NCBI GenBank assembly: GCA_965263065.1 | Contig: CBDHGH010000003.1 | Location: 1,796,537 to 1,860,536, forward strand | Direction of reading: 5' to 3' | Length of the DNA stretch: 64,000 nt | DNA from: Dehalococcoidia bacterium | GTDB taxonomy: Bacteria > Chloroflexota > Dehalococcoidia > Bin125 | Part shown: positions 1 to 64,000 of the stretch, piece by piece | Position numbering within the stretch: the stretch's first letter is position 1 | Layout: every line of letters starts with the position of its first letter | Notes under the pieces: model-generated | Seen by the model: only the letters and a program-made list of their open reading frames with translations | Told to the model about the DNA's origin: nothing | The model's database searches: none | Translations under genes and position numbers: made by a program

Positions 1-876
1 CTCCCCCTCCGACAGCCGCTCCAGGTCCGACGCCAGCCCGGGCACGTCCGCCTCCGACGGCAGCCGCACGCTCGTCCCGTCCTCCGAGCCCGGCAGCGAC
101 GCCAGCAGCCGCGCCGCGAGCGCCCGCATCTCCGGCTCGACGCGCGCCTCGCTCGCCGGCCCGAGCGACGCCGACTCGACCCGCCCGACCGAGCGCTGCG
201 TCGCCGGGTCGAAGCGGCGCAGGCTCTCGACCTCCGAGCCGAACAGCTCGATGCGCAGCGGCAGCTCGTCGGTGGGCGGGAACACGTCGATGATGCCGCC
301 GCGCCGCGTCAGCGTGCCCGGCCCATCGACCACCGCCTCGCGCCGGTAGCCCACCGCGTCGAGCGCCCGCAGCAGCGCCTCCGCGTCCACCGACGCCCCC
401 CGCCGCAGCGGCGCGACCGCCGCCCCCGGCCGCAGCGTGCCCTGGGCCAGCGCCTGCACGTCGGTCACGATCAGCGGGCGCGACCCCGCCGACAGCGCCG
501 CCAGCACCCGCAGCCGCTCCGCCCCCGCCTCGCTCGGCGCGCGACGGCGCTCGTAGGGCAGGCTCTCCCGCGCCGGGAACGACAGCACCGTGTCCGACGC
601 CCCGGCCGGCAGCCACTCGCGGATCTCCTCGAGCAGCGCCCGCGCCCGTGCCGGCCGCGGCGTCACGACGATCATCGGCGCGGCGGCCGCCCCGTTGTCG
701 TCCCCCATCCCGTACAGCGCCGCGACGACGGCCGCCTTCGCGCCGTCGGGCACGCCCAGCGTCCGCGGACGCGGATCCCCGGCCGCCACGTCGGTCCGCC
801 GCAGCTCGTCGCGCACGGCGGGCAGCAGGCCCGACAGCAGCCCCGGCGTCGTTTCGTCGATCAGCGGCATGCCCAT
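1..876 (-). CDS. mfd: transcription-repair coupling factor Mfd, N-terminal part (continues beyond window start)
   Basis: Absent from ORF track because truncated at the edge. Minus-strand translation from ATG at 876 reads MGMPLIDETTPGLLSGLLPAVRDELRR... and contains GGIIDVFPP and RIELFGSEVESLRRFDPATQRS, typical of the Mfd UvrB-like N-terminus. It lies immediately downstream of pth, the common pth-mfd arrangement. Confidence 0.6.
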   Translation of the reverse strand, partial: MGMPLIDETTPGLLSGLLPAVRDELRRTDVAAGDPRPRTLGVPDGAKAAVVAALYGMGDDNGAAAAPMIVVTPRPARARALLEEIREWLPAGASDTVLSFPARESLPYERRRAPSEAGAERLRVLAALSAGSRPLIVTDVQALAQGTLRPGAAVAPLRRGASVDAEALLRALDAVGYRREAVVDGPGTLTRRGGIIDVFPPTDELPLRIELFGSEVESLRRFDPATQRSVGRVESASLGPASEARVEPEMRALAARLLASLPGSEDGTSVRLPSEADVPGLASDLERLSEGE

Positions 877-988
877 GTCGCGCCTTTGCCGAACGCCCTA
901 AAGGGGCCGGCCCGAAGGCCCGCCCCTGCGATGTCGCATCGAACGGCCGCCCATGCGGCCGCGATCGCCAGTCTACGCCGCCGGCCCG

Positions 989-1678
989 CTAACGCTGCCG
1001 CGGCCGCCGCTCCTGGGGCGGCGCCGGGACGCCGTTGAAGGCGTTCATCGCCGCCTCGACGCCGTCGCGCAGGATCGCGATCACGGCCTCCGCCGCCTGC
1101 GCCTCGGCGGCCCGCAGCGCCGCCCGCTCCTCCGGGATCGGGCTCGCCAGCAGGTGGTCGGCCACGACATCGGGGTGGTGCGACGGCTCGTCGTTGACGT
1201 ACGGCCGCCCCACGCCGATGCGGACCCGCGGGAAGTCGAGCGCGCCGATCGTCTCCCGGATCGAGCGCATCCCCTTCTGGCCGCCGTCGCCGCCCTCGCC
1301 CCGCACGCGGATGCGCCCCACCTCGATGTCGAGCTCATCGACGATCAGGATCAACTGCCGCGGATGCGCCCGATGCTGCGTCAGTAGCGACTGCACGGCG
1401 CGCCCGCTCTCGTTCATGAAGACGCGCGGCTGCGCCAGCACCACCGGCCCGAACGGCGTCGCGCCCTGCCCGCTGACGCACAGCTTCGACTCCTGCGTCA
1501 GGGGCAGCGCCAGCCGCTCGCTGAGCAGCGCCACGACGCGCGCGCCCGCGTTGTGGCGGTGCGTCGCGTAGCGCCCGCCCGGGTTGCCCAGCCCCACGAC
1601 GATGCGCGCGTTGTACAGGGGTTTGCCCGGACCCGAGCGTCCGCCGCGCCGGCGGCCGGGGAGTCGCAAGCGTGGCAT
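989..1678 (-). CDS. pth: peptidyl-tRNA hydrolase
   Basis: Has the IVVGLGNPGGRYATHRHNAG, VQSLL, LILIVDELD and GGQKGMRSI motifs of Pth. The start is possibly a few codons inside the listed ORF. Confidence 0.85.
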   Translation of the reverse strand: MPRLRLPGRRRGGRSGPGKPLYNARIVVGLGNPGGRYATHRHNAGARVVALLSERLALPLTQESKLCVSGQGATPFGPVVLAQPRVFMNESGRAVQSLLTQHRAHPRQLILIVDELDIEVGRIRVRGEGGDGGQKGMRSIRETIGALDFPRVRIGVGRPYVNDEPSHHPDVVADHLLASPIPEERAALRAAEAQAAEAVIAILRDGVEAAMNAFNGVPAPPQERRPRQR

Positions 1679-1706
1679 CGATCCCTCCCCTCGACCCGGC
1701 TCCGGC

Positions 1707-2939
1707 CTAGGTTACGACCGTCTCCGCCGCCCGCAGGGCCGGCACGATCTCGCGCAGCAACTCGACGATGGCGTCTACGTCGGCGCGGTTGTTCTCGAGC
1801 CCGAAGCTGAGGCGCAGGCTGCTCGCCGCCGCGTCCTGATCGACGCCCATCGCCAGCAGCACGTGGCTCGGCTCCCACGACTGCGCCGTGCAGGCGCTGC
1901 CGCTCGACGCCGCCACGCCAGCGGCGTCCAGCGCCTCCAACAGCGACTGCCCGTCCACGCCTTCGAAGCGCACGTTGGCGTTGTTCGACAGCCGGTCGTG
2001 CGTCGGGCCGTTGCGCATGGCTCCGGGGATCTCGCGCAGAGCCCGCTCGAAGAAGCGGTCGCGCAGGCCGCGCACATGGCGCACGTGCAGCTCGCGCTGC
2101 TGCTCGGCCAGCTCCAGCGCGACGCCCATCCCCACGATACCGCCCGGATTCTCGGTGCCCGCGCGACGCGCCCGCTCCTGGCCGCCGCCCGTCTGCTGCG
2201 CGAGGAACGGCGTCCCGCGTCGCAGGAACAGCGCGCCCACCCCCTTCGGGCCGCGGAACTTGTGCGCCGAGATCGACAGCAGGTCGACGCCCAGCTCCCC
2301 GACATTGAGCGGCAGCTGGCCCGGCGCCTGCACGGCGTCGGTGTGCAGCGGCACGCCGCGCCCCAGCGCCGCCGCCCGATCGCGCAGCGCCGCCGCGACC
2401 GCGGCCACCGGCTGCACCGCGCCGACCTCGTTGTTGGCCAGCATCACGTTCACCAGCACCGTGCGCTCATCGACCGCCGCCGCGACCGCCGCCGGGTCGA
2501 CGCGCCCCTCCCCGTCCACCTCCACCCGCTCGATCTCGAAGCCGAAGCGCTCGAGGAACTCGAGCGTGTGCAGCACCGCGTGATGCTCGACCGTCGTCGA
2601 GACGATGCGATCGCCCACGCCCGCCAGCTGCTGCGCGAAGGCCACGCCCTTCAGCGCCAGGTTGATCGACTCCGTGCCGCCGCTGGTGAAGACCACCTCG
2701 CCCGGGCGACAGCCCAGCACCGCCGCCACGCGGTCGCGGGCGTCGTCGATGGCGGCCTGCGCCTCGCGGCCCAGCCGGTAGAGGCTACTGGGGTTGCCGA
2801 AGCGCGCCGACAGGTAGGGCGCCATCGCCCGCGCCACCACCGGGTGGACGGGCGTCGTCGCCGCGTGGTCCACGTAGACGCATGGATCCGCCACGACCGC
2901 CCCAATCGCTCGTCGCCGCTCTGGGGCCGATCTTGGCAC
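1707..2939 (-). CDS. cysteine desulfurase (IscS/NifS family, PLP-dependent)
   Basis: Shows VYVDHAATTP, TSGGTESINLA, SISAHKFRGPKGVGALF and the SSGSACT active-site cysteine loop. The true start is probably slightly internal. Confidence 0.85.
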   Translation of the reverse strand: MPRSAPERRRAIGAVVADPCVYVDHAATTPVHPVVARAMAPYLSARFGNPSSLYRLGREAQAAIDDARDRVAAVLGCRPGEVVFTSGGTESINLALKGVAFAQQLAGVGDRIVSTTVEHHAVLHTLEFLERFGFEIERVEVDGEGRVDPAAVAAAVDERTVLVNVMLANNEVGAVQPVAAVAAALRDRAAALGRGVPLHTDAVQAPGQLPLNVGELGVDLLSISAHKFRGPKGVGALFLRRGTPFLAQQTGGGQERARRAGTENPGGIVGMGVALELAEQQRELHVRHVRGLRDRFFERALREIPGAMRNGPTHDRLSNNANVRFEGVDGQSLLEALDAAGVAASSGSACTAQSWEPSHVLLAMGVDQDAAASSLRLSFGLENNRADVDAIVELLREIVPALRAAETVVT

Positions 2940-2979
2940 ATCACGCGCGGATCGCGCGCACAGCGCGTTACGCCGGCCG

Positions 2980-4413
2980 TCAGCCCGGGCCGCCGGGGCG
3001 CAGCGACGGCTTCAGCGAGACGCTCTTGGCCAGCGCGTTCGCCGCCCGCTCGAAGCTGGGGAACACGGCCAGCCCCGCGTCCTGTAGCGCATCCCGCGCC
3101 TTCAGCGCCGCCGCCTCGACGTACGACGGATGCAGCGCCGTCACGAACGGCTTGTCCGACCGCTCCTGGAAGCGCCGCAGCGATCGGATCAGCGCCGCCA
3201 GCTCCTCCGGCTCGCGCTCCCAGCGCTGCGCCGCGAACGTCGCCGAGACCTCCATCGCCACCGCGTCCACGTTCGGGTCGTCCGCCATCAGATCGAGCAG
3301 CCGGTCGAGCGCCGCGCGGTCGGACATGATCGTGCCCGCCATGTCGAGCGGGTTCTGGTACGACCCCCCGATCACGTTGAAGAACTCCCCCAGCTGCGCG
3401 TAGGTCGACTCCGCGAAGCGCGGCACCTCCCAGCCCTCCCGCGCGAAGGCGTCGGCCAGCGCCACCGACTGCCCGCCCGTCATCGCCATCAGCGCCACCC
3501 GCCGGCCGCGTCCCGGCTTGGTGCGCTGCAGCGCGTGCACGACGTCGACCATCTCGTCGAGGCTGCCCACGCTGAGCGCCCCCGCCTGCCGCACGATCGC
3601 CTCCCACACCGCCTGGTCCGTCGCCAGCGCCGCCGTGTGCGACCGCGCCGCCGTCGAGCCGGCGCGCGTCTGTCCGCCCTTCCAGACCACCACCGGCTTG
3701 CGCGCCGCCGCCGCCCGCAGCGACCGCACGAAGCGCCGCCCGTCGCGCGTGCCCTCCATGTACATGCCGATCACCCGCGTGCGCGGGTCGGCCGCCAGGT
3801 AGTCGAGGTAGTCGGCCGCCTCCAGCACGATCCCGTTGCCGAACGAGATCAGCGTGCTGCACACCACCCCCCGCGTCGCGCCCACGAGGCTGAAGTGCAT
3901 CCCGTGCGTCCCGCTCTGCGAGATGAAGCCCACCTCGCCCGCCCGCCCGTGCGGCTGGTCGCGGTGAAAGCGCACGCCCAGCCGCGGGTTGTGCAGCCCC
4001 ATGCAGTTCGGCCCGATCAGCAGCAGATCGCCCTCCCGCGCCAGCGCGCCGATCTGCTGCTGCAGCGCGACGCCCTCGGCCTCCCCCGTCTCCGCGAAGC
4101 CCGACGTGAACAGCGTCACCCCGCCCACCGCCGCCGCGATGCAGTCGCGCACGATGATCGGCGCGATCTTGCGCGGCACCGCGCAGACCACGTAGTCGAC
4201 CGGCTCCGGGATCTCCGTCAGGCTGGCGAAGTTGGGTACCCCCAGCGCCGCGATGCCCTCGACCTCGCGCGGGTCGACCTGCACCGAGTACAGGTTGCCC
4301 TGGAACGTCTGCAGCGCGTTGAGCCACATGTAGCCCGACGCCCGCTTGTCGCCCACCACGGCGATGGCCGACGGGTTGAGCACGCGCTCCAGGCGATCGG
4401 GGGAGATCGGCAT
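2980..4413 (-). CDS. acetyl-CoA synthetase (ADP-forming), alpha subunit / CoA-binding acyl-CoA synthetase (NDP-forming)
   Basis: Has the SIAVVGDK CoA-binding N-terminus and the GPNCMGL and ISQSGT motifs of the succinyl-CoA-synthetase-like fold. Confidence 0.8.
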   Translation of the reverse strand: MPISPDRLERVLNPSAIAVVGDKRASGYMWLNALQTFQGNLYSVQVDPREVEGIAALGVPNFASLTEIPEPVDYVVCAVPRKIAPIIVRDCIAAAVGGVTLFTSGFAETGEAEGVALQQQIGALAREGDLLLIGPNCMGLHNPRLGVRFHRDQPHGRAGEVGFISQSGTHGMHFSLVGATRGVVCSTLISFGNGIVLEAADYLDYLAADPRTRVIGMYMEGTRDGRRFVRSLRAAAARKPVVVWKGGQTRAGSTAARSHTAALATDQAVWEAIVRQAGALSVGSLDEMVDVVHALQRTKPGRGRRVALMAMTGGQSVALADAFAREGWEVPRFAESTYAQLGEFFNVIGGSYQNPLDMAGTIMSDRAALDRLLDLMADDPNVDAVAMEVSATFAAQRWEREPEELAALIRSLRRFQERSDKPFVTALHPSYVEAAALKARDALQDAGLAVFPSFERAANALAKSVSLKPSLRPGGPG

Positions 4414-4419
4414 CTCTGG

Positions 4420-5148
4420 TTAGGCCGGCGTCAGCACGATGCGCGCGTCGACCGCGGTCGCCCCGTCGGCGCGGGCCAGGATCGGGTTCAGGTCCAGCTC
4501 CTGCACCTCCGGGTGCGCCTCCGCGAACTCCGACAACGACAGCAGGATCGACTCCAGCGCCGAGAGGTCGGCCGGCGGCGTCCCGCGGTAGCCCTCGAGC
4601 ACCGGGAAGCCCTGGATCTCGCGGATCATCTCGGCGGCGTCGTGCGGCGCCAGCGGCACGACGCGGAACGCCACGTCCTTCAGCACCTCGACCAGCACGC
4701 CGCCCAGGCCGAACATCAGCACCGGCCCGAACTGCGGGTCCTGCGTCATGCCCATGATCACCTCCGTGCCCGGCGCCGCCATCGGCTGCACCGACACGCC
4801 GGCGAACGCCTCGGCCCCCGCCGCCGCGGCCACCGCCGCCTCGATGCGCGCGTACGCCGCCGACACCGCGCCGGCGTCGGCCAGGTTCAGCTCGACGCCG
4901 CCGATGTCGCTCTTGTGCGTGATCGTGTCCGAGACGACCTTCAGCACGACCGGGTAGCCCAGCTCCGCCGCGATCGCCGCGGCCTCGGACGCGCTCGACG
5001 CCGCCCGCGTCGGCGTGACGGGCACGCCCGCCGCGCCCAGCGCCGCTTTCGCCTCGACCTCCGACAGCAGGTGGCGGCCGGCGTCCCGCGCCGCCGCGAA
5101 GATCGTCGCCACGCTGTTGGTCGGGGCGTCGCTCACGCGCTCAGTCAC
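4420..5148 (-). CDS. acetyl-CoA synthetase (ADP-forming), beta subunit (ATP-grasp)
   Basis: ATP-grasp sequence (EAKAALGAAGVPV, YPVVLKV, LNPI), immediately downstream of and co-oriented with the alpha subunit. Confidence 0.75.
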   Translation of the reverse strand: MTERVSDAPTNSVATIFAAARDAGRHLLSEVEAKAALGAAGVPVTPTRAASSASEAAAIAAELGYPVVLKVVSDTITHKSDIGGVELNLADAGAVSAAYARIEAAVAAAAGAEAFAGVSVQPMAAPGTEVIMGMTQDPQFGPVLMFGLGGVLVEVLKDVAFRVVPLAPHDAAEMIREIQGFPVLEGYRGTPPADLSALESILLSLSEFAEAHPEVQELDLNPILARADGATAVDARIVLTPA

Positions 5149-5270
5149 GATGGGTCCTCGCTGCTACTCCGGGCCCCGGGTGGAGGCCCGCGAAATCCGC
5201 CCGAGCCTACGGCCGCGCCGATCGGGTGTCAAAGCGCGGGCCGTCCCTCCACCGCCCTCGTAGTGCGGCG

Positions 5271-5300
5271 TTGACCGTTCTTCCCGTCCGATCTTATATT
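5271..5300 (+). promoter_or_regulatory. sigma70-like promoter candidate (TTGACC - 18 nt - TATATT)
   Basis: TTGACC at 5271-5276 and TATATT at 5295-5300 with an 18-nt spacer, in the divergent intergenic region about 75 nt upstream of the HTH gene start at 5378. Confidence 0.35.
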
Positions 5301-5377
5301 TGCATAGGCGCTTGAACCGTAGCGATCCCGGCGACGCCCCCGCCCGATCGTCGCCATGGAGAGGCCGGCCGCCGACG

Positions 5378-5593
5378 ATGAGTGAGTCCCCGTTCGACAA
5401 CTACTTCGACCTCGTCGAGGCCGCGCGCGATCTGCAGATCCACCCGCAGAGCCTGCGCCGCCTGATCAAGCAGAAGAAGATCCCCGCGACGCTGTTCGCC
5501 GGCAAGTACCTCATCGAGCGCGACAAGCTCGAGATGTTCAAGGCCAACTACGACCCGCGGCCCGGTCGCAAGCCCGTCAGCCGCCTCCTCTAG
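5378..5593 (+). CDS. helix-turn-helix DNA-binding protein (excisionase/MerR-like HTH family)
   Basis: A 71-aa product, MSESPFDNYFDLVEAARDLQIHPQSLRRLIKQKKIPATLFAGKYLIERDKLEMF, with the typical excisionase-family HTH. The longer listed ORF start (5300) overlaps the -10 element, so the internal ATG is preferred. Confidence 0.6.
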   Translation: MSESPFDNYFDLVEAARDLQIHPQSLRRLIKQKKIPATLFAGKYLIERDKLEMFKANYDPRPGRKPVSRLL

Positions 5594-5617
5594 CGCCGGC
5601 CTGCCCGCTGGCCTGCC

Positions 5618-6280
5618 CTAGACGCCGCCGCCCGTCGCGCGCGAGATGTAGGTCAGCGCCCGCGCGTACTGCGCCTGCGTGATCAGATCCCGCGCGACCA
5701 GGTAGTTGAGCAGGCTCTCGATGGTCAGCAGCGGATGCAGCGTGACGCCCGCCTCGGCCAGCCGCGCCTGCCCCCCGGCCTGCCGGTCGATCAGCACGAT
5801 CGCGTCGTGCACCATCAGCCCCGCCGAGCGCAGCGTCTCGGCCGTCTCGACCACGCTGCTGCCGCCCGTGATCAGGTCGTCGACCAGCAACACCGTCTGG
5901 CCCGGAAAGTACGCCCCCTCGATCTCCTCGTAGCGATCGTCGGCCCGCGCCCGCGGGTGCACGTAGATCAGCGGCACGTCCGACGTCAGCGAGAACGCCG
6001 TCGCCAGGTGCAGCCCGCCCAGCGGCACCCCCGCCACCAGCTCGAATGGCGACAGGTGCGGGTGCAGCATCCCGGTCAGGGTGCGCGTCTCGTCGGTCAG
6101 CAGCTCGCCGATGCGCCGCAGCGTGCGCGGGTTGCCGATCAGCCGGCGCGGGTTGACGTATATCGGCGAGTCGAGCGTCGCGCCCAGGTTGAAGCTGCCG
6201 AACTGCACCGCGGCCGAGTCCCACAGGGACCGCGCCAGCCACAGATTGCCGGGGTCGGGGTCGTGCGCACGCAACGACAT
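5618..6280 (-). CDS. pyrE: orotate phosphoribosyltransferase
   Basis: PRPP-binding motif VLLVDDLITGGSS and overall OPRTase layout. Confidence 0.85.
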   Translation of the reverse strand: MSLRAHDPDPGNLWLARSLWDSAAVQFGSFNLGATLDSPIYVNPRRLIGNPRTLRRIGELLTDETRTLTGMLHPHLSPFELVAGVPLGGLHLATAFSLTSDVPLIYVHPRARADDRYEEIEGAYFPGQTVLLVDDLITGGSSVVETAETLRSAGLMVHDAIVLIDRQAGGQARLAEAGVTLHPLLTIESLLNYLVARDLITQAQYARALTYISRATGGGV

Positions 6281-6295
6281 TCGCTCCCCGTCCGA

Positions 6296-7003
6296 TCAGC
6301 CCGCGGCGGCGGCCTCCGCCGCCAAACCGCTCGTCCCGACCCGCTCCTGGACGCGCGCCGCGAGGTCGCAGACGGCCTGCGCCTCGACGCCGCCCGGCGG
6401 CTCGCTGTCGCCCGAGACGACGCAACTCAGCCGGCCGCTGGACCAGCGCACCTCGATCTTGCGCTGCACTTCACTCGCGCCCGCCATCCGCGACCACTGC
6501 CGCACCGACCCGGCGAAGCCCAGCCCGTGGCCGTCGACGTCGCTGACGCGGATCGATGCGCCGTCGTCCGACGGCGCCGGTGAGCCAGCGGAATCGGCCG
6601 CCCCCTCCGCGTCCTCGAACAGGCTCAGGTCCACCGTCAGCAGGCGCTGCTGCGTGCGCGCGCGCAGGCTGAAGTTGAGCGCGACGTCGATTACCTCCCC
6701 GTACGACCGCGGGTCGCGGAAGGCCTGCCGGTAGCCGATCACCCGGCCCAGCTCGTCGAGCTCGTCGAGCGTGGCGCGCTCGTCGGGGCTCTGATAGGCC
6801 AGCCGCTCGTTCGTCAGCGGACCGCGATAGTCCACGTGGTAGCCGCCGGGGAACTCCGCCGGGGCCAGCGCCAGCGCCGCCAGCTCCGCGACGTGCGGCA
6901 GCGCCCGCTCGTGGGCGGCCTGCCGGCGGCGCAGCGCCCATTGCAGCGCACTGACGCCCACCAGCAGCACGATCAGGATGATTCCAACGACCAGGTACGT
7001 CAT
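6296..7003 (-). CDS. hypothetical membrane-anchored protein
   Basis: N-terminal TM helix (MTYLVVGIILIVLLVGVSAL) followed by a soluble domain. No family recognised. Coding-like composition. Confidence 0.45.
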   Translation of the reverse strand: MTYLVVGIILIVLLVGVSALQWALRRRQAAHERALPHVAELAALALAPAEFPGGYHVDYRGPLTNERLAYQSPDERATLDELDELGRVIGYRQAFRDPRSYGEVIDVALNFSLRARTQQRLLTVDLSLFEDAEGAADSAGSPAPSDDGASIRVSDVDGHGLGFAGSVRQWSRMAGASEVQRKIEVRWSSGRLSCVVSGDSEPPGGVEAQAVCDLAARVQERVGTSGLAAEAAAAG

Positions 7004-7106
7004 CTCGGCACTCTCCCGGCGATTCTCGAACTCCGGTCCGCGCCTCCGCGGCGACGGCCCCGTCCGGCATCGTACGCGACGCGGCGCTCTGCGCGGGTGG
7101 CGGCGG

Positions 7107-9077
7107 TCAGTAGGCCTCGGACGCCCCCGCGATGATGTCCTCGACCACGGTGGGGTCGGCCAGCGTCGTCACGTCGCCGACGTTCTCCGGCTCGCCCTCC
7201 GCGACCTTGCGCAGGATGCGCCGCATGATCTTGCCCGACCGCGTCTTCGGCAGCCCCAGCCGCACGAACTGCAGCTTGTCCGGCGTCGCGATGGGCCCGA
7301 TCACCGTCCGCACCGCCTGACGCATGGCCCGCGCCAACTCCGCCGACGGCACGGCCCCCTCGGTCAGGTGCACGTAGGCGTAGATGCCCACGCCCTTGAC
7401 GTCGTGCGGGTAGCCCACGACGGCCGCCTCGGCGCAGGCCGGGTGCTGCACCAGCGCCCCCTCGACCTCGGCCGTGCCGATGCGATGGCCGGAGACGTTG
7501 AGCACGTCGTCGACGCGGCCGGTCAGCCAGTAGTAGCCGTCGCGGTCGCGGTAGGCGCCGTCGCCGGTGAAGTACTTGCCCGGGTACTGGCTGAGGTAGG
7601 TCTGGATGAAGCGCTCGTGGTCGCCGTAGATCGTGCGCATCATGCCCGGCCACGAGGCCGCCATGCACAGCAGCCCGCTGACGTTGTTGCCCTCGATCTC
7701 GCGCCCCTCCGGGTCGACCAGCACCGGCTGCACGCCGAAGAACGGGAACGACGCCGAGCCCGGCTTCATCGTGATCGCGCCGGGCAGGCCGGTGATCATG
7801 TGCCCGCCCGTCTCCGTCTGCCAGTACGTATCGACGATCGCCGCCCGCCCCTCGCCGACGACGTTGAAGTACCAGCGCCAGGCCTCCGGGTTGATCGGCT
7901 CCCCCACCGAGCCCAGCACCCGCAGGCTCGTGCGCTTGTAGCGCGTGACGTGTTCGTTGCCCTCGCGCGCGATCGCGCGGATGGCCGTCGGCGCCGTGTA
8001 GAAGATGGTGATCCCCAGCCGGTCGACCATGTCCCAGTAGCGCCCGGCGTCGGGGTAGGTGGGGATCGACTCGAACATCACGCTGGTCGCGCCGTTCGCC
8101 AGCGGGCCGTAGACGATGTAGCTGTGCCCCGTCACCCAGCCGATGTCGGCCGCGCAGCAGTAGATGTCGTCCTCGCGCAGGTCGAAGACGTACTTGTGCG
8201 TCATCGTCGCGAAGAGCAGGTAGCCCGCCTGCGTGTGCAGCACGCCCTTCGGCTTCCCCGTCGAGCCCGACGTGTAGAGGATGAACAGCGGGTCCTCGGC
8301 GTCCATCGAGACCGGCTCGCAGGCCGAGTTCTCCGACGCCAGCGCGTCGTGCCACCAGACGTCGCGGCCGGCCTGCATCGGCACGCTGCCGTCGGCCCGC
8401 TGATACACGATCACGAAGCGCACCGAGTCGGTCTGCTCGAGCGCCGCGTCGACGTTCGCCTTCAGCGGCACGACGCGGCCGCCGCGCCGCCCCTCGTCCT
8501 GCGTGATCACCGCCGCGCAGGCGGAGTCGGCGATCCGATCCGCGATCGACTGCGCGCTGAAGCCGCCGAAGATCACCGAGTGCACCGCGCCGATGCGCGC
8601 GCAGGCCAGCATCGCGACGGCCAGCTCGGGCACCATGCCCATGTAGATCGCGACCCGCTCGCCCTTGCCGATGCCGCGCCCGCGCAGCGCGTTCGCCATG
8701 CGGCAGACCTGCTCGTGCAACTCGGCGTAGCTCACGCGGCGGTTGTCGCCCGGCTCGTCGCCCTCCCAGAGCAGCGCCGTCTTGTCGCCCCGCTGCGCCA
8801 GGTGCCGATCGAGGCAGTTGGCGCTAACGTTCAGCCGCCCGCCCAGGAACCAGCCGATGCGCCCGCCGGCCAGGTCCTCGTCGACCACCGTCTCGAACGG
8901 CGCCATCCAGTCGAGCAGCGACTCCGCCTGCTCGCGCCAGAAGCCGTCGCGGTCTTGCAGGCTGCGGGCGTACATCGCGGCGTAGGCCTCGGTGCTCGTC
9001 AGCAGCGCGCCGTCGCGAGCGGCGGGCGGCGGGGCGTAGCGTTCCTCGGTCGGCAGCGCGGACTCGGCGGTGGTCAT
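7107..9077 (-). CDS. acs: acetyl-coenzyme A synthetase (AMP-forming)
   Basis: Has [12 protein letters not shown] and the conserved Acs core, and WREQAE near the N-terminus. Start chosen at MTTAESALP (ATG near 9077) rather than the upstream listed start at 9203. Confidence 0.9.
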
Positions 9078-9189
9078 GGCAGCGTTCCTCCCTGGCTCCG
9101 CGAACGGACATATGCTACTCACTGTGCCGCCCACTGGGCACGTGTCCGTGGGCGCGACCGGCGGCGGCGCCCGAGGGACGAGCGAGATC

Positions 9190-9600
9190 ATGCGGTACCC
9201 CATCGTGATCCATCAGGACCCAGAGAGCAGCTACGGGGTCACCGTGCCCGACCTGCCCGGCTGTTTCTCGGGCGGCGAGACCCTGGACGCAGCCCTCGCC
9301 ATGGCGCCGGAGGCGATTGTGGGCCACATCGAAACCCTGCTGATGGACGGCCAGCCCGTCCCCGAGCAGCGCTCGCTGCAGGCGCATCAGGCCGATCCCG
9401 GCTTCGCGGACGGCATCTGGGCGCTCGTCGATGTGGACATGACCAAGCTCTCGGGCAAGGCCATGCGCATCAACGTCACGATGCCCGCGCGGATCCTCGC
9501 CATCGCCGATGAAGCCGCCGCCCGCGAGGGCGAGTCGCGCTCTGGACTGCTCGCCAACGCCGTCCTCCACTACGCTAGCCACCAGACGGCTAGCCACTAA
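9190..9600 (+). CDS. HicB-family antitoxin-like protein (UPF0150 N-domain plus ribbon-helix-helix C-domain)
   Basis: [36 protein letters not shown] matches the HicB fold. The C-terminal [29 protein letters not shown] is a CopG/RHH motif. No hicA partner is present. Confidence 0.7.
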
Positions 9601-9642
9601 AGGCGGAGTGCGCCACCGGACGGCCACCGGCCCCATCGGGGA

Positions 9643-10032
9643 ATGTCAGCCGGGACGACCAGCCGGGACCGCCAGCCGGGAATGGAGCAGACCGTGACGA
9701 CCCAGGAGCCCTTCAAGCGCATCGACGTGCAGGAGGCCAGCCGCATGCAGTCCGAGGGCGCGGCCCTGATCGACTGCCGCGAGGCCGACGAGTACGCCGA
9801 CGGCCACGCCGCCGGCGCGCCCCTGATCCCGCACATGAGCGTCTTCCAGCGCGCCGGCGAGGTCGAGCAGATCGCCGGCGGCAAGGACCAGCCGCTGATG
9901 TTCATCTGCAAGAGCGGCGGGCGCAGCGCCGTCGCGTCCGAGTTCGCCGCCGCCGCCGGCTTCACCGACCTCTACAACGTCGAGGGCGGCACCGACGCCT
10001 GGATCGAGGCCGGCCTGCCCACCGAGCGGTAG
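9643..10032 (+). CDS. rhodanese-like sulfurtransferase domain protein
   Basis: Active-site loop CKSGGRS and rhodanese fold. The start may be the internal ATG near 9682. Confidence 0.75.
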   Translation: MSAGTTSRDRQPGMEQTVTTQEPFKRIDVQEASRMQSEGAALIDCREADEYADGHAAGAPLIPHMSVFQRAGEVEQIAGGKDQPLMFICKSGGRSAVASEFAAAAGFTDLYNVEGGTDAWIEAGLPTER

Positions 10033-10066
10033 GCCCGACGCCCCCACACCCCCGCCGGAGGACCGC

Positions 10067-10669
10067 GTGGCAAAGTTCAGCGCGACGCAGAAGTACGCCC
10101 TCGTTGTGGGAGTGGTGGTGATCGTCGCCATCGTCTTCCTGATCATCAGCGGCACCTTCAATCTCGGCTCCGGCGACGACACCCCCGACGACCCCCTCGC
10201 CGTGGGCGCGGAGCAGGCCGAGCCCGACGAGGACGAGGCGGATGACCGCCCGCCCCCGGCCGCTGGCCGCCAGGCCATGGACCGCGCCTTCCAGTTCGGC
10301 GACCTGCGCGTCATCGTCACCGACTTGGAGATCAGCGACAGCGTCGGCCATGAGGGCGATGAGACCCTCGCGACGGAGCGCTTCGCGCGCGTCCAGTTCT
10401 CCGCCCGCAACACCGGCTCGGCGCCTCTGCTGCTCGACGGCGCCCTCGGCCTGATCGACGCGAACGGGCGCAGCTTCAGCCCGAACGTCGCCGCGACCGA
10501 GAACGCCGCCCGCATCGACGCCGAGTACGGCGACGCCCTCATGCTGCACCTCCAGCCCGGCATCCTCACCGACCTGGTCGTCGTCTTCGACGTCCCGCAC
10601 GACGGCTTCGGCTTCCGGCTGCGCATCAAGGGCGGCTTCGTCGATGTCGAACTGCACCTCGATCAGTGA
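10067..10669 (+). CDS. DUF4352-like membrane-anchored protein
   Basis: N-terminal TM anchor, acidic linker and a beta-rich C-domain resembling DUF4352 lipoprotein-like domains. Confidence 0.55.
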   Translation: MAKFSATQKYALVVGVVVIVAIVFLIISGTFNLGSGDDTPDDPLAVGAEQAEPDEDEADDRPPPAAGRQAMDRAFQFGDLRVIVTDLEISDSVGHEGDETLATERFARVQFSARNTGSAPLLLDGALGLIDANGRSFSPNVAATENAARIDAEYGDALMLHLQPGILTDLVVVFDVPHDGFGFRLRIKGGFVDVELHLDQ

Positions 10670-11376
10670 GCCCCGGCCCGCCGCTCCCCCGCCGCATCCT
10701 GCTCTTCGACATCGACGGCACGTTGCTGATCAGCAGCGGCGCCGGGCGCAGGGCCTTGGACCACGTCTTCCGGCAGTGCTTCGGCCTGCCCGCCGAGGCC
10801 CGCCCGACGGCCGGCATCGACTTCGCCGGCGCGAGCGACCTGCGGGTGGTGCGCGAGGTCTATCGCGAGCACGGCCGCGCCTGCGGCCGGGCCGAGCAGG
10901 AGCGCTTCGTCTCGCTCTTCGCCGCGGCGCTGCGGACCACGCTGGCGTCGCGAGAGGGGCGCCCGCTGCCCGGCGTCGTGCCGCTCCTCGACCGGCTGCG
11001 CGCGGCGCCCGTGCTGCTGGCGCTGGGCACCGGCAACTTCCGGCGCACGGCGTTCGTGAAGCTGGCCCACTTCGGCCTCGACGGCTACTTCGACCCCGGT
11101 GCCGGCGGCGGCGCCTTCGGCGACGACGGCGCCACCCGCCCCGAGTTCCTCGCCGCCGGCCTCGCGCGCGTGCGCCCGCGGGCTGCCCCGGACGCGGAGG
11201 TCGTCGTCATCGGCGACACCCCGCTCGACGTCCAGGGCGGGCGATCGATCGGGGCGCGCGTCGTCGCCGTCGCGACCGGCTTCTCCCCCCGCGACGCCCT
11301 CGCCGCCGCCGCCCCCGACGTCCTGCTCGACGATCTCAGCGACCTCGACGCCGCCCTGCAGGCGATCCTCGGCTGA
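10666..11376 (+). CDS. HAD-superfamily hydrolase (phosphoglycolate phosphatase-like)
   Basis: Has the LFDIDGTL motif I and the GDTPLDVQGG motif IV. It overlaps the upstream gene by 4 nt. Confidence 0.8.
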   Translation: MSPGPPLPRRILLFDIDGTLLISSGAGRRALDHVFRQCFGLPAEARPTAGIDFAGASDLRVVREVYREHGRACGRAEQERFVSLFAAALRTTLASREGRPLPGVVPLLDRLRAAPVLLALGTGNFRRTAFVKLAHFGLDGYFDPGAGGGAFGDDGATRPEFLAAGLARVRPRAAPDAEVVVIGDTPLDVQGGRSIGARVVAVATGFSPRDALAAAAPDVLLDDLSDLDAALQAILG

Positions 11377-11415
11377 GCGCGTCCGGCCCCGCTGCGCCGG
11401 GTTAGTGGAACCGGG

Positions 11416-11724
11416 CTAGTGGAAGAAGGCGCAGGCCTGCATCTCCGACGGCGGGTAGCTGATCCCGCTGCCCGGGTGCAGGCACGTCCCGCCCGACGGC
11501 CCGTCGAGCAGCCCGGCCCGCGGAACCCACTCGGCGCAGCGGCCACAGGTCGGCGTCGGCGCGGGCGCCTCGCTCACCGGGGCCACGGCCGGCTCCGGCC
11601 ACGCCGCGATCGCGTCGTCCCCCGCCGCCGCCCCGCGACCGCTGCCCGGGCGCCCGCCCTTGGGCCGATAGAAGCGACGCGGATGCTGGCCGCTGCTGCG
11701 TCCTTTGCGATTCTTTCGCCCCAT
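11416..11724 (-). CDS. small cysteine-rich hypothetical protein (102 aa)
   Basis: ATG at 11724 is preceded by a strong GAGGAGG Shine-Dalgarno 5 nt upstream. Product MGRKNRKGRSS...CGRCAEW...GGTCLHPGSGISYPPSEMQACAFFH. It is the C-terminal frame of listed ORF 11416..12291, whose N-terminal 190 aa look non-coding. Confidence 0.4.
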   Translation of the reverse strand: MGRKNRKGRSSGQHPRRFYRPKGGRPGSGRGAAAGDDAIAAWPEPAVAPVSEAPAPTPTCGRCAEWVPRAGLLDGPSGGTCLHPGSGISYPPSEMQACAFFH

Positions 11725-11741
11725 CGCGCCTCCTCTGCCCG

Positions 11742-12260
11742 TCAGCCCCGGCGCAGCGCGTAGCGGTCGGCCGAGATCAGCCGCTCCAGCGCCGACGCCC
11801 AGCGGTCCCGCACCAACGACTTCGCCCGCGCGCTGCGCTGTCCCCGGTTGTTGCGCGACCCCCGCCCTCCCCACAACCAGGTGCGCATCCGCGACGAATG
11901 ATCGGGCAACGGCGTCCGGTCCGTGATCCGCGCCCAGCGCACGCGCAGGCGGACCCGGCGCTCCTGCCCGTCGGCGTCGTAGTGCACGTCGAGGTCGGCG
12001 TTGCCGTACGGCTCGAGCTTGCGGATCGCCGTCGGCGGCACGTGCAGCAACTCCGCCCCGTCCCCGTCGACGAACCGGATGCCCGACAGCGACAGCCGCA
12101 GCGCCCCGTGCCGCGAGCGCAACGGCCCCCGCGCGACCAGCGTCGCCACGTCCTCCGTCGGGAGTTCCATCGGGATCAACTGGGAGACGTCGGCGCCGCA
12201 GCGATGGCACGTGCGCCGCCCGTCGAACGTCTCCTGGTGGCAGGCCGGGCAGATCTTCAC
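11742..12260 (-). CDS. zinc-ribbon domain hypothetical protein
   Basis: N-terminal CPACHQETFDGRRTCHRCG zinc ribbon plus a PH/DUF-like domain. It competes with the overlapping 291-aa ORF, which has a Gly/Arg-rich non-coding character. Confidence 0.55.
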   Translation of the reverse strand: MKICPACHQETFDGRRTCHRCGADVSQLIPMELPTEDVATLVARGPLRSRHGALRLSLSGIRFVDGDGAELLHVPPTAIRKLEPYGNADLDVHYDADGQERRVRLRVRWARITDRTPLPDHSSRMRTWLWGGRGSRNNRGQRSARAKSLVRDRWASALERLISADRYALRRG

Positions 12261-12323
12261 GCCGCCAGTGTAGGTCGGCGTCGGACCCCACCGCTGCCGC
12301 CGGCGCAGGCCGCCCCGCGACGC

Positions 12324-12983
12324 CTAGTTGCGCGCCCCCAGACCGTCGAGCTTGAACCGCCGCCGGACCGCCAACTGCTCCCGCAGCGACTGATTCGCCA
12401 CTTCCAGCAGCCGCAGCCCGATCTCCAAGCGGGTCGACACCCGTGGCGCTTCCAGGACGGCCTGCTTCTGCTCGGCCGGCGCCGGGATGCCGGCCGCCAC
12501 GGCGTCGGCCAGGCGCACCGGGTCGGCCGGCGTGCGCAGCCGCCGCTGCCAGCCGCCCTCCATCGCCAGCGCGAGCCCCAGGTGGTCCTGGAACAGCGCC
12601 CCCACGTCCGCCGCCAACTCCGCCGCCTCCTCGTCGCCGGCGTCGGTGGGCGGCGGCAGAAACTCGACTTCCGCCCGCAGGTACGGCGCCTCCTCCAGCG
12701 CTTGCACGATCCGATAGCGCCGCGTCCCCGAGCAGATCACGTTGTAGCGACCGCCCGGCGCCTCCTGCAGCTCCGTGATGCGCACCGCGCAGCCGACCTC
12801 GCGCGGGACCGCGCCGCCCCCGACCTCGCGCCCGCTCTCGATCAGCGCGATGCCGAACTCGCCCTCATCGCGCATCACGTCGGCGACCAGTCGCAGGTAG
12901 CGCGGCTCGAAGATGTGCAGCGGCAACTGCTGGCCCGGGAAGACCACCGTGTTGAGCGGGAAGATCGGCATCACCGTCGGCAT
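12324..12983 (-). CDS. LON N-terminal substrate-binding domain protein
   Basis: PIFPLNTVVFPGQQLPLHIFEPRY is the hallmark of the Lon protease N-domain (stand-alone LON domain protein). Confidence 0.8.
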   Translation of the reverse strand: MPTVMPIFPLNTVVFPGQQLPLHIFEPRYLRLVADVMRDEGEFGIALIESGREVGGGAVPREVGCAVRITELQEAPGGRYNVICSGTRRYRIVQALEEAPYLRAEVEFLPPPTDAGDEEAAELAADVGALFQDHLGLALAMEGGWQRRLRTPADPVRLADAVAAGIPAPAEQKQAVLEAPRVSTRLEIGLRLLEVANQSLREQLAVRRRFKLDGLGARN

Positions 12984-13080
12984 CGGCGTCCTCCTGCGAC
13001 CGCTGGCGCGGGCATGGTAGGGCGGCCCCCGTCGCGATGCGAGGCCCGGCCCAGAGCGCCGTCGCCGCCGGCCTGCGCCC

Positions 13081-13962
13081 CTACGAGATCACCTTGTTGA
13101 GCGGATACGAGACGAAGCCGCTGGCCCCCGCCTTCTGCAGCGCCGGGATGATCTCCCGCTCGATGCGCTCGTCGAGGATCAGCTCCAGCGCGACCCACAA
13201 CTCGTCGCTGAGCGGGCTGACCGTCGGCGAGTGCTCGCCGTACTGCCCGATCAAGGCCAGCACCGCGTCTAATTCGCTGCGCGGCACGTTCAGCTTCAGC
13301 CCCACCTTGCTGCGCGCCGCGATCGCGCCCTGCAGCAGCATGTCCAGCGCCTCGATCTTGTGGCGCCGCGCCGGGTCGGCCCAGGCCTCGTGGCTGGCGA
13401 TGAAGCGCGTCGTGCTGACCAGCACCTCGTCGATCACGCGCAGGTTGTTCGCCCGCAGGCTCGAGCCCGTCTCCGTGCAGTCGACGATGCCGTCCAGCAG
13501 GCGCGCCTTGATCTCCGTCGCGCCCCAGCTGAACTCCACCCGCACGTCGATCCCGCGCTCCTCGAAGTAGCGCCGCGTCACGCCGACGAGTTCCGTCGCC
13601 ACGATGCCGCCCTGCAGGTCTTCCGGACGCTGCAGGGGGCTCTCGTTGGGCACCGCCAGCACCCAGCGCACCGGACGGCTCGTCGAGCGGCTGTAGCGCA
13701 GCTCGCTCACCTCGTGCACGTCCACGCCGTTCTCGCGCACCCAGTCGTGCCCCGTGATCCCGCAGTCGATCACGCCGTCGGCCGTGTAGCGCGCCATCTC
13801 CTGGGCGCGGAACATCAGACACGCGATCTCCGGGTCGTCGATCGTCGGCACGTACGACCGCGACGGCACGTCGATCTCGAATCCGGCGTGGCGGAACAGA
13901 TCGATCGTCGCGTCCTGCAGCGACCCCTTGGGCAATCCCAGCTTGAGAATCGGATCCGCCAT
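13081..13962 (-). CDS. hisG: ATP phosphoribosyltransferase (long form)
   Basis: MADPILKLGLPKGSL start with a GGAGGA RBS 8 nt upstream. HisG catalytic and C-terminal regulatory domains. The listed ORF start at 14073 is an upstream extension. Confidence 0.9.
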   Translation of the reverse strand: MADPILKLGLPKGSLQDATIDLFRHAGFEIDVPSRSYVPTIDDPEIACLMFRAQEMARYTADGVIDCGITGHDWVRENGVDVHEVSELRYSRSTSRPVRWVLAVPNESPLQRPEDLQGGIVATELVGVTRRYFEERGIDVRVEFSWGATEIKARLLDGIVDCTETGSSLRANNLRVIDEVLVSTTRFIASHEAWADPARRHKIEALDMLLQGAIAARSKVGLKLNVPRSELDAVLALIGQYGEHSPTVSPLSDELWVALELILDERIEREIIPALQKAGASGFVSYPLNKVIS

Positions 13963-14095
13963 CGTCGTGTCCTCCGTCGTTCGCGGGCCTCCGTCACCGG
14001 GCCCCTGCCGGCCGGGCCCCTGCAGGCCGGGCCACTGGCGCCGGATCACATTCGCCACAGCGCAGAGTGCCATACAGCCCGTGCGCGAGCGAGAC

Positions 14096-14155
14096 GCCGC
14101 TTGACGCCCTGCCGCTTGACGCCCCGCCGCTTGACGCCCCGCCGCTTAACGATGG
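14096..14155. repeat. four tandem 15-bp iterons GCCGCTTGACGCCCC (last copy degenerate)
   Basis: Direct tandem copies at 14096, 14111, 14126 and 14141 in the divergent hisG/VIT intergenic region. Each carries a TTGACG -35-like hexamer. A TACGAT -10-like box lies at 14182-14187, just before the VIT start. Confidence 0.6.
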
Positions 14156-14193
14156 TCCCGGCCCCGTCGCCGCCCGTCCGGTACGATCACGCC

Positions 14194-15303
14194 ATGACCG
14201 CGACGAGCACGGACCAGGATCGCGAGGCGCGCCTGCGCGAGATGCTCGCCGACGAGCTCGACACCGCCTGGCTCTACGACACCCTCGCCGATCACGCCCG
14301 CAACCCCAACGAGGCCGACACCCTCCACGAACTCGCCGAGGCCGAGCGCCGCCACGCCCAGCATTGGGCCGAGCGCCTCGACGATCCCTCCCTGATTGGC
14401 GGCCCCGTCCGGCCCGCCTGGCGCACGCGCGGGCTCGTGCTCATGGCCCGCGTCGCCGGCGTGGGCGCCGTGCTCCCGCGTCTGCGCGCCGCCGAGCTCG
14501 ACGACATCCGCCGCTACCAGGCCGAGCCGGAGGCCGGCGGCCTCGCCGCCGAGGAGATCGAGCACCGCGAGACCCTGACCGCGCTCGCCGCCGGCGACCG
14601 CCTCGGCGAGGGCGACCACGGCTTCGCCTCGGCCGACACCGCCACCACCTTCCGCGCCGCCCTGTTCGGCCTCAACGACGGCATCGTCTCCAACCTCAGC
14701 CTCATCGCCGGCGTCGCCGGCGCCGCCATCCAGAGCGACGCCGTGCTCATCGCCGGCATCGCCGGCTGGCTCGCGGGCGCGTTCTCGATGGGCGCCGGCG
14801 AGTACATCTCCGTGCGCAGCCAGCGCGAACTCTTCGAGCACCAGATCGCCCGCGAGCGGCTGGAACTCGAACTCGCCCCCGAGGAGGAGCGCGCCGAACT
14901 GCTCGCCATCTACCGCCGCAAGGGCGTCTCTGCCGACGTCGCCCGGCGCCTCGTCGATGAGATGATGGCCAACCCCGAGGTCGCCCTCGACACCCTGGCG
15001 CGCGAGGAGCTCGGCCTCGACCCGGCCGCCCTGGGATCGCCCTGGCGCGCCGCCGCCGGCTCCTTCGTGGCCTTCTCCCTGGGCGCGATCGTGCCGGTGA
15101 TCCCGTTCCTGGCCGGCTCCGGCTACTGGGCGCTGGCCGCCGCCATCATCGCCGGCGTCGCCACCCTGGGCGTCGCTGGCGTGTTCACCTCGCTGCTCAC
15201 CGGGCGGCACCCGCTCTACGCGGCCGGACGCATGATCCTCATCGGCCTGGCCGCCACCGCCGTCACCTTCGCCATCGGCTCCGTCATCCCGATCGATCTC
15301 TGA
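14194..15303 (+). CDS. VIT1/CCC1-family iron/manganese transporter with N-terminal erythrin (ferritin-like) domain
   Basis: N-terminal rubrerythrin-like region (EAERRHAQHW, EIEHRE) and a C-terminal VIT membrane domain (LNDGIVSNLSLIAGVAGA, GAGEYISV). The listed ORF 13360..15303 has a spurious 5' extension. Confidence 0.85.
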   Translation: MTATSTDQDREARLREMLADELDTAWLYDTLADHARNPNEADTLHELAEAERRHAQHWAERLDDPSLIGGPVRPAWRTRGLVLMARVAGVGAVLPRLRAAELDDIRRYQAEPEAGGLAAEEIEHRETLTALAAGDRLGEGDHGFASADTATTFRAALFGLNDGIVSNLSLIAGVAGAAIQSDAVLIAGIAGWLAGAFSMGAGEYISVRSQRELFEHQIARERLELELAPEEERAELLAIYRRKGVSADVARRLVDEMMANPEVALDTLAREELGLDPAALGSPWRAAAGSFVAFSLGAIVPVIPFLAGSGYWALAAAIIAGVATLGVAGVFTSLLTGRHPLYAAGRMILIGLAATAVTFAIGSVIPIDL

Positions 15304-15667
15304 CGCCCGCGCCGTCGCGCCGGCGCGTGAGCGCCCCCTGTGGCCGAAACAAGCCGTGTGGTCGAAGGAGGCCGTGTGCTGGAAAGACGAAGCCCCGCCA
15401 GGGAGGGCGGGGCTTCAGTCCGGGAATAGGTCGCAACGCGGATTGCGGTCCATCCCCAATTGCTCAGGCATGAAGATCATATAGCATTCGACCCCCTATC
15501 GTCATCCCCGCCGGGCCGTCGCGATCGTATGGCAGATGACAGAAGCCCCGCCGATCGGGGCGGGGCGTCAGTCGTCGGGACGGCCCGAATAGCTGACTGC
15601 GATCCATCGAACCCTCTAAGGCCTCCCGGATTCTACGATCACGCGGGAGCAAGTGCGCGTCGCGCAG

Positions 15668-15884
15668 AGAACAGGCCCCATTGCTGGGGCCGTATGCGGA
15701 CGAAAACGATATGTCTGTTGCGGCCGACAGCCAAGGCTACGGGCCATGTACGTGCGGCCCGACGAGCCGGCCGCTGGCATCCTACCAGCGACCCCGCCGC
15801 CCCGTCAAACCGGCTACCCCCGCTCGACCTCCACGCGCCCGAGCGACCCGTCCGCCGGCAGCAACGACTGCAGCGTCCCGCCGT
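15668..15884. repeat. direct repeat copy 1 (217 bp, about 90% identical to 16458..16674), with a decayed copy of the nuoG-like 3' end
   Basis: Aligns base-for-base with the 3' end plus downstream flank of the nuoG-like gene. The minus strand here reads MHGGTLQSLLPADGSLGRVEVERG*, a pseudo C-terminus of that gene. An internal GGCCCCATTGCTGGGGCC hairpin is also present. Confidence 0.7.
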
Positions 15885-15892
15885 GCATGACT

Positions 15893-16384
15893 CTAGCTCG
15901 GGTCCATCACCCGGACGGCGATCGCGTTCGACCGGAGGACGGAGCGATGGTCGCGAGCGATCGCGTTGAGGACCAACGTCTCTCCAACGCGCACATGGGC
16001 GTCCGGCTCGTGCGCTCCGAAGAAGAATGAATCTCTCTCGAAGCCCTCCACGCGCCAGACCTCCGGTACATGATCGCCTCGAACTTCCGCGATCGTGTGG
16101 TGCCACAGCAACTTGCACCGGCGCCGGCGCACCTCGAAGCGCAGATCCTCAAGATGAGTCACCGGTGCTTTGCTCGTGACTGTGACTTTGATGGTGCCGA
16201 TGATCGTCAAGTAACGGTCCTTCGGCGTCGGCGCGGCATAGATCGGCACGTTCGGGTGACGGTTGTGGCGCTTCTCTACCGCTTCGATGTGGATGCGTGG
16301 CTTCTCATGCTGCCCACTGTTCCAGCGCTCGACCGCCCAACGGAAGAGTGAAAGCGGTGCTAGGAGCAGGCCCAACCATTCCAT
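15893..16384 (-). CDS. hypothetical protein, 163 aa, N-terminal TM anchor, lower-GC insert
   Basis: MEWLGLLLAPLSLFRWAV... followed by a soluble domain with no family I can recognise. The body is visibly less GC-rich (about 58% by eye) than its surroundings. It sits exactly between the two 217-bp direct repeats. Confidence 0.5.
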   Translation of the reverse strand: MEWLGLLLAPLSLFRWAVERWNSGQHEKPRIHIEAVEKRHNRHPNVPIYAAPTPKDRYLTIIGTIKVTVTSKAPVTHLEDLRFEVRRRRCKLLWHHTIAEVRGDHVPEVWRVEGFERDSFFFGAHEPDAHVRVGETLVLNAIARDHRSVLRSNAIAVRVMDPS

Positions 16385-16457
16385 GTCCGAACTCCGTGAA
16401 GCCCCAGCAGCATGTCAGAGCCGAGACTGCGGGAACACCAAGTGCTCTCCGCGCAAA

Positions 16458-16674
16458 AGAACAGGCCCCATTGCTGGGGCCATATGCGGACGAAAACAAT
16501 ATCTGCGTTGTGGCGGGCCGCCGAAGCTGCGGGCCATGTACATGTGGCCCGACGAGCCGGCCGCTGGCATCGTATCAGCGCGTGAGATGACCCGTCAAAC
16601 CGACTACCCCCGCTCGACCTCCACGCGCCCGAGCGACCCGTCCGCCGGCAGCAGCGACTGCACCGCCCCGCCGT
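16458..16674. repeat. direct repeat copy 2 (contiguous with the authentic 3' end of the nuoG-like gene)
   Basis: Same 217-bp unit as 15668..15884. It covers the last roughly 23 codons of the 860-aa gene plus about 145 bp of its downstream flank. Confidence 0.7.
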
Positions 16675-19186
16675 CCCAGAGCAGCGACGCGAAGACCGAC
16701 CCCGGCGCCACGTCCTGCGAGACCCGCGCCGTGATCGGCAGCGCCGTACCGTTGCCCCGCAGGACCACCGCCGCCCCGTCCTCGATGCCGCGCGCCGCCG
16801 CGTCGGCCGGGTGCAGGTCGACGAACGCGCTGCGGCCCAGCCGGTCGGCGTCGTCCATCCGCAGCGCCGCCGACGTGCGGTCGGTGTAGAGGTCGCGGCC
16901 CGTCAGCAGGACCAGCTCGCCGTCGCCGCTGCTCTCCAGCGTCGCCACCGCGCCGAACGCTTGGCTCATCGCCCCGTTCGAGGGCTGCCGCGCCGCGCTC
17001 AGCAGCCGCGATACCGTCGCGTCCGCGTAACGGGCGTCGCTCGCGGCCAAGGCCTCCATCGCCGCGGCCGGACCCTCCGGCAGCGCCGGGTCGTCCCGGT
17101 CCATCGCCGACGCCAGCGACGCCCCCAGCGCGCGCAGGTGCGACAGCGCTGGCTGCGCGCCCCGCTGCGGCCGGTAGGCCGCCCGCAGGCGCAGCATCTG
17201 GCGGTCGGCGTTGGTCACCGTGCCGTCCTTCGCGAAGACCGACACGTCGGCCAGCACGTGCGTCGCCAGCGCCACCGTGTCGGTCGCCGCTTCGTCGATC
17301 ACCAGCAGCAGGTCCAGCGTCTCCAGCGCCGTCCGCACCGCCGCCCGATCGGGCAGCGTCAGCAGCGGGTTGTCCTTCAGCACGATCAGCGCCTTCAGCG
17401 ACCCCGCCCGCGCCGCCGCCAGCATCCCGTCGACGTCCAGGCCGGCGTCGCCGGGACGCACGCCCGCGTCGCGCAGGCCGATGGTGTTGTTCTCGGGCGG
17501 CAGCACGTGCAGCGACGCGGGCGCCGCCTCGGGGCCCGCCAGCACGATCGCCAGGTTCGCCGCCGCCCGCACCTGCTCCCCCGCCGCGACTGCGTTGTGC
17601 CGCGACGGCGCGACCACGACCGCCACCGTCCCGCCGGTGCTCGCGGCCAAGGCCTCGGCGGCCGCGTCGGTCTCCGGCGACTGCGTCGCCGCTACTGCGT
17701 CCGCGCCGGGGAGGCCGGCCGCCTCGCCGTCGCGCGTCAGCAGCGCCGCCGCGATGGCCTGCGCCGTCGCGCCGATGTCGCCGCCGCGCGGCCGCAACTC
17801 GACGGCGGCGTAGTCGTCGATCGGGTTGCGGCGCGCGCTCAGGCTGACCAGCGTCGCCCCCCGGTTGACCACCGCATCCTTGATTCGCACGCCCAGCACG
17901 TTGTTGCTGCCGCTGAGGTCGTCGCCGATCACGACGAGCGTCCCCGCCTCCTCCACCGACGTCAGCCGCCCCGGCAGATGCACGCTGCCGAAGCTGTCGC
18001 GCAGCGCCGCCTCGACCGCCCCCCAGACCGACCCCACGCTCGCGTCGAGGTGCGGCGTGCCCAGCCACGACGCCAGCCGCGCCAGCGCGTAGTTCTCCTC
18101 GGTCGTCGCCTGGCCCGACCCCAGCAGCCCGACCGACGCCGCGCCGTGCGCCGCGACGATCGCCGCCAGCTTGGCGCTCGCGTCCCGCAGCACCACCGGC
18201 GTCTCGGCGTCGAATGCGTCCTGGCCGCGGCCCAGCCGCCCCGCGAGCAGCCGCTGCCGGTCGCGCACCTGGTCGTAGCCGAAGCGCCCGCGCACGCAGA
18301 TCTGGTCGCGCGACACGTCGTTGCCCGCCGACGGCCGCACGATCACGCCGCGGCCGTCGCGCACGCCGATCTGGATCGTGCAGCCCATGCTGCACTCGGT
18401 GCAGACGGTGCTGGCCCAGCGCTCGGGCCGCGCCAGCCACTTGTTGGGCGCCTCCATCAGCGTCGCCGTGGGGCAGACGTCGACGCAGGCGCCGCAGAAG
18501 TCGCAGTTCGACTCATCGATCGCGCCGCCCGCCCCGAACGCCATCCGCGTCGAGAAGCCGCGTCCGGCCAGCGTGATCGCCGTCGTGTGGCGCAGGTCGT
18601 CGCAGGCCCGCTCGCAGCGCGTGCAAAGGATGCACATCTGCGGGTCGAACTCGAAGTAGGGGTTGCCGCGGTCGGGCGGCGGCTGCTCGTACTGGTAGTA
18701 CGTACGCGCCTCGTCGAGGTACGGCTCGACGTTCGCGCGACCCATGTCCGCCACGTCCGACGCCGTCTGCAGCTCGCAGCGGTAGTTCTTCGAGCAGGTC
18801 ACGCAGCGATGCGTGACCACGTTGTCGCGCAGGCAGATGTCGCCGGTGCGGCAGTGCTCCACGCGGTGACAGGTCAGGCAGCGGTCGCTGTGGTTGGCCA
18901 GGATGAACGCCATGACCTCCTGGCGCATCTCCATCGAGGCCGGGCTGTCGGTCCGCACGACCATGCCCTCGCGCACGGCGGTGCTGCAGGCCAGCACCTG
19001 CCCGCGCATCCCCTCGACCTCGACGACGCACGTGCGGCAGCCCGCGTAGGCCGGCAGCCCGTCGATGTAGCAGAGGTTCGAGATGTAGATCCCGGCCTCC
19101 TTGATGACCTCCACCAAGGGACGGCCGGCCTCGACCACGTGGGCCGCGCCGTTAATCGTGATGTCCACCGTCGTGCTGGCGACCAT
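16604..19186 (-). CDS. NuoG-like molybdopterin oxidoreductase (2Fe-2S plus 4Fe-4S N-terminus, Mo-bisPGD-type domain)
   Basis: The N-terminal ferredoxin-like module, CxxC 4Fe-4S motifs and large molybdopterin-oxidoreductase body resemble NADH dehydrogenase subunit G or formate-dehydrogenase-type subunits. Confidence 0.8.
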   Translation of the reverse strand: MVASTTVDITINGAAHVVEAGRPLVEVIKEAGIYISNLCYIDGLPAYAGCRTCVVEVEGMRGQVLACSTAVREGMVVRTDSPASMEMRQEVMAFILANHSDRCLTCHRVEHCRTGDICLRDNVVTHRCVTCSKNYRCELQTASDVADMGRANVEPYLDEARTYYQYEQPPPDRGNPYFEFDPQMCILCTRCERACDDLRHTTAITLAGRGFSTRMAFGAGGAIDESNCDFCGACVDVCPTATLMEAPNKWLARPERWASTVCTECSMGCTIQIGVRDGRGVIVRPSAGNDVSRDQICVRGRFGYDQVRDRQRLLAGRLGRGQDAFDAETPVVLRDASAKLAAIVAAHGAASVGLLGSGQATTEENYALARLASWLGTPHLDASVGSVWGAVEAALRDSFGSVHLPGRLTSVEEAGTLVVIGDDLSGSNNVLGVRIKDAVVNRGATLVSLSARRNPIDDYAAVELRPRGGDIGATAQAIAAALLTRDGEAAGLPGADAVAATQSPETDAAAEALAASTGGTVAVVVAPSRHNAVAAGEQVRAAANLAIVLAGPEAAPASLHVLPPENNTIGLRDAGVRPGDAGLDVDGMLAAARAGSLKALIVLKDNPLLTLPDRAAVRTALETLDLLLVIDEAATDTVALATHVLADVSVFAKDGTVTNADRQMLRLRAAYRPQRGAQPALSHLRALGASLASAMDRDDPALPEGPAAAMEALAASDARYADATVSRLLSAARQPSNGAMSQAFGAVATLESSGDGELVLLTGRDLYTDRTSAALRMDDADRLGRSAFVDLHPADAAARGIEDGAAVVLRGNGTALPITARVSQDVAPGSVFASLLWDGGAVQSLLPADGSLGRVEVERG

Positions 19187-19225
19187 GCGTCGTCCGCGCT
19201 CCTCGTGCTGCTATTCCCGGCGCCG

Positions 19226-19711
19226 TCAGTGGTGCTGGCGCTCGCCGCTGGGGTGGATCTCCTGACGCACGGCCGGCTGCCCGTTGGGGTACACCCAGTC
19301 GTGCGAGTCCAGGTACTCGTTCGCCAGCGACGTCAGCGTCGGCTTGTCGTGGTACAGCTCGTTGGGGTCCCGCACGACGTTGGTGTACGAGCCGCCGACC
19401 TGGATCGCCTCGTACGGGCAGGCCTCCGCGCAGAGCCCGCAGTACATGCACAGGCGGAAGTCGATCTCGTAGCGCTCCACCAGATAGGAGCCGTCCTCGC
19501 GGGGCTGCGTCTGCACCAGGATGCAGCCGTCGGGGCAGGCCTGCGCGCAGGTGCTGCAGCCCGTGCAGCGCTCGACGAACCAGACCAGGTTCGTGCGGGC
19601 GCGCGGCGGGATCGGCCGCTCCGTCTCGGGGAACTCGAAGGTCGTGGGCTCCCGCACGAGATGCTTGATCGTCGTCAGCAAGCCCTTGGCGATGCCGATC
19701 CCGTACGTCAT
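19226..19711 (-). CDS. nuoI: NADH-quinone oxidoreductase subunit I-like (2x[4Fe-4S] ferredoxin)
   Basis: Two CxxCxxCxxxCP motifs ([24 protein letters not shown]), length 161 aa. Confidence 0.85.
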
Positions 19712-20478
19712 GAGCCCGGCTCCCCGTGCTTCGGCAGGCCATGCATCGACTGATAGTTGGTGTCGTGCGGCAGCGCGCCGGTCTTGGCGTCGCGCGGCAG
19801 CCCGCTGACGCTCAGGTAGGGCGGGAAGAGCGATTCCAGCTCGCGACGGATCGGGTCGCCCTCGGGCAGCATCGTCGAGAAGTCACCGTCCGGCTCCGGC
19901 CGCCGGCGCTTGCCCAGCAGCCCCTCCTCCTTCATGACGTCCTGCAGCAGCATCAGCCCCGACAGCAGCGACTCCGGTCGCGGCGGGCAGCCCGGCACGT
20001 AGACATCGACCGGCACGACGTTGTTGACACCCGGCAGCGTGCTGTAGCCGTGCGCGAACGGCCCCCCGATGTTGCTGCACGAGCCCATCGAGATGACCCA
20101 CTTGGGCTCCGCCATCTGCAGGTAGATGCGGCGCACCGCCGGCGCCATCTTCCAGGTCACCGTGCCCGCCACGATCATCAGGTCGGCCTGGCGCGGCGAG
20201 GCCCGGAACACCTCGGCCCCGAAGCGTGCGATGTCGTAGCGCGCGTTCGCCGTCGCGATCATCTCGATCGCGCAGCACGCCAGCCCGAACATCGCCGGCC
20301 ACAGCGACGAGCGCCGCGCCCACGTCAGCACGCTGTCCACCTTTGTGATCAGCAACTGCTGGCGCAGGTCCGACTCAATGTCCGTCACGCCGCCGGCCGC
20401 GCCTGGGGGCGGCTCGACGTTCAGCACCGGGATCGTCTCGCGATCGGCCACGCGTCCTCCCCTTGTGAAGTCGGGCAC
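19708..20478 (-). CDS. nuoB: NADH-quinone oxidoreductase subunit B-like (NuoB/hydrogenase small-subunit fold) with about 80-aa C-terminal extension
   Basis: [26 protein letters not shown] and VPGCPPRPE motifs. Overlaps nuoI by 4 nt. Confidence 0.85.
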
Positions 20479-20529
20479 GATGATATCAGCGCCCCCAGGT
20501 GGGCGATACCGTCGCGCCCGCGATCCCCC

Positions 20530-21693
20530 TCAGCCGATGGGCGACAGCGCCCGCAGCCGCTCGATCGCCTCGGGCAGCACCAGGCCGACGCGGTCGACCT
20601 GCGCCTGCGTGGTGCCCTGCCCCAGTGTCAGCCGCAGCGCCGAGTGCGCCAGGTCGGAATCGACGCCCATCGCCGTCAGCACGTGGCTGGGCTCGCTCGA
20701 CCCCGTCGTGCAGGCCGAGCCGGAGCTCGCCGCGACGCCCTCCATGTCGAGGTGCAGCAGGATGCTCTCGCCCTCGACCCCGGCGAAGCAAACGCTCAGG
20801 TTGTTGGGCAGCCGGCGCGCCATGTCGCGCGGGCCGTTCAGCGACACGTGCTCGACCCCCTCGCGCAGATGCCGCCACAGCCGATCGCGCAGGCCGCCCA
20901 CGTGCGCGTTGCGCGACGCCATCTCCGCGTGCGCCAGATCGAGCGCCGTCGCCAGCGCGACCGCCCCCGCGACGTTCTCCGTCCCCGCCCGGCGCTCGCC
21001 CTCCTGCCCGCCGCCGATGATCAGCGGCGCAAACGGCGTCCGATGCCGCACGTAAAGGGCGCCCGTGCCCTTCGGCCCGTAGATCTTGTGCGCTGTCAGC
21101 GACAGCAGGTCGACGCCCAGCGCGTCGGGCCGGATGTCGATCGCGCCCGCCGCCTGCACGGCGTCGGTGTGCACCAGCGTGCGCGGGTTGCGCGCCTTCA
21201 CCGCCGCCGCGATCGCCGCGATCGGCTGCACCGTGCCCACCTCATTATTGGCCGCCATGACCGTGAGCAGCGCCGTGTCGTCGCGGACGGCGTCGGCCGC
21301 GACCGCCGGGTCGACGAAGCCCTCGCCATCGACGGGCAGGATCGTGACCTCCCAGCCCTCCCGCTCAAGCGCCTCCAGCGGCTCCAGCACCGCGTGGTGC
21401 TCGATCGCCGACGTGATCATGTGCCGCCCCGTCGATGCCGCCGCGACGCCGCGGATGGCCGCGTTGTCGGCCTCGGTCCCGCCCGACGTGAAGACGACCT
21501 CCCCCGGGCGTGCAGCCCAGCCGTCCCGCCACGACGTCGCGCGCCTCGTCGAGCGCCTGCCGGGCGCGCTGCGCCTCGCGGTAGATGCCCGACGGGTTGC
21601 CCCAGCCCTCGCGCAGGATCGGCAGCATCGCCGCGATCACGCGCGGGTCCACGGGCGTCGTCGCCGCATGATCGAGGTACACCCGTTCGGACA
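20530..21693 (-). pseudogene. second cysteine desulfurase (IscS/NifS family) interrupted by a +1 frameshift in a G5/C5 homopolymer
   Basis: The N-terminal frame MSERVYLDHAATTPVDPRVIAA...LGCTPG (ORF 21365..21940) and the C-terminal frame MITSAIEHHAVL...SSGSACT (ORF 20530..21420) are both NifS-like. They join if one G is removed from the CCCGGGGGAGG run at about 21501-21505, where PGEVVFTSGGTE is expected. Confidence 0.6.
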
Positions 21694-21860
21694 TTGGCGC
21701 CTCATCTCCCTCGACGGCCGGGGCCGTCCCATGCAGGATATCCGCTTCGCCCCCACCCGGTCGCCCCGCGCCCCGCGACGCTCCATATCCTCGCCGATAG
21801 ACCCCTCGCGCCCCCGCTCGATATACTGCCCGCAACCGCCACATTCGAGAAGGATCCGCC

Positions 21861-22247
21861 ATGACGACGATGAACATCCCCGCCCTGCTGAACGTTAGCG
21901 ACCTCGCCGCCGAGAAGGCCGTCGGCCTGCTCAAGGACAAGGGCTTCGCCGACGGCGCCCTGCGCGTCTTCGTCGTCGGCGGCGGCTGCAGCGGCTACCA
22001 GTACGGCATGGCCCTCGCCACCGAGGCCGAGCCCGGCGACCAGGTGATCGAGACCGGCGGCGTCCGCTTCCTCGTCGACCCCGACAGCGCGCCGCTGCTG
22101 ATCGGCGCCCACGTCGACTACGTGGACGACATCATGAAGCAGGGCTTCAGCATCACCAACCCCAACGCCGCCAAGAGCTGCGCCTGCGGCACCTCGTTCG
22201 ACACCGCCGACAGCGCCGGCGCGTCGCAGGCCCGCTCCTGCGTCTGA
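21861..22247 (+). CDS. A-type iron-sulfur cluster carrier (IscA/ErpA/HesB family)
   Basis: Conserved cysteines (VVGGGCSGYQYG, CACGTSF). RBS GAGAAGGA upstream. Divergent from the frameshifted cysteine desulfurase. Confidence 0.85.
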   Translation: MTTMNIPALLNVSDLAAEKAVGLLKDKGFADGALRVFVVGGGCSGYQYGMALATEAEPGDQVIETGGVRFLVDPDSAPLLIGAHVDYVDDIMKQGFSITNPNAAKSCACGTSFDTADSAGASQARSCV

Positions 22248-22268
22248 GGCGCGCTGCCGCCAACTCGG

Positions 22269-22670
22269 TCAGTCCTCCGCGACAACCGTGAAGGGGACGG
22301 TGGCGACGAGTTCGTAGCCCACGTGGAGACAGAACTCGTAGTCACCGAATTCATCAATCGCGAGGTCCGGGATCCGGCAGATGAAGCCTGCGATATCGCG
22401 GTCGCCCGGGGACGGTCGCGTGAACTGAGCCGTCGTGCGCGTTATGGCGAATGTGTCATCGGGGCCGAGGAGCCGGAACTCGACATCCTTCCGCCCCGCC
22501 TCGTCGACCGAGTACGTGACCCCGATCACGAGGGTCATTGTTGGGATCACCGGGCTCCGTCGGGTGACCGGAATGGTCCTGATCGGGAAGCCCTCGATCG
22601 TCAGTCGGTCGCTGGCGGCTGCGTCCTCCGGCGTGACGGCTGCGCAGAGGAAGGCGAATTGCGATTCCAT
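22269..22670 (-). CDS. hypothetical protein (133 aa), lower-GC islet
   Basis: Coding-like composition, no recognisable family. Its first 20 codons overlap out of frame with the upstream 59-aa repeat-module ORF, so the true start may be the internal ATG near 22538. Confidence 0.4.
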   Translation of the reverse strand: MESQFAFLCAAVTPEDAAASDRLTIEGFPIRTIPVTRRSPVIPTMTLVIGVTYSVDEAGRKDVEFRLLGPDDTFAITRTTAQFTRPSPGDRDIAGFICRIPDLAIDEFGDYEFCLHVGYELVATVPFTVVAED

Positions 22671-22790
22671 TCCTCACGCTCCTCGGGGCTCAGAATCCGG
22701 AGAGTGACGGTCTTGAACTCCATCCCGCCATATGTCGCGGTCGATTCGGCCGGCTCGGACGGCTGAGAGTCAGTGGTCATGGCTGCCGGG
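22610..22790 (-). CDS. small repeat-module protein (59 aa; MTTDSQPSEPAES...EEREEWNRN...PPATD)
   Basis: Below the ORF-track size cutoff. Same N-terminus (MTTDSQPSE), central EEREEW motif and C-terminus (PPATD*) as the modules of the adjacent 107-aa protein. Confidence 0.35.
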
Positions 22791-22844
22791 CTCCTATTCG
22801 TGGTCCCATCCTACACGGAAGCAGCAGGGCAAATGCGGCACGCG

Positions 22845-23168
22845 TCAGTCGGTCGCCGGCGGCGGCTCATTCCGATCTGACTCGTCCCCAGGGGAAGGCG
22901 GATTGCGATCCCATTCCTCGCGCTCCGCGGGGGTGAATAGCCGGACCGGGCCGATCCTCACGAACTTGCCGAAGCCGAACTTCGCGGTCGATTTGGACTG
23001 CTCGGGTGGCGGAGAGTCGGTGGTCGGCGGCAAGGAAGACGGATTGCGGTCCAGTTCCTCGCGCTCCGCGGGGGTGAATAGCCGGACCGGGCCGACCCTC
23101 ACGAACCGGCCGTAGCCGAACTTCGCGGTCGAGTCGGGCTGCTCGGACGGCTGAGAGTCGGTGGTCAT
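22845..23168 (-). CDS. tandem-repeat small protein (107 aa; two copies of a 47-aa module)
   Basis: MTTDSQPSEQPDSTAKFGYGRFVRVGPVRLFTPAEREELDRNP, then STAKFGFGKFVRIGPVRLFTPAEREEWDRNP, then ...PPATD*. The underlying DNA has about 145-bp tandem repeats spanning 22870-23170. Confidence 0.45.
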   Translation of the reverse strand: MTTDSQPSEQPDSTAKFGYGRFVRVGPVRLFTPAEREELDRNPSSLPPTTDSPPPEQSKSTAKFGFGKFVRIGPVRLFTPAEREEWDRNPPSPGDESDRNEPPPATD

Positions 23169-23198
23169 GACAGCCGGACTCCTGTTCCTGGCGCCAGC

Positions 23199-23714
23199 CT
23201 ACACCGAAGAAGCAGCGTTCGGCGCGGCGACGCGCTGCAGCGCCAGCATCGTCTCGATGTCGCGCTCGTGCAGCGAGACGAGCACGTCCTCGACGCTGAT
23301 CGTGCCCCGGAAGGGGTGCGTCCCCCGCCGCGCCAGCGACCGGTCCGACAGCCCCCACAGCAGCCCGCACGTCTCGTCGCGCGACTGCCCGTAGATGCGC
23401 GCCAGCTGCCGGACCTCGACCGCCTCCGCGCCCGTCGCCAGCCACTCCGCCGGGTGCAGCCTCAGCTCCTCGCGACCGCGCAGCAGCTGCTCCAGATGCC
23501 AGCCGCCGGCCCGCTCCTGCACGGCCAGCTCCCACGCGATCTCGAGCACCTCCGCCGCCGCCCCCGCCGGCCGATCGCCCCGCGCCGCGACGAACAGCGC
23601 CTCCTGCACCTCGCCGCCGCCCTCGCGCAGCGCCTTCAGCAGCCAACTCGCTCGATCCACCGTCGCGCCTCCCCTGCCGCGCAGGCTCCCGGCGGAGCGC
23701 GACCATTCTGACAC
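23199..23714 (-). CDS. hypothetical protein (171 aa)
   Basis: Preferred over the antisense Arg/Pro-rich ORF 23268..23711. Weak resemblance in PAEWLATGAEAVEVRQLARIYG to Xre/ParS-type antitoxin C-domains. Not assignable. Confidence 0.4.
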   Translation of the reverse strand: MSEWSRSAGSLRGRGGATVDRASWLLKALREGGGEVQEALFVAARGDRPAGAAAEVLEIAWELAVQERAGGWHLEQLLRGREELRLHPAEWLATGAEAVEVRQLARIYGQSRDETCGLLWGLSDRSLARRGTHPFRGTISVEDVLVSLHERDIETMLALQRVAAPNAASSV

Positions 23715-23782
23715 ACCCGCCGCTCGCCCGTTGCCGCCGCCCGCTACGATGCCGCTCGCAAGCAGACGACAGGAGGCCGCGC

Positions 23783-23992
23783 GTGCGCACCGAACTCTGG
23801 GAGTCCGACCCCTTCACCGAGAAGCGCCAATCCCTCATCGACACCCTCGACAGCGACTACCGCTGGCAGAAGGGCGACGTCATCGTCGACAACCGCAAGG
23901 GCGCGCACGACCGCTTCCGTGTGATCGACGTGCAGGTGCAGCTGCACGACGACGGCCTGCGGCGCACCATCCTCGCGCTGCGGCTCGACTAG
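23783..23992 (+). CDS. hypothetical small protein (69 aa)
   Basis: Balanced amino-acid composition (K/D/E/W present), unlike the GC-artefact ORFs. Its stop overlaps the GTG start of the following UDG gene (taGTG). Confidence 0.45.
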   Translation: MRTELWESDPFTEKRQSLIDTLDSDYRWQKGDVIVDNRKGAHDRFRVIDVQVQLHDDGLRRTILALRLD

Positions 23993-24612
23993 TGCCCGGC
24001 CCGCCCGCCCGGCTGGCCGCGCTCGAGCGCCGCGCCAAGGCCTGTCGGCGCTGCCCCAAGGTCGCCGCGGGCAGCGCCGTGATCGGGCCGCGCAACGGCC
24101 CCGTCCCCGCCGATCTGCTGTTCGTCGCCGAGGCGCCCGGCTACCTGGGGGCGCTGCGCACCGGCGTCCCGCTGACCAGCGACCGCTCGGGGAAGAACTT
24201 CCGCGCCTACTGCGCCGACGCCGGCATCGACGCCGGGGCCGCCTTCATCTGCAACGCCGTGCTCTGCCACCCGCGCGCGACCGACGGGCGCAACCGCACG
24301 CCGCGCGTCTCCGAGGTCGCCGCCTGCAACGACTTCCTGGCCGAGATCGTCGCACTCGCCGACCCGCTGGTCGTCGTGGCGCTGGGGCGCGTCGCCCTCG
24401 ACGCGCTGGCCCGCATCGCGCCCCACGGCCTGCGCCTCGGCCCCGGCGACGTCGGCCGCCCCGTGGCCTGGCGGGGGCGGCGGCTCGTCGCGCTCTACCA
24501 TCCCTCGGGCCAGACCCTGGGCCGCCGCTCCCGCGCCCAGCAGGTCGACGACTACCGCGCCGTCGGCCGCGCCCTCAGCGCCGCCCGCGCCGCCCGCGCC
24601 GCCCGCGACTGA
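23992..24612 (+). CDS. uracil-DNA glycosylase family 4-like protein
   Basis: CRRCPKV...GPVPADLLFVAEAPG (family-4 GEAPG-type motif) and FICNAVLCHP. Start taken as GTG at 23992, in frame with ORF 23395..24612, whose upstream part is spurious. Confidence 0.75.
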   Translation: MPGPPARLAALERRAKACRRCPKVAAGSAVIGPRNGPVPADLLFVAEAPGYLGALRTGVPLTSDRSGKNFRAYCADAGIDAGAAFICNAVLCHPRATDGRNRTPRVSEVAACNDFLAEIVALADPLVVVALGRVALDALARIAPHGLRLGPGDVGRPVAWRGRRLVALYHPSGQTLGRRSRAQQVDDYRAVGRALSAARAARAARD

Positions 24613-24620
24613 CCCGCACG

Positions 24621-25541
24621 TTGGGCCGCCGCGGGATATGCTGCGCCCGCGGAACGAACCCCCATGCAGACTGCCCCCATGCAGATAGGCCCCATGAGAC
24701 CAGTCGAGGCGGGCGCATCGAGACCGACACCCTCCCCTACACGCTCTACCTGATCCTCGCCGAGCTCTCCCTCGGCGGCCTGCTCGCCATGCAGTTCGTC
24801 GACCTGCGCGGCGGCGCCACGCGCGGCTTCCTCAAAGCCACGATGATCATGCTGCCCCTGCTGCTGGGCCTCACCTTCTGGGTCGCCTTCACGCTGCACG
24901 GCGATGTCGCCGAGGGCTACCGCCTCGACGCCGCCCCCCGCGACGCCATCGTCGTGCTGCTCGGCCTGATGACCGCCGGCAGCGTCGTGCACAACCTCCT
25001 GCTCTACCGCGACCACGACCGCGCCGGCCAGGTCCTGGGCGGCGCGCTGTGCGTGCTCGCCGTCGCGGTGCTGCTGCTCACCGCGATCATGCTGCGCATC
25101 CCCGTCTGGGGCATGGGCCTCGTCTTCCTCAGCCTGCTGACCGGCAGCCTCGTGGTGGGCTTCGCCGCCGTCGGCCTGACGCTGGGGCACTGGTACCTCG
25201 TCACCCCGCGACTGCCCCCGCAGCCCCTCAACGAGGTGACCGCGCTGCTGCTGGCGCTGATCCTGCTGCAAGCGCTGCTGTTCGGCCTCGCCGTCGTCCT
25301 CCCGGTCGACGAGCAGCCGCTGGGCGGCCGCGACCTCCCCCTGCGAGACGACGTCACCTTCTGGCTGCGCATCCTCGTCGGCCTCGTCATGCCGCTGGTC
25401 TTCGGCTGGATGGCCTGGTCGTCGTCGCGCATCCGCTCGATGATGGCCGCGACCGGCCTGCTCTACCTCGTTACCGCCCTCGTCCTCGCCGGCGAGATCG
25501 CCGCCCGCGCCCTGCTGTTCGACTCGGGCCGGCCGATTTAG
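24621..25541 (+). CDS. polytopic integral membrane protein (about 7-8 TM), unknown function
   Basis: Hydrophobic helices throughout. The N-terminus carries a PHADCPHADRPHE His-rich repeat encoded by three 15-bp tandem units (CCCCATGCAGA...). Start codon uncertain (TTG at 24621 or internal). Confidence 0.55.
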   Translation: MGRRGICCARGTNPHADCPHADRPHETSRGGRIETDTLPYTLYLILAELSLGGLLAMQFVDLRGGATRGFLKATMIMLPLLLGLTFWVAFTLHGDVAEGYRLDAAPRDAIVVLLGLMTAGSVVHNLLLYRDHDRAGQVLGGALCVLAVAVLLLTAIMLRIPVWGMGLVFLSLLTGSLVVGFAAVGLTLGHWYLVTPRLPPQPLNEVTALLLALILLQALLFGLAVVLPVDEQPLGGRDLPLRDDVTFWLRILVGLVMPLVFGWMAWSSSRIRSMMAATGLLYLVTALVLAGEIAARALLFDSGRPI

Positions 25542-25646
25542 GGGCGTCCAGTCCCCCCGCTCACATCTCGCGAGCTCCCTCGGGGAGCGTGGCCTGATTG
25601 TGCCGGCTGGGGCCGCCGGTCGCAGCGAACTGGGGCGCCGGGGGGC

Positions 25647-28600
25647 TCAGGGCGCGTTGGGGGGCTCGAAGAGGCTCCGGGCGATGGCGATGACGGCGTC
25701 GACGTTGCTTCCACGAAGGCTTTTTGTTTTCCCAAGAATCGCGTACTCGGCCTCGGTGGACGCGTCGTAGATCCAGACCGTCACCGGGAATAAGTCACTA
25801 TGGTTCGGACCTGACGGGCTGTACGCCACTCGCGCCGGCCGCCCGGCGATGACCCTCGTCTCGTACACGCCCCGGCCGTTCCGCCAGGATGCCTCTCGCG
25901 GGTGGCCTCGGTAGTCCGCGTAGTAGCCAAAAACTGTGAAGGCGCTCCCGCCTCTTTCTGTTGCGAAGTCCGCCCAGTACCCGTAGGCGGGACCACTGAC
26001 GTCGCCGCTGACCGCCCATGCGAACGTCCAGCCTGCGGGGAGCGCCGGGTCACGCCAGTAGGGAAGCTGTCGCGCCTCCGCGAGATTCGTGGTGTAGGCA
26101 GGGTTCGCGTAGGAGTCGCCCGGGAGCGGGTACGTGTCGGGCTCTTCCACCGCGCCGGTCCAACCTGCGGGGACGAGTTGGTATGGACCGTGGCGCACGG
26201 GCGAGGTCAGGCTCGGGCCGCCCAGGTCGGGCAGCGGGCCGAACTGCAGGCTGGCCGTCGCGGTCGGGGAGATGGCGCCGCTGCAGCCTGTGAAGGCGTA
26301 GGTCATCCAGGCCACGGCCAGCAGCTTGCGCGGGGGGTCGCCGGCCGGGTCGTCCTTGACGTCGGTCACCGTGTAGCGCACGAAGCAATCGCTGGCTTGG
26401 CGCCACTCGAAAAGGTCGCCCGCCTCCACGAGGTCCAAGAGGTCCGCCTGCGAGGCACCGGCACTGTCGTGCTTGTGGATCACGAGGCCGGTCGTGCTGC
26501 CGTCGCGCAGGCCCTCGTAGGTCGTGATCATCGTGGTGAGGTCGTCGGGGTCGGTGAGGAAGGCGTAGTCGCCGTCGTCTGTGACGCTCCCGGTCGTCGT
26601 GGGGGCGCCGTAGGTCAGGGTCGTCGAGGGCAGATCGCAGTCCGCCAGGCCGAGCGCGGCGAAGTCGTTGGAGCGCATGCCCGCCAACTCACGCGGCAGG
26701 CAGCCGGTGAAGCGGTTGTCCGCCAAATACACGATCAGGTGGGGCGGATTCCTCAGTTCCACCGGGATCGGCCCGCTCAACTGATTCCCGCGCAGGTCCA
26801 GCACCACCAGCCCCGCAAGGTTCCCCAGCGCCGCCGGGATCGGCCCGCTCAACTGATTCCCGCCCAGGTCCAGCACCTCCAGCGCCGCGAGGTTCCCCAG
26901 CGCCGCCGGGATCGGCCCGCTCAACTGATTCCCGCCCAGGTCCAGCACCTCCAGCGCCGCGAGGTTCCCCAGTTCGGGTGGAATCGCGCCCGTCAGGCGG
27001 TTCTCGTGGAGCGCCAGCCGCTGCAACTGCGCGAGGTTCCCCAACTCCGGCGGGATCGGCCCCGTCAGCCGGTTGCCGTCAAGCTGCAAGTACGTCAGGC
27101 GCGCCAGGTCGCCCAACTCGGGCGGGATCGCACCCGTCAGCCGGTTCTCGCCGAGCGTTAGGGACCCCAACTGCGCGAGGTTGCCCAACTCGGGCGGGAT
27201 CGGCCCCGTCAGCCGGTTGGCGGAGAGCGTCAGGTACTTCAACTGCGCGAGGTTCCCCAACTCCGGCGGGATCGCGCCCCACAGCAGGTTGCCGTGGAGG
27301 TACAGGACCTCCAGGCGCGCGAGGGCGCCCAGCTCCGGCGGGATTGGCCCCGTCAGCCGGTTGTCGTAGAGCCTCAGGGTTTTCAGGCGCGTGAGGGCGC
27401 CCAACTCCGGCGGGATCGGCCCCATCAGCCGGTTCTCGTGGAGCGCCAGCCGCTGCAACTGCGCTAGGTTCCCCAACTCCGATGGGATCGCACCCGTCAG
27501 CCGGTTCTCGCGGAGCACAAGGGACTCCAACTGCGCGAGGTTGCCCAACTCGGGCGGGATCGCGCCCGTCAGTTGGTTGTTGGGGAGGTGCAGGCTCCCC
27601 AGGCGCGCGAGGGCGCCCAATTCCGGCGGGATCGAGCCCGTCAGGCGGTTCCCGTTGAGGTTCAGGACCCCCAGGCGCGCGAGGGCGCCCAACTCCCGCG
27701 GGATCGCGCCCGTCAGCCGGTTGCCGTGCAGCCACAGCCGCTGCAACTGCGCGAGGTTGCCCAACTCCGGCGGGATCGGCCCCGTCAGCCGGTTGTTGTT
27801 GAGCAACAGGCTCTCCAGGCGCGCGAGGGCGCCCAACTCCCGCGGGATCGCGCCCGTCAGCCGGTTGTTGTACAGCCGCAGGATCCTCAACTGCGCGAGG
27901 TTGCCCAACTCCGGCGGGATCGGCCCCGTCAGCCCGTTCCCGTTGAGCCACAACCACTGCAACCGCGCGAGGGCGCCCAACGCCGGCGGGATTGTGCCCG
28001 TCAGCGCGTGCCCCTCCAGGTCCAACGCCGTCACGTGCGGCGGCGTCCCGCCCACGGTGACCCCGTCCCAGGCCGTGATCCCCCGGTCCGCGCTCCAGTC
28101 GAGCGCCGCCGTGCCGCGCAGCCTGCCCCTCGCCGCCAGCAGGATCGCGCAGTCGGCGACCAAGCCGGGGTTATTCGCCGCGTCGGGCACGGCCGCCCCG
28201 GCCGCGCAGGGCCCGGGCGGCGGCGGCGCCGGCGCACCGCCGGCCGCGTCGCGGCCCGGCTGGATGTTCTCCGGCGTCCAGGTGAAGGTGCGAGTCCCCC
28301 GCGTGGTGATCGGCCCGCTGGTGCAGCCGGTATAGGCGTAGGAGTAGACCTGAATCGTCAGCAGCGTGCGCGGCGGATCGCCCGCCGGGTCGGCGTGGAC
28401 TTCATCGACGTGGTAACGCACCCAGCAGTCGGCAGCCTCGCGCCACTCCACCAGGTCGCCCGCCTCCACCTGGGCGTAGAAGACCGCCTGCGAGGCGCCG
28501 GAGATGTCGTTCTGGTGCAGCACCAAGCCGATGCGGGTACCGGCGCGCAGCCCCTCGTAGGTGGTGATGGCGCTGGTGAGGTCGTCGGGGTCGGTGAGGA

Positions 28601-29513
28601 AGGCGTAGTCGCCATCGGTCGGGACACTGTCCGTCGTGATGGGGGGACCGTAGGTCAGGCTCTCGGACCCCAGCGGACAGGAAGCCAGGCCGAGCTGCGC
28701 CACGTCGTTGCGCTCCACCTGGGCGAGGGCGCGCAGCAGGCAGCCCGTGAGGTCGTTCTGGGAGAGAGAGAGTTCGCTTAGGGGGAGATCGGCCAGCCCG
28801 GGCGGGATCGCGCCCGTCAACTGGTTCTGCTGGAGTTGCAGGATCCTCAACTGCGCGAGGTTTCCCAGCTCCGGTGGGATCGCGCCCGTCAGCCGGTTCC
28901 AAGCGAAGTCCAGGGTCCCCAGGCGTGCGAGGTTGCCCAACTCGGCCGGGATCGCGCCCGTCAGCCGGTTCACGAACAGCGATAGCACCTCCAACCGCGC
29001 GAGGTTGCCCAACGCTGGCGGGATCCGCCCGCTGAGCTGGTTGTACCCCAGGTGCAACCGCCGCAATTGACTGAGGTCGCCCAGCGCGGCCGGGATCGTG
29101 CCCGTCAGCGCGTGCCCCTCCAGGCGCAACTCCGTCACGCGCGGCGGCGTCCCGCGCAGCGTGTCCTTCGCCGCCAGCAGGATCGCGCAGTCGGCGACCA
29201 GGCCGGGGTTGTTCGCCGCGTCGGGCACGGCCGCCCCGGTCGCGCAGGGGCCGGGCGGCGGCTCCAGAGGGACGCCGGGGGCCGCGCAGATCCGCCAGCC
29301 GACGCCGATCTCGAAGCAGGTGACCGCCGGCTCCGTGCCCTGCGCCGCCGCCGGCGCGGCGCCGGACGGCAGCAGGATCGCCGCGGCCACGCCGATCAGC
29401 AGCAGGGCCGCGAGCAGCGGCGTCACAACGACGGCGAAGCGCCTGCGGTCGGGCATCTCATCTCCGGGAACGACCGCCGCGGCGCGAAGGTTCCCGCCCG
29501 CGGCCAACCTCAC
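25647..29513 (-). CDS. large secreted/membrane-anchored leucine-rich-repeat protein (1288 aa, plant-specific-type LRRs)
   Basis: N-terminal signal/TM. Two LRR blocks (about 7 and about 20 units of LxxLxLxxNxLTGxIPPELGNLAxL), each preceded by a Cys-containing cap (CATGAAVPDAANNPGLVADCAILLAA) and followed by a duplicated roughly 170-aa domain. A unique roughly 280-aa C-terminal domain follows. Confidence 0.85.
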   Translation of the reverse strand: MRLAAGGNLRAAAVVPGDEMPDRRRFAVVVTPLLAALLLIGVAAAILLPSGAAPAAAQGTEPAVTCFEIGVGWRICAAPGVPLEPPPGPCATGAAVPDAANNPGLVADCAILLAAKDTLRGTPPRVTELRLEGHALTGTIPAALGDLSQLRRLHLGYNQLSGRIPPALGNLARLEVLSLFVNRLTGAIPAELGNLARLGTLDFAWNRLTGAIPPELGNLAQLRILQLQQNQLTGAIPPGLADLPLSELSLSQNDLTGCLLRALAQVERNDVAQLGLASCPLGSESLTYGPPITTDSVPTDGDYAFLTDPDDLTSAITTYEGLRAGTRIGLVLHQNDISGASQAVFYAQVEAGDLVEWREAADCWVRYHVDEVHADPAGDPPRTLLTIQVYSYAYTGCTSGPITTRGTRTFTWTPENIQPGRDAAGGAPAPPPPGPCAAGAAVPDAANNPGLVADCAILLAARGRLRGTAALDWSADRGITAWDGVTVGGTPPHVTALDLEGHALTGTIPPALGALARLQWLWLNGNGLTGPIPPELGNLAQLRILRLYNNRLTGAIPRELGALARLESLLLNNNRLTGPIPPELGNLAQLQRLWLHGNRLTGAIPRELGALARLGVLNLNGNRLTGSIPPELGALARLGSLHLPNNQLTGAIPPELGNLAQLESLVLRENRLTGAIPSELGNLAQLQRLALHENRLMGPIPPELGALTRLKTLRLYDNRLTGPIPPELGALARLEVLYLHGNLLWGAIPPELGNLAQLKYLTLSANRLTGPIPPELGNLAQLGSLTLGENRLTGAIPPELGDLARLTYLQLDGNRLTGPIPPELGNLAQLQRLALHENRLTGAIPPELGNLAALEVLDLGGNQLSGPIPAALGNLAALEVLDLGGNQLSGPIPAALGNLAGLVVLDLRGNQLSGPIPVELRNPPHLIVYLADNRFTGCLPRELAGMRSNDFAALGLADCDLPSTTLTYGAPTTTGSVTDDGDYAFLTDPDDLTTMITTYEGLRDGSTTGLVIHKHDSAGASQADLLDLVEAGDLFEWRQASDCFVRYTVTDVKDDPAGDPPRKLLAVAWMTYAFTGCSGAISPTATASLQFGPLPDLGGPSLTSPVRHGPYQLVPAGWTGAVEEPDTYPLPGDSYANPAYTTNLAEARQLPYWRDPALPAGWTFAWAVSGDVSGPAYGYWADFATERGGSAFTVFGYYADYRGHPREASWRNGRGVYETRVIAGRPARVAYSPSGPNHSDLFPVTVWIYDASTEAEYAILGKTKSLRGSNVDAVIAIARSLFEPPNAP

Positions 29514-29602
29514 GCGACCACCCCCGACGCAACCGCCGGCGCCTGCTATCGCGCACTACTCGCCGCCTCCCGCCTGCGAGAGCGCGTGGCCTGACCCCCA
29601 CG

Positions 29603-29704
29603 CTACTCCTCGACGACCTCCTGCTGATCGACGCGCAGCCGCAGCCCCGGCGGCATCGCGACGCCGGTCTTGGGGCTGCGCTCCGGCGGCTTGCTCGCCG
29701 CCTT
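29603..29704. repeat. degenerate direct copy of the 3' end of the downstream BtuF-like gene (about 102 bp)
   Basis: The minus strand reads ...AASKPPERSPKTGVAMPPGLRLRVDQQEVVEE*, close to the authentic C-terminus ...AASKPPERSPKTDVAMPPGLRITVQQQEVVEEE* at 30650-30754. Together the two copies bracket the esterase gene. Confidence 0.55.
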
Positions 29705-29764
29705 CGACCCCCGCCTGCGCGGCAGCGGCTACGCTGTCCCCCAAGTCAAAGGGGACCAGCAACC

Positions 29765-30628
29765 GTGACCAACCCGCCGCAGCAGCTCTCCGGCACCGAA
29801 GTCCACACGCTGCACTCGGACGCCGTCGGAGACGCGTTCGAAATCACCGTCGCCGCGCCGCCGCCCGGGACGGAGGGCCCGGTCGGGGTGGTGTACTTCA
29901 CCGACGCGACCACACGGATCGGGACCGCCGTCGAGACGGTCCGCTCGCTATCCACGATCGGGGAGATTCCGCCGCTGCTCCTGGTCGGCGTGGGCTACGC
30001 GATCGGCGGCGATTATGCCCGCTGGGTGCGCTTCCGCGCGCGGGACTTCACGCCCGGTCCCTCGTCCAACCCGGCGGAGCATGCGGCGATCGCGCCGATC
30101 GTCGGACCCGATCCGGTGGAGACGGGCGGGGCGCCGCGGTTTCTCGACTTCCTCGCGGACGAACTCCAACCCTGGGTGCGCGACCGCTATGCCGTGAGCG
30201 ACGATACGGCCTATATCGGCAACTCTCTGGGCGGGCTGTTCGGCGTCTACACCCTCTTGCACCGCCCCGCCGCGTTCCGCCGCTACATCATCGGCAGCCC
30301 CTGGCTGTGCTGGGACCCGGAGACGACCACGGCGTACGAGCCCGCCTACGCCGCCGATCACAGCGACCTCGACGCCACCGTGTTCCTCGCCGCGGGCGCG
30401 CACGAGGACGTGCTGCCCCCCGGGCTGTCCGCGCCGATGCAGGCCAACTTCGGGGCCGCCGACACCGCCGCCCATACGCGGCGCTTGGCGGAGGCGCTCG
30501 AGCAACGCCGATACCCCAGCCTCGACTTGACCTGGCGCATCTTCCCCGAGGTCACGCACTTCACCATGTTGCCGGTCCTGACCGCGCTCGGCTTGCGCGC
30601 GGTCTACGCCGACTGGCGCCGGCGCTAG
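29765..30628 (+). CDS. alpha/beta-hydrolase esterase (putative-esterase / IroE-like siderophore esterase family)
   Basis: GxSxG nucleophile elbow IGNSLGGLFGV. Fold and length match PF00756-type esterases. Confidence 0.75.
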   Translation: MTNPPQQLSGTEVHTLHSDAVGDAFEITVAAPPPGTEGPVGVVYFTDATTRIGTAVETVRSLSTIGEIPPLLLVGVGYAIGGDYARWVRFRARDFTPGPSSNPAEHAAIAPIVGPDPVETGGAPRFLDFLADELQPWVRDRYAVSDDTAYIGNSLGGLFGVYTLLHRPAAFRRYIIGSPWLCWDPETTTAYEPAYAADHSDLDATVFLAAGAHEDVLPPGLSAPMQANFGAADTAAHTRRLAEALEQRRYPSLDLTWRIFPEVTHFTMLPVLTALGLRAVYADWRRR

Positions 30629-30649
30629 GCGCGGCCCCGCCCGATCCCG

Positions 30650-31789
30650 CTACTCCTCCTCGACGACCTCCTGCTGCTGCACGGTGATCCGCAGCCCCGG
30701 CGGCATCGCGACGTCGGTCTTGGGGCTGCGCTCCGGCGGCTTGCTCGCCGCCTTGCGGGCCTTGCCCGACCGCGTCGCCGCCTTCTTCTTGGCCGCCGCC
30801 CGCTGCGCGTCGGTCAACCGCGGCCTGGCGCCCGCCGCCGCCTTTTTCCCGGCGCCCGTGCGCCCCGTGGCCGTGCCCGCCTTCTTCGACGCCGCCTTGC
30901 CGGCCGCCCCTGTCTTGCCGGCCGCTGCCGTCTTCGACGCCTTCACGGGCCGCGCCGGCGCCTTCCAGCCGGGCCGCGCCCGGTCGAACAGCTCCTCCAA
31001 CTTCGCCAGGCCCTCCTGGGCGCGGGCGCCGTACCAGGTCAGCAGGCGCCCATCGAGCAGGAAGACATGCTGCTTGCGGGCGGCCGTGATCGATTGCAGC
31101 GCCTGTAGCTCGCGCCGATGCCGCCGCCCGAATCGGTACGGCTCCGACGGCAGCAGGATCACCTCCGGATCCGCCCGCGCGATCTCCGACAGCTCGACCT
31201 GCGGATAGCGGTTGCCGCGCACGTGCGACTCGAAGACGTTCTCGCCGCCCGCCAGCCGGATCAGGTCGCCCGCGTAGGTGTCGCCCGCCGCCGCCATGAA
31301 CGGCCGGTACCAGATCGGGCAGAACACGCGCACGCGCGGGCGGTCCGCGTTCAGCGTCTCCTGCCGCTCGATCTCCTCGCTGACCAGGGCGACGATGGGA
31401 CGCACCATCGCGAAATGGAGCAGCTGCGCGATGGTCTTCAGGTCCTCCAACGCGTCGCGGGCGGTGCGCGGGTAGCCCACGTACACCTGCAGTCCGGCCG
31501 CCTCCAGCGCCGCGATGTCCTCCTCCCGGTTCTCCTCGCGATTCGCCAGCACCAGGTCCGGCGCGAGCGCCACGATCGCCGCGATGTCGGGATCCTTCGT
31601 CCCGCCGATCTTGCGGATCGCGGCCGCCTCGGCCTCGGGCTCGGTGCAGAACTTGGTGATCCCCACCAGGCGCTTCACGCCCGCCAGCTGCGCCACGCTC
31701 TCCGTCACGCTCGGCACGAGCGAGACGATGCGGTCCGGCCGCAGCGCGGTCGTGATGGTCTGGCCGCGGGAGTCCTCGGCGCTGGCCAT
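30650..31789 (-). CDS. BtuF/FhuD-like periplasmic-binding-fold protein (class III SBP) lacking a signal peptide, with Lys/Ala-rich C-terminal tail
   Basis: RIVSLVPSVTESVAQLAG...LVGIT and DPDIAAIVALAPDLVLA are typical of cobalamin/siderophore binding proteins. The C-terminal 100 aa are KA-rich (AAKKKAATRSGKARKAASK). Start taken at MASAEDSRGQ; the listed ORF extends to 31957. Confidence 0.7.
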   Translation of the reverse strand: MASAEDSRGQTITTALRPDRIVSLVPSVTESVAQLAGVKRLVGITKFCTEPEAEAAAIRKIGGTKDPDIAAIVALAPDLVLANREENREEDIAALEAAGLQVYVGYPRTARDALEDLKTIAQLLHFAMVRPIVALVSEEIERQETLNADRPRVRVFCPIWYRPFMAAAGDTYAGDLIRLAGGENVFESHVRGNRYPQVELSEIARADPEVILLPSEPYRFGRRHRRELQALQSITAARKQHVFLLDGRLLTWYGARAQEGLAKLEELFDRARPGWKAPARPVKASKTAAAGKTGAAGKAASKKAGTATGRTGAGKKAAAGARPRLTDAQRAAAKKKAATRSGKARKAASKPPERSPKTDVAMPPGLRITVQQQEVVEEE

Positions 31790-32004
31790 TGGGGTCCTCT
31801 CGGGTGGCGCCGTGGGGCGCGTGGGCCCCGGCGCATCCCGCCGTCCGGCCCGGTCGAGTATACCGGCCCCCATGCGACTGGGCCCTGGTCGCCGGCCCCG
31901 CGCGCGGGCCCGGGCCCCCGATGCAACCGCGACGCGACCCCGCGCGTATCGATACACAGGACCGGCGCGCTCGCGGCGACCGCGCGGTCGGGTATCCTCC
32001 GGCG

Positions 32005-32637
32005 GTGAAGTGGCAAGACTGCTCCGACGCGGAGCTCATGCAAGCCGTTGGCCGCCGCGAGGTGAAGGCCGTCGAGGCCCTCTACGACCGCTACGCGCGC
32101 CTCGTCTTCTCCACGGCGTATCGCGTCCTGGGGGACGCGCACGCCGCCGAGGATGTCGTCCAGGACGTCTTCGTGCGGCTCTGGCGCACCCCCGAGCGCT
32201 ATGTCGAGGAGCGGGGCCGGTTCCTGGGCTGGATGCTCAGCGTCACGCGCAATCGCGCCATCGATGAAGTGCGATCACGGCGCCGGCGTCCGCTCACCGA
32301 GAGCCAGGTGTGGGATCCGGACGAAGCCGGCTCCCTCGCCGAGGGCACGGCCAGCGTGGCCGCCAGCCGCGAGATGGCCAGCGCCGAGCTGGTCGACCAG
32401 CGCGAGATGGTCCGCGCCGCGCTCGCGGACCTGCCGGAGGAGCAACGCGTGGCGATCGAACTCGCCTACTACAGTGGACTCACCCAGGCCCAGATCGCCG
32501 AGCGGCTCGCCACGCCGCTGGGCACCGTGAAGACGCGCATGCGATTGGGAATGCGCAAGATGCGCGTGGCCCTGGAGGGGCGCGTCGGCGTGCTGGACCC
32601 GCCGGACCGTCCCCCGGACGTCGGAGCGGACGCATGA
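32005..32637 (+). CDS. RNA polymerase sigma-70 factor, ECF subfamily
   Basis: Region 2 (VQDVFVRLWR...) and region 4 (GLTQAQIAERLATPLGTVKTR) motifs. GTG start at 32005; the upstream part of listed ORF 31789..32637 is Pro/Arg-rich non-coding. Confidence 0.85.
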   Translation: MKWQDCSDAELMQAVGRREVKAVEALYDRYARLVFSTAYRVLGDAHAAEDVVQDVFVRLWRTPERYVEERGRFLGWMLSVTRNRAIDEVRSRRRRPLTESQVWDPDEAGSLAEGTASVAASREMASAELVDQREMVRAALADLPEEQRVAIELAYYSGLTQAQIAERLATPLGTVKTRMRLGMRKMRVALEGRVGVLDPPDRPPDVGADA

Positions 32638-33578
32638 CCGCCCCCCTCCCCCCCGGCGACCTGCACGACCTCGCCGCCGAGCTGCTCGAGGCCCACGCCC
32701 TCGACGCCCTCGACCCCGACGAAGCCGCGCTCGTCGCCGCCCACCTCGACGCGGGCTGCGCCGACTGCGAGCCGGAGATCGCGGCGCTGCGCGCGGTCGC
32801 CGAGCGCATCGGCCTCGGCGCGGCCCCGCGCGACCCCGGCGACGTGCTCAAGCGCCGCGTCCTGCGCGAGGTCGAAGCCAGCCTCGCCGCTCCCGGGTCG
32901 CCGCTGCCCCTGCCCCGCGCCGCCAGCGTCGGCCCGCGCACGCCCCCGATGGGGCGTCTGGCCGCGCTGGCCGCGCCCTGGCGTCCGGCCCGCTTCGCGT
33001 CGATGGCGGCCTCGCTGGCGGTCGTCGCCGTCGTGCTGCTGATGGGCTGGAACGTCGTGCTGCAGGGCGACGTCTCCGGCCTCGACGACGAGAACGAAGC
33101 CCTGCTCGCCACGGTCAAGACCGTCGAGGAACAGCAGGCCCTGGCGCAGCAGGCGCTGGTCGATGCGAGCGAAGCCGCCGCCGCGGCGGAGGCCCGCTCG
33201 GACGACCTCGACTCCCGCACGATGGCCATCGTCAGCGTGATGGGCAGCGACGATCACGAGCGGCGCCCCCTCACCGGCACCGATCACGCCCCGAGCGGCG
33301 CCTGGGGCAGCATGCACGTCAACCCCAAGAACGGCCACTTCGTCGTGCTCGCCAGCGGGCTGCGCGCCGGCATTGAGGGCGGCTACGTGCTCTGGCTGCA
33401 CGCCGGCGACCACCACGTCCCGCTCTGCTTCTTCTACGTCGATGGCTTCGGCAACGGCGTCGGGCACGGCTACCTCAACGCCGGCATCAGCGACGCCCTC
33501 GTCTGGATCAGCCACGAATACGACGGCGACGTCCGCGAGCCTTCGGGCCCCAGCCATCTGGAGAGCGGCGCTCCCTAG
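32634..33578 (+). CDS. anti-sigma factor (ZAS-type, single TM)
   Basis: Start overlaps the sigma stop (ATGA). HLDAGCADCEP is a zinc anti-sigma HxxxCxxC motif. TM at FASMAASLAVVAVVLLMGW. Periplasmic C-domain. Confidence 0.75.
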   Translation: MTAPLPPGDLHDLAAELLEAHALDALDPDEAALVAAHLDAGCADCEPEIAALRAVAERIGLGAAPRDPGDVLKRRVLREVEASLAAPGSPLPLPRAASVGPRTPPMGRLAALAAPWRPARFASMAASLAVVAVVLLMGWNVVLQGDVSGLDDENEALLATVKTVEEQQALAQQALVDASEAAAAAEARSDDLDSRTMAIVSVMGSDDHERRPLTGTDHAPSGAWGSMHVNPKNGHFVVLASGLRAGIEGGYVLWLHAGDHHVPLCFFYVDGFGNGVGHGYLNAGISDALVWISHEYDGDVREPSGPSHLESGAP

Positions 33579-33619
33579 CCCGCCTCCGCGCCGTCGCCGC
33601 CGCTTGCTATGATCGCTGC

Positions 33620-33880
33620 ATGGCGGTCTTCGACACCCTTGACGCGTCCCGGCGCCTGCGTGACGAAGCGGGCCAGTCACAGGAAGCGGCCGAGACGATC
33701 GCGGATGTGATCGGGCAGGCCGTCGCGCCCATGGTGCGGCTGGACGACTTGATGGTGCGGCTGGACGACTTCGTGACGCGGGCCGAGTTCCACCAGGCGA
33801 TACGCCGCCAGACGATCCGGCTTAGCGGCATCATCATCGCGGTGACCGCCATCGGAGTGGCAATCGTGAAGCTGACCTAG
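33620..33880 (+). CDS. DUF1640-like small coiled-coil protein with C-terminal TM anchor
   Basis: MAVFDTLDASRRLRDEAG...FHQAIRRQTIRLSGIIIAVTAIGVAIVKLT*. Paralogous to 41345..41617 and 44164..44340 (shared ...A(I/L)(V/L)(K/R)LT* end). Confidence 0.6.
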   Translation: MAVFDTLDASRRLRDEAGQSQEAAETIADVIGQAVAPMVRLDDLMVRLDDFVTRAEFHQAIRRQTIRLSGIIIAVTAIGVAIVKLT

Positions 33881-34653
33881 CGCGCCTCCGCGACGACCAC
33901 CCGCCGCTCAATCGAGAATCCGAAGGCCCCCCGCGCGGCCCGATCCGCCAGTTCGTCGCGCCAGTCGTCGAAGCGGCGCGCCCGGACCCCCGCCCCCTGC
34001 ACGACCAGGAACTCGCGTAGCAGGCGCAGCAACTCCGTCGCGTAGGCGCCGGGCGCGAGCCGCTCCCCGCGGATCGTGTCGATGCCGTCCTCCAGCACGC
34101 GCAGGCCCGCGTCGCGCAGCAGCGCCGCCGGCGCGTCGAGGCGCGGATCGACCGGCCCCGCGAACAGCCGGGTGAACTCCTGCGCCGTGTCCGGGTCGCC
34201 GCTGTCGATCCACAGCGTGCGCCAGTCGCTCTGCACGATCACCACCCGCCCCCGCGACACCCGCGCCAGCTCCCCGACCGCCGCCTCGGGCTGCGACAGC
34301 CACTCCCACGTCTCCTGCATCAGCGTCGCCGCGAAGGCCCCCGCCGCGAACGGCAGCCGCGACGCCTCGCCCGCCACGCGGGCGAAGCCCGCCGGCCCCC
34401 GCCAGTCCCAGACGAGGGACCGATCGAGCGCGACGCCACGGATGCCCGTGCCCTCGACCGTCGCCGCCAGCGCCGAGCCGTCGCCGCTGCCGACATCGAG
34501 CAGCGGCCCGGCCGCGCGGGCCGGCCGCCCCGCCGTCAGGCGGTCGTAGACGGCGTCGTGGTGCGCCTGCAGCTCCGGATAGCGCGACGGCCCCGCCCCG
34601 CCCTGCGCCGTCCCGCCCGTCGGTGGCGTGGGCGTCGGTGGCATGGGCGGCAC
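33877..34653 (-). CDS. class I SAM-dependent methyltransferase
   Basis: Motif I LLDVGSGDGS and Rossmann-fold spacing. Confidence 0.8.
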   Translation of the reverse strand: MPPMPPTPTPPTGGTAQGGAGPSRYPELQAHHDAVYDRLTAGRPARAAGPLLDVGSGDGSALAATVEGTGIRGVALDRSLVWDWRGPAGFARVAGEASRLPFAAGAFAATLMQETWEWLSQPEAAVGELARVSRGRVVIVQSDWRTLWIDSGDPDTAQEFTRLFAGPVDPRLDAPAALLRDAGLRVLEDGIDTIRGERLAPGAYATELLRLLREFLVVQGAGVRARRFDDWRDELADRAARGAFGFSIERRVVVAEAR

Positions 34654-35082
34654 CTAGTCCCACTCCGCCTCGATGATGGGCTGCCGCCCTGCGAAGCCCG
34701 ATCGCAGGTCGTGCCACCAGCCGATCTCGGGCTCGCCGCGCAGCCAGCAGATCAGCACCGTCGCCCCGTCGCGCTCGGCCGGCCAGTCGACGAGGCCGCG
34801 CTCCAGATCCTTCAGCTGCACCCCCATCGACTGCAGCTCCGCGCCCAGCTCCTGCAGCCGCGCCGCCTGCCGCTGGAAGCGCGATTGCAGTTCGCCCGTG
34901 TCGACGTGCGTGGTGGAGCCGTTGCCCCGCGCCGAGCGTCGCACCGAATCGATCAGCGCGCGCGCTTCCGCCGCCCGCGCGCGGGCCGCCAGGATCTCCC
35001 CCAGCAGCCGGTCGACCGCGGGCAGCATGGCGCGCGCCTCGCTGAGCCGGAAGCGGCGTTCCCCGGATGCGTCGTCAACCAT
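34654..35082 (-). CDS. DUF2203-family protein
   Basis: N-terminal [13 protein letters not shown]... and C-terminal [27 protein letters not shown] match the conserved ends of DUF2203 proteins. Confidence 0.6.
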
Positions 35083-37171
35083 CGGGTTCCTTTCCCCCGC
35101 GCGGGTTCGGCTCGCCCGCCTGCGACCGCGCCAGCGGGTCGGGCTCCAGCATCGGCTCGTGCACGACCTCGGCCAGCAGGCGCTGCACGGCTCCCTCGAA
35201 GCCCGCCTCGACGAGGATCGTCAGTTCGTCGCCCGGCTCCAGCCGCACGCTGCCGCGCGGGATCACGACCACGCCCTCCCGCCGGATGGTCGAGACCACG
35301 GCCTGCTGCGGCAAGGGCACGTCCTGCAGCGACACCCCCGCCAGCGCCGACCCGGCCTCGATCCGCGTGTCGACCTGCACCGCGCCCACCAGCCGGCGGA
35401 TGGGGGCGCGGTCGCGCCGCGGCTCGGACGGCCGCGTGCTGCGCGCGAACGCCGTCAGCACGTCGCGCTGCGTGACCATCCCCAGCAGCCGCGTCTCGTC
35501 GAAGCGCGCCACGACTGGCACCTGCCGCACGTCGGCGTCGGCCAGCATCGCCACGACGTCGCGCAGCGAGTCGTCCGGATACACGTGCAGCGCGTAGCGT
35601 CGCACGATGTCGGCCGCGCGGACGTCGGTGTGCGTGCGCTCCAGCGCCGCCGTCACGTCGGTCTCCGAGATCAGGCCCTGGAAGCGGTTGTCCTCGTCGG
35701 TCACGGCCACCGCGTTGCCCCCCGCCCGGCTCAGCACCATCGCCAGTTCGTCCAGTGTGGCGTCCGAGTCCACCAGGGGCACGTTCGTGCGCATCGCCTC
35801 GACCACGGTGATCTGGTCCATGGCCGCGCGGGCCGGCTCCTCGCGGAGGCGCACCCCGATCCGCGCCAGCTTGATCGAGTACACCGTGTCGCGCGTGACG
35901 ATCTGCGCGACCCCCGTCGCGATCGCCACCGCCGTCATCAGCGGCAGGATCAGGTCGTAGTCGCGGGTCAGCTCGAAGACGATGAACAGCGACGTGATCG
36001 GCGCGCGCGCCGCCGCCGCGAACACCGCCGCCGTCCCCACCACCGCGTACGCGCCCGACGGCGCCGTGCTCTCGGGCGCGATCGCCTCGAAGCCGGCGCC
36101 CATCAGCCCGCCCAGCATCGCGCCCACGAACAGCGCCGGCGCGAACAGCCCGCCCGACGACCCGCCGCCGATCGTCAGTGAGGTCGCCACCACCTTCAGG
36201 ACCAGCAGCAGCGCCAGCGTCCCGACGGTGATGTTGCCCTCCGCCGCCTCCTCGATGACGCCGAAGCCGATGCCGAAGATCTCGTCGTGCCAGAAGCCGA
36301 TCGCGCCCACGGCCAGCATCGCCAGCGCCGGCCGTCCCAGCGCCGGCATGCGGATCAGGGCGATCAGATCCTCCGCCAGGTAGACCAGCCGGAAGAAGAA
36401 GATGCCCACCAGCGCCGCGGCCAGCCCCAGCAGCGCGTAGAAGCCGATCTCGATGCTGGAGACCAGCTCGTAGCGGGGGATCGCGATGCCCGGCTCATCC
36501 CCCTGGATCGCGATCGCCACCATCGTCGCGATCACGGAACTGACCACCACCAGCGTGAAGTTGCGCACGTTGAAGCGCCGCAGGATGACCTCCAGCGCGA
36601 AGAACACCCCCGCGATGGGCGCGTTGAACGACGCCGACACCCCGCCCGCCGCCCCGCCCGCCACCAGCAGCGTCATCATCTCCGGCGGCTGCCGCATCAG
36701 CCGGCCCAGGCCCGACGCCAGCGCCGCCGAGACCTGCGCCACCGGCCCAATCTGCCCCACCGAGCCGCCCGACCCCACCGTCACCGCCGACGCCAGCGCC
36801 TTGGCCGGCGCCACGCGCGGGCGGATGCGCCCGCCCTGCGTCTCGACCGCGCTCATCACCTCGGGCACGCCGTTGCCGCGCGACTCCGGCGAGAAGCGGA
36901 TCACGATCCAGGCCACCGGGATCGCGGCCAGGACCGGCACCCAGATGATCATCCAGTCGCCGCCGAAGTCGGTCAGTAGGCCGCCCAGGTCGCCGAGCAG
37001 GATCTGGTCGAATAGCTCCACCATCTCCCGCAGCGCGACCGCGCCCAGCCCCGCGATCAGGCCCACCAGCAGCGCCAGCAGGAACGGCACGAGGCTGTCC
37101 GGCACCGGCAGCCGGGAGAGTGGGGCCGGCAGCGCCGGCAGGGAGCCCCGGGGTTGAGAGAGAAGACTCAT
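35075..37171 (-). CDS. ClC-family chloride channel with C-terminal CBS pair and TrkA-C domain
   Basis: RGNGVPEV and [15 protein letters not shown] selectivity-filter motifs, two CBS domains and a C-terminal TrkA_C-like domain. Start taken at MSLLSQPRG; the listed ORF extends to 37222. Confidence 0.85.
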
Positions 37172-37305
37172 GGGTCGTCGAGCGAAGCCGCGATCCGACG
37201 CTACTTCCGGCGGCGGCCCCATTCAAGCCGTGTAGTCAGGCCGTGCAGTCAAGCGGCGCCGTCAGGCCGTGCGACGGAGGTCCGTCGCCCGGCCCCGCCG
37301 GTCGC

Positions 37306-39156
37306 TTAGAAGGGACATAGCTGCTGCGACAGGAACGGCGGCAGCCCGAAGCCGAACTGCTGCCAGAACGCGTCCCACTCCGCGACGCGCGGCGTCAGCG
37401 CGTCGTTCAGCGCCGCGCAGCCGATGGCCGGTTCTGGCTGCGCGATGATCGCGCTCAGGTAGGCCGTCCCCAGCGCCCCGATCAGCCCGCCGCCCGCAGA
37501 CGACATCTGCGCCAGCGACGTGGCGGCCGTCGCGTCGCCCAGCCGGAGCTGCGTGATCGACGCGCGCAGCTGCGCCAGCGCCATCAACTCCGGGCCGGCC
37601 CCCGGCACGAATTCGTCCAGGCTGCCGTCGCTGGCGGCCAGCCCGTACAGCGCCAGCGCGCCCACGTAATCGCCCGCGTCGAAGGCGGTGTTGCCGTCGG
37701 CGATGATCCACACCAGGTACGACGTCGGCAGGCCCACCCGCGCGATCTCCGCGAAGTTGCCGCCCACCGCGCTGTAGACGAACTGGAACGGCCGCGCCGG
37801 GCCCGCCCCGATGCTCCCGAACGTGCCCCCCTCGATCGTCAGGTCGGCCACCCCGTCGCCGGTCACGTCGTCGAAGCCGAACGACGTCGCCGTCGGCACC
37901 GCGATGTCCACCGCCGCGTTGCGGTAGCCGTCGCCGTCGCGCACCAGCACCCGCACGATCGTTGTGCAGGTGTTGGCCCCGCACGCCGTCTCGCCGTACG
38001 TGATGTCCCGCCGCCCATCGCCCGTGACGTCGACGACGGTCATCACGAAGAAGTCCTGCCCACCGCCGTAGGCCAGGTTGTGGTCGAAGGCCTGCCGCCA
38101 GCGCGTCGGCTGGTCCGGCGCCGGGTCGTAGATCACGAGGTTGGCGTCGGTCAGAGAGCCGTGCTGCGCCGGGCCGGGGTCGGTGAAGATCGTGACCAGG
38201 CTGAACAGCCCGTCGCCGTCCGTGTCGACGAGGTGGAATCGGTCGCCGCGCGGCACCGGCGGCATGCTCCAGGCGAGGAACAGGTCCACGACCTCGTCGA
38301 CCTCGGTGCGGTCCTGCAACCAGGGCAGCGCCGTCGTCGCGAACGCCGCCAGCGCGGCCGGCCGCGTCGGGACGTCCTCCAGCGTGACGTCGCTGGCCGG
38401 CTGCGGGATGCCGCCCGGCGACAGGCCCGTCGGCGTCAGCGGGGCCGGGGTGGGCGGGGTGTCGTCCTCGGCCGGTTCGTCCTCCGCCGCATCGTCCTCG
38501 GCCGGGTCGTCGCCTTCTTCGCCGGCCTCGTCCTCGGCGGTGGCGTCGTCGGCGGTGGCGTCCTCGCCGTCCTCGCCGTCCTCGCCGTCGGCGGCCTCGT
38601 CGGTCTCGTCCGTGGCGGCCTCGTCGCCGTCACCCTCCTCCGCGACCGTGTCCTCCTCCTCCTCTTCCTCCGGCTCCCCGCCCGGCAGGATCAGCACGTC
38701 GCCGACCTGCAGCAGGTCCGGGTTATCCAACTGGTTGATGTCCTGGAGCACGGCCGCCGTCGTGCCGAAGCGGAACGCGATATCGCCTAGCGTGTCGCCG
38801 GCCTGCACCGTGTAGGTGCCGTCGCTCGTCGTCGCGGCGGTGGCCGAGGGGCGCTGGACCTGCACGGTCGCGCCGCCGCCCGCCGACGGGCGGTCCTCGT
38901 CGGCCGATTGGTCCGCGGCGGCCGCGGCCGCGGCCGCTGCGGCGGTGGCTGCGGGTGTTGGGGCGGCGCGTACGGGGGCCGCGGCCGCAGGCGCGGCGGT
39001 GTCAGCGGCGGCGGCTGGCGTCTGAGTGTCGGTCGCCGCGGCGGCGTCGGTGACCACCGGCTCCTCGTCGCCGCCACAGGCAGCGATCACCAGCGCGACC
39101 CCCGGCAGGACCAGCGCCGCGAGCACGAATAATCGGATTGATCGTCTGGGCATGCG
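37306..39156 (-). CDS. LysM-domain lipoprotein with acidic linker and FG-GAP/VCBS-like repeats
   Basis: Signal peptide with lipobox (LVIAACGGD). LysM (YTVQAGDTLGDIAFRFGTTAAVLQDINQL). An about 80-aa D/E-rich stretch. Repeated DxDGDG motifs (VDTDGDGLFSL, VTGDGRRDI, VTGDGVADL). Confidence 0.75.
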   Translation of the reverse strand, partial: RMPRRSIRLFVLAALVLPGVALVIAACGGDEEPVVTDAAAATDTQTPAAAADTAAPAAAAPVRAAPTPAATAAAAAAAAAADQSADEDRPSAGGGATVQVQRPSATAATTSDGTYTVQAGDTLGDIAFRFGTTAAVLQDINQLDNPDLLQVGDVLILPGGEPEEEEEEDTVAEEGDGDEAATDETDEAADGEDGEDGEDATADDATAEDEAGEEGDDPAEDDAAEDEPAEDDTPPTPAPLTPTGLSPGGIPQPASDVTLEDVPTRPAALAAFATTALPWLQDRTEVDEVVDLFLAWSMPPVPRGDRFHLVDTDGDGLFSLVTIFTDPGPAQHGSLTDANLVIYDPAPDQPTRWRQAFDHNLAYGGGQDFFVMTVVDVTGDGRRDITYGETACGANTCTTIVRVLVRDGDGYRNAAVDIAVPTATSFGFDDVTGDGVADLTIEGGTFGSIGAGPARPFQFVYSAVGGNFAEIARVGLPTSYLVWIIADGNTAFDAGDYVGALALYGLAASDGSLDEFVPGAGPELMALAQLRASITQLRLGDATAATSLAQMSSAGGGLIGALGTAYLSAIIAQPEPAIGCAALNDALTPRVAEWDAFWQQFGFGLPPFLSQQLCPF

Positions 39157-39306
39157 GGCTCCGGCGCCAACCCCATCCACCAGGGTCACTGTAGCGGGCA
39201 CAGGGCCCAAGCGGGTATCCGCACGGCGCTATTTGGCCAGACGCCCCGTCCCGCCCCCCAGTTCCCGGCCTCGGCGCTGGCTGGCGGCTGATGCGCCCCT
39301 GCATCT

Positions 39307-39358
39307 GAGTGCGAGGGTGTCACAGGTGATCCTGCGATCTGGCCCAGAGCCCGGCGGC
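39307..39358. repeat. 52-bp direct repeat copy 1 (pairs with 39755..39806)
   Basis: GAGTGCGAGGGTGTCACAGGTGATCCTGCGATCTGGCCCAGAGCCCGGC versus GAGTGCAAGCGTGTCACGGGCCATCCTGCGATCTTGCGCAGAGCCTGGC. Together the copies bracket the MNT/HepT' module. Confidence 0.5.
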
Positions 39359-39400
39359 GCGCTGCATGTCGTACAGGTACTTGCGAGCCTCAAGCCTCAT
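39320..39400 (-). pseudogene. truncated HepT-like (DUF86) toxin remnant, 26 codons
   Basis: MRLEARKYLYDMQRAAGLWARSQDHL*. Its ATG is embedded in the last codons of the MNT gene (typical MNT-HepT overlap), but it terminates after 26 aa, inside direct repeat copy 1. Confidence 0.3.
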
Positions 39401-39713
39401 AGACGGCTGTCCTCGTTCGCTCCACCGATTCGCGGAAGTAGGGATTCCGGATGGCGGAATCCACCACCAAGTCCACGGACCGCCCAAAGAGCCCCTGGAG
39501 CGCGTCGAGCAGCCCGAAGTAGGCGTCCGCGTAGCCGACGAGCGCCGCCGGCTGGAACTCGACCAGGAAGTCCAGGTCGCTCGCGTCCGGATCGTCCCTG
39601 CCGGTTGCGACCGACCCGAACAGGTCGAGCCTCTGGACGCCGTACCTGAGACAGAGGCGTCGCAACTCGTCGGTCTGGTCGTCAACCGTAGGGATCATGC
39701 CAGTTTCGCCCAT
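39390..39713 (-). CDS. nucleotidyltransferase-domain protein (MNT/MntA-type antitoxin of HepT-MNT modules)
   Basis: GSVATGRDDPDASDLDFLVEF is the minimal nucleotidyltransferase (GS...D.D) signature. Confidence 0.75.
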   Translation of the reverse strand: MGETGMIPTVDDQTDELRRLCLRYGVQRLDLFGSVATGRDDPDASDLDFLVEFQPAALVGYADAYFGLLDALQGLFGRSVDLVVDSAIRNPYFRESVERTRTAVYEA

Positions 39714-39841
39714 TCGTTCCGTACCCTAGCAGGGCGGCGATGGACCCCTGAACCGGAGTGCAAGCGTGTCACGGGCCATCCTGCGATCTTGCGCAGAGCC
39801 TGGCGACACTGGCGCGTGCGAATGCTTCGTGCGCAGCCTCT

Positions 39842-40285
39842 CTACCGCCCCGTCGACCCGAAGCCGCCCCCACCGCGCTCGGTCTCGCCCAGCGCCTCGA
39901 CCTCCTCCACCGCCAGCAGCGCCACCGGCGCGACCACCAGCTGCGCGATCCGATCCCCTTGCCGCACGCGGAAGCGCCCCTCGCCGGACCAGCGCATGTT
40001 CACCAGCACCTCGCCGCGGTAGTCCGCGTCCACCGTCCCGAAGGCCACCACGACCCCCCGCCGCGACAGCCCCGAGCGCGGCCGCACCTGCACCTCATAC
40101 CCCGGCGGCGTCTCGATCGCCAGGCCCGTCGGGATCAGCCGCGGCGTCGCGTCGAGCATCGCCTGGCCGTCGGGGGCGCCGAAGTCGGCGAACACGTCCA
40201 GCCCCGAGCTGTGCGGCGTCGCCCGACGGGGCAGCCGTGCGGTCTCGCGCAGTCGCAGCACGCGCAGCGCCGGCGGCGTCAGCAC
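39842..40285 (-). CDS. dut: dUTP diphosphatase
   Basis: dUTPase motifs (AGLDV, RSGL, GTVDADYRGE) and a C-terminal GGFGSTG motif V. Confidence 0.85.
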   Translation of the reverse strand: MLTPPALRVLRLRETARLPRRATPHSSGLDVFADFGAPDGQAMLDATPRLIPTGLAIETPPGYEVQVRPRSGLSRRGVVVAFGTVDADYRGEVLVNMRWSGEGRFRVRQGDRIAQLVVAPVALLAVEEVEALGETERGGGGFGSTGR

Positions 40286-40728
40286 GACGGCTCGCCCGGC
40301 AGCCAGCGGAAGCGCGGCAGCGACTCGCGCGGGTAGGCGTCGAGCCAGGCGACGTCGCGGCCCTCCGCCAGCGCCCGCCGCCGCGACGCCTCATCGATCG
40401 TCGCCGCCACGTCCACCCCCAGGTAGTGCGGCGCGTACCACTCGAGCTTCTCCACCCCCGCGCCCAGCAGGATCTGCACGCCGCGCGGCCGCCGCGTCAC
40501 CGTCCAGTGATGGAACCCCGCCGCGATCTGGATCAGGCCCTGGTAGAACGACCGGATCGGCCGCGCCTCCTCCTGCCAGACCTCCTCCCAGGCCTCGTGG
40601 GCGTCCCAGAAGCGCCGCGCGTCGAACAGGGCCGCGCCCTCGCGCAGGCCCGCCCGCGCCGCCTCGCCGACGCCCGGCTCCAGCGCGAGCTGCTCCGCCC
40701 GCGTCGGAAACGACACCACGATCGCCAT
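40279..40728 (-). CDS. DUF309 domain protein
   Basis: LFDARRFWDAHEAWEEVWQEE matches the DUF309 core. Confidence 0.65.
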   Translation of the reverse strand: MAIVVSFPTRAEQLALEPGVGEAARAGLREGAALFDARRFWDAHEAWEEVWQEEARPIRSFYQGLIQIAAGFHHWTVTRRPRGVQILLGAGVEKLEWYAPHYLGVDVAATIDEASRRRALAEGRDVAWLDAYPRESLPRFRWLPGEPSC

Positions 40729-40790
40729 CTGGCCCCCCTCGCCCGCGCTCGCCCTTTGACGATGAGCGCAGGCTAGCGCAGACTCCGGGT

Positions 40791-41291
40791 ATGCCCGGCT
40801 CCCCCTCCGCCAACGACCCCGACGCCCTGCGCGCCGTCCTCGCCGAGAACCTGGCCGAGCTCAGCGCTCTGCTCGACGGCGTCTCCACCGCCGACCTCGA
40901 CATCCGCCTGGGCGACGCGGAGTGGTCGGTGCGCGAGATCGTGCTGCATCTGCTGCATGCCGAGCGCTGGCTGCTGCCCCAGCTCACCGAGCTGCGACGC
41001 GCCGTCGCGCCGGGGCTGCCGCTGCCCCCCGCCGACGTCGTCGCGCTGCCGACGCTCGAGCAGCGCCCGGAGGAGAACGAGTTGCGCTGGGCCGTCGGCG
41101 CCGTCCGCGCCGAGACCGAGGCCCTGCTCGACGGCATGACCGCCCGGCAGTTGCGCGAGCCCGCCAACCTCGACCTCGACGGCGAGACGGTCGATATGTC
41201 CTTCCGCACGATGCTGCTCACCGCCGCCGACCACCAACTCTTCCACGTGCGCCAGATCGAGCGCACGCTCGGTCGCTCCGCGCGGCGCTGA
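40791..41291 (+). CDS. DinB/YfiT-like (DinB_2) family protein
   Basis: Four-helix-bundle DinB-type sequence with conserved His residues (HLLHAERW, HQLFHVRQIER). Confidence 0.65.
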   Translation: MPGSPSANDPDALRAVLAENLAELSALLDGVSTADLDIRLGDAEWSVREIVLHLLHAERWLLPQLTELRRAVAPGLPLPPADVVALPTLEQRPEENELRWAVGAVRAETEALLDGMTARQLREPANLDLDGETVDMSFRTMLLTAADHQLFHVRQIERTLGRSARR

Positions 41292-41344
41292 TCGTCGGCG
41301 GGGTCGCCTGCGGACATTCGGCGTGATCCGGGCGCGTGCTGACG

Positions 41345-41617
41345 CTAGGTGAGCCGGAGAATGGCGGCCAGGATGGCGGCGATGGCGACACCCAAGCTGA
41401 GTATCCGCCAAGTCTGCTGGTGGATCGCCCGCTCAATGTCGCCGCGCAACTCTAAGCGCAGACGGTCGATGTCGCCGCGCAAGTCTGCGCCGAGGCGGTC
41501 GATGTCGCCGCGCAAGTCTGCGCCGAGGCGGTCGTTGTCGCCGCGCAACTCTAAGCGCACGCGTTCGAGGTCACCCTGCGTCGCCGGGTCGGAGTCTGAG
41601 GCCGAGTGGGCTACCAT
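41345..41617 (-). CDS. DUF1640-like small coiled-coil protein with C-terminal TM anchor; contains 4 x 33-bp in-frame tandem repeats
   Basis: ...LRGDIDRLGADLRGDIDRLGADLRGDIDRL...QQTWRILSLGVAIAAILAAILRLT*. 33-bp repeats at 41437..41568. Confidence 0.55.
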   Translation of the reverse strand: MVAHSASDSDPATQGDLERVRLELRGDNDRLGADLRGDIDRLGADLRGDIDRLRLELRGDIERAIHQQTWRILSLGVAIAAILAAILRLT

Positions 41618-41738
41618 GCCGCAATCCTACACGAGACGAGTCCCGCGCCGCCACCGCGGCCCCCGATAGTTTGCGCCCATGCCCCCCAGCGCGCCGCGCG
41701 CCGCTGATCGTCGGCCGGCGCCGGGCTAGGCTGCCCCC

Positions 41739-43187
41739 ATGCCGACCACCGCACTCTCCGGCCGCGACGCGCTGGCCGCCGCCTTCCGGCCCCGCTCGGT
41801 GGCCGTCGCCGGCGTCTCCACCCGCGCCAAGGCCAACTTCAACGGCATGCGCTGGTTCAAGCTCGTGCGCCGCTACGGCGTCGTCGAGCGCTGGTACGGG
41901 CTCAACCCCCGCGGCGGCGCCCTGCGCTCCGGCGTCCCCCTCTATCCCAGCCTGCGCGACGTCCCCGACGACCAGATCGACCTCGTGATCTCCGTCATCC
42001 CCGCCCACGCCGTCCTCGACCTGCTCGACCAGGCCGCCGAGAAGGGCGTCAAGGTCCTCCACCTCGTCACCGCCGGCTTCGGCGAGACCGGCCTGACCGA
42101 GCGCGCCGACCTCGAAGCGGAGCTGCTGCGGCGCGCCCGTGCGTACGGCATCCGGCTACTGGGGCCCAACTGCATGGGCATCCACACGCCCATCGGCGGC
42201 GTCAGCTGGCTGGAGGACGCCGACCCCACGCCCGGCCGCATCGCCATGCTCTCGCAGAGCGGCGCCAACGCCAGCGAGGTCGTCATGCGCGCGGAGTCCC
42301 GCGCCCTCCATTTCAGCGACGTCGCCTCCTACGGCAACGCCATCGACCTCAACGAGTCCGACCTGCTCGAATACCTCTCTGACGACCCCGGCACCGACAT
42401 CGTGCTCGCCTACCTGGAGGGCATCAAGGACGGGCGCCGCTTCCTGCCCCTGGCCAGGCGGCTCGCCGCCCGCAAGCCCTTCGCCGTGCTCAAGGGCGGC
42501 GCGACCGAGGCCGGCACGCGCGCCGTCGCCAGCCACACCGGCAGCCTGGCCGGCTCCGCCGCCGTCTGGAGCGGCGTCGTCCGTCAGACCCGGCTGATCG
42601 ACGCCGCCAGCCCCGACGAGCTGCTCGACCTCGCCGTCACCGCCCAGCGCCTGCCCGGATTGCGCGGGCCGCGCGTCGCCCTGGTCGGGCGCGGCGGGGG
42701 CTACTCGGTGCTCGCCGCCGACGCCATCGCGCGCGCCGGCCTCAAACTCCCGCCCCTGCGCGACGCCACCAGCGAGCGCCTCGCCGCCTACCTGCCCCCG
42801 GCCGGCAACAGCATCCGCAACCCCGTCGACTCCGACGTGCCCTGGGACAGCGACGACTTCCTCCCCGCCCTGCGCGTCGTCGGGCACGACCCCGGTATCG
42901 ACGTCGTGCTGCTTCAGGCCAACGTCGATAACCTCCCCACCGGCGGCGTCGCCGCCGACGCCGGCTTCGCCGAGGGCCTGCGCGACCGCCTCCTCCAGGC
43001 CCGCGACGCCAGCCCGGTCCCCCTGGCCGTCGTGCTGCGCGCCCCCCGTACCGCCGCCGGCGTCGATCTGGCCCGGCGCATCCACGGCGAGCTGGGCCGC
43101 GCCGGCCTCGCCACCTACGACTCCGTCTCGGCCGCCGCCCTCGCCCTGCGCCGCTACCTCGACTGGCGCGCCGCCACGGGCAACTAG
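41739..43187 (+). CDS. CoA-binding acyl-CoA synthetase (NDP-forming) alpha-subunit paralog
   Basis: SVAVAGVS, GPNCMGI and LSQSGA motifs. Paralog of 2980..4413, without an adjacent ATP-grasp partner. Confidence 0.8.
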   Translation: MPTTALSGRDALAAAFRPRSVAVAGVSTRAKANFNGMRWFKLVRRYGVVERWYGLNPRGGALRSGVPLYPSLRDVPDDQIDLVISVIPAHAVLDLLDQAAEKGVKVLHLVTAGFGETGLTERADLEAELLRRARAYGIRLLGPNCMGIHTPIGGVSWLEDADPTPGRIAMLSQSGANASEVVMRAESRALHFSDVASYGNAIDLNESDLLEYLSDDPGTDIVLAYLEGIKDGRRFLPLARRLAARKPFAVLKGGATEAGTRAVASHTGSLAGSAAVWSGVVRQTRLIDAASPDELLDLAVTAQRLPGLRGPRVALVGRGGGYSVLAADAIARAGLKLPPLRDATSERLAAYLPPAGNSIRNPVDSDVPWDSDDFLPALRVVGHDPGIDVVLLQANVDNLPTGGVAADAGFAEGLRDRLLQARDASPVPLAVVLRAPRTAAGVDLARRIHGELGRAGLATYDSVSAAALALRRYLDWRAATGN

Positions 43188-43216
43188 CCCGCCCGTCCGG
43201 CCGCTAGGCTGTCGCC

Positions 43217-44167
43217 ATGCCCTCCAGTAGCCCCGCCCCCCGCCCCGTCCTCGGCGCGCACGTCTCGAGCGCCGGCCACATCGACCTCGCCGCCGACCAC
43301 GCCAAGGCCCTGCGCGCCGAGGCCGTCCAGGTCTTCGGCGCGGCCCCCCAGCAGTGGCGACGCAAGCAGCACCCGGAGTCGGATGTCGAGGCGTTCCGCA
43401 GCCGCATGCGCGACGCCGGCGTGGGGCCCAACTTCATCCACGGCATCTACCTGGTGAACCTGGCCACCGCCGACCCCGAGCACCTGCGCCGGGGCATCGA
43501 GTCGCTCACGGCCGACATGCGGCTGGCAGGCGGGCTGGGCGTGGCCGGCGTCATCTTCCACGTCGGTAGCCACAAGGGCCTCGGCTTCGGCGTCGTGCTG
43601 CCGCAGGTCGCCGAGGCCATCCGCGAGGTGCTGGCCGAGTCGCCGCCCGATGTCTGGCTCTGCCTCGAGAACAACGCGGGCGCCGGCGACAGCATCGGCT
43701 CGCGCTTCGCCGAGCTGGGCGCGATCCGCAACGCCGCCGGCGACGACCGCGTCCGCGTCTGCTTCGACACCTGCCACGCCTTCGCCGCCGGCTACGACCT
43801 GACGGACCCGGCCGCCCTCGACGACGCCCTGGCCGAGTTCGACCGCGAGGTCGGCGCCGACGCGCTCGTCGCCGTGCACGCCAACGACTCGAAGACGCCG
43901 CTCGGCTCGGGCCGCGACCGTCACGAGAACCTGGGCTGGGGCAGCATCGGCCTGGACGGCTTCCGCAACCTGCTCGCCCGCGACGCCTTCCGCGACGCCA
44001 CGTGGCTGCTCGAGGTGCCCGGCTACAAGGGCGGCGGCCCCGACCGGCTCAGCCTGCGCGTCCTCAAGGCCCTCCGCGACGGGGGCCCGCTGCCCCGCAT
44101 CCCACGCCAGCCCAAGGTCGTCAAGAAGACGGCCAAGAAGGTCGCGGCCAAGAAGCGGTCTAGGTGA
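43217..44167 (+). CDS. nfo: deoxyribonuclease IV (endonuclease IV family AP endonuclease) with basic C-terminal tail
   Basis: LGAHVSSAG...GAAPQQW and HANDSK...G.G.DRHENLG motifs of the TIM-barrel Nfo family. C-terminal KKTAKKVAAKKRSR tail. Confidence 0.85.
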   Translation: MPSSSPAPRPVLGAHVSSAGHIDLAADHAKALRAEAVQVFGAAPQQWRRKQHPESDVEAFRSRMRDAGVGPNFIHGIYLVNLATADPEHLRRGIESLTADMRLAGGLGVAGVIFHVGSHKGLGFGVVLPQVAEAIREVLAESPPDVWLCLENNAGAGDSIGSRFAELGAIRNAAGDDRVRVCFDTCHAFAAGYDLTDPAALDDALAEFDREVGADALVAVHANDSKTPLGSGRDRHENLGWGSIGLDGFRNLLARDAFRDATWLLEVPGYKGGGPDRLSLRVLKALRDGGPLPRIPRQPKVVKKTAKKVAAKKRSR

Positions 44168-44340
44168 GCTTGACGATCGCGACGGCGACCGCCCCGACGG
44201 CGACGGTGAACCCGAAGAGCTGGAGCAGGAGCCTGCGTATATCGGACTGAAAGTCGGCCCGCATGGCCTGCATGCTTTCCCGGAACTCGGCCTGCCGGGC
44301 CAGCATGTCCTCGTGCAGGGCCGCTGCCTCGTCGTGCACT
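44164..44340 (-). CDS. DUF1640-like small TM-anchored protein, third paralog (short; possible fragment)
   Basis: Minus-strand reading (V)HDEAAALHEDMLARQAEFRESMQAMRADFQSDIRRLLLQLFGFTVAVGAVAVAIVKLT*, the same C-terminal AIVKLT* end as 33620..33880. Below the ORF-track cutoff. Confidence 0.4.
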
Positions 44341-44354
44341 CTCGCTCCGCCCGC

Positions 44355-45303
44355 CTAGACGCGCCGCGCCCCGTCCGGCTCCGCCGCTTCGACCGGCGCC
44401 TCGGGGTTCGCGTACTCGAAGCCGTAGATCTCGTCGAGCAGCGCCAGCAGCGCCATCATCGCGCGGCTCTGCAACCGCCGCTTGCGATAGATCAGCGCGA
44501 TGCGGCGCCGCAGCGGCTCCGTCTCCGCGATCTCGATCGCGACCAGCGTGCGCGCCTCCAGCTCGTGCGCCACGGCGACGCGCGGCAGGAAGGCCAGCCC
44601 CAGCCCCCGCATCACCAGGTGCTTCGCCATCTCCAGGCTGTCGACGTCGAGGCTCTGCCGCGGCGCGATGCCCCGCTCGCGGAAGATGGCCTGACTGATC
44701 GCGTGGTACGACGAGTCCACGTCGAAGAAGATCACCGGCTCCAGCGCCAGATCGGCGACGGTCGTGGGGCCGCGCTGCGCCAGCGGGTGCCGCGACCCCG
44801 CCATCAGCGCGATGTCGTCCTCGTACAGCGGCACCGTCTCGATGTCGGGGTGCGTCAGGTAGCGCTCGAAGCCCACCTGCACCTCGTCGGCCAGCACCAG
44901 CGCCTGCACTTCCTCCGACCGCCCCGTGCGGATCGACACCTCCACGGCCGGGTAGCGCTCGCTGAACTGCTGCAGGATGCCCGGCAGCACGTACGTGCCC
45001 ACCGTCGGCGCCGTGCCGATGGTCAGGTGGCCGCTGTTCACGTTGCGCAGGCCGGCCAGGGCGTCGCGCCCCTCCTCGACCGCCCGCAGCGCGCGCTGCG
45101 CGTAGGGCAGGAACGCCTCGCCCGCGTCGGTCATGCGGATCGTGCGGCCCAGCCGCTCGAACAGCGGCTCGCCGAGTTCCCGCTCCAGCGCCTGGATGCG
45201 CGCCGTGACGGTGGGCTGCGTCAGGTATAGCGACTCCGCCGCTCGCGAGAACGAGAGCTTCGTCGCCACCCGCACGAACGCCTCGAGCCGGCCGATCTCC
45301 ACT
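44355..45303 (-). CDS. LysR-family transcriptional regulator
   Basis: N-terminal wHTH (LEAFVRVATKLSFSRAAESLYLTQPTVTARIQALE) and LysR substrate-binding domain. Start probably GTG near 45303; the listed ORF to 45524 carries an Arg/Pro-rich extension. Confidence 0.8.
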
Positions 45304-45450
45304 GCGCGCTCCCGCCCCGCGTCGCCGCCCGCGGGTCCCCCGTCGAGTGATGCAAGTATAGGCCGACGGGTGCGCCGTATCGACAGGCCCGATGGGATGC
45401 GCCGGCATCGGACGCAGGCCCGACGGCGGCGCGGAACCTCACCCCCTAAC

Positions 45451-45480
45451 CCCCTCTCCAGCTGAAGCGCTGGAGAGGGG
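45451..45480. repeat. GC-rich palindromic element CCCTCTCC...GGAGAGGG (same family as 48201..48222 and 48266..48287)
   Basis: 12-bp perfect stem CCCCTCTCCAGC / GCTGGAGAGGGG with a 6-nt loop. Related CTCTCC/GGAGAG hairpins flank the substrate-binding gene on both sides. Confidence 0.4.
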
Positions 45481-45664
45481 GGACCGGAAGGGCAATGGGG
45501 GCGAGAGTCCGGGGTCGGCGCCACCGCCTAGCCCCCTCTCCCCTCCGACCCCCCCGCTCCGTTGCTCGGCAATGGAGCGGGGGTTCGGGGGCGAGGTTCC
45601 CCCGCGCGATCGCACGCCGGAACCCCACGAGTGACACAGGGGGGGGTTCCAACAGCGCCCGAAT

Positions 45665-45740
45665 CCGAAAAATTCGGTGGATAACCCCATAATTTCCTTC
45701 CTATTTGACATAACGGGGGGGGGGGGTGCACTCTTATAAT
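45665..45740 (+). promoter_or_regulatory. AT-richer regulatory region: CCGAAAAATTCGG palindrome, TTGACA ... G12 tract ... TATAAT
   Basis: Perfect inverted repeat at 45665-45677. TTGACA at 45705-45710 and TATAAT at 45735-45740, separated by 24 nt that include an uninterrupted run of 12 G (45715-45726). This is the only strongly AT-enriched segment near the ABC operon start. Confidence 0.35.
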
Positions 45741-45813
45741 GTGCGATACTGTGCGTGCTCACGCACCGAGCGATCCCACAAAGGGACAGCCGGGGACCGG
45801 AAGGGAACATGTG

Positions 45814-48192
45814 ATGAGCCGCCGGAACTATTGGACGACCCTGCGACAGCGGAAGATCTCACGCCGCACCATGTTGGGAGCCAGCGCGAAGGCTGGCGTT
45901 GGAGCAGCCGGCCTCGCCCTGGTCGGCTGCGGCGACGACGACGATGACGCCGCACCGGCCGCCGTCGATACGTCGGCGATCGACGCCGCGGCGGGCGACG
46001 CGAGCGCCGCGGCCAGCGCCGCGGGTGAGGCATCGGCCGCCGCGTCCGAGGCGTCGGCCGCTGCGTCCGAAGCCGCCGCCGCGGCTTCGCAGGCGGCCGA
46101 TGCCGCGGCCGACGCCGCCGCCTTGGCCGCCGAGGCGGCCGAGTCGGAGGACGCCGCCAACGCGGCCGCCGCCGCGGAAGCCGCGGCAGCCGCGGCGGCC
46201 CAGGCCGCCGACGCCGCTGGCGCTGCCGGTGACGCCGCCGCCGCGGCCGTGGCGGACGCCGCCGCGCAGGCCGCCGAGGCTGCCGCCCAGGCCGCCCGCG
46301 ACGCGGCCGCCGCGGTCGAGGCCGGCACGGCCACGGCCGAGGCCGCCCAGGCCGCCATCGACGCGGCCGCCGAAGCGGCCGCTGCGGCTGCGGCTGCCGC
46401 CGGGGAGGCCTCCGCCGCCGCCGGCGCGGCCGCCGCCACCGCCCAGGAGACCGCCGAAGCGGCGGCCGAGACCGCCGCCGCGGCCGTCGCCGCGGCCGAA
46501 GAGGCCGCCGACGCGGCCCAGGAGGCCGCCGAGAGCGCGGCCATGGCGGCGGAGGACGACATGCCCGCGGCCGGCGGGCCGGTGTACGGCGGCAAGATCG
46601 TCCGCACTGCCAAAATCGGCATCGAAGAGGGCTGGAACCCGGCCCGCGCCCTCTCGGGCATTGCTGAACACAATTTCCTCCAGTACATCTACGATTATGT
46701 GCTGGGGTTCACCGCCGATAACGGCTCGGGGAAAGCGGAGCTGGCCGAGAGCTGGGAGACCCCGGACGACGTCACCTACCTCTTCAACTTCGCGCCCGGG
46801 CGCGCCCTGTTCCAGGACGGCGCGCCGGTGGACGCCAACGCGATGCAGGCGAACATGGAGTTCCGGCAGACCGACGCCGAAGCCTCCCTCAACGCCCGCA
46901 CCAATTCGGGTATCGCCAACGCGGCATCCTTCGGCGCGGTGGACGACGTCACCTGGCGGATGGTCAACAACGAACCGGTCGGGCCCACCCTCGCGGCGTT
47001 CTGGACCCCCGGACTCTCGGGCTCGTTGATCTCGCCGAACGCCTTCGAAACCGCCCATGAACATCCCGTCGGCGCCGGACCGGCGCGCCACCTGGAGTAT
47101 CGCGTCGGGGAGTACTGGCTGGGGGAGAAGTGGGACGGCTACTGGGATAACGAGCACGTCTACGCCGACCAGCTGGAGACCCGGATCGTTCCCGACGACA
47201 ACAACGCCTGGGCCCAATTCCTCGACGGGGAGGTCTCCTATCAACGTGTCGCCGGTGCCATGACCGACGAACTGGCGGCGGAGTTGGAGGCCGACGGGTT
47301 CCAGGCGGCCCGGGGGATCGACTTTGCTTGGAGCGCCCAGTGGTTCAATATCAATCCGGCGTCCGAGGGCTTCAACATGTTCCGCGACCCCCGCCTGCGC
47401 TGGGCGATCGGCCTCAGCGTGGACCGGGACGTCGTCAACGATCTGGCCGAGCACGGCCAGGGCAAGCCCTCCGTGTGCAACACCAGTACGGAGAGCTGGG
47501 CCATCCGGGAGGGCGCGAACTACTACGACCCGCCCGACCTGGCGAAAGCCGCCCAGCTGCGGGACGCCGCGGGCTTCGGGGACGACAACCCCGTCACCGG
47601 CACCATGCTGTGCTTCACGGAGAGTCGCGCGCTCCGCGGGGCGACGGCGGTCTTCTCCCAACTGCAGCTAAACGGCTGGTCGGGGTTGAACCTCCTGGAA
47701 GGCGCTCAGGGGCCGATCCTGGACGTCTACCGCTCGGGAATCGACTGGATCACCGCCAGCTTCCCCTGGGATTCGCCGTTCGACCCGGACGCGACGATGA
47801 GCCCGTCCATGGAGCTTATCTTCAAGAACTGGCTGTACGGCAGTCCCGAGGGCGGCTCGGGGACCGGGCGCGCCAGCCTGGCGGACTACCCGAACGACCA
47901 AGTGCTGCAGGGCCTCGCGGAGACCGAAGCGTACACCACGGCGGCCACGAAATTCGCCAGCCAGGAGGATCGCATCGAACCCTACGACAAGGCCTTCGCC
48001 AGTTCCGGCGACGGCCACTCCTGGTCCGACCCCGACATCCAAGGACACCGCTGGACGTACCACTGGATTCAGCATTCGGTGGCCTATGGCGCCCAGGGGA
48101 ACCTCGGAGGGTTCCAGCTGAGACCCGTCGATGGCCAGACGGCCTCGTCCAGCGGCGGGCACGGCTACAAGGGGTTGTGGTTCAACGCCTAG
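45814..48192 (+). CDS. ABC transporter substrate-binding lipoprotein, family 5 (peptide/nickel type), with about 215-aa Ala/Glu-rich low-complexity linker
   Basis: Tat-like signal (SRRTMLGASAKAGVGAAGLALVGCG, lipobox). A long poly-Ala linker (AAEAAAAA...), then the family-5 SBP body. RBS GGAAGGGA before ATG 45814. Confidence 0.85.
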   Translation: MSRRNYWTTLRQRKISRRTMLGASAKAGVGAAGLALVGCGDDDDDAAPAAVDTSAIDAAAGDASAAASAAGEASAAASEASAAASEAAAAASQAADAAADAAALAAEAAESEDAANAAAAAEAAAAAAAQAADAAGAAGDAAAAAVADAAAQAAEAAAQAARDAAAAVEAGTATAEAAQAAIDAAAEAAAAAAAAAGEASAAAGAAAATAQETAEAAAETAAAAVAAAEEAADAAQEAAESAAMAAEDDMPAAGGPVYGGKIVRTAKIGIEEGWNPARALSGIAEHNFLQYIYDYVLGFTADNGSGKAELAESWETPDDVTYLFNFAPGRALFQDGAPVDANAMQANMEFRQTDAEASLNARTNSGIANAASFGAVDDVTWRMVNNEPVGPTLAAFWTPGLSGSLISPNAFETAHEHPVGAGPARHLEYRVGEYWLGEKWDGYWDNEHVYADQLETRIVPDDNNAWAQFLDGEVSYQRVAGAMTDELAAELEADGFQAARGIDFAWSAQWFNINPASEGFNMFRDPRLRWAIGLSVDRDVVNDLAEHGQGKPSVCNTSTESWAIREGANYYDPPDLAKAAQLRDAAGFGDDNPVTGTMLCFTESRALRGATAVFSQLQLNGWSGLNLLEGAQGPILDVYRSGIDWITASFPWDSPFDPDATMSPSMELIFKNWLYGSPEGGSGTGRASLADYPNDQVLQGLAETEAYTTAATKFASQEDRIEPYDKAFASSGDGHSWSDPDIQGHRWTYHWIQHSVAYGAQGNLGGFQLRPVDGQTASSSGGHGYKGLWFNA

Positions 48193-48355
48193 CTCCGGTC
48201 CCCTCTCCCTCCTGGGAGAGGGCTAGGGTGAGGGTCCGGCGCAGGCTGAGACCCCCTCACCCTAACCCTCTCCCCAGGGGGAGAGGGGATCAGATTCGGC
48301 GGCCATCATCGTGCCGGCCCGTGAGGACGGGCCAAGACCGAGAGGGGAACCGGCA

Positions 48356-49555
48356 ATGACGACCGCCACCGCGACTCGCACTTGGGAGCCACTGAGCGAG
48401 GTGCGCAAGCGCCTGCGCATCAAGTGGTACCGCTCGCCGATCGACAAGCCGACGCTCTGGGAGTTGATGCAGCGCAGCGACCGCAAGGGGTTCACCCACG
48501 CGCTGGGGCACTTGGGGCTGATCGTGGCGCTGGGGGCGCTGACGGCGGTGGCGTTCGAGCAGGGCTGGTGGGCCGTGTTCGGCGTCGCGCTGTGGTGCTA
48601 CGGGGCCGTGATCGCCTTCCTCCCCGGCCTCGCGACGCACGAATTGGGGCACGGCACCGTGTGCCGGACGCCGGCGCTCAACCAGGGCTTCCTGCGACTG
48701 TTCAGCGTCGTCGCCTGGTTCAACTACAACGAATGGCGTATGAGCCACACGTATCACCATCGCTACACGCTCTTCCCCGCCGGCGACCGCGAAATCCTGC
48801 TGCCGGCGAATCCGACGTTGCATCCGCTGACCCTGCTGCAGATGTTCACCTTCAACGTGCAGGGCATGTTCCGGCTCCTGCACGCGAACGTGCTGATGGC
48901 GCTGGGACGCTTCGACATGAACACGGTCGGCAACGGCGGCGGGGTCGGCACGAACCAGTGGAGCGCGGCGCTCGCCGAGGTGCATCCCGAGACGTACCGC
49001 GCCGCCGTGCGCTGGGCGCGCTTCCTGCTGCTCTTCCACGGCGCCGTGATCGTGGGGTCGATCGTCTCCGGGCTCTGGTGGCCCATGTTCCTGCTCAGCG
49101 GGGGCATCGCCGTCGCCAACGCCTGGAAGTACTTCGTGGCGATGCCCCAGCACAACGGCATGCGTGACAACGTGCCCGACTTCCGGCTCTGCGTCCGCAC
49201 GGTCAAGCTCGACCCGGTGTCCTCGTTCCTGTTGTGGCACATGGAATGGCACCTCGAGCATCACATGTTCGCGGGCGTGCCGTGCTACAACCTGAAGCGG
49301 CTCAGCCACGAAATCGCGGACGATCTGCCGGAGCGGCGCTCGGTGCTCGGCGCATGGCGCGAGATGCGCTACGCCTGGAAGCGCCAACAGACCGAGCCCG
49401 GCTACCAGTGGGACACGCCCCTGCCGCCCACGGCCCGCCCGGCGATGACCAGCGAGGCGGCAGTGGCGGGATTGCCCGCCCCGCCCGAGGGCACGGCCGA
49501 GATGGCGGCGTCGATCGGGGCGCTGGACCCGGACGAGGACCGGGGCCGCGTCTGA
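48356..49555 (+). CDS. membrane fatty-acid desaturase family protein
   Basis: Three His boxes (HELGH, HTYHHRY, HLEHHMF) with interspersed hydrophobic helices. Start at MTTATATRTW with RBS GAGAGGGGA. Confidence 0.8.
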   Translation: MTTATATRTWEPLSEVRKRLRIKWYRSPIDKPTLWELMQRSDRKGFTHALGHLGLIVALGALTAVAFEQGWWAVFGVALWCYGAVIAFLPGLATHELGHGTVCRTPALNQGFLRLFSVVAWFNYNEWRMSHTYHHRYTLFPAGDREILLPANPTLHPLTLLQMFTFNVQGMFRLLHANVLMALGRFDMNTVGNGGGVGTNQWSAALAEVHPETYRAAVRWARFLLLFHGAVIVGSIVSGLWWPMFLLSGGIAVANAWKYFVAMPQHNGMRDNVPDFRLCVRTVKLDPVSSFLLWHMEWHLEHHMFAGVPCYNLKRLSHEIADDLPERRSVLGAWREMRYAWKRQQTEPGYQWDTPLPPTARPAMTSEAAVAGLPAPPEGTAEMAASIGALDPDEDRGRV

Positions 49556-49570
49556 CGGGGCCCTACTCGA

Positions 49571-50533
49571 ATGGCGCGCTACATCACCACGCGGATCGTC
49601 TCCTCGCTGATCATCCTGTGGATCATCAGCATCCTCGTCTTCCTGCTCATGACCGTGTTGCCCGGCGATCCCACGTTGAGCGGGCTGGAGGCGACCCCCG
49701 AGCACCGTGAGCTCCTCCGCGAACGCATGGGCCTGAACGATCCGCTGCCGCAGCGCTACGGCGACTGGCTGTTCCACGCGTTGCAGGGCGATCTCGGGTT
49801 CAGCTTGGCCAAGTTCAACGAGAACATCACGATCAGCAGCGTCTTTTCCCGGCGCATCCCCGCCACGGTGGAGTTGGGCATCTTGAGCCTGCTCGTGGTC
49901 GTGACCGTGGCGGTGCCGATCGGCGTGCTGGCGGCGCTGAAGCCCGGGTCCAAGCGGGAAGTGGCGGCCAGCACGGCCATGATCGTGGGCAACTCGATCC
50001 CGGAGTTCGTCACCGGCATCGCGCTGATCCTCGTGATCGCGCTGCGCTTCGACCTCCTGCCGGTCGGGGGCTACGTCGCCTTCACGGACGATCCGATCGA
50101 GAACCTGAAGCGCATGGCGATGCCGGTGCTGGCCATCTCGCTGACCGCGACGACGCTGCTGATGCGGCAGACGCGCTCGGCCATGATCAACGTGCTCAGC
50201 GACGACTACATCCGCACCGCCCGCGCCAAGGGGCTGCGCGAGCGCGCCGTCGTCGTCCGCCACGGCCTGCGCAACGCCCTGATCCCGGTGATCACGATCT
50301 TCGGCTTCCAGGCCGGGCTGATCTTCAGCGGCGCGGTGATCACCGAGAGCGTCTTCAACATCCCGGGCATGGGCCGCCTGTTCGTCGAGAGCGTCGTCAT
50401 CGAGCAGGACTACCCCGTGATCCAGAACCTCGTCATGTTCTTCGCGATCGCCACCCTGCTCGTGAATCTCCTGGTCGACCTCTCCTACACGCTGATCGAT
50501 CCGCGCATCCGGACGGGCGGGAGGGGCGCATGA
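49571..50533 (+). CDS. ABC transporter permease (DppB/OppB-like)
   Basis: The N-terminal RIVSSLIILWIISILVFLLMTVLPGDP and the EAA-loop region are typical of BPD-transporter permeases. Confidence 0.85.
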   Translation: MARYITTRIVSSLIILWIISILVFLLMTVLPGDPTLSGLEATPEHRELLRERMGLNDPLPQRYGDWLFHALQGDLGFSLAKFNENITISSVFSRRIPATVELGILSLLVVVTVAVPIGVLAALKPGSKREVAASTAMIVGNSIPEFVTGIALILVIALRFDLLPVGGYVAFTDDPIENLKRMAMPVLAISLTATTLLMRQTRSAMINVLSDDYIRTARAKGLRERAVVVRHGLRNALIPVITIFGFQAGLIFSGAVITESVFNIPGMGRLFVESVVIEQDYPVIQNLVMFFAIATLLVNLLVDLSYTLIDPRIRTGGRGA

Positions 50534-51462
50534 GCGGCGACCCGACGCCCGCCGGATCGGCCGTCCCGCCGCTGGCGCGGGCGGGACTGCGCGAGCGCCC
50601 CTGGTACCGCGAAGCGCGCGCGATCGGGCGCGTCTACGGGCGCAACCGCCCGGCCGTCGTCGGCGCCGTGCTGCTGCTCGGCTTCGGGCTGGTCGCGGCC
50701 TTGGCCCCGCTGATCGCGCCCGCCGACCCGTACCTGCCCGCGACCTCGCGCGAGGGCGTCTTCAACCCGCCCAGTTGGGATCACCTCGCCGGCACGGACC
50801 ACCTGGGCCGGGACGTGCTCAGCCGCGTGTTCTTCGGCGCCCGCATCGCCTGGCAGATCGTGCTGGTGGCGACCGGCGTCGCGGTGGGCATCGGCGTGCC
50901 GCTGGGGCTGCTGGCGGGCTACGTGGGCGGCAAGCTGGACGAACTGGTGATCATGCGCTTCATCGACGCCGTCATGGCGCTGCCGGGCCTCGTCCTCATT
51001 CTCGCCCTCACGGGCGCCGTCGGGCCCAGCATCACCAACACGATGCTGATCATCGGGATTGTCTGGTCGCCCGGCTACGCGCGCCTGACGCGGGGCGTGG
51101 TGCTGCAGATCAAGCAGGAGGTCTATGTCGACGCCGCCCGCGCGATCGGCGCGACCCCGGCCCGGATCATGTGGCGGCACCTGCTGCCCAACGTGATCGC
51201 GCCGATCATGGTGCTGGCCTCGCTCTCGGCCGCGGGCATCATCCTCGTCGAAGCGGGGCTCAGTTTCATCGGCGCGGGCGTGCAAGAGCCCACGCCCGCC
51301 TGGGGACGGATGGCCGCCGAGGCGAACAAGACCATCCTCACGCGCAGCGCCTGGCCGATCGCCGGGCCGGCGATCGCGATCATCCTGCTCGTGATGTCGT
51401 TCAACTTCGTCGGCGACGGCATGCGCGACGCGATGGATCCGCGCCTGCGGAATATCCGCTGA
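50530..51462 (+). CDS. ABC transporter permease (DppC/OppC-like)
   Basis: 4-nt overlap with the preceding permease. The N-terminal periplasmic loop and TM pattern of DppC-like permeases. Confidence 0.85.
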   Translation: MSGDPTPAGSAVPPLARAGLRERPWYREARAIGRVYGRNRPAVVGAVLLLGFGLVAALAPLIAPADPYLPATSREGVFNPPSWDHLAGTDHLGRDVLSRVFFGARIAWQIVLVATGVAVGIGVPLGLLAGYVGGKLDELVIMRFIDAVMALPGLVLILALTGAVGPSITNTMLIIGIVWSPGYARLTRGVVLQIKQEVYVDAARAIGATPARIMWRHLLPNVIAPIMVLASLSAAGIILVEAGLSFIGAGVQEPTPAWGRMAAEANKTILTRSAWPIAGPAIAIILLVMSFNFVGDGMRDAMDPRLRNIR

Positions 51463-51469
51463 GGGCGGC

Positions 51470-51793
51470 CTAGGCAAACGGATCGACGTACACGCCGATC
51501 TTGCGGATCACCACGTCGCCCGTGACCGACGTCTGGCAGCCCAGCCGCACCGGCTGCTCAAGCGCCCGGCGGCCGCGCTGCTCCCGCAGCGTGAACTTCT
51601 CCGCCTCCCCCATCGGCGACAGCGCCGCCGCCCCGTCGACCACGCGGAAGAAGCAGTTCGAGCAGCGGCACTGCATGTCGCACTGATTGGGCCAGTAGTA
51701 GCCGGCGTCGCGCGCGGCCTGCATGATCGTCACCCCGGCGGGCACGTCCAGCTCGATCCCCGACGGCTCCACCCGCACGCGCGCCACGCTCAA
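51470..51793 (-). CDS. 2Fe-2S ferredoxin-like protein
   Basis: Cys cluster NQCDMQCRCSNC plus distal LGCQTS, and a beta-grasp-like N-terminus. Confidence 0.7.
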   Translation of the reverse strand: MSVARVRVEPSGIELDVPAGVTIMQAARDAGYYWPNQCDMQCRCSNCFFRVVDGAAALSPMGEAEKFTLREQRGRRALEQPVRLGCQTSVTGDVVIRKIGVYVDPFA

Positions 51794-51809
51794 TCCCCCC
51801 GCCGGCGGC

Positions 51810-51962
51810 TCACTCGTAGTTCGCCTGATCGCCCACGATCTGCGGCCGGTGCAGATCGGTGTACGTCTCCTCGCTGTCGACGCCCAGGGAGCTGTTGATC
51901 AGGATCAGGAACAGCAGCCCCAGCAGCAGCGCCCCAATCCACAGGCCGAGCTTGCGTCGCAT
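51810..51962 (-). CDS. possible 50-aa small membrane peptide
   Basis: Alternative frame to listed ORF 51790..51987. Reads MRRKLGLWIGALLLGLLFLILINSSLGVDSEETYTDLHRPQIVGDQANYE*, one clear TM helix. Below the track cutoff; coordinates approximate. Confidence 0.25.
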   Translation of the reverse strand: MRRKLGLWIGALLLGLLFLILINSSLGVDSEETYTDLHRPQIVGDQANYE

Positions 51963-52025
51963 TGGCACATTCGCACCCTCTGGGCACAGCCTAGCAATCG
52001 CGCCGCCGCGCCCCCGCCCGCGCGG

Positions 52026-55000
52026 CTACTCGTAGCGCAGCGACTCGGCCACCGTCTTGGTCGATGCCTGGTGCGCGGGCAGGTAGGTCAGCACGATCGT
52101 CGCCACGATGGCGATCCCGAAGAACAGCAGCAGCCGCGCGACGGGCACGTAGAAGCTGGCCCCGGCGGTGCTGCCGAAGACCCCCTCGTCGAACAGCCGC
52201 CAGGAGAGCACCAGCGCCATGCTGCCGCCCAGCAGCAGGCCGATCAGCGAGATGAAGCCCATCTCCAGCATCAGCCCCAGCCGCACGTAGCTGGCGCGGA
52301 AGCCGATCGCGCGCAGCACGCCGATCTGCTGCCGCCGCTCCACGACGGCGCGCACCGCCAGCACGCCCAGCGCCGCCAGCCCGGCCACCAGCCCCATCGC
52401 CGTGAAGCCCTGGAAGAGCCCCAGGATGGCGTTGAACGTGTCCTGCTGCTGCTCGAGTTCGTTCTTGATCGACAGCGTCTCCAGTTGCAGCGCCGCCTCG
52501 ATCGCCTGCGCCGTCTCGAGCGCATCGAAGCCGGGCGCCGAGCGCGCGAAGTGGCGCACCTCGTCGGCCGATTCGTAGAGCGCGAAGACGACGTCCTCGT
52601 GCGTGATCAGCGTGGGGCGCACGTCGCCCGGCACGATCGCCGCGATCCCGACCACCTGGTCGATGATGCCGATGATCGTCACCTCCTCGGCCGCCTCCCG
52701 CGCCGAGTTGCTCAGCCGCACCGTCACCTGCGGGATCTGCGCCGCCTGCGGGGTGATCGCCGCGGGCAGCTTGAAGTCCTCGTCGGTGATCGGCCCGAAG
52801 CCGCCATCGGCGGCCGCCAGGGCCGTGGCGGTGATCACGGCGTAGTGCCGGCCGTCGGGCGCGGGCGTGCGCAGCGCCTGCCAGACCGCCCCGTCCGACC
52901 CGAAGCCGAAGGCCCGCGCCTGCAGGATGACGCCGTTCTCGGTCAGGAAGCCGTCGTCGGCGCCGGCCACGAAGAGCTGCCGGAACTCGGTGTCCTCGGC
53001 CGCCTCGACGAACGGCTGTCCGGCGCTGTCGAGCACCAGCTCCTGCGTGAAGCGGTCGAAGGCCTGCGACTCGACGGTCTGGATGTCGGTGCCGTTGCTG
53101 CTGCCCACGAACAGCCGGCTCACGCCCTCGAGCCGGGACGTCAGGTCGCCGGCCCCGGCGTCGTGCAGCGCGGCCGGCAGGTCGTCGATGCCGGAATCGC
53201 GGTCGGCGTCGGCCTGCAGGTGGTAGCCGCCGGCCGCGGTGTCGCTGGTGAACAGCCGCGCGAAGTTGTCGTTGATCGTCGTGAACATGACCAGCGCGAA
53301 CATGATGATCGCGATCATCGCCATCGTCATGCCCGTGCGGAACGGCGCCGTGGCCGGATACGCGACCGCCGTCTGCACGACCGGCCGCAGCCGCCCGAAG
53401 AGCACGCCGACGCCGCGCAGCAGCAGCACGAACACGTCGAGGTTGACGATCACCATGATCACGCCCACGGTGACCATCGCCGCGCCCGAGAGGAAGAACA
53501 GCTCGGGCCCGCCCTCGACGTCGAAGCCCAGCACGCCGTCGTGGAACCAGCCGCCCGCCAGCCAGAAGAACAGCACCACGCCGCTCGCGATGGTGTGCGC
53601 GAAGCGCCCCGGCGTGGGGTAGCGACGCCCCAGCCGTCGCAGCAGCCAGGCCCCGCCGGTCAGCGCCGCCCAGAGCGGGAGGGCCGGCGTCAGCAGGGCC
53701 CGCTTGACGCGCGAACCCGGCAGCCCCGGCCCGCCGATCTGCGCCCCGCCGAAGCGGCGCATCGTCAGCAGCAGGCCCAGCGGCGCCAGCGTCAGCCCGC
53801 CCAGGTAGACGAACGCCGATCCGCCGTCGCCGGTGCTGAGCACCAGGTACAGGCCCAGCAGCGTGCAGAGCGTCCACCACTCCTGCCGCCGCCGCATCAG
53901 CTGCCAGGCCGGCGTGAACAGCCAGCCGCCCAGCCGCTCCCGCCTCCGCGCCGGCAGCGCGCCGGCCAGCAGTCCCCCGCCGACCAGCGTCAGCGGCGTC
54001 GTCCAGAGCAGCGCCAAGCCCAGCGGCGTCGTGAGGATGCCCGAGAACGACACCCGCCGCCGCTCGCGGATCGAGCTCTCCGGGATGTCCCGGATCGCCG
54101 CCACGATGTTCAGCACGCTGACCCGGAAGGACGAGATCGCCACCGTGATGAAGGTCAGCACGATCCCCAGCCCCGCCGCCACGATCACGCTGCGCGGCTC
54201 GACGTGCCGGCTGAAGGTGAAGCCCAGGGCGGCGTCGAAGGCGCTGTTGAGCACCCCCACCATCAGGAATGCGACGCCGATGCCCAGCACCGTCCCCACC
54301 AGCGCCGAGCCGACGTTGTAGGCCATCCCCTCGGCCAGGTAGGTCTCGACCAGGTGGCCGCGCCGCATCCCCACCGCCCGCGCGATGCCCATCTCCGACT
54401 TCCGCTCCTCGGCCAGCAGCACGAAGATCAGGAAGATCAGCAGCACCCCCGCCGCGATCGAGAACAGCCCCATCAGCAGGAACAACGACGTGAACAGCGA
54501 GCCGAACAACTCGGCCGCCGCGACGTTGTTCTTCTTCAGCGGCGTCGATTCGAAGATGTGGCGGTCGAGGGCGTCGGCGTAGACGCGCTGATCGACCGGG
54601 ACGCCGCCGTCGCGCTCCGCGATCGCCTGGTCGCGCAGGAAGATGTTGAGCGCGGCGTCGATCTCGTCCGAGAGCTCCAGCGCGCCCGTCTCGCCACCCA
54701 CCACCGCGACGCCCACGCCGTCCATCGCGCCCGGCTGGCCGAAGATCTCCTGCGCCGCCCCCAGCCGGATGACGCCGCCCTGCGGGTTGAGCAGGTCGAT
54801 CTGCCCGCTGACCAGCGTGTCCTTCGCGATGCCCACCACGCGGAAGGGGTGCTCGACGCCCCGCGCCCGCACCAGCACCTGGTGCCCGGGCTGCGCCGCC
54901 AGCTCCTGCGCCGCCGAGGCGTTGAGGATGATCGACGTCGGCCCGAGGCCACCCAGGTTCAGCGGCGCGCCGTCGATGCCGGGGATGCCGCCGATGGCGT

Positions 55001-55496
55001 CGACCTCCGCCGGGTCCAGCCCCAGCAGGAACGACAGCGCCAGCTGCTGCCCGCTGTCGAGGTTGCGGATCGACGCCGTGTCGTCCAGCGCCCGGATGAA
55101 CCCGACGATGCGCTCGTCGTCGCCGAACGCCGCTTCCAGGTCGTCGGCGACCTGCTGCGGCACGACGGCCTCGGCCTCGGAGACGTTGCGCCCGGGCGTC
55201 GTCTCGTACTGCACCAGGTGGTCGACGCGCCCCGAGATCTCGATCGCCTGGCTGCGCAGGCTGTTGCTCAGCGTGTCGCCGGTCGTGAAGGCCGACGAGA
55301 TGATCAGCGTGCTCAGCATCAGCCCGAAGACGATCAGCAGCGTCTGCGCCCGGCGGCGCGGGATGTTGCGCAGGCCCAGCCGGAAAAACAGCGGATGCCG
55401 CAGCGCCAGGTAGCCCACGATCAGCGCGATTATGCCCAGCAGGACGATGATGATCACCATCAGCGTGTCCATGCTGAGGCCGAAGATCTCGTTCAC
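52026..55496 (-). CDS. large FtsX-family ABC transporter permease (MacB/YbbP-like, duplicated FtsX domains)
   Basis: 1156 aa with two FtsX/DUF214 four-helix permease modules separated by large extracytoplasmic domains. Confidence 0.85.
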   Translation of the reverse strand: MNEIFGLSMDTLMVIIIVLLGIIALIVGYLALRHPLFFRLGLRNIPRRRAQTLLIVFGLMLSTLIISSAFTTGDTLSNSLRSQAIEISGRVDHLVQYETTPGRNVSEAEAVVPQQVADDLEAAFGDDERIVGFIRALDDTASIRNLDSGQQLALSFLLGLDPAEVDAIGGIPGIDGAPLNLGGLGPTSIILNASAAQELAAQPGHQVLVRARGVEHPFRVVGIAKDTLVSGQIDLLNPQGGVIRLGAAQEIFGQPGAMDGVGVAVVGGETGALELSDEIDAALNIFLRDQAIAERDGGVPVDQRVYADALDRHIFESTPLKKNNVAAAELFGSLFTSLFLLMGLFSIAAGVLLIFLIFVLLAEERKSEMGIARAVGMRRGHLVETYLAEGMAYNVGSALVGTVLGIGVAFLMVGVLNSAFDAALGFTFSRHVEPRSVIVAAGLGIVLTFITVAISSFRVSVLNIVAAIRDIPESSIRERRRVSFSGILTTPLGLALLWTTPLTLVGGGLLAGALPARRRERLGGWLFTPAWQLMRRRQEWWTLCTLLGLYLVLSTGDGGSAFVYLGGLTLAPLGLLLTMRRFGGAQIGGPGLPGSRVKRALLTPALPLWAALTGGAWLLRRLGRRYPTPGRFAHTIASGVVLFFWLAGGWFHDGVLGFDVEGGPELFFLSGAAMVTVGVIMVIVNLDVFVLLLRGVGVLFGRLRPVVQTAVAYPATAPFRTGMTMAMIAIIMFALVMFTTINDNFARLFTSDTAAGGYHLQADADRDSGIDDLPAALHDAGAGDLTSRLEGVSRLFVGSSNGTDIQTVESQAFDRFTQELVLDSAGQPFVEAAEDTEFRQLFVAGADDGFLTENGVILQARAFGFGSDGAVWQALRTPAPDGRHYAVITATALAAADGGFGPITDEDFKLPAAITPQAAQIPQVTVRLSNSAREAAEEVTIIGIIDQVVGIAAIVPGDVRPTLITHEDVVFALYESADEVRHFARSAPGFDALETAQAIEAALQLETLSIKNELEQQQDTFNAILGLFQGFTAMGLVAGLAALGVLAVRAVVERRQQIGVLRAIGFRASYVRLGLMLEMGFISLIGLLLGGSMALVLSWRLFDEGVFGSTAGASFYVPVARLLLFFGIAIVATIVLTYLPAHQASTKTVAESLRYE

Positions 55497-55532
55497 CGCT
55501 GATCCTCCCGCTCGCGCCGCCGCGGCCCGAGG

Positions 55533-56276
55533 CTACGTCCGCGCGAGCGCCTCCGGCTGGAAGGCGCGGTTCTGGTCCTCGCCGACGATCTGCCCGTCCA
55601 CCATGCGAATCACGCGATGGCAGCGCCCCCCCACGCCCGCGTCGTGCGTGACGATCACGAACGTCTGCAGGTTCGTCTCGTTCAACTCCTGAATCAGGTC
55701 CATGACCTCGCCGGCGTTGACGCTGTCCAGGTCGCCGGTCGGTTCGTCGCCCCAGACGATGGCGGGCTCGTTCACCAGCGCCCGCGCGATCGTCACCCGC
55801 TGCCGCTGCCCGCCCGACAGTTGCGCCGGCCGATGCCGGGCCCAGTCGGCCAGCCCCACGCGCGCCAGCGCCGCCTCGCCGCGCTCGCGCGCCGCGCCGG
55901 GCGGGACGCCGCTGACCAGCAGCGGCAGCTCGACGTTCTCGATCGCCGAGAGCACCGGCAGCAGGTTGTAGAACTGAAACACGAAGCCCATCCGCCGCGC
56001 CCGGTAGTCGGTCTTGGCGTTGTCCGACATCCTCGCGATCTCTTGCCCTTCGATGCGGATCACGCCCGCGTCGATCGAGTCCAGGCCCGACAGCGTATTC
56101 AGCAGCGTCGTCTTGCCGCAGCCCGAGGGGCCCATCACGGCCACCATCTCGCCCTTGCGGATGGTCATGCTCACGCCGCGCAGCGCCTGCACGATGTTGC
56201 CGTCGCTGCTGTAGGTCTTGTGGATGCCGGCCGCTTCGATGATCGGTGCGCCGGCCTCGGTCGTGGGGGCTGCCAT
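55533..56276 (-). CDS. ABC transporter ATP-binding protein (MacB/LolD type)
   Basis: Walker [10 protein letters not shown], signature [15 protein letters not shown] and Walker B. Confidence 0.9.
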
Positions 56277-56380
56277 GCCCTGCTCCTGTCCGCCCGCCGC
56301 GCGACGCGGGCCGTGCCAGTTTCGCGGCCCGGCCCGCCTGACGCTATCGCGGCCTTACCAGCCGCGACGGCGCATCGGGG

Positions 56381-56920
56381 CTAGCAACCCAGCTCCTCCG
56401 GCGCGTCCCCCTCGAAGGCCTCGATGAAGCCCCGCAGGGTGTCCTCCTCGAAGTCGTCCATCAGCAGCAGCCGGCCCCACGAGGCGATCGCCACCGGCGT
56501 CCCGATCCGGGTCGACGGCGTCAGAATCAGGCGCGCCCCCTCGCGCAGCAGCTGCGACGCCGCCAGCCGCATCGCGCCCACCGTCTCCGCGTCCACGACC
56601 AGCGGCTGGTAGTACAGCACGATCGCGCCGTGCTCCATCGTGTGCACCATCGGCTCGAAGCGCTGCTCCTCCTCGTAGATGCCGCAGCGCAGCGGGAACG
56701 TCCAGTGCGGCCCGCCGTAGGGCGGCGTCGTGGCGTAGTCGACCGCGACCCCGGAGCCGTTCGGGTAGTGCGCCTGCCCCGCCGTCGTGAACTCGTCGTC
56801 GAACTGCTGCAGCCGCGGGTCGTCGCCGATCGATGCCCCGCCGCAGGCCGCCAGGACCAGCGCTCCCACGAGCAGCCCCGCGGCCATCGCCGCCAGCCTC
56901 CGCGCCCCGAATCGCGTCAT
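56381..56920 (-). CDS. DUF3105-like lipoprotein
   Basis: Lipobox LVLAACGG. TTPPYGGPHW and MEHGAIVLYY motifs. Confidence 0.6.
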   Translation of the reverse strand: MTRFGARRLAAMAAGLLVGALVLAACGGASIGDDPRLQQFDDEFTTAGQAHYPNGSGVAVDYATTPPYGGPHWTFPLRCGIYEEEQRFEPMVHTMEHGAIVLYYQPLVVDAETVGAMRLAASQLLREGARLILTPSTRIGTPVAIASWGRLLLMDDFEEDTLRGFIEAFEGDAPEELGC

Positions 56921-57074
56921 CGCCGCTCCTCTCGTGGCCGTCTACGAATCAGCGACGGCCTTGGGCGCCCACAAGGGGCGCCCCGACAGCATCCTCGGCG
57001 TCGTCGGGGCGCCCCTTGTGGGCGCCCTCTCTTCTTGGACGCCCCGACGGCGTCCCCAGTCCTCCCGCCGTCCC

Positions 57075-57878
57075 CTACGACTCGTCGACCGCCGGCGGCG
57101 CCGGCTCGAGCACGAAGCGCTGGTAGAGCCCATCTGGATCCGGGTCGACGAACACGGTCAGGAGCTCCAGCGCGTCCTCGTCCAGCGTCTCGATCGACAG
57201 CGCGTGCCGCCAGGCCGTCGCCACGATCGGGCTCGGCAGCGAGGCGTCCAGCGCGACCAGCGTCAGCAGATCCCAGCCGCTGTTGCTGCGCACCTGCACG
57301 AAGCCCCGCAGCGTCTCGGCGTCCGCCGCCGGCAGCCGTGCCGGGTCGTAGTACACCACGACGCCGCCCTGCTCGAGGATCGGCAGCAGCTGCTCGAACG
57401 ATGGGGCGGCCCCCGGCCCGTAGACGCCCGGCGCGACCCCCGCCGCCGCCTGCGGCCCCGACGTCGGCGGGAAGCTGTTGTAGGCCGCGAACGACTCCCC
57501 GTCGGCCAGATGCCGGCGCCCCTGGTCGGGGTACTCCACCACCCCCGAGATCTGGTCGGACGGCTCCACGAACTGCCCCACGATCGTCGTCCCGCCGACC
57601 GCCACCAGCAGCGCCGCCATCATGAAGAACATGAAGCGCGGCATGCCCAGGATCGTGTTGGGCCGCGCCCCCTCCTGCTTCACCCGCGCGCCCCGGCGGC
57701 GATCGGTGCGTCCCCCGCTCCCGGCCGCGCGTGCCGGCGCCGCGGCGTCCGCGTCCTCCGCGGCGGCATCGCCCTCGCCGGGATCGACAGTCGTCGGCCC
57801 GTCCGGCCCGCCCTCTTCGATTACCACCGGCCGGTTGCGCCGTCGCCGTCGCCGCGACGTGGGTCGTCGTTCACTCAT
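57075..57878 (-). CDS. DUF3105-like membrane-anchored protein (paralog of 56381..56920)
   Basis: Basic N-terminus and a TM helix. NSFPPTSGPQ and LEQGGVVVYY motifs. Confidence 0.6.
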   Translation of the reverse strand: MSERRPTSRRRRRRNRPVVIEEGGPDGPTTVDPGEGDAAAEDADAAAPARAAGSGGRTDRRRGARVKQEGARPNTILGMPRFMFFMMAALLVAVGGTTIVGQFVEPSDQISGVVEYPDQGRRHLADGESFAAYNSFPPTSGPQAAAGVAPGVYGPGAAPSFEQLLPILEQGGVVVYYDPARLPAADAETLRGFVQVRSNSGWDLLTLVALDASLPSPIVATAWRHALSIETLDEDALELLTVFVDPDPDGLYQRFVLEPAPPAVDES

Positions 57879-57916
57879 GCGCCGATCCTACGGACTCCGC
57901 CGCTTGCGCACGACCG

Positions 57917-58726
57917 CTACAGGACGACGATGTCCTCGCCGCCGTCGACGTTGATCGTGTTGCCCGTCAGCCAGTGCGACTCGTCGATGCTCAGCCGCAC
58001 CAGCGCGGCGGCCACGTCCTCGGGGCTCGTCACCCGGCCGCTGGGATTGTGCTCCTGGGCGAAGTGCAACAGCGCCCCCGCCGACGGGATCTTGTCGAGC
58101 GCCGGCGTGGGTGTGACGCCCGCCTTGATCGCGTTCACCGCGACCCCGTGCGGCGCGAGTTCGGCCGCCAGCTGCCGGATGTGCGACCCCAGTACGGCCT
58201 TCGCCCCGCTCACCGCCCCGTAGTAGGGGATGACCCGCGCGTCGCCCGCCGACGTCATGCCGTAGATCTTCGCGCCCCGCGGCAGCATCCCGCGCACGGC
58301 CAGGTCCTGCGTCCAATACACCAGCGAGTTCGCCATCACGTCGAGCGTCATCTCCATCTGCCGCTGGCTGATCGCCTTCTTCGGCGCCTCCAGGTCGATG
58401 AAGTGCCCCAGCGTGCCGAAGGCCAGCGAGTGCATCAGGACGCGCACGCCGCCCGCCCCGGCGCGAGCCTGCAGGTCGTCCAGCGTCTCGCGGCGGCGGT
58501 CCGCGTCGGCGGCGTTGACGTTGTAGTACGCCGCCTCGCGGCCGCAGCCCTCGATGTCGGCCTTGATGGCGTCGATCGACGCCTGCGCCGAGCGGCGGTC
58601 GAGGTGCACGCCGGCGATGTTCATGCCCGCCGCCGCCAGCCCGCGCGCCGCTGCCGCCCCGAATCCGCTCGACGCCCCCAGGATCAGCGCCCAGCGCCCT
58701 TCCAGTGCAGGTTCCGTGACTGACAT
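57917..58726 (-). CDS. SDR-family oxidoreductase
   Basis: GASSGFG Rossmann motif and the catalytic Y-x3-K region (YGAVSGAK). It is the C-terminal frame of composite ORF 57917..60136. Confidence 0.8.
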   Translation of the reverse strand: MSVTEPALEGRWALILGASSGFGAAAARGLAAAGMNIAGVHLDRRSAQASIDAIKADIEGCGREAAYYNVNAADADRRRETLDDLQARAGAGGVRVLMHSLAFGTLGHFIDLEAPKKAISQRQMEMTLDVMANSLVYWTQDLAVRGMLPRGAKIYGMTSAGDARVIPYYGAVSGAKAVLGSHIRQLAAELAPHGVAVNAIKAGVTPTPALDKIPSAGALLHFAQEHNPSGRVTSPEDVAAALVRLSIDESHWLTGNTINVDGGEDIVVL

Positions 58727-58836
58727 CGTCTCTCTCCTCGGCTTCCCGCCCCCCGATCGCGGGCAGCCGCGCGAGCGTACCGCAGCTTGGCCCTGTTCCG
58801 CCCACCCCCAGCAGACGGGCCAGCGGGTGGGCCCAC

Positions 58837-60168
58837 TTAGGCGACGAAGCGCCGCACGACCTCGAACAGGATCTGCACGCCCGTGCGCAGGCCGTCCACC
58901 GGGACGCGCTCGTTGTGACCGTGAATCCCCGCCGCCAGCGACGCATCCATCAGCGTGGGCACGAAGCCGTACGCCTTCACGCCGTGCCGCCGCAGGACGC
59001 GCGAATCGGTGAAGCCCAGCGTCGGCAGCGGCGCGACGATCGCGCCCTCCACCTGCTCGCCGACGACCTCGCGGATCACGTCCACCAGCGCGGTGTCGAA
59101 GTCGCTCGCGCCCGACTCCGAGCGCAGTTCGGTGCTGATCTCGATGCCGTCGTCGTCGATCCGCTCGCGCATCGCCGCCAGGAAGGCGTCGTGCGACTGC
59201 CCCGGCATCAGCCGGCAATCCAGCGTCGCCCGCGCGTCGGCCGGGATCACGTTGTGCTTGAAGCCGCCGCCCAGCCCCGTCGACGAGATCGTGTCGTGCA
59301 GCATCGCGTCGAACGACGTGTACCGCGTGCGCAACTCGTCGAGGCCCGGCGGTTGCTCGCCCCAGGCGTGCGCGCCGCGCAGGTCGTCCATCGCCCGCTG
59401 CACCATCGGGTCGATCACGGTCGCGCGGTCCCACTGCTGGATCGCCGCCAGCGCGCGCACCAGCCGGTCGACCGCGTTGTCGGCGTGCGGCACCGAGCCA
59501 TGCCCCGGCCGGCCGCGCGCGTGCAGCGTGACCCACAGCGGCCCCTTCTCCGACGCCGCGCAGGAGAACACGGGTCGCTGCGCGCCCAGCATGTTGAGGC
59601 CCGCCATGCCGCCCTCGTTGAGCGCGTACTCGGGCTCCCGCAGCCACTCCGGCCGGTGCCGGTTGAGCCACTCCATACCCTGCGAGCTGCCCGTCTCCTC
59701 GTCCGCCACGCAGAGGAAGACCAGGTCGCGCCGCGGCACGATGCCCAGCCGCTTGAAGAGCAGCATGACGGCCAACTCCAAGACCCCCATGCCCTTCATG
59801 TCCAGCGCCCCGCGACCCCAGATGCAGCCGTCCTGCTCGACCCCGGCGAACGGGTCGACATCCCAGAACTCGCGCTGCGCCGGCACGACGTCGCTGTGGC
59901 TGAGCAGCATCAGCGGCGCCGCGTCGCCGCTGCCCTGTAGCACGGTGCGCAGCGACACCCGCCCCGGCGCCGCCTCGATGTACTCCACCGCGAAGCCCTC
60001 GCGCTCCAGGATCGCCCCCAGGAAGCGCGCCGCCGCCTCCTCGCCGCCCGGCGGGTTGCTCGTGTCGATGCGCAAGTATTCGCGCAGCGTCGCGACGACC
60101 TCCGCCTGCACGTTTTCCCAATCGGGCATGGGCCAATCGGGCGTGCCGACCATCGAACGGTCAGGCAT
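58837..60168 (-). CDS. M20-family metallopeptidase (ArgE/DapE/CPG2-like)
   Basis: SHSDVVP, GRGALDMKG and ADEETG motifs, plus a dimerisation domain. Confidence 0.85.
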   Translation of the reverse strand: MPDRSMVGTPDWPMPDWENVQAEVVATLREYLRIDTSNPPGGEEAAARFLGAILEREGFAVEYIEAAPGRVSLRTVLQGSGDAAPLMLLSHSDVVPAQREFWDVDPFAGVEQDGCIWGRGALDMKGMGVLELAVMLLFKRLGIVPRRDLVFLCVADEETGSSQGMEWLNRHRPEWLREPEYALNEGGMAGLNMLGAQRPVFSCAASEKGPLWVTLHARGRPGHGSVPHADNAVDRLVRALAAIQQWDRATVIDPMVQRAMDDLRGAHAWGEQPPGLDELRTRYTSFDAMLHDTISSTGLGGGFKHNVIPADARATLDCRLMPGQSHDAFLAAMRERIDDDGIEISTELRSESGASDFDTALVDVIREVVGEQVEGAIVAPLPTLGFTDSRVLRRHGVKAYGFVPTLMDASLAAGIHGHNERVPVDGLRTGVQILFEVVRRFVA

Positions 60169-61375
60169 CGCGCGCCGCCTCGACCGCGGCCGCCGCGGCT
60201 GCCTCCTCGGCCTGCTTGCGATCCCGCGCCGCCCGCATCTCCTCCTTCGTGATCTGCCCCGTCGCGACGGCGAAGTACGGCGACTGCCGATCCAGGCCCC
60301 GATCGATGCCCGCCGCCGCCAGCCGTCGCAGATAGGCGCGCGCCTGCGCCCGCCGCAGATCGGCCAGCCGTTCGGCGCCCGTCGCCATCGCCTCCACGTC
60401 CCCGCCCAGCACGATCGCCAGCGCCTCGTTGTTCACGCGGTCCTTCAGGTCGTGCGTCAGCGCGACCTCCGCGCCCTGCAGGTAGGCGTGCATCTCGTCG
60501 ATCCGCGACGGGTCCGCCGTCAGGGCGTCGCGCACCCGCGCCTGCCCGAAGGCCAGCGCCCGCGCCCGGTCCTGCCGCGCCAGGGTGTAGAGCCGCGCCT
60601 CGGCGGGGCTCGGCGCGTCGGCCGCCAGCCGCCCCAGCAGCACCTCCATGAAGCTGTCCGCCATCAACTGATTGATCAGGATCATCTCCGTGAAGTTGCG
60701 CGCGTCGATGATCTCCCGGTTCAGCCCGGCCGTGCCCTGCATCCCCACGCCGCCCCCGTGCAGCATCGCCCGCTTGCGGAACGCCTCCGTGTGCCGTCCC
60801 AGCGCGAAGACGACCGTCGCCAGGAACAGCTTCACCTCGTAGTAGCCGTACGACAGCCGCTTCAGCCACGCGCCGTAGGTCACCGACTGCACCCACGACT
60901 GCTCCGCCATGATCGTCAGCACTTGCGCCCGCGCGCGGTCGAGCTCCGCCGGCCCCGCCGGGATCGACGCCCAGTCGATGTCCGTCGCCGCCTTCCAGCG
61001 CCGCTGGATCGCCTCCTCGTAGAGGGCGGCCGCGTTGTCCGTCCACATCTCGCTCTTCTGCGACACCTCGTAGCCCATGCGCGGCGCGTCCGGCCGCGAC
61101 GCCGCCCCCCGCGGGCGCATCGTGTCGTCGGGCCAGACCGCCGGCAGCTCCCCGTACGACCCCAGCAGCAGGTCGCCCACCCGGTAGCCGGCCGGGCCGG
61201 GCTGCGCCCGCATGCCCCACTCGGTGCCGACCCCCATCCAGTCCAGCGTCATCGGGGGGCGCGGCTTCTCGTCCGGCGTCTGCGTCGCCGGTGTTGCAGC
61301 AGGCTGGTCAGTCCGATCGGCCATTGCGCTCTCCCTCGAATCCGTTCGCCGCGCCGTGTCCGCGCAGCCTAGCAA
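60161..61375 (-). CDS. hypothetical protein, possibly ferritin-like/diiron-fold
   Basis: An all-helical protein with scattered E/H residues (MAEQSW, LGRHTEAF, FTEMILINQLMADSFMEVLL). The family assignment is not secure. Start likely at the internal ATG near 61327. Confidence 0.4.
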   Translation of the reverse strand: MLGCADTARRTDSRESAMADRTDQPAATPATQTPDEKPRPPMTLDWMGVGTEWGMRAQPGPAGYRVGDLLLGSYGELPAVWPDDTMRPRGAASRPDAPRMGYEVSQKSEMWTDNAAALYEEAIQRRWKAATDIDWASIPAGPAELDRARAQVLTIMAEQSWVQSVTYGAWLKRLSYGYYEVKLFLATVVFALGRHTEAFRKRAMLHGGGVGMQGTAGLNREIIDARNFTEMILINQLMADSFMEVLLGRLAADAPSPAEARLYTLARQDRARALAFGQARVRDALTADPSRIDEMHAYLQGAEVALTHDLKDRVNNEALAIVLGGDVEAMATGAERLADLRRAQARAYLRRLAAAGIDRGLDRQSPYFAVATGQITKEEMRAARDRKQAEEAAAAAAVEAARDA

Positions 61376-61387
61376 GCCCGGCCCGCG

Positions 61388-62212
61388 TCAGGCGCCGCCC
61401 GGCCGGTCGTCCTCCGCGCGCAGCCGCTCGACCTGATCCCGCAGGCGCGACATCACCTCGCCGGCCGGCGCGTGGATCGCCACCGCGCAGTGCGCTGAGA
61501 TCACCGTCGGGTCCAGGTTCACCTCGATCAGTGGGAACCCGCGCGAGCGAATCTGCCACGCGAAGTCCGCCGCCGGCGAGACCACCGCCGTCGTCCCGAC
61601 CAGCAGCATGCAGTCGGCCCGCTGCGACTGCTCCTGGCAGGAGCGCAGCGCGTCGAGCGGGATCGCCTCGCCGAACATCACCGTGTCGGTCTTCACCAGC
61701 CCGCCGCAGGCGTCGCAGCGCGGCGGCAGCGTCTCCGGCAGCTCGTCGAACGGATGCCGGCGGTTGCAGTCGAGGCAGCGCAGGAAGCCGCGGTTGCCGT
61801 GGATCTCCGTGATCGCCTGCGTCCCCGCCGCCCGATGCAGCCCATCGACGTTCTGCGTGATCACGTGCCGCAGCAGCCCCATCCGCTCCAGCTCCGCGAC
61901 GGCGAAGTGGGCGTCGTTGGGCGCCGCCCCCGCGATCGCGCGGCTCAGCTCGTCGGGGTTCTCGCGGCGCCGGCCCAGCGCCCGCCACCAGCCCGCCGGG
62001 TCCGACGCGAACTGGTCGAACTGGTTCATGGGCGGTTCGCCGTGCTTCGTCCACAGCCCATCCTTGCCGCGGAACGTCGGGATGCCGCTCTCGGCGCTGA
62101 TCCCGGCCCCCGTCAGCGCGATCGCGTAGCGCGCCTCGACCAGGATCGCGGCCGCCTCGCGGATCAGCACCGCGGCGGTGGGCGGAAGATCGGGGGCGGC
62201 GGCGTCGCGCAT
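61388..62212 (-). CDS. cobB: NAD-dependent protein deacylase (Sir2 family)
   Basis: GAGISAESGIPTFRG, QNVDGLH and Zn-ribbon CLDC...CDAC motifs. Start at MRDAAAPDL. The upstream part of the listed ORF is Pro/Arg-rich. Confidence 0.8.
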   Translation of the reverse strand: MRDAAAPDLPPTAAVLIREAAAILVEARYAIALTGAGISAESGIPTFRGKDGLWTKHGEPPMNQFDQFASDPAGWWRALGRRRENPDELSRAIAGAAPNDAHFAVAELERMGLLRHVITQNVDGLHRAAGTQAITEIHGNRGFLRCLDCNRRHPFDELPETLPPRCDACGGLVKTDTVMFGEAIPLDALRSCQEQSQRADCMLLVGTTAVVSPAADFAWQIRSRGFPLIEVNLDPTVISAHCAVAIHAPAGEVMSRLRDQVERLRAEDDRPGGA

Positions 62213-62415
62213 CGTCACGCCCCGACGGTACGCCGTCCGCCCGCCGCTCGCCAGATCGGCAGCGGCGTCAGGGCGCGAACGGGCGGGAACGAACGTGGGA
62301 GGCGGGAGCGGCGCGTGGTATAGTGCGAGCAGGAGCCGGGGACGTGACTCCCCGCGGTCTCTAGAGGCCATTGGCTAGGCGACCGCAACCCCCGTAAGGG
62401 TCGGCCCCAAACTCG

Positions 62416-62455
62416 CACCCCCGACGCCAGCATGCGGTCGGGGGTGCTTTGTGTC
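62416..62455 (+). terminator. intrinsic terminator-like hairpin (10-bp GC stem plus T-rich tail)
   Basis: CACCCCCGAC-gccagcatgcg-GTCGGGGGTG followed by CTTTGTGTC. It lies between the ABC-2 permease 3' end and the Sir2 start and could act on either strand. Confidence 0.45.
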
Positions 62456-62462
62456 AGGGCGC

Positions 62463-63275
62463 CTAGCCGTCCGACCGATCCCAGCGGAACGTGCGCGCCG
62501 CGAACAGCAGCCCCGCCACGATCCAGAGGCCCAGCACGATCGCGACCCACTCGAGCTCCCACGACTGATTGATCTCCTGGTAGCGGAACTCGTCGGGCAG
62601 GAAGACCGAGCGCAGCCCCTGCGCCATCCAGCGGATGGGGAACGGCGTGGCGATCCACTGCATCCAGCCGGGCAGCGTGTGGAACGGGAAGAACACGCCC
62701 GAGATGAACTGCAGGAAGATGTAGGGCGCATTCGTGATCACGGGGGCGGCACGGGCCGACGGGATGATCGCCGTGATGGCGATGCCCATCGTGCAGCCCG
62801 CCGCCACCCCCAGCGGCACGATCCAGGCCATCTTCAGCCAGCCGCCCGCGTCGGGGAACGCCACGCCGAAGGCCAGGATGCCGACGATCAGCATGACGAT
62901 GATCTGCGCGGCCGTGATGATCGTCGACGCCCCGATCTGGCCGATGAAGAAGGCCGGCTTGGGCAGCGGCCCCGCCGCCAGCTGCCGCAGCGAGCCGTCG
63001 TGCTGCTGCGACGCGATGCCGATCGACAGGTTCAGGAACGCCGTCCCGAAGACCGACGCGGCGATGATTCCCGCCACGAAGTACTGCCGCAGCTCGACAT
63101 CCGTGCCGTCCATTTCGCGGTCGAAGGCCGACCCGAAGACGACCAGCAGCAGCAGCGGGAAGAGGATCAGGAAGAACAGCGCCTGCGGCTCGCGCACGGT
63201 CGACTTGAGGGCGAGCACGGTCATCAGCCCGCCGATGCGCAGCGTGTGGCGCGGCCCGCCGAACCCGGCCGTCAC
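62463..63275 (-). CDS. ABC-2 type transporter permease
   Basis: Six predicted TM helices typical of ABC-2 exporters. GTG start overlaps the upstream ATPase stop (GTGA). Confidence 0.75.
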   Translation of the reverse strand: MTAGFGGPRHTLRIGGLMTVLALKSTVREPQALFFLILFPLLLLVVFGSAFDREMDGTDVELRQYFVAGIIAASVFGTAFLNLSIGIASQQHDGSLRQLAAGPLPKPAFFIGQIGASTIITAAQIIVMLIVGILAFGVAFPDAGGWLKMAWIVPLGVAAGCTMGIAITAIIPSARAAPVITNAPYIFLQFISGVFFPFHTLPGWMQWIATPFPIRWMAQGLRSVFLPDEFRYQEINQSWELEWVAIVLGLWIVAGLLFAARTFRWDRSDG

Positions 63276-64000
63276 GACGGCGCCTCGCCGGCCGCTCCGG
63301 CCTCGCCCACCAGATCGAGGTACAAGTCCTCCAGCGTGGGCCGCGCGACGGTCAGCTCGGGCAGGTCGTCGAGCCCGGCCGCCGCCGCCCAGTCGAGCAG
63401 CGCCCGCAGGTCGCGGTAGGGCGACGGCGTCGCCAGCGTCACGAGGCCCGAGGCCTGATCCCGCGCCGCCGCCGCCCACGCCCCCGGCAGCGCCGCGACC
63501 GGCGGCATCCGCGTGGCGTCGTGCCGCCACTGTATCCGCGTGCGCCCGCCGAACCGCCGGCGCAGATCCGCCATCGTCCCCTCGGCGATGATCTTGCCCC
63601 GTGCGATGATCCCGATGCGGTCGGCCAGCGCCTCCGCCTCGTCGAGGTAGTGCGTGGTGAGCAGCACCGTCCGCCCCAGCGACGCCAGCCCCCGCACCAC
63701 GTCCCACGCCTGCCGTCGCGCCGCCGGGTCGAAGCCCGTCGTCGGCTCGTCCAGGAAGATCAGCTCCGGCCGACCGATCACCGCCACCGCCAGATCCAGC
63801 CGTCGCCGCTGCCCCCCGCTCAGCTTCCCGGCCCGCCGATCCGCCGCCTCCGACAGCCCCACCAGCTCCAGCGCCTCCGCCGGCGACATCGGCGCCGGAT
63901 AGAGCGCCGCCTGGAAGGCCAGGATCTCGCGCGGCGAGAGCAGCTCCTGCGTCGCCGAGTTCTGGAACGCGATCCCGATCCGCGTGCGGTACGCGAGGCT
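63272..64000 (-). CDS. ABC transporter ATP-binding protein (partial; N-terminus beyond window end)
   Basis: Signature LSGGQRRRLDLAVAV, Walker B LIFLDEPTTGFD and H-loop. The reading frame stays open to position 64000. Confidence 0.75.
   Translation of the reverse strand, partial: SLAYRTRIGIAFQNSATQELLSPREILAFQAALYPAPMSPAEALELVGLSEAADRRAGKLSGGQRRRLDLAVAVIGRPELIFLDEPTTGFDPAARRQAWDVVRGLASLGRTVLLTTHYLDEAEALADRIGIIARGKIIAEGTMADLRRRFGGRTRIQWRHDATRMPPVAALPGAWAAAARDQASGLVTLATPSPYRDLRALLDWAAAAGLDDLPELTVARPTLEDLYLDLVGEAGAAGEAPS

What the first reader, a model, noticed from the sequence alone, without database searches (positions are those of the whole stretch)
15304..16700. Low-GC 163-aa ORF bracketed by 217-bp direct repeats that duplicate the 3' end of the nuoG-like gene
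The segment 15668-15884 is about 90% identical to 16458-16674. The latter is the authentic last roughly 23 codons of the 860-aa NuoG-like gene plus about 145 bp of its 3' flank. The former retains a decayed pseudo C-terminus (MHGGTLQSLLPADGSLGRVEVERG*). Exactly between the copies sits a 163-aa ORF (15893..16384, same strand) that is visibly AT-richer than the roughly 70% GC background. It encodes an N-terminally anchored protein with no family I can recognise. The structure resembles an integrated cassette with attL/attR-like duplication of a gene 3' end, but no recombinase is present. It may be a remnant, a cassette mobilised in trans, or an insertion via homology arms. The 163-aa protein is a candidate accessory (for example phage-exclusion or defense) factor.
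Basis: seen in the sequence. Interest (0 to 1): 0.7.

Follow-up and report, generated by a model that had tools for sequence, protein, structure and literature searches.

The report
Orphan gene islet beside nuoG-like gene
A small foreign-looking gene of unknown function sits in a strain-variable gap between two core genes of an uncultured marine Dehalococcoidia bacterium, bracketed by a diverged duplication of the neighbouring gene's tail; this is an ordinary recombination-hotspot insertion, not a new kind of mobile element.

Summary
Window 15668-15884 and 16458-16674 are direct repeats (189/217 identical). With one indel they extend to 15650-15886 and 16439-16676. Copy B is the real last 24 codons of the NuoG-like gene plus a promoter-like and terminator-like flank. 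Copy A is a displaced pseudo-tail.

ORF163 (15893-16384, minus strand) lies between the copies. Its GC3 is 0.77, against 0.93-0.98 for host genes. It looks like a real gene: dN/dS 0.32, an in-frame indel and a GGAG ribosome-binding site. It is an orphan, with one homologue among billions of proteins.

Orthologous loci in related Dehalococcoidia genomes show a hotspot. Three are empty. One carries a DUF3800 gene. One carries a 73-aa ORF. One Tara scaffold carries ORF163 without the full second repeat.

The three cargo junctions differ. No recombinase was found among 16 neighbouring genes tested. The two copies differ more from each other (79-83% in non-coding parts) than copy B differs from its orthologue in L002 (91-95%).

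My best reading is a horizontally acquired single-gene islet placed by homologous recombination between diverged alleles, not site-specific att duplication. There is no evidence of a defence function. Interest is modest.

The parts
16604..19186 (-). NuoG-like gene (860 aa), a core gene that forms the left border of the hotspot
   Evidence: Pfam finds Fer2_4, Fer4, Molybdop_Fe4S4, Molybdopterin and Molydop_binding. NCBIfam NuoG scores 228 bits, below the cut-off. Orthologues are 79-94% identical in L002, L003, L005 and L006, plus the C-terminal fragment in L009 (83%).
16439..16676 (-). Repeat copy B: the authentic last 24 codons of the nuoG-like gene (16604-16676) plus its 3' flank (modules P' and E)
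   Evidence: P' is 91% and E is 95% identical to the orthologous flank in L002.
16569..16598 (-). Promoter-like site P' (TTGACG-18-TACGAT with an upstream TG), starting 6 nt after the nuoG stop
   Evidence: 3 sites found against 0.2 expected in shuffles. The A-type version of this motif (nearest to copy A's P, 24/26 by eye) sits about 20 nt upstream of the 73-aa ORF in L003, with a GGAG between them. Promoter function is inferred.
16454..16481 (-). Terminator-like hairpin GGCCCCAGCAATGGGGCC plus a T-run, at the end of module E (copy B)
   Evidence: The hairpin is conserved in copy A, L002 and L001.
16385..16438 (-). Unique leader of ORF163, with GGAG (16395-16392) 7 nt before the ATG
   Evidence: Read from the sequence. 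The last ~36 nt are conserved in L001.
15893..16384 (-). ORF163: an orphan 163-aa protein with an N-terminal hydrophobic helix, a linker, and a beta-rich domain. This is the cargo of the islet.
   Evidence: GC3 0.774, dN/dS 0.32 against L001, and differences of 14/13/25 by codon position; one homologue only; low-confidence beta-sandwich model.
15650..15886 (-). Repeat copy A: the displaced pseudo C-terminus (15814-15888 including a junction ATG) plus modules P and E
   Evidence: The P spacer (GGCGGCGGGG) resembles L005, L009, L001 and L003, not copy B.
15779..15808 (-). Promoter-like site P in copy A (TTGACG-18-TAGGAT)
15664..15691 (-). Terminator-like hairpin of module E in copy A
15489..15623 (-). 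Module R5: resident intergenic DNA with the hairpin GAAGCCCCGCC..GGCGGGGC (15542-15573). It follows P directly in empty sites.
   Evidence: BLAST collinearity with L001, L005, L009 and L003. Hairpin family.
15304..15488 (.). Module R6: resident intergenic DNA with a second hairpin (15389-15420), next to the VIT gene stop
14140..15303 (+). VIT-family gene, convergent with nuoG, a core gene that forms the right border of the hotspot
   Evidence: Pfam VIT1, 5.7e-65. Syntenic in the eight related loci that reach it: L001-L003, L005, L006, L009, L010.

Best explanation
The interval between the convergent nuoG-like and VIT genes is a strain-variable integration hotspot in a lineage of uncultured, high-GC marine Dehalococcoidia. 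In this genome it holds a single horizontally acquired orphan gene, ORF163.

The 237-bp bracket is not an att duplication. It is two diverged alleles of the same local segment (nuoG tail, promoter-like P, hairpin/terminator element E). They were brought side by side when the ORF163 segment entered by homologous recombination.

Two routes are possible. One is a single (Campbell-type) crossover with a circular fragment [tail-P-E-ORF163]. The other is an ordinary double crossover with donor DNA in which ORF163 was already followed by a second nuoG tail. In that case the left arm is nuoG and the right arm is the duplicated tail. Either route leaves an intact nuoG with one allele of the flank, then the cargo, then a displaced pseudo-tail joined to the resident downstream DNA.

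Shown: the repeat, the insertion polymorphism, the foreign composition, coding constraint on ORF163, the differing cargo junctions, and the allelic mosaic.

Inferred: the recombination route and which copy came from the donor.

ORF163 itself is most likely a small membrane-anchored beta-sandwich protein. This rests on a low-confidence model. Its role is unknown.
For: 1. Presence/absence.
- L006 and L010: nuoG, about 30 nt, then VIT.
- L005 and L009: nuoG, P, R5, R6, VIT, with no E and no ORF163.
- L003, the closest relative (94% aa in nuoG, 95% nt on the VIT side), carries a 73-aa ORF instead.
- L002 carries a DUF3800 gene (Pfam 1.8e-15) directly after E and abutting VIT.
- L001 carries ORF163.

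2. The junctions of the three cargos differ.
- ORF163: after E on one side, inside nuoG codon ~837 on the other.
- DUF3800: after the E hairpin on one side, about 24 nt from the VIT stop on the other.
- ORF73: after P on one side, inside R5 on the other.

3. Copy A against copy B is 96% identical in the coding tail, but only 79% in P and 83% in E. Copy B against L002 is 91% in P and 95% in E. Copy A's P spacer matches the L003/L005/L009 type. The copies are therefore older than, or foreign to, the split between these strains. Yet no relative has both.

4. ORF163 has GC3 of 0.77 and the DUF3800 gene 0.80, against 0.93-0.975 for host genes.

5. ORF163 behaves as a gene. dN/dS is 0.32. Third-position differences number 25, against 14 and 13 at the other positions. 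There is an in-frame 21-nt tandem duplication in L001. A GGAG lies 7 nt before the ATG.

6. No integrase or transposase domain was found in the unit or in the 16 neighbouring genes scanned. The window has no tRNA gene.

7. L001's right flank is collinear with the empty-site genome L009 (92.5%), starting about 10 nt after the nuoG stop. So the same cargo sits in two different resident backgrounds.
Against: - The direction of transfer cannot be resolved. Copy B is L002-like and copy A's P is L003-like, so either could be the resident copy.
- The sliding identity profile of nuoG shows no breakpoint near its 3' end. A crossover is therefore not directly visible.
- Only nine related loci exist, and L001 is cut inside E. 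Whether ORF163 always travels with a nuoG tail is unknown.
- The alignment of L001's G-rich junction with the start of the pseudo-tail is ambiguous.
- A 50-nt exact block shared by the copies (15814-15863) would also suit a site-specific core.
- The origin of the first ORF163/nuoG-tail junction is unexplained.
Confidence: 0.55

Rival explanations
1. This is a remnant or satellite of a site-specific integrative element. An element carrying its own copy of the nuoG 3' end (attP) integrated through an integrase, replacing the gene's tail and displacing the resident tail to the far end (attL/attR). The integrase and the rest of the element were later deleted, or the cassette is mobilised in trans.
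For: The layout matches the textbook outcome: intact gene, cargo, displaced 3' end, all on the same strand. The copies share a 50-nt exact block over the last codons. The cargo's composition is foreign. The general mechanism, and remnants without integrases in marine genome islands, are described for tycheposons (bioRxiv 10.1101/2020.12.28.424599).
Against: No recombinase was found in the unit or in the 16 neighbouring genes tested. The other cargos at the same gap use different junctions. L001 has ORF163 without the pseudo-tail or the second E. The repeat is 237 bp at 86%, which is much longer and more diverged than a typical att core.
Confidence: 0.2
2. ORF163 is ancestral at this locus and the repeat is an old in-situ segmental duplication. 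Relatives lost ORF163 and copy A by deletion.
For: Synonymous divergence of ORF163 between the window and L001 (dS 0.24) is of the same order as that of the adjacent VIT gene (dS 0.36). The 13% divergence of the copies would fit an old duplication.
Against: It needs at least four independent, near-precise losses (L002, L003, L005, L009). These include the closest relative of the window and the closest relative of L001. GC3 of 0.77 in a genome at 0.95 argues against long residence. A tandem duplication of the 790-bp unit predicts two copies of ORF163, and only one is present. Copy B is orthologous to L002's flank at 91-95%, while copy A is far more distant.
Confidence: 0.12
3. This is an assembly artefact: a mis-joined or expanded repeat in a metagenome-assembled genome.
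For: The source is a MAG-type assembly. The protein occurs on one 2.7-Mb contig. Reads could not be inspected.
Against: The copies differ at 28 of 217 positions and carry distinct alleles, so assemblers do not confuse them. An independent Tara scaffold has ORF163 at the same locus, between E and the VIT gene.
Confidence: 0.03
4. This is a recombinase-free cassette moved by host Xer-type recombinases, like the dif modules of plasmids, using a site inside the repeat.
For: The cassette is small, has a single gene and no recombinase, and is bracketed by direct repeats that contain imperfect palindromes, for example GGGCCACATGTACATGGCCC.
Against: That palindrome is not conserved between the copies (GGGCCGCACGTACATGGCCC) and does not resemble known dif sites (my own knowledge). 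The element pattern was not found elsewhere in the window, the fetched loci, JGI metagenomes or IMG/VR.
Confidence: 0.03

Closest known systems
Chromosomal integration hotspots between conserved core genes that lack mobile-element genes and turn over by homologous recombination in the flanks (the pan-genome 'hotspot' or flexible-islet concept; named from my own knowledge; cf. PMC2617782 for E. coli, listed but not read)
   Same: There are two syntenic core genes. Four content states occur among close relatives: empty, ORF163, DUF3800 and ORF73. The cargo has atypical composition. No recombinase is present. The flanking alleles are mosaic.
   Different: The islet is tiny: one gene in a 790-bp unit. 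It carries a visible 237-bp diverged duplication of the core gene's tail. Plain double-crossover replacement does not produce such a duplication unless the donor already had it.
Integrase-mediated islands that duplicate the 3' end of their target gene, for example tRNA-targeting islands and the tycheposons of marine Prochlorococcus (bioRxiv 10.1101/2020.12.28.424599)
   Same: The layout is intact gene, cargo, then a displaced partial 3' end as a direct repeat. The host is marine. Integrase-free remnants are known in such islands.
   Different: The target is a protein-coding gene, not a tRNA. No integrase or integrase fragment is present. The repeat is long and 14% diverged. Neighbouring cargos do not share the junction.
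Campbell-type (single-crossover) integration of circular DNA through a cloned homology segment, as with suicide plasmids in genetics (from my own knowledge)
   Same: It predicts exactly this product: the homology segment duplicated as direct repeats around the inserted DNA, with each copy a donor/recipient hybrid.
   Different: This would be a natural event with a 0.8-kb circle of unknown origin. No vector or replication functions are present.
DUF3800 (PF12686) and other small strain-specific ORFs at the same site in relatives
   Same: They occupy the same gap and also have atypical GC3 (DUF3800 0.80).
   Different: They have no sequence relationship to ORF163, which matches no Pfam, NCBIfam, PHROG or PADLOC family.

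Membership tests
Site-specific integrative element (att duplication of a gene 3' end) | Insert flanked by direct repeats that duplicate the 3' end of the target gene | tested here: met
   217-237-nt repeat. Copy B is the functional tail and copy A is the pseudo-tail.
Site-specific integrative element (att duplication of a gene 3' end) | Tyrosine or serine recombinase encoded in or next to the element | tested here: not met
   ORF163 is the only gene in the unit and has no family hit. The 16 neighbouring genes scanned with Pfam include no integrase or transposase. The rest of the genome was not available.
Site-specific integrative element (att duplication of a gene 3' end) | One defined crossover site reused by independent insertions at the locus | tested here: not met
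   ORF163, DUF3800 (L002) and ORF73 (L003) have three different pairs of junctions.
Site-specific integrative element (att duplication of a gene 3' end) | Short identical core within otherwise unrelated arms | tested here: inconclusive
   A 50-nt exact block exists at 15814-15863. However, it lies in the conserved coding tail, and the whole 237 nt is homologous.
Homologous-recombination hotspot / flexible islet between core genes | Conserved syntenic flanking core genes, with variable content among close relatives | tested here: met
   nuoG-like and VIT flank the gap in the eight related loci that span it or reach VIT: L001-L003, L005, L006, L009, L010. There are four content states.
Homologous-recombination hotspot / flexible islet between core genes | Cargo compositionally foreign and free of mobility genes | tested here: met
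   GC3 is 0.77 for ORF163 and 0.80 for DUF3800, against 0.93-0.975 for host genes. No mobility domains were found.
Homologous-recombination hotspot / flexible islet between core genes | Recombination tracts or mosaic alleles in the flanks | tested here: inconclusive
   The modules have different nearest relatives: copy B is closest to L002, and copy A's P is closest to L003, L005 and L009. No breakpoint is visible inside nuoG.
Anti-phage defence protein | Match to a known defence family, or location in a defence island | tested here: not met
   PADLOC gave 0 hits for ORF163. The neighbours are housekeeping genes: nuoB/I/G-like, VIT, hisG, Lon-N.
Phage or plasmid gene | Homologue in phage, plasmid or viral contig collections | tested here: not met
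   PHROGs gave 0 hits. tblastn against phages and plasmids found no match. The IMG/VR scan found no match.
NuoG (TIGR01973 equivalog) | Score above the curated cut-off | tested here: not met
   228.5 bits against a cut-off of 470. The domain set is NuoG/Fdh-alpha-like. 'NuoG-like' is the correct label.
Xer/dif-type recombinase-free module | dif-like 28-bp XerC/XerD site at both ends | not tested
   The dif site of this lineage is unknown. By visual inspection only, the palindrome in E differs between the copies.
Structured small RNA or riboswitch in module E | Rfam match, or a stable fold with covariation | tested here: not met
   No Rfam hit came near its gathering score. Fold z-scores were -1.1 to -1.8. 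One compensatory pair was seen among three sequences.

The most novel reading that the evidence does not exclude
The unit [nuoG tail, promoter P, hairpin element E, cargo] could be a recombinase-free, 'homology-armed' gene cassette. By carrying a copy of a core gene's 3' end downstream of its cargo, it would bring its own right-hand recombination arm. It could then insert into any empty strain of the lineage by ordinary homologous recombination, recreating the duplication each time. P/E would serve as a portable expression and termination platform behind which different orphan genes (ORF163, DUF3800, ORF73) are swapped.
Probability: 0.2. Interest if true: 0.55.

Novelty: new member of a known kind. 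Interest (0 to 1): 0.3.

Why it matters
If the favoured reading is right, this is a clean, small example of how uncultured marine Dehalococcoidia gain and swap single orphan genes at a fixed gap between core genes without any mobile-element machinery. The duplicated gene tail records the recombination event. That is useful for pan-genome and hotspot studies of a lineage with no genetics, but it does not change current concepts. ORF163 adds one more lineage-restricted orphan with evidence of selection. Its function cannot be approached by homology.

Tried and rejected
- Homology searches for ORF163 found nothing usable. I tried Pfam, NCBIfam, PHROGs and PADLOC, a word-indexed search of 5.8 billion proteins, and a full HMMER scan of 1.84 billion representatives. 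The only extra hit, P0003, is a perfect 72-aa tandem-repeat protein whose score is inflated by repetition. BLASTP gave E >= 1.2. I rejected it.
- tblastn against phages and plasmids and a scan of IMG/VR found no match.
- Module E as a repeated mobile element: the pattern TCCGCATANGGCCCCAGNAATGGGG occurs only at this locus, in the window, L001 and L002. It is absent from JGI metagenomes and IMG/VR. Rejected on present data.
- Module E as a small RNA or riboswitch: no Rfam support, and the fold is no better than shuffles.
- The 51/54-aa ORF inside E: differences between the copies fall 3/6/6 by codon position, with nine amino-acid changes in 38 codons. It is not coding.
- A recombination breakpoint inside nuoG: none was seen. 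L003 stays the closest relative over the last ~500 bp of nuoG.
- The second metagenome scan, with the nuoG C-terminal 299 aa, returned only distant empty-site loci.
- The look-up of the window's own ORF163 in the contig index failed.

Full report
**Observation**

All coordinates are window coordinates. The genes discussed are on the minus strand unless stated.

The repeat is real. Window 15668-15884 and 16458-16674 align without gaps at 189/217 positions, 87%. With one indel the homology runs 15650-15886 against 16439-16676, 204/237. Identity drops to chance immediately outside: 16/40 and 13/40. Two internal motifs of 22 and 26 nt each occur exactly twice in the 64 kb, against none expected in shuffles.

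Copy B contains the authentic last 24 codons of the 860-aa gene at 16604-19186. Downstream of the TAG stop it holds two features:
- a promoter-like site, TTGACG-18-TACGAT, at 16598-16569;
- a terminator-like hairpin, GGCCCCAGCAATGGGGCC plus a T-run, at 16481-16454.

Copy A repeats all of this. It has a 24-aa pseudo-tail, MHGGTLQSLLPADGSLGRVEVERG*, at 15888-15814. Its ATG is created at the junction 5 nt after the ORF163 stop. The same two signals follow, at 15808-15779 and 15691-15664.

ORF163 (16384-15893) lies between the copies and is preceded by GGAG 7 nt before its ATG.

The 860-aa protein has the NuoG/Fdh-alpha domain set. It scores below the NCBIfam NuoG cut-off, 228 against 470 bits. 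It sits next to NuoI-like and NuoB genes.

**Composition and coding status of ORF163**

ORF163 has GC 0.618 and GC3 0.774. Six neighbouring genes have GC3 of 0.93-0.975. The region is the lowest-GC stretch of the window: 0.60 against a mean of 0.72 and an sd of 0.035.

The only homologue is P0002, 84% identical, on the 1252-bp Tara scaffold L001. Against it:
- dN/dS is 0.32, compared with 0.12 for the adjacent VIT gene fragment;
- differences number 14, 13 and 25 at codon positions 1, 2 and 3;
- the single indel is an in-frame 21-nt tandem duplication inside the N-terminal hydrophobic helix.

I conclude that ORF163 is a real gene under moderate constraint and of foreign composition.

It has no relatives detectable by any method tried:
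- Pfam, NCBIfam, PHROGs and PADLOC;
- a search of 5.8 billion proteins;
- a full HMMER scan of 1.84 billion representatives, whose one extra hit is a repeat artefact;
- phage, plasmid and IMG/VR collections.

**Comparative anatomy of the locus**

Eight orthologous loci came from one genome scan, one more came from metagenomes, and the Tara scaffold L001 came from the ORF163 homologue look-up. The record titles place the lineage in uncultured Dehalococcoidia/Chloroflexota.

In nuoG orientation I name the pieces as follows:
- tail: the last 24 codons of nuoG;
- P: the promoter-like piece, about 50 nt;
- E: the hairpin/terminator element, about 96-125 nt;
- R5 and R6: resident intergenic DNA with GAAGCCCCGCC...GGCGGGGCTTC hairpins;
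- VIT: the convergent gene.

The states found are these:

| Locus | Relation to window | Order of pieces |
|---|---|---|
| L006, L010 | 79% aa and 76% aa (partial) in nuoG | nuoG, about 30 nt, VIT |
| L005, L009 | 89% and 83% aa | nuoG, P, R5, R6, VIT (empty) |
| L003 | closest relative: 94% aa, 95% nt on the VIT side | nuoG, degenerate P, R5-like copy, P, 73-aa ORF with a C-terminal hydrophobic segment, second half of R5, R6, VIT |
| L002 | 93% aa | nuoG, P', E, DUF3800 gene (Pfam 1.8e-15), VIT, with R5 and R6 missing |
| L001 | — | (cut) E, ORF163, short G-rich joint, P, R5, R6, VIT |
| Window | — | nuoG, P', E(B), ORF163, pseudo-tail, P, E(A), R5, R6, VIT |

L001's right flank is collinear with the empty-site genome L009 at 92.5%, starting about 10 nt after the nuoG stop.

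So the gap is a hotspot with at least four content states among genomes whose core genes are 5-12% diverged. The genomes closest to the window (L003) and to L001 (L009) both lack ORF163.

**What the repeat is**

The two copies are not a fresh duplication.
- Copy A against copy B is 96% identical in the coding tail, but only 79% in P and 83% in E.
- Copy B against the orthologous flank of L002 is 91% in P and 95% in E.
- The most divergent block is the promoter spacer. It reads GTCATCTCACGC in copy B and L002. It reads GGCGGCGGGGTC in copy A. The latter is the type found in L003 (24 of 26 positions, by eye), L005, L009 and L001.

The copies are therefore two alleles of the same local segment with different nearest relatives, joined in one genome. 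This is what recombination between diverged strains produces.

It is not what an in-situ duplication after the split from L003 would give. That would be expected to show less than about 5% divergence.

**Mechanism**

Two homologous-recombination routes give exactly the observed order.
1. A single crossover between the chromosome and a circular fragment [tail-P-E-ORF163]. This duplicates the homology segment around the insert.
2. A double crossover with donor DNA in which ORF163 was already followed by a nuoG tail. The long left arm is nuoG and the short right arm is the duplicated tail (plus P). This re-creates the duplication in every empty recipient.

The shared ORF163-TAG-AGTCATGC joint in the window and L001 suggests the cargo moved as one unit into two different resident backgrounds. 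One background has E downstream and the other does not. In L001, either most of the pseudo-tail was later deleted between G-rich microhomologies, or the right crossover lay at the very end of nuoG. The G-rich alignment cannot decide between these.

I could not see a breakpoint inside nuoG. I also cannot say which copy came from the donor.

**Why not a site-specific element**

- No recombinase was found in the 790-bp unit or in the 16 neighbouring genes scanned.
- Those genes are nuoB, nuoI, class-V aminotransferase, an Fe-S assembly protein, an LRR protein, VIT, hisG, Lon-N, HAD, rhodanese, acetyl-CoA synthetase, a DUF4352 protein and three without a family.
- The window has no tRNA gene.
- The three cargos use three different junction pairs.
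- L001 lacks the full second repeat.

The att model still explains the layout. Integrase-free remnants are documented in marine islands (bioRxiv 10.1101/2020.12.28.424599). I therefore keep it at about 0.2.

Other rivals:
- Vertical descent with losses needs at least four near-precise deletions and conflicts with the GC3 value.
- An assembly artefact is unlikely. The copies differ at 28 positions, and an independent scaffold has ORF163 at the same site.

**Side questions examined**

- Module E is not a dispersed repeat. It occurs only at this locus, and was not found in JGI metagenomes or IMG/VR.
- E has no Rfam match near threshold.
- E does not fold better than shuffles (z -1.1 to -1.8) and shows no useful covariation in three sequences.
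- The 51/54-aa ORF inside E is not coding. Differences fall 3/6/6 by codon position.
- P is plausibly a real promoter. The site count is 3 against 0.2 expected. In L003 the same motif lies about 20 nt upstream of the 73-aa ORF, with a GGAG between them. This is inference.

**Comparison with known systems and verdict**

The finding works like a flexible islet in a core-gene-flanked recombination hotspot. Its layout mimics the att duplication of integrase-borne islands. It fails two defining tests of the latter: a recombinase, and a reused crossover site. There is no evidence for a defence role.

- Novelty: a new member of a known kind, carrying a lineage-restricted orphan gene.
- Interest: 0.3.
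- Most novel reading not excluded: the tail-P-E-cargo unit is a recombinase-free, homology-armed cassette that spreads among strains and behind which orphan genes are swapped (probability about 0.2).

Noticed in passing
window 22269-22670 (-) and 22401-23000: This is a second low-GC patch (0.645-0.65). It holds a 133-aa ORF with atypical GC3 (0.81) just downstream of the Fe-S assembly (HesB/IscA-like) gene at 21861-22247. It may be another strain-specific islet.
   Followed up: partly
window 22893-23166: A 141-nt tandem repeat is present, 1.9 copies at 89% identity. On the minus strand it encodes a repeated ...FG.G.FVR.GPVRLFTPAEREE.DRNP... peptide in a 107-aa ORF (22845-23168).
   Followed up: partly
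window 25647-29513 (-): This is a 1288-aa protein made almost entirely of leucine-rich repeats (LRR_8 at 3e-54). Eukaryote-like repeat proteins of this kind are typical of host-associated (sponge or coral) symbionts. That fits the Tara Pacific and sponge-type sources of the relatives.
   Followed up: no
window 19226-20478 (-) with 16604-19186 (-): The nuoB, nuoI-like and nuoG-like genes form a three-gene cluster. No other nuo genes are adjacent. The next gene (20530-21420) is a class-V aminotransferase that matches only profile positions 92-371, so its start may be mis-called or the gene truncated.
   Followed up: no
L005 8590-8730; L009 715-860; window 15489-15623: In empty sites, promoter-like P is followed about 100 nt later by the R5 hairpin with a T-rich tail. 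This suggests a short conserved transcript (a small RNA, or a nuoG 3'-UTR product) immediately downstream of nuoG.
   Followed up: no
L002 8584-8592; L003 8593-8604: The nuoG stop codon varies. TAG in the window, L005 and L009 is GAG (L002) or TCG (L003). This extends the protein by 3 residues to a TGA that lies inside the -35-like TTGACG of P'.
   Followed up: no
L002 8697-8740: The DUF3800 gene starts only 5 nt after the T-run of the E hairpin (..GGGGCCACTTTTTTTCGACATG). L001 keeps the same CGACATG after E. So E may be the 5' leader of a swapped downstream gene, not just a terminator.
   Followed up: no
L003 8720-8751, 9102-9133, 9255-9286: L003 has three copies of the GAAGCCCCGCC...GGCGGGGCTTC hairpin, where the window has two. 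The extra copy lies upstream of the 73-aa ORF. That cargo is therefore also bracketed by duplicated resident modules.
   Followed up: partly
L001 161-204: A 21-nt in-frame tandem duplication (2.1 copies) lengthens the N-terminal hydrophobic helix of the ORF163 homologue by 7 residues.
   Followed up: yes
window 39401-39800, 45601-47000, 49601-50000: These are further 400-nt windows with GC below 0.66. I did not examine them.
   Followed up: no

What the first reader, a model, noticed from the sequence alone, without database searches (positions are those of the whole stretch)
15668..39806. Recurring genome architecture: accessory genes flanked by duplicated 3' ends of neighbouring genes (three instances in 64 kb)
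Three separate loci share one layout: the nuoG-like locus with the 163-aa ORF, the BtuF-like locus with the esterase, and the MNT/HepT' locus. Each has a short gene or module sitting between imperfect direct repeats that copy the terminal codons or 3' flank of an adjacent resident gene, so that the resident gene stays intact. The repeat sequences are unrelated to one another, so this is not one repeat family. It hints instead at a shared insertion or acquisition mechanism that duplicates target 3' ends, as tyrosine-recombinase islands do at tRNA or gene 3' ends. It could also reflect a genome prone to homology-mediated cassette exchange. I am not aware of a described mini-cassette system with this signature that lacks its own recombinase.
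Basis: inference. Interest (0 to 1): 0.6.

Follow-up and report, generated by a model that had tools for sequence, protein, structure and literature searches.

The report
Displaced gene-end scars around imported genes
Small strain-specific genes in an uncultured Dehalococcoidia genome sit between imperfect second copies of neighbouring sequence, and comparison with relatives shows these copies are scars of imprecise recombination during gene import, not the mark of a new mobile cassette system.

Summary
All three repeat pairs exist and are far beyond chance. Relatives show that all three bracketed genes are real insertions with empty sites elsewhere.

At the nuoG-like and BtuF-like loci, the outer copy is a displaced, non-coding 3' end of the resident gene, which stays intact. 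At the MNT locus, both copies lie inside the inserted DNA and are absent from empty sites, so that locus does not fit the description.

The same layout recurs twice more in relatives, at a LON-domain gene and a LysR gene. That gives four 3'-end-copy events, plus the MNT insertion, in about 64 kb of shared synteny.

The repeats share no motif. No recombinase is encoded in the window. The esterase cargo begins inside the remnant of a foreign permease gene, and junctions sit at 3-7 nt microhomologies. Alternative alleles are found stacked one behind the other.

The best reading is imprecise, microhomology-mediated or one-sided-homology recombination, followed by homologous exchange among strains. 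Purifying selection keeps only events that leave the resident gene whole. The closest known parallels are Rhs C-terminal displacement and T6SS immunity-gene arrays.

This is a real, moderately interesting evolutionary signature. It is not a new mobile element.

The parts
16604..19186 (-). Resident nuoG/YjgC-like molybdopterin oxidoreductase gene, intact (860 aa)
   Evidence: Pfam Fer2_4, Molybdopterin and Molydop_binding. Full-length homologues at 89-96% identity.
16439..16674 (-). Locus 1, gene-attached copy. It holds the last ~26 codons of nuoG, the stop, and the sRNA-like unit 'S_A' (promoter TTGACG-18-TACGAT at 16598-16569; terminator hairpin at 16481-16464).
   Evidence: It is 97% identical to the single copy in L002.
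15893..16384 (-). Locus 1 cargo: ORF163, an orphan protein with a hydrophobic N-terminus
   Evidence: No Pfam or PHROG hit. Only two homologues among 5.8e9 proteins. dN/dS 0.32 against the L012 homologue, so it is a real gene.
15878..15885 (-). Locus 1 illegitimate junction: the end of the ORF163 block (…tagagtcatgc) joined to nuoG codon -26 (acggcggg…)
   Evidence: In L012 the same block ends at the same …agtcatgc but continues into the post-stop G-rich region (cgggcgg…). This gives a CGG(G)CGG microhomology.
15650..15884 (-). Locus 1 displaced copy: a non-coding nuoG 3' end (TAG at 15814-15816) plus a second, diverged S_A unit (promoter 15808-15779, terminator 15691-15674)
   Evidence: It is 86% identical to the gene-attached copy and is absent from L002, L001, L003 and L012.
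15539..15623 (-). 3' part of the ancestral intergenic hairpin-plus-terminator unit 'S', shared with all relatives
30650..31957 (-). Resident BtuF-like periplasmic binding protein gene (Peripla_BP_2), intact; start codon uncertain
   Evidence: Its C-terminus (…LRITVQQQEVVEEE) was compared with the relatives.
30629..30754 (-). Locus 2, gene-attached copy: ~20 nt of 3' flank, the stop and the last ~35 codons of the BtuF-like gene
29765..30628 (+). Locus 2 cargo: esterase of the siderophore-esterase type (PF00756)
   Evidence: Sources name homologues 'ferri-bacillibactin esterase'. It is 84-88% DNA-identical to esterases in other Dehalococcoidia contigs, where it follows SBP_bac_5 or ABC permease genes.
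29702..29731 (+). Remnant of the last ~10 codons (FDPRLRGSG) of a foreign ABC permease gene. This marks the left end of the imported fragment, joined to BtuF codon -35 through a 3-nt CTT microhomology.
   Evidence: 93% match to the 3' end of the BPD_transp_1 gene that precedes the esterase in L010.
29583..29704 (-). Locus 2 displaced copy: a non-coding BtuF 3' end (stop at 29603-29605), contiguous with the native BtuF-LRR intergenic region
   Evidence: Its stop-proximal ~40 nt match the single copies of L005 and L007. It is decaying in L004, which has a 42-nt internal deletion.
39842..40285 (-). Resident dUTPase gene. The locus 3 insertion starts within ~5 nt of its stop codon.
39273..39838 (-). 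Locus 3 inserted segment. It is absent from L006, L007 and L008 and contains both repeat copies, MNT and a HepT stump.
39726..39830 (-). Locus 3 upstream repeat copy, between the dUTPase stop and the MNT start
   Evidence: No significant fold and no attC core sites.
39390..39713 (-). MNT nucleotidyltransferase antitoxin gene
   Evidence: Pfam NTP_transf_2. The identical protein occurs in the same context in 11 contigs.
39320..39400 (-). HepT stump: the first ~17 codons fused to downstream sequence after a 338-bp deletion, with the junction at 39345-39354
   Evidence: L004 carries an intact HepT (7441-7788) with the RX4HXY-type motif.
39277..39356 (-). Locus 3 downstream repeat copy, between the HepT stump and the LysM-protein gene (37306-39210)

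Best explanation
These are recombination scars, not a mobile-element system.

How I think it works. Pieces of DNA from related Dehalococcoidia lineages were joined into the chromosome at, or just inside, the 3' end of a resident gene. At least one end was joined by an illegitimate, microhomology-mediated junction. The other end was joined by a second illegitimate junction or by a homologous crossover inside the resident gene. This is homology-facilitated or double illegitimate recombination, or replication template switching.

When the join falls a few dozen codons before the stop, the product survives only if a complete 3' end is supplied on the gene side. The old 3' end, with whatever followed it, is then pushed downstream as a non-coding copy. 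I call this '3'-end displacement', or allele stacking.

Ordinary homologous recombination among strains afterwards moves and mixes these alleles. That mixing makes the two copies imperfect and mosaic.

What is shown:
- The insertions and their empty sites.
- The displaced, decaying copies.
- The microhomology junctions.
- The random-fragment nature of the esterase cargo.
- The stacked alternative alleles.
- The absence of a shared motif or a recombinase.

What is inferred:
- The enzymology and the order of events.
- That selection for intact flanking genes in a compact genome explains why such products are the ones seen.

Locus 3 is a toxin-antitoxin insertion immediately after a stop codon. 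Its repeats came with, or predate, the insert, and their origin is unresolved.
For: (1) Polarity. Empty sites with one copy exist for locus 2 (L005, L007, L008). Sites with no insert exist for locus 3 (L006-L008) and for the LON site (window, L002, L003).

(2) Locus 2 cargo is a random fragment. It runs from codon -11 of a foreign ABC permease gene to ~5 nt after the esterase stop. Homology to L009-L011 ends exactly there. The junctions lie at CTT and GCGCG microhomologies.

(3) Locus 2 mosaic. The displaced copy keeps the ancestral stop-proximal codons (LRLRVDQQ, as in L005 and L007). The functional copy has a clustered foreign patch (LRITVQQQ). The BtuF body is disproportionately diverged from L005: 80-90% against 95-97% next door, with a sharp change near 31.9 kb.

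(4) Locus 1. The nuoG-VIT1 spacer is a hot spot with five different alleles: empty in L003, a 73-aa ORF in L001, DUF3800 in L002, ORF163 without a displaced copy in L012, and ORF163 plus a displaced copy in the window. The two copies differ by 14%. The 98%-identical relative L002 lacks the displaced one, so this is not an in-situ duplication. The window-L002 mismatch density is 2.8 times higher in the 3' half of nuoG than upstream (p=3e-6), although other pairs also rise 1.5-2.4 times.

(5) The same layout in relatives. In L001 a 55-nt copy of the LON 3' end sits between two different cassettes. In L004 a 54-nt copy of the LysR 3' end sits between the window-type allele (ORF65) and the L007-type allele (ORF142).

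(6) No shared k-mer among the repeats. No recombinase or transposase domain in any ORF tested across the window.

(7) Other insertions in the same region, such as NYN in L001, sit right after stop codons without long repeats. The repeats are therefore a variable by-product and not a requirement.

(8) The Rhs and T6SS literature describes the same displacement logic (PMC2935791, PMC5361080).
Against: - The inner 66 nt of the two locus 2 copies are nearly identical (1 mismatch) and share derived states against L005 and L007. Explaining this needs an extra step: later homologous import of an already duplicated allele, or gene conversion.
- The hypothetical recipient allele of locus 1 (nuoG-S_A'-S without cargo) has not been observed.
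- Different cargos share identical left junctions. ORF163 and DUF3800 both begin right after the S_A hairpin. Both L001 cassettes begin after GGCGTCGCGG. This could reflect a site preference.
- The locus 3 repeats remain unexplained.
- Only about 64 kb of synteny in 4-5 lineages was examined, so enrichment and 3'-end bias are untested genome-wide.
- Whether these organisms are naturally competent, or have end-joining enzymes, is unknown.
Confidence: 0.6

Rival explanations
1. Campbell-type integration. A circularised DNA fragment carrying the cargo plus a piece of the resident gene's 3' end integrates by a single RecA-dependent crossover. This duplicates the homologous piece on both sides. It is the model proposed for Rhs tip displacement.
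For: It gives exactly gene-cargo-3'copy with chimeric copies. It naturally explains the near-identical inner 66 nt with a diverged outer patch at locus 2. It is the model proposed for Rhs loci (PMC2935791).
Against: It still needs an illegitimate circle-closing junction. The native contexts of the esterase (L009-L011, L023) have no BtuF-like sequence next to it. At locus 1, LON and LysR the mismatches are spread over the whole repeat and are not split at one crossover point. It cannot be separated from the best explanation with the present data.
Confidence: 0.2
2. A site-specific (tyrosine or serine) recombinase encoded elsewhere inserts small integrase-less cassettes into gene 3' ends. Each cassette carries a replacement 3' end, as islands do at tRNA, ssrA or gene ends (CIME-like or satellite elements).
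For: The duplicated 3' end that restores the target gene is the classic signature. Dehalococcoides islands at ssrA show it (PMC3146451). Identical left junctions for different cargos occur at the nuoG and LON sites. One esterase homologue (L010) lies ~5 kb from a Phage_integrase gene.
Against: No recombinase in the 64 kb. No shared core among the five repeats. Repeat length and inner boundary are arbitrary (54-236 nt). The esterase cargo begins inside a truncated foreign gene, and ORF65 is itself a truncated paralogue, so there are no defined element ends. The locus 3 repeats are not in the target.
Confidence: 0.08
3. Local tandem duplication of the gene end happened first, by slippage or unequal crossing-over. 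An unrelated insertion then landed between the copies, and the copies diverged in place.
For: The near-identity of the inner 66 nt at locus 2 and of the LON copies (96%) is compatible with recent duplication.
Against: The locus 1 copies differ by 14%, yet the 98%-identical L002 lacks the second copy. The clustered 7-of-12-nt patch at locus 2 is not point-mutation decay. The LysR case joins two alleles that are 73% identical. This model needs two independent rare events at the same spot, four times over.
Confidence: 0.06
4. There is no common cause. These are unrelated accidents (one hot spot, one gene import, one toxin-antitoxin insertion) that look alike by chance or through reader selection.
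For: Locus 3 is structurally different. Several neighbouring indels have no long repeats. The 3'-end bias is not significant (6 of 8 available flanks are 3' ends).
Against: Four events with the same gene / cargo / displaced-3'-end geometry occur in ~64 kb of synteny. They are also the only local gene-bracketing repeats in the window.
Confidence: 0.1

Closest known systems
Rhs C-terminal tip displacement arrays (Jackson et al. 2009, PMC2935791)
   Same: A full-length gene is followed downstream by fragments that repeat its 3' region. Each fragment is attached to different acquired sequence. Incoming DNA displaces the incumbent end, which then decays. No dedicated integrase is involved.
   Different: In Rhs loci the variable part is the gene's own toxic C-terminal tip plus an immunity gene. 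Here the resident genes are housekeeping-type (oxidoreductase, binding protein, LON-domain, LysR). Their C-termini are essentially unchanged, and the variable part is a separate downstream gene.
T6SS effector-immunity arrays built by homology-facilitated illegitimate recombination (Kirchberger et al. 2017, PMC5361080)
   Same: A homologous anchor lies in a conserved upstream gene and the other end is illegitimate. Successive events stack older modules downstream. Loci become mosaics from several donors.
   Different: That system is driven by selection for immunity genes in one gene-cluster type. Here the events are scattered over unrelated intergenic sites with unrelated cargo.
Experimental HFIR, double illegitimate recombination and short-patch DIR during natural transformation (de Vries & Wackernagel 2002; Prudhomme et al. 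2002; bioRxiv 10.1101/2023.11.22.568220)
   Same: Foreign DNA is integrated through GC-rich microhomologies of a few nucleotides, with or without a one-sided homologous anchor.
   Different: Those are laboratory events in competent Acinetobacter, Streptococcus and Pseudomonas. Competence, frequency and the formation of 50-240-nt flanking duplications are not shown for this lineage.
Integrase-mediated islands at ssrA, tRNA or gene 3' ends, including Dehalococcoides ssrA islands (McMurdie et al. 2011, PMC3146451)
   Same: Direct repeats copy the 3' end of the target, the target stays intact, and tandem arrays form by repeated use of the same site.
   Different: Those elements have a cognate recombinase, one conserved att core and defined element ends. 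None of these was found here.
Integron cassette arrays / CALINs
   Same: Single genes, often toxin-antitoxin modules, are bracketed by imperfect ~60-140-nt repeats and carry no recombinase of their own.
   Different: The repeats here have no attC fold and no R'/R'' core sites. At loci 1 and 2 they are copies of resident coding sequence.

Membership tests
Site-specific integrative island / integrase-less satellite (CIME-like) | Recombinase gene in the element, or demonstrably acting on it | tested here: not met
   No Phage_integrase, Resolvase or transposase Pfam hit in any tested ORF of the 64-kb window.
Site-specific integrative island / integrase-less satellite (CIME-like) | Direct repeats that reconstitute the 3' end of the target gene | tested here: met
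   Met at locus 1, locus 2, the LON site (L001) and the LysR site (L004). Not met at locus 3.
Site-specific integrative island / integrase-less satellite (CIME-like) | A common att core, or one element family using one target | tested here: not met
   No shared 9- or 10-mer among the five repeats, apart from one 9-mer shared by a single pair. Shared 8-mers are at or below the rough random-segment expectation in nearly all pairs. Four different targets are used.
Site-specific integrative island / integrase-less satellite (CIME-like) | Defined element ends, independent of the donor context | tested here: not met
   The esterase cargo starts inside the last ~11 codons of a foreign permease gene. 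ORF65 is a truncated paralogue.
Integron cassette / CALIN | attC site: imperfect palindrome with R''/R' core sites that folds as a single strand | tested here: not met
   Fold z-scores range from -0.55 to +1.1 against shuffles. No GTTRRRY or RYYYAAC in any copy.
Diversity-generating retroelement (VR at the gene 3' end, TR nearby) | Reverse transcriptase gene and adenine-specific TR-to-VR mismatches | tested here: not met
   No RT domain (Pfam calls above). Mismatches are spread over all four bases: A accounts for 3 of 32 at locus 1 and 2 of 14 at locus 2.
Rhs-type 3'-end displacement array | Intact gene followed by downstream fragment(s) repeating its 3' region, each linked to different acquired sequence | tested here: met
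   Locus 1, locus 2, LON in L001, LysR in L004.
Rhs-type 3'-end displacement array | The exchanged part is a polymorphic toxin tip with a cognate immunity gene | tested here: not met
   The resident genes are an oxidoreductase, a binding protein, a LON-domain protein and a LysR regulator. Their C-termini are conserved.
Homology-facilitated / double illegitimate recombination product | At least one junction between unrelated sequences at a short microhomology | tested here: met
   Locus 2: CTT and GCGCG. Locus 1: CGG(G)CGG. LON and LysR: 1-2 nt.
Homology-facilitated / double illegitimate recombination product | A donor-derived tract extending from the cargo into the anchoring gene | tested here: inconclusive
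   The BtuF body is disproportionately diverged from L005. The 3' half of nuoG has 2.8 times more window-L002 mismatches, but other pairs also rise 1.5-2.4 times.
Homology-facilitated / double illegitimate recombination product | DNA uptake route (competence, conjugation or transduction) and the enzymes involved | not testable with these tools
   Only 64 kb of the genome is available and no experiments are possible.
MNT-HepT toxin-antitoxin module (locus 3 cargo) | MNT nucleotidyltransferase gene followed by an overlapping HepT (DUF86) gene | tested here: met
   The pair is intact in L004 (MNT 7125-7448, HepT 7441-7788). In the window, HepT is reduced to a stump by a 338-bp deletion.

The most novel reading that the evidence does not exclude
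This Dehalococcoidia lineage may have a systematic, sequence-independent way of adding genes just behind stop codons. It could be coupled to replication or transcription termination, or driven by an unrecognised trans-acting enzyme. It would create 50-240-nt duplications of the upstream gene's 3' end and would use small promoter-plus-terminator units such as S_A as reusable landing pads. That would amount to a recombinase-free cassette platform.
Probability: 0.08. Interest if true: 0.7.

Novelty: new variant of a known kind. Interest (0 to 1): 0.38.

Why it matters
These genomes are compact (about 2.7-2.9 Mb) and come from uncultured organisms. The stretch examined shows no transposases or integrases, yet it differs between close relatives at many small sites.

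The scars give a readable record of how single genes enter such genomes. Random fragments from related lineages are joined at microhomologies next to stop codons. Homologous recombination then shuffles the resulting alleles.

If a genome-wide count confirms the pattern, displaced 3' ends could serve two purposes. They could act as markers for recent gene gain in metagenome-assembled genomes. They could also provide a natural measure of illegitimate against homologous recombination in lineages that cannot be grown.

The finding does not reveal a new molecular machine.

Tried and rejected
- **Integron attC:** the repeats do not fold better than shuffles and lack core sites.
- **DGR VR/TR pair:** no RT, and mismatches are not adenine-specific.
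- **tRNA/tmRNA or known RNA target:** no tRNA or tmRNA and no Rfam family at gathering score. Only sub-threshold chance hits appear in 15250-16750.
- **Native adjacency of esterase and BtuF in a donor:** in L009, L010, L011 and L023 the esterase follows SBP_bac_5 or permease genes and has no BtuF-like sequence downstream.
- **Assembly duplication:** the copies are diverged, the junctions lack shared k-mers, and the structures recur in independent assemblies.
- **Shared motif among the repeats:** none.
- **Repeats flanking the SBP gene in L009 and L011:** these turned out to be palindromic REP/terminator-like hairpins, which is a different phenomenon.
- **Searches that returned nothing:**
  - Exact-protein look-ups for the window's nuoG, VIT1 and HisG.
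  - Metagenome pattern scans for the locus 3 repeat and for S_A.
  - PHROG scan of the cargos, which recognised only RusA and a DUF3800-like family.
- **One call failed** on a wrong frame.
- **Not attempted:** structure prediction of ORF163, because its function does not bear on the architecture.
Full report
**Context.** The window has 72% G+C. By homology it belongs to uncultured Dehalococcoidia (Chloroflexota) known from metagenome-assembled genomes of 2.65-2.9 Mb. I obtained syntenic DNA from several relatives:
- L001 and L004 are from one genome, OZ244557.1 (~94-95% identical to the window).
- L002 and L017 are from one 42.5-kb contig (~97-98%).
- L005 is ~90% identical.
- L003 and L007 are from CAXXCV010000001.1 (~86-89%).
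- L006 (~85%) and L008 (~77%) are more distant.
- L012 is a 1.25-kb TARA scaffold.
- Eleven contigs carry the window's MNT protein.

**Observation.** The three repeat pairs are real:
- 15668-15884 / 16458-16674: 217 nt, 87%.
- 29589-29704 / 30639-30754: 116 nt, 87%.
- 39277-39356 / 39726-39805: 80 nt, 76%.

In a self-BLAST of the window their E-values are 2e-73, 2e-34 and 1e-11. The other local repeats are the 72-nt LRR units, a low-complexity gene at 46 kb, two paralogue pairs and a tandem gene family at 22.6-23.2 kb. None of those brackets a gene.

**Locus 1 (nuoG-like gene / ORF163).** Reading along the minus strand, the order is as follows:
- The intact 860-aa molybdopterin oxidoreductase gene ends at 16604.
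- A ~155-nt unit follows, which I call S_A. It has a sigma-70-like promoter (TTGACG-18-TG-n-TACGAT) and a terminator hairpin.
- ORF163 comes next (16384-15893).
- Eight nucleotides later there is a second copy of the last 26 nuoG codons with its own TAG (15816-15814).
- A second, 84%-identical S_A follows.
- Last comes the 3' part of an older hairpin-plus-terminator unit, S.

ORF163 is a genuine gene. It has one other homologue (84%, L012) among 5.8 billion proteins, and dN/dS is 0.32.

The spacer between this gene and the convergent VIT1 gene is a hot spot with five alleles:
- L003 has only S.
- L001 has a diverged S plus a 73-aa ORF placed behind a second S promoter.
- L002 has S_A followed by a DUF3800 gene and an intact S, flanked only by a 26-nt repeat of the promoter.
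- L012 has S_A-ORF163 followed directly by an intact S.
- The window has S_A-ORF163 followed by the displaced nuoG end and S_A'.

L002 is 97-98% identical to the window on both sides and has the gene-attached copy (97%). It lacks the displaced one, which is only 86% like either. The second copy therefore cannot be a recent in-place duplication. It is a diverged allele of the same region.

In L012 the ORF163 block ends at the same …tagagtcatgc. There it is joined to the G-rich sequence just after the nuoG stop (cgggcgg…). In the window it is joined to nuoG codon -26 (acggcggg…). The junctions are thus different, at similar CGG-rich microhomology.

The simplest reading is this. An incoming nuoG-S_A-ORF163 allele recombined homologously inside nuoG and illegitimately at its far end. 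That pushed the resident nuoG end and its own downstream allele (S_A'-S) behind the new cargo.

One further result is consistent but not decisive. Window-L002 mismatches are 2.8 times denser in the last 1.7 kb of nuoG than upstream (p=3e-6). Other pairs also rise 1.5-2.4 times.

**Locus 2 (BtuF-like gene / esterase).** L005, L007 and L008 have a single copy of the repeat and no esterase. The BtuF-like gene runs straight into the upstream region of the LRR gene. L004 and L002 share the insertion.

The imported DNA is a random chromosomal fragment. Its homology to esterase loci of other Dehalococcoidia (L009-L011, L023; 84-88% DNA identity) starts at 29702 and stops a few bases after the esterase stop codon. 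Its first 30 nt are the last codons (FDPRLRGSG) of the ABC permease gene that precedes the esterase in L010.

The two junctions are as follows:
- Left: BtuF codon -35 joined to permease codon -11, sharing CTT.
- Right: just after the esterase stop, joined ~20 nt downstream of the BtuF stop, sharing GCGCG.

About 137 nt of target is therefore present on both sides.

The copies are mosaic:
- The displaced copy keeps the ancestral stop-proximal codons (LRLRVDQQEVVEE, as in L005 and L007) and the native flank.
- The functional copy has a clustered patch (7 of 12 nt, giving LRITVQQQ).
- The inner 66 nt differ at one position and share derived states against L005 and L007.
- The BtuF body is 80-90% identical to L005, against 95-97% just upstream of the gene, and the change near 31.9 kb is sharp.

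I infer that the insertion-duplication arose in another lineage. It then entered this one by homologous recombination, with one crossover inside the outer copy and the other upstream of BtuF. Gene conversion is an alternative.

The displaced copy is decaying. L004 has lost 42 nt of it between CCGGCGGC repeats. It also preserves the native upstream region of the LRR gene, which may be why it persists (inference).

The cargo makes functional sense beside a Peripla_BP_2 protein. Some sources name its homologues ferri-bacillibactin esterases. That link is inference.

**Locus 3 (MNT/HepT').** The segment 39273-39838 is missing from L006, L007 and L008. In those relatives the dUTPase stop is followed within a few bases by the sequence that follows the insert in the window. 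Both repeat copies lie inside that segment and nothing like them is at the empty sites.

L004 has the complete module: repeat, MNT, HepT, repeat, with repeats of ~105 nt. The window, L005 and all eleven contigs carrying the identical MNT have lost 338 bp of HepT, leaving an orphan antitoxin.

The repeats do not fold better than shuffles and have no attC core sites. No other copy exists in any sequence I hold or in the JGI metagenome scan.

This locus is therefore a toxin-antitoxin insertion right after a stop codon. It does not show duplication of resident sequence. The repeats may be a fossil of an earlier event elsewhere, or an older intergenic layer that was stacked. I cannot tell which.

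**The layout recurs in relatives.**
- *L001, LON site.* A 2.07-kb insertion follows the LON-substrate-binding-domain gene. It is empty in the window, L002 and L003. A 55-nt, 96% copy of that gene's last 15 codons plus 9 nt separates an AHJR-like/RusA pair from a second two-gene cassette.
- *L004, LysR site.* The LysR gene is followed by the window-type small ORF (ORF65, itself a truncated paralogue). Next comes a 54-nt copy of the LysR end, and then the L007-type ORF142. Two alternative alleles are thus stacked.

Counting loci 1-3, that is five independent events in about 64 kb of shared synteny.

Other indels in the same region sit just behind stop codons without long repeats. Examples are NYN in L001, HicB presence or absence, and a restriction-modification pair in L003.

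**Mechanism.** The five repeats share no motif. Their lengths range from 54 to 236 nt with arbitrary inner ends. No ORF tested across the window has a recombinase or transposase domain. Cargo ends fall inside other genes. These facts argue against a dedicated, site-specific cassette system.

They fit illegitimate, microhomology-mediated joining of DNA from related lineages, with or without a homologous anchor in the resident gene. In a genome with almost no spare intergenic space, only products that keep both neighbours functional would survive. Homologous exchange among strains then follows.

Whether the duplication arises from a linear fragment, a circular intermediate or replication template switching cannot be decided here.

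**Comparison with known systems.**
- *Rhs C-terminal displacement* (PMC2935791) is the closest. A full gene is followed by fragments of its 3' region attached to different acquired tips, and the authors propose homologous recombination with circular intermediates.
- *Vibrio T6SS effector-immunity arrays* (PMC5361080) are attributed to homology-facilitated illegitimate recombination.
- The present cases work the same way but are not members of those families. The resident genes are ordinary, their C-termini are unchanged, and the variable part is a separate gene.
- *Integrase islands at ssrA in Dehalococcoides* (PMC3146451) share the look of the repeats. They do not share the recombinase, the core or the defined ends.

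**Verdict.** The integrase-like interpretation is not supported.

This is a new variant of a known kind of recombination scar. It is moderately interesting for how compact uncultured genomes gain genes. A preference for 3' ends, and any enrichment over chance, remain untested at genome scale.

Noticed in passing
window 15392-15505, 15539-15623, 15650-15808, 16455-16598 (minus strand); L003:12596-12722: The nuoG-VIT1 spacer holds several small promoter-plus-hairpin-plus-terminator units: S, two S_A copies and a third unit. S is conserved in four relatives as a ~25-bp stem followed by a terminator, with compensatory changes predicted at 4 of 41 pairs. None matches an Rfam family. They may be small RNAs.
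   Followed up: partly
window 39320-39400; L004:7441-7788: The HepT toxin gene is deleted (338 bp) in the window, in L005 and in all 11 contigs with the identical MNT, leaving an orphan antitoxin. L004 keeps the intact pair. The window and L005 junctions look different, which suggests independent toxin loss.
   Followed up: partly
window 25647-29513 (minus strand): A 1288-aa leucine-rich-repeat protein built of 72-nt (24-aa) units with internal segmental duplications (26319-26618 / 28359-28658; 28100-28248 / 29138-29286). Its length varies strongly among relatives. This is a eukaryote-like repeat protein of the type common in symbionts.
   Followed up: no
window 33620-33880 (+), 44160-44354 (-); L004:2269-2691; L001:12839-13060: A family of small coiled-coil proteins with a C-terminal hydrophobic tail (…AIVKLT) occupies several intergenic spots. 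It varies in length and copy number between relatives. The 73-aa ORF at the nuoG site of L001 has a similar build, but homology was not established.
   Followed up: partly
window 14095-14151: About four tandem 15-nt units (CGCCGCTTGACGCCC), each containing TTGACG, lie ~45 nt upstream of the VIT1 iron-transporter start (14194). This may be a reiterated promoter or operator.
   Followed up: no
window 41430-41594: 33-nt tandem repeats (11-aa units) inside a small minus-strand ORF (41345-41617). The corresponding gene is called at 57 aa in L013 and 97 aa in L015, so copy number probably varies between strains.
   Followed up: no
window 22269-23215: A tandem pair of related small genes (DUF6941 and a 107-aa ORF) with duplicated 5' ends and upstream regions (93 nt, 85%). 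The 107-aa ORF also has an internal 141-nt repeat. In L003 part of this cluster is replaced by a Dam-like methyltransferase plus an EcoRV-like endonuclease.
   Followed up: partly
L001:7958-8667; window 9040-9600; L002:19543-19631: There are other single-gene presence/absence differences just behind stop codons. A NYN-domain gene is present only in L001 and is inserted ~10 nt after the aminotransferase stop without long repeats. A HicB-like antitoxin gene is present in the window, L001 and L003 but replaced by 87 nt in L002.
   Followed up: partly
L009:2325-2357 / 4835-4867; L011:2370-2401 / 4876-4907: Palindromic ~32-nt elements (CCCCCTCTCCAGC…GCTGGAGAGGGGG) flank the solute-binding-protein gene upstream of the esterase in two other Dehalococcoidia lineages. 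They look like REP or terminator hairpins.
   Followed up: no
window 1707-3011 vs 20530-21636; 2980-4419 vs 41739-43187: Two diverged paralogue pairs lie within the window. The class-V aminotransferases are 68% DNA-identical. There are also two acyl-CoA synthetase (Succ_CoA_lig-type) genes.
   Followed up: no

Follow-up and report, generated by a model that had tools for sequence, protein, structure and literature searches.

A tandem array of orphan small-protein genes overlapping a DUF6941 gene in an uncultured lineage of Dehalococcoidia

In the genome of an uncultured Dehalococcoidia bacterium (assembly GCA_965263065.1, contig CBDHGH010000003.1) we found tandemly duplicated small genes, the last of which runs out of frame into the start of a gene of the DUF6941 family. 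Our best explanation is that these genes encode an orphan protein that is partly overprinted on DUF6941, co-translated with it and probably its partner, and that the islet as a whole forms the variable core of an operon inherited vertically within one lineage. As a joint statement, built on comparison of sequences, we put this forward tentatively. All coordinates refer to the window, i.e. the complete 64,000-nucleotide stretch that was analysed, and the features of the locus are these:

22269–22670, minus strand: DUF6941 gene, 133 aa (ORF list, Pfam PF22091)
22601–22670, minus strand: overlap of the 59-aa ORF and DUF6941, 70 nt (ORF list, alignment)
22601–22780, minus strand: one-module small-protein gene, 59 aa, last of the array (ORF list)
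22642–22686, minus strand: near-invariant stretch with the PEEREEW codons and the DUF6941 Shine-Dalgarno sequence and AUG (DNA alignment)
22781–22844, minus strand: 64-nt spacer 5' of the 59-aa gene (repeat match, 85%)
22845–22914, minus strand: tail of the 107-aa gene, derived from the first 70 nt of DUF6941 and since diverged (repeat match, 75%)
22845–23168, minus strand: two-module small-protein gene, 107 aa (ORF list)
22893–23166, minus strand: 141-bp tandem repeat within the 107-aa gene, copies 22893–23025 and 23034–23166 (Tandem Repeats Finder)
23199–23714, minus strand: DinB-like gene, 171 aa as the longest ORF (ORF list)
23783–23992, plus strand: 69-aa gene, divergent from the array (ORF list)

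The putative operon would thus read from the DinB-like gene through the small-protein array to DUF6941. A first-pass annotation, made from the letters and their open reading frames, had placed a 171-aa and a 69-aa gene ahead of the array; the former does lie there on the same strand, but the latter is on the plus strand, reads divergently, falls outside the array and is part of the divergent UDG operon. The same annotation had described the region as AT-richer than its surroundings, which the base composition bears out (GC 0.637–0.67 over 22200–23250 vs a window mean of 0.72). The drop arises because the small ORFs and DUF6941 have a reduced GC content at third codon positions (GC3 0.78–0.84 vs 0.93–0.99 in the IscA, UDG, 69-aa and DinB-like genes). 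Genes around the islet encode HisG, Lon-N, VIT1, Nuo, IscS, IscA, UDG, membrane, LRR, esterase and binding proteins. A promoter and terminator scan found none, and no Rfam 15 covariance model matched at E≤1 on either strand of 22000–24100.

The small genes are clearly products of duplication. The tandem DNA repeat noticed at the outset, with a unit then put at about 145 bp, exists, but its period is 141 (Tandem Repeats Finder, 1.9 copies, 89% matches, score 450 over 22893–23166). It corresponds to an in-frame 141-nt duplication beginning at codon 2 that makes up the two 47-aa modules of the 107-aa gene, of which the orthologues P0001–P0003, L001 and L002 show identities of 79–97%. A third, more diverged copy (22599–22712 vs 22843–22956) matches at 75%, and a further repeat pair (22735–22827 vs 23123–23215, 85%) takes in about 47 nt before each ATG. 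The window contains two instances of the start motif ATGACCACCGACTCTCAGCCGTCCGAG and three of the EREEW-coding motif, the expectation in shuffled sequences being 0 for both. Both small ORFs, 107 aa and 59 aa, begin MTTDSQPSE and end PPATD followed by the stop codon, as had been read from the letters, and the earlier view of them as real, duplicated genes with a conserved head and tail around a variable middle held up. The 64-nt spacer between them contains a relic of the last codons and stop of the DinB-like gene (..SV and stop) as well as an AGGAG Shine-Dalgarno sequence 10 nt 5' of the ATG, and an alignment of the upstream regions of 22 copies is conserved as GTGTAGGATGGGACCAGGAAnAGGAGCCCGGCAGCC-ATG. 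A TAGGAT motif 5' of each copy, considered as a promoter, proved instead to be the stop codon left over from the DinB-like gene.

Judged by their codon-position signals, the small ORFs are coding, translated reading frames. Their GC3 periodicity appears in the annotated frame only (GC1/2/3 of 0.62/0.56/0.83 for the 107-aa gene, and of 0.56/0.53/0.78 for the part of the 59-aa ORF outside the overlap). Among 15 copies, variation is third-position-specific both in codons 1–10 (entropy 0.07/0.06/0.23; pN/pS = 0.18) and in codons 32–42 (0.07/0.06/0.31). All length changes are in frame, ATG and GTG are interchangeable as starts, and copies in which the frame of the DUF6941 relic is broken still keep the small-ORF frame open to the same stop. 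The dN/dS of the variable middle, about 1.0 when copies are compared and 0.64 within module types, would fit equally well a peptide in which the sequence of this part is irrelevant, and the open frames of the upstream copies could reflect gene conversion and not selection. In one genome, L003, the small ORF is intact while DUF6941 is replaced immediately 3' of the small-ORF stop, which argues that the small protein does not strictly require DUF6941. A single disrupted small-ORF copy was seen, in L010, on a contig at 2.67x coverage.

The encoded proteins consist of the conserved N-terminal decapeptide MTTDSQPSEQ, an internal, nearly neutrally evolving hydrophobic stretch of about 20 residues, and a (S/T)PEEREEWxRN motif, also conserved, followed by the tail, with no Cys anywhere. 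The AF2 model of the 107-aa protein gives no confident fold (mean pLDDT 52), and these proteins look as if they were disordered or folded on binding. Nothing in Pfam, NCBIfam, PADLOC, PHROGs or PDB matched the module significantly, and its proposed status as a candidate novel small-protein family stands, with one clade as its entire range. The best PDB profile match, 16 residues resembling the C-terminal helix of the Akt PH domain, had an E-value of about 1 and was discarded.

The out-of-frame overlap of the 59-aa ORF with the 133-aa gene, already apparent from the ORFs, spans 70 nt (22601–22670). Relative to the small ORF, DUF6941 is read there in the −1 (+2) frame, and the same DNA holds the small-ORF tail, NRNSPSSAQPSRRRTQPPATD and stop, together with DUF6941 residues 1–23. 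In 10 other distinct loci, i.e. those with an intact DUF6941 and a readable junction, the last copy overlaps the DUF6941 start at an offset of 110 or 113 nt. The Shine-Dalgarno sequence of DUF6941, GAGGAG, is located 8 nt 5' of its AUG at 22670, inside the PEEREEW codons, and the alignment is invariant across the Shine-Dalgarno, the AUG and the first 9 DUF6941 codons. Variation in the overlap region shows no codon periodicity, and the conservation of the PPATD tail is largely a consequence of its overlap with the DUF6941 N-terminus. AF2 places DUF6941 residues 15–27 below a pLDDT of 50, which we read as a loop of low constraint.

Overlapping gene pairs that are translationally coupled and overprinted are classically known from the coat and lysis genes of phage MS2 and from many operon junctions. 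The pair described here resembles them in having a conserved overlap on the same strand, with the downstream ribosome-binding site and AUG inside the upstream ORF, and in that the overlap falls where the older protein is structurally loose, at a position conserved in all loci. It is unlike them in length (70 nt vs the usual 1–4 nt) and in its upstream gene, an orphan amplified in tandem along with the overlap segment; the coupling is also putative. We propose that the small gene may be a young orphan. Its tail would be an overprint on DUF6941, the older and widespread gene, in the loosely constrained N-terminal loop. Ribosomes on the last small ORF would cross the DUF6941 start, leading to coupled synthesis of both proteins from one mRNA.

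The same arrangement could also be that of a leader or uORF whose translation exposes or occludes the ribosome-binding site of DUF6941, with a functionless peptide and upstream copies that are relics. The presence of the DUF6941 Shine-Dalgarno and AUG inside the small ORF, in DNA that is nearly invariant there, agrees with such a role, as do the dN/dS near 1 of the peptide middle and a possible hairpin over the AUG (−15.6 to −18.6 kcal/mol predicted). The hairpin is not significant, however, performing no better than shuffles (z-scores +0.1 to −1.4) and showing no covariation by RNAalifold. Moreover, both conserved motifs vary chiefly at synonymous third positions, which implies selection on the peptide, in every assembly the free-standing copies, which have no gene downstream, retain start, frame and stop, even with a broken DUF6941 relic, and L003 retains the small ORF without DUF6941. 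We consider a leader unlikely.

The 133-aa protein, listed as unknown in the first-pass annotation, is a member of DUF6941: profile search with Pfam PF22091 gave E=6.5e-11 and 43.1 bits (cutoff 27) over profile positions 1–124 of 125, and all full-length relatives carry precomputed matches to the same family. We found no literature on DUF6941. The AF2 model (pLDDT 76.6, 8 strands) predicts a beta-sandwich, in which the scaffold is conserved and the loops are hypervariable. The PDB offers only weak fold matches (UNC119/RhoGDI, TM about 0.4), and the best one in BFVD (TM 0.66) is a protein of Anoxybacillus phage A403, itself a DUF6941 member, located in a lysogeny module where it adjoins the integrase. 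Profile searches with the present subfamily returned matches from the same clade only, and it is the only DUF6941 seen here with an overlapping small ORF (none is annotated in phage A403). The protein measures 133 aa in all 14 full-length clusters and its alignment has 40 invariant columns. With an overall dN/dS of 0.58, residues 41–70 and 105–133 are at 0.2–0.4 and residues 11–45 and 66–105 at 0.85–1.45.

At least 10 independent assemblies of Dehalococcoidia/Chloroflexota share this architecture, and in each it lies between UDG and IscA. The array is present in L001, L002 and L004–L013 and in proteins P0001–P0016, which stem from separate ENA/NCBI assemblies, and 13 loci share one order: UDG and the 69-aa gene; divergently, the DinB-like gene, the small ORFs and DUF6941; and, convergently, IscA. 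The concern that the repeats might be confined to this assembly is thereby removed, and their recurrence in more than 10 independent assemblies at fixed synteny indicates that the array is neither an artefact nor a mobile island. Still, the family is narrow: the small protein forms 16 clusters in 5.8 billion proteins, and an HMM search of 1.84 billion representatives recovered about 5 true clusters, all inside the clade. Matches from outside it (P0035 and P0038–P0042) were unrelated beta-propeller or low-complexity repeats according to Pfam. Scans of JGI metagenomes and IMG/VR gave no match, and tblastn against phage genomes nothing meaningful.

Arrays have grown by tandem duplication of a unit of about 248 nt that begins within the end of the DinB-like gene, taking in its last ~10 codons, and reaches to about codon 24 of DUF6941; the upstream small gene is present in 2–3 copies. 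Another route is in-frame intragenic duplication, of 141 nt here and of 102–105 nt in relatives of 94–95 aa. The origin of the unit can still be read in the relic tail of the 107-aa gene, where the alternative frame gives MGSQSAFPWGRVRSE and a stop vs MESQFAFLCAAV... at the DUF6941 start, and in L004, L009 and L011, where the relic still reads MESQFAFLCAGVTPE... The array position of a given variant module differs between genomes. The small ORFs and DUF6941 are the most divergent genes of a region that is otherwise conserved; between the window and L004, pN is 0.011 in the flank and 0.198 in DUF6941. Ancient balanced alleles were considered for the elevated pS of DUF6941 and rejected, as intergenic spacers of the same genomes are similarly diverged; the pS of the flanking genes is depressed on account of their GC3 of about 0.97.

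The partner role is a guess from adjacency and shared variability. If it is right, the small proteins may be partners or modulators of the DUF6941 beta-sandwich, and their variable middle and the variable DUF6941 loops could form the interface. A more specific proposal, which we regard as rather unlikely, is that the two make up an undescribed two-component recognition or conflict module (e.g. anti-phage or symbiont-host). Small-protein cassettes bounded by MTTDSQPSEQ and PEEREEW would then be amplified and shuffled by recombination and would co-diversify with the hypervariable loops. A toxin-antitoxin-like form of conflict, with DUF6941 as the effector and the small proteins as neutralisers or specificity cassettes in an arms race with phage or host, appears decidedly unlikely. 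It is true that the pair is the most divergent in the region, that module types are shuffled across array positions and that the A403 homologue sits in a lysogeny module. As in type II toxin-antitoxin systems, a small gene here overlaps a larger one (about 130 aa) that follows it within a single operon, and the sequences diverge fast. Yet Pfam, NCBIfam and PADLOC reveal no toxin, antitoxin or defence domain in either the small protein or DUF6941, no DNA-binding fold was seen, and this locus differs from such systems by its 70-nt overlap, its 2–3 upstream copies and its lack of mobility. The synteny is fixed and housekeeping, the array is absent from viral contigs and the phage context is a single case. 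The elevated pS is close to spacer divergence and so need not reflect positive selection.

Polymorphic toxin/immunity systems also possess arrays of orphan cassettes, the 'orphan' modules of CDI or Rhs, and the islet had initially been compared with them. The likeness lies in conserved flanks around a variable centre, varying copy number and variants shuffled between positions. Unlike those modules, however, the locus has no toxin, trafficking domain or immunity family, and its units of ~248 nt are far smaller than toxin-immunity cassettes. No polymorphic toxin gene was found 5' of the cassettes, the upstream gene being the DinB-like one (153–171 aa), and inheritance is vertical with fixed synteny; the comparison thus finds no support.

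Another possibility is that the region is a weakly constrained, decaying accessory segment whose frames stay open through high GC and gene conversion. The dN/dS values (0.58 in DUF6941, about 1 in the small-ORF middle), the reduced GC3, the frequent openness of other frames in GC-rich DNA and the loss of DUF6941 in L003 all point that way. They are opposed by the constancy of DUF6941, exactly 133 aa in all full-length sequences, with its 40 invariant columns and a scaffold pN/pS of 0.2–0.4, by purifying selection on the small-ORF head and EREEW motif, and by the fact that the only disrupted copy is that of the low-coverage L010 contig. Decay seems improbable to us.

The DinB-like gene at the head of the putative operon is well conserved, encodes a weakly DinB-like, putatively helical protein and is oriented in what would be the transcriptional direction of the array. 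Its start is probably the GTG at 23660, giving 153 aa, since the alignment of its orthologues (82–94% identical) begins (M/V)DRASWLL. Pfam DinB_2 (PF12867) scored 16.3 bits, below the cutoff of 24.8, with 3 of 8 orthologues matching (E about 0.01). In a PDB profile search the 171-aa protein gave a weak match to the DinB-family structure 2rd9 (E=1.1). Its dN/dS is 0.26, and its last ~10 codons and stop are inside the duplicated unit.

A further suggestion made at the outset was that of a RiPP precursor array. RiPP precursors can be multi-copy or multi-core, e.g. in cyanobactins and graspetides, and the small tandem paralogues, some of them two-module, look similar in that a variable segment accompanies a conserved N-terminus; the peptides might be processed by enzymes encoded elsewhere or by the enzyme-like DinB-fold protein encoded directly 5'. 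In contrast to RiPP arrays, no known maturase, leader peptidase or other protease, exporter or other transporter is encoded nearby, within ~10 kb on either side in the window or in the syntenic loci. Pfam scans of neighbours over about 11.7–34.7 kb of the window, and precomputed Pfam matches in nine loci, revealed no RiPP maturation enzyme such as YcaO, radical SAM, LanM/LanC, ATP-grasp or lasso B/C; the genes matched were all of the housekeeping, LRR or transport kind. The peptides lack Cys, their variable part is internal with the conserved motif and tail after it, and the last copy overlaps a non-enzymatic beta-sandwich gene. With the DinB_2 match below threshold as well, a RiPP array is very improbable.

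Least credible are an assembly artefact, a programmed −1 frameshift fusion or a diversity-generating retroelement target: despite a 1-nt indel in the window (at least one in IscS relative to its relatives) and the −1 frame of DUF6941, the array recurs in the independent assemblies, no slippery X XXY YYZ heptamer was present in the overlap in 9 loci, a stop precedes the AUG by two codons in the DUF6941 frame in the window and in L001 and L002, the Pfam alignment of DUF6941 begins at its own Met, the repeat mismatches (14 and 29) fall over all base classes without adenine bias, and no reverse-transcriptase domain occurs among the scanned neighbouring genes.

Should overprinting be the right reading, the locus would be a clean natural case of gene birth, in which the tandem amplification of an orphan gene carried parts of its two neighbours along, although its reach is limited to one narrow clade. 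DUF6941 and its small partner are the fastest-evolving spot of a conserved housekeeping region and offer a defined pair for experiments. The pair could give DUF6941 a first function, and the conflict reading, if true, a first functional handle. Such genes are also easily overlooked, as automatic gene callers systematically miss the overlapping copy: it was left uncalled in eight of the fetched loci (L004–L008 and L011–L013).

Every element listed in the first-pass annotation was found in the window, and the islet and the adjoining family-4/5-type uracil-DNA glycosylase (UDG) gene are laid out as follows:

22269-22670, minus strand: 133-aa ORF (Pfam family DUF6941)
22601-22780, minus strand: 59-aa small ORF (one module)
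22845-23168, minus strand: 107-aa small ORF (two 47-aa modules)
23199-23714, minus strand: 171-aa ORF (DinB-like)
23783-23992, plus strand: 69-aa ORF
23992-24612, plus strand: UDG

The 171-aa ORF most likely starts at a GTG at 23660, which gives 153 aa; its likeness to DinB is weak (16.3 bits against a Pfam cutoff of 24.8; PDB match 2rd9, E=1.1) and its identity among relatives is 82-94%. This gene and the 69-aa gene had been described as preceding the array; both are present, but the latter lies on the opposite strand and belongs to a divergent UDG operon, since it terminates in TAGTG, overlapping the GTG start of UDG. The same one-base overlap is called across all related loci, which suggests that the two genes are a coupled pair; the conserved 69-aa product had no family match.

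The tandem repeat exists, although its period is 141 bp rather than the about 145 bp first proposed (Tandem Repeats Finder: 22893-23166, 1.9 copies, 89% matches). A repeat search of the window added a third, more diverged copy and showed that some 47 nt 5' of each ATG are also duplicated (22735-22827 vs 23123-23215, 85% identical). The start motif of the small ORFs occurs twice in the 64 kb and the EREEW-coding motif three times, against none expected for either from shuffles. The islet is indeed AT-richer (GC 0.64-0.67 vs a window mean of 0.72), and the dip comes from the third codon position: the small ORFs and the 133-aa gene have GC3 values of 0.78-0.84, compared with 0.93-0.99 for IscA, UDG, the 69-aa gene and the DinB-like gene, the four closest neighbours whose GC3 was measured.

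We fetched 13 related loci (L001-L013) for comparison. All 13 share one gene order: UDG and its 69-aa neighbour are encoded on one strand, and divergent from them come the DinB-like gene, one or more small ORFs and DUF6941; beyond these IscA is convergent, with IscS and NuoB after it. The islet is thus a fixed chromosomal locus rather than a mobile island or an artefact of assembly, and the recurrence of the repeats in independent assemblies refutes their confinement to this one. The small ORFs, the DinB-like gene and DUF6941 occur together across the fetched loci, except that L003 lacks an intact DUF6941. The small proteins stand as a candidate novel family, forming 16 clusters in a collection of 5.8 billion proteins; an exhaustive profile search of 1.84 billion representatives gave about five genuine matches, the others being unrelated repeat proteins. 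Close DUF6941 relatives make up the same small clade. Named records of relatives are MAGs of Dehalococcoidia or Chloroflexota, and MAG names such as COS3_bin_15 hint at a possible sponge origin; a scan of JGI metagenome contigs and IMG/VR found no relatives. Among the protein matches, P0041, an unrelated, secreted-looking protein of 602 aa, carries four repeats (FDPS(T/R)(L/M)(S/T)PxE(R/K)AAW(E/Q)(R/K)NQA) resembling the small-protein LSPEEREEWNRN motif; this marginal likeness (E=4e-4) may be a convergent helix-capping sequence.

Scanning the loci for the MTTDSQ start revealed two to three one- or two-module small ORFs at each locus, with the exception of L003, which has a single copy. Wherever DUF6941 is intact and the junction readable, the offset from the start of the last copy to the DUF6941 AUG is 110 or 113 nt; gene callers missed this last, overlapping copy in L004-L008 and L011-L013. 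Copies are spaced by 248 nt (e.g. at 5753, 6001 and 6249 in L008). Ahead of its ATG, each upstream copy retains remnants of the C-terminus and stop codon of the DinB-like gene (..P-A-x-S-V-*), and its tail preserves the first ~24 codons of DUF6941 in relic form, which in L004, L009 and L011 still read MESQFAFLCAGVTPE...; the duplicated unit therefore began in the 3' end of the DinB-like gene and reached into DUF6941. The 107-aa gene arose by a further 141-nt in-frame duplication starting at codon 2 (its second module begins TTDSPPPEQ), and 94-95-aa relatives by a different internal duplication, also in-frame. Module types are recognisable between genomes, where they differ in place: STATYGGMEFKTVTL-type modules end the array in the window, L001 and L002 but open it in L012, and FGFPEYVHLGTVRAL-type modules open it in L004 and end it in L012. 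These changes of position indicate recombination within the array. DGR targeting of the array was rejected, the repeat mismatches showing no adenine bias and the scanned neighbouring genes no reverse-transcriptase domain.

At 67% GC open frames say little, other frames frequently being open as well. GC3 peaks in the annotated frame only (GC1/2/3 of 0.62/0.56/0.83 and 0.56/0.53/0.78), and variation among 15 single-module copies is mostly third-position both in codons 1-10 (entropies 0.07/0.06/0.23; pN/pS 0.18) and in codons 32-42 (0.07/0.06/0.31). Lengths differ only by multiples of three, and a start may be ATG in one copy and GTG in another. In copies such as the 107-aa gene of the window the frame of the DUF6941 relic is broken (MGSQSAFPWGRVRSE*), and the small-ORF frame stays open as far as the same stop despite strong divergence of the tail. 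From the GC3 frame, the third-position variation, the in-frame lengths and the frame kept past the broken relic, we conclude that the small ORFs appear to be translated genes, now or until very recently. The middle of the protein (~20 residues) is near neutral, with dN/dS of 1.06 when last copies are compared and 0.64 for comparisons inside module types, both on small counts. AlphaFold2 gave no confident fold (pLDDT 52), only short strands and then a helix across PEEREEW.

The out-of-frame overlap of the 59-aa and 133-aa ORFs noticed at first pass is 70 nt long, the 133-aa frame being the -1 frame of the small ORF. The near-invariant CCnGAGGAGCGyGAGGAATGGAAyCGCAATTCGCCTTCCTyTGC encodes SPEEREEWNRNSPS in the small-ORF frame and, in the other, supplies the DUF6941 start: GAGGAG, 8 nt of spacing, the AUG and the residues MESQFAFLC. 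Ribosomes on the last small ORF must therefore cross the DUF6941 initiation site, and translational coupling of the two, positive or negative, is a reasonable inference from this arrangement. A possible hairpin across the AUG (-15 to -19 kcal/mol) is not better than shuffled sequence and has no covariation, and Rfam had no match for the region. A -1 frameshift fusion was excluded: the overlap has no slippery heptamer in 9 loci, and in the window, L001 and L002 the DUF6941 frame is closed by a stop two codons 5' of its AUG.

Between the window and L004, flanking DNA is 94-100% identical and the block between the stops of the DinB-like gene and DUF6941 46-85%; pS and pN are 0.076 and 0.011 in flanking genes and 0.26 and 0.20 in DUF6941. 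Across the full set of loci, dN/dS rises from 0.07 (IscA) through 0.15 (69-aa gene), 0.21 (UDG) and 0.26 (DinB-like gene) to 0.58 in DUF6941, itself a mosaic of residues 41-70 and 105-133 (0.2-0.4) and residues 11-45 and 66-105 (0.85-1.45). Every full-length DUF6941 relative has exactly 133 aa, with 40 invariant columns. We do not claim positive or balancing selection, because intergenic spacers of the same genomes have diverged as much as DUF6941 synonymous sites; flanking-gene pS is probably held down by extreme GC3. In L003 (MAG COS3_bin_15, 2485-3200) DUF6941 is cut off after about 19-22 codons, immediately past the small-ORF stop, and replaced by two overlapping, unrelated minus-strand ORFs of 169 and 112 aa that lack Pfam matches; the 60-aa small ORF upstream is intact.

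The 133-aa protein matches DUF6941 over its full length (43.1 bits vs a cutoff of 27); we found no paper mentioning the family. Its AlphaFold2 model (pLDDT 76.6) is a beta-sandwich of eight strands, whose low-confidence loop (residues 15-27) coincides with the part of the gene shared with the small ORF. PDB fold matches are generic (UNC119, RhoGDI; TM about 0.4). Among viral models the closest match (TM 0.66) comes from Anoxybacillus phage A403 (MG969427, 35864-36268): a 134-aa uncharacterised protein that itself belongs to DUF6941 (29.3 bits) and whose gene is flanked by those of a membrane nuclease and the integrase in the lysogeny module. The surrounding block (33486-36822), which looks like a moron or accessory block, encodes a bPH_3+SHOCT protein (annotated tape measure), a membrane-anchored SNase/Excalibur nuclease, a coiled-coil protein and the integrase.

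The best-supported reading is an orphan small-protein gene that would have been born upstream of DUF6941, partly overprinted on it; the gene has been amplified by unit duplication, intragenic duplication and recombination. It would be co-transcribed and probably co-translated with DUF6941. From adjacency, overlap and shared variability we infer that the small proteins may act together with DUF6941, perhaps binding through the variable hydrophobic segment. A less likely reading, that the small ORF is purely a leader, is weakened by conservation at the peptide level, the maintenance of free-standing copies and the situation in L003. A TA-like or conflict module, less probable still, would fit the variability and the one phage context and has no domain support; the toxin-cassette analogy drawn at first is not supported. 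Neutral decay, similarly improbable, is weakened by a conserved scaffold and motifs. The RiPP precursor analogy is not supported either and is the least likely of these readings, with no maturation enzymes within about 10 kb, no Cys and a layout that fits poorly, the variable segment lying between conserved motifs. Overprinted, coupled and tandemly amplified small genes are known phenomena, here tied to an uncharacterised domain family in a narrow uncultured clade, and the architecture of the islet is unusually clear and testable.

Some 10 kb on each side hold housekeeping genes (HisG, Lon-N, VIT1, Nuo subunits, IscS, IscA), a membrane protein, a 1288-aa leucine-rich-repeat protein, an esterase and a binding protein, and nothing else. 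Some relatives carry an NYN-domain gene between IscS and NuoB (L008, 8638-9225; L001, 8233-8856) that is missing at the matching window position (20478-20530). IscS (cysteine desulfurase), a single 387-aa ORF in L001 and L004, is split in the window into two ORFs (20530-21420 and 21365-21940) by one extra base in a GCCCGGGGG run (21500-21515, about 21508), either an assembly indel or a recent pseudogene. The leucine-rich-repeat protein (25647-29513, minus strand) has an internally duplicated architecture; at its position, beyond a conserved 301-306-aa membrane protein, related genomes encode 728-973-aa proteins without strong Pfam matches, SBP_bac_5 or APH, making this a second variable spot of the region.
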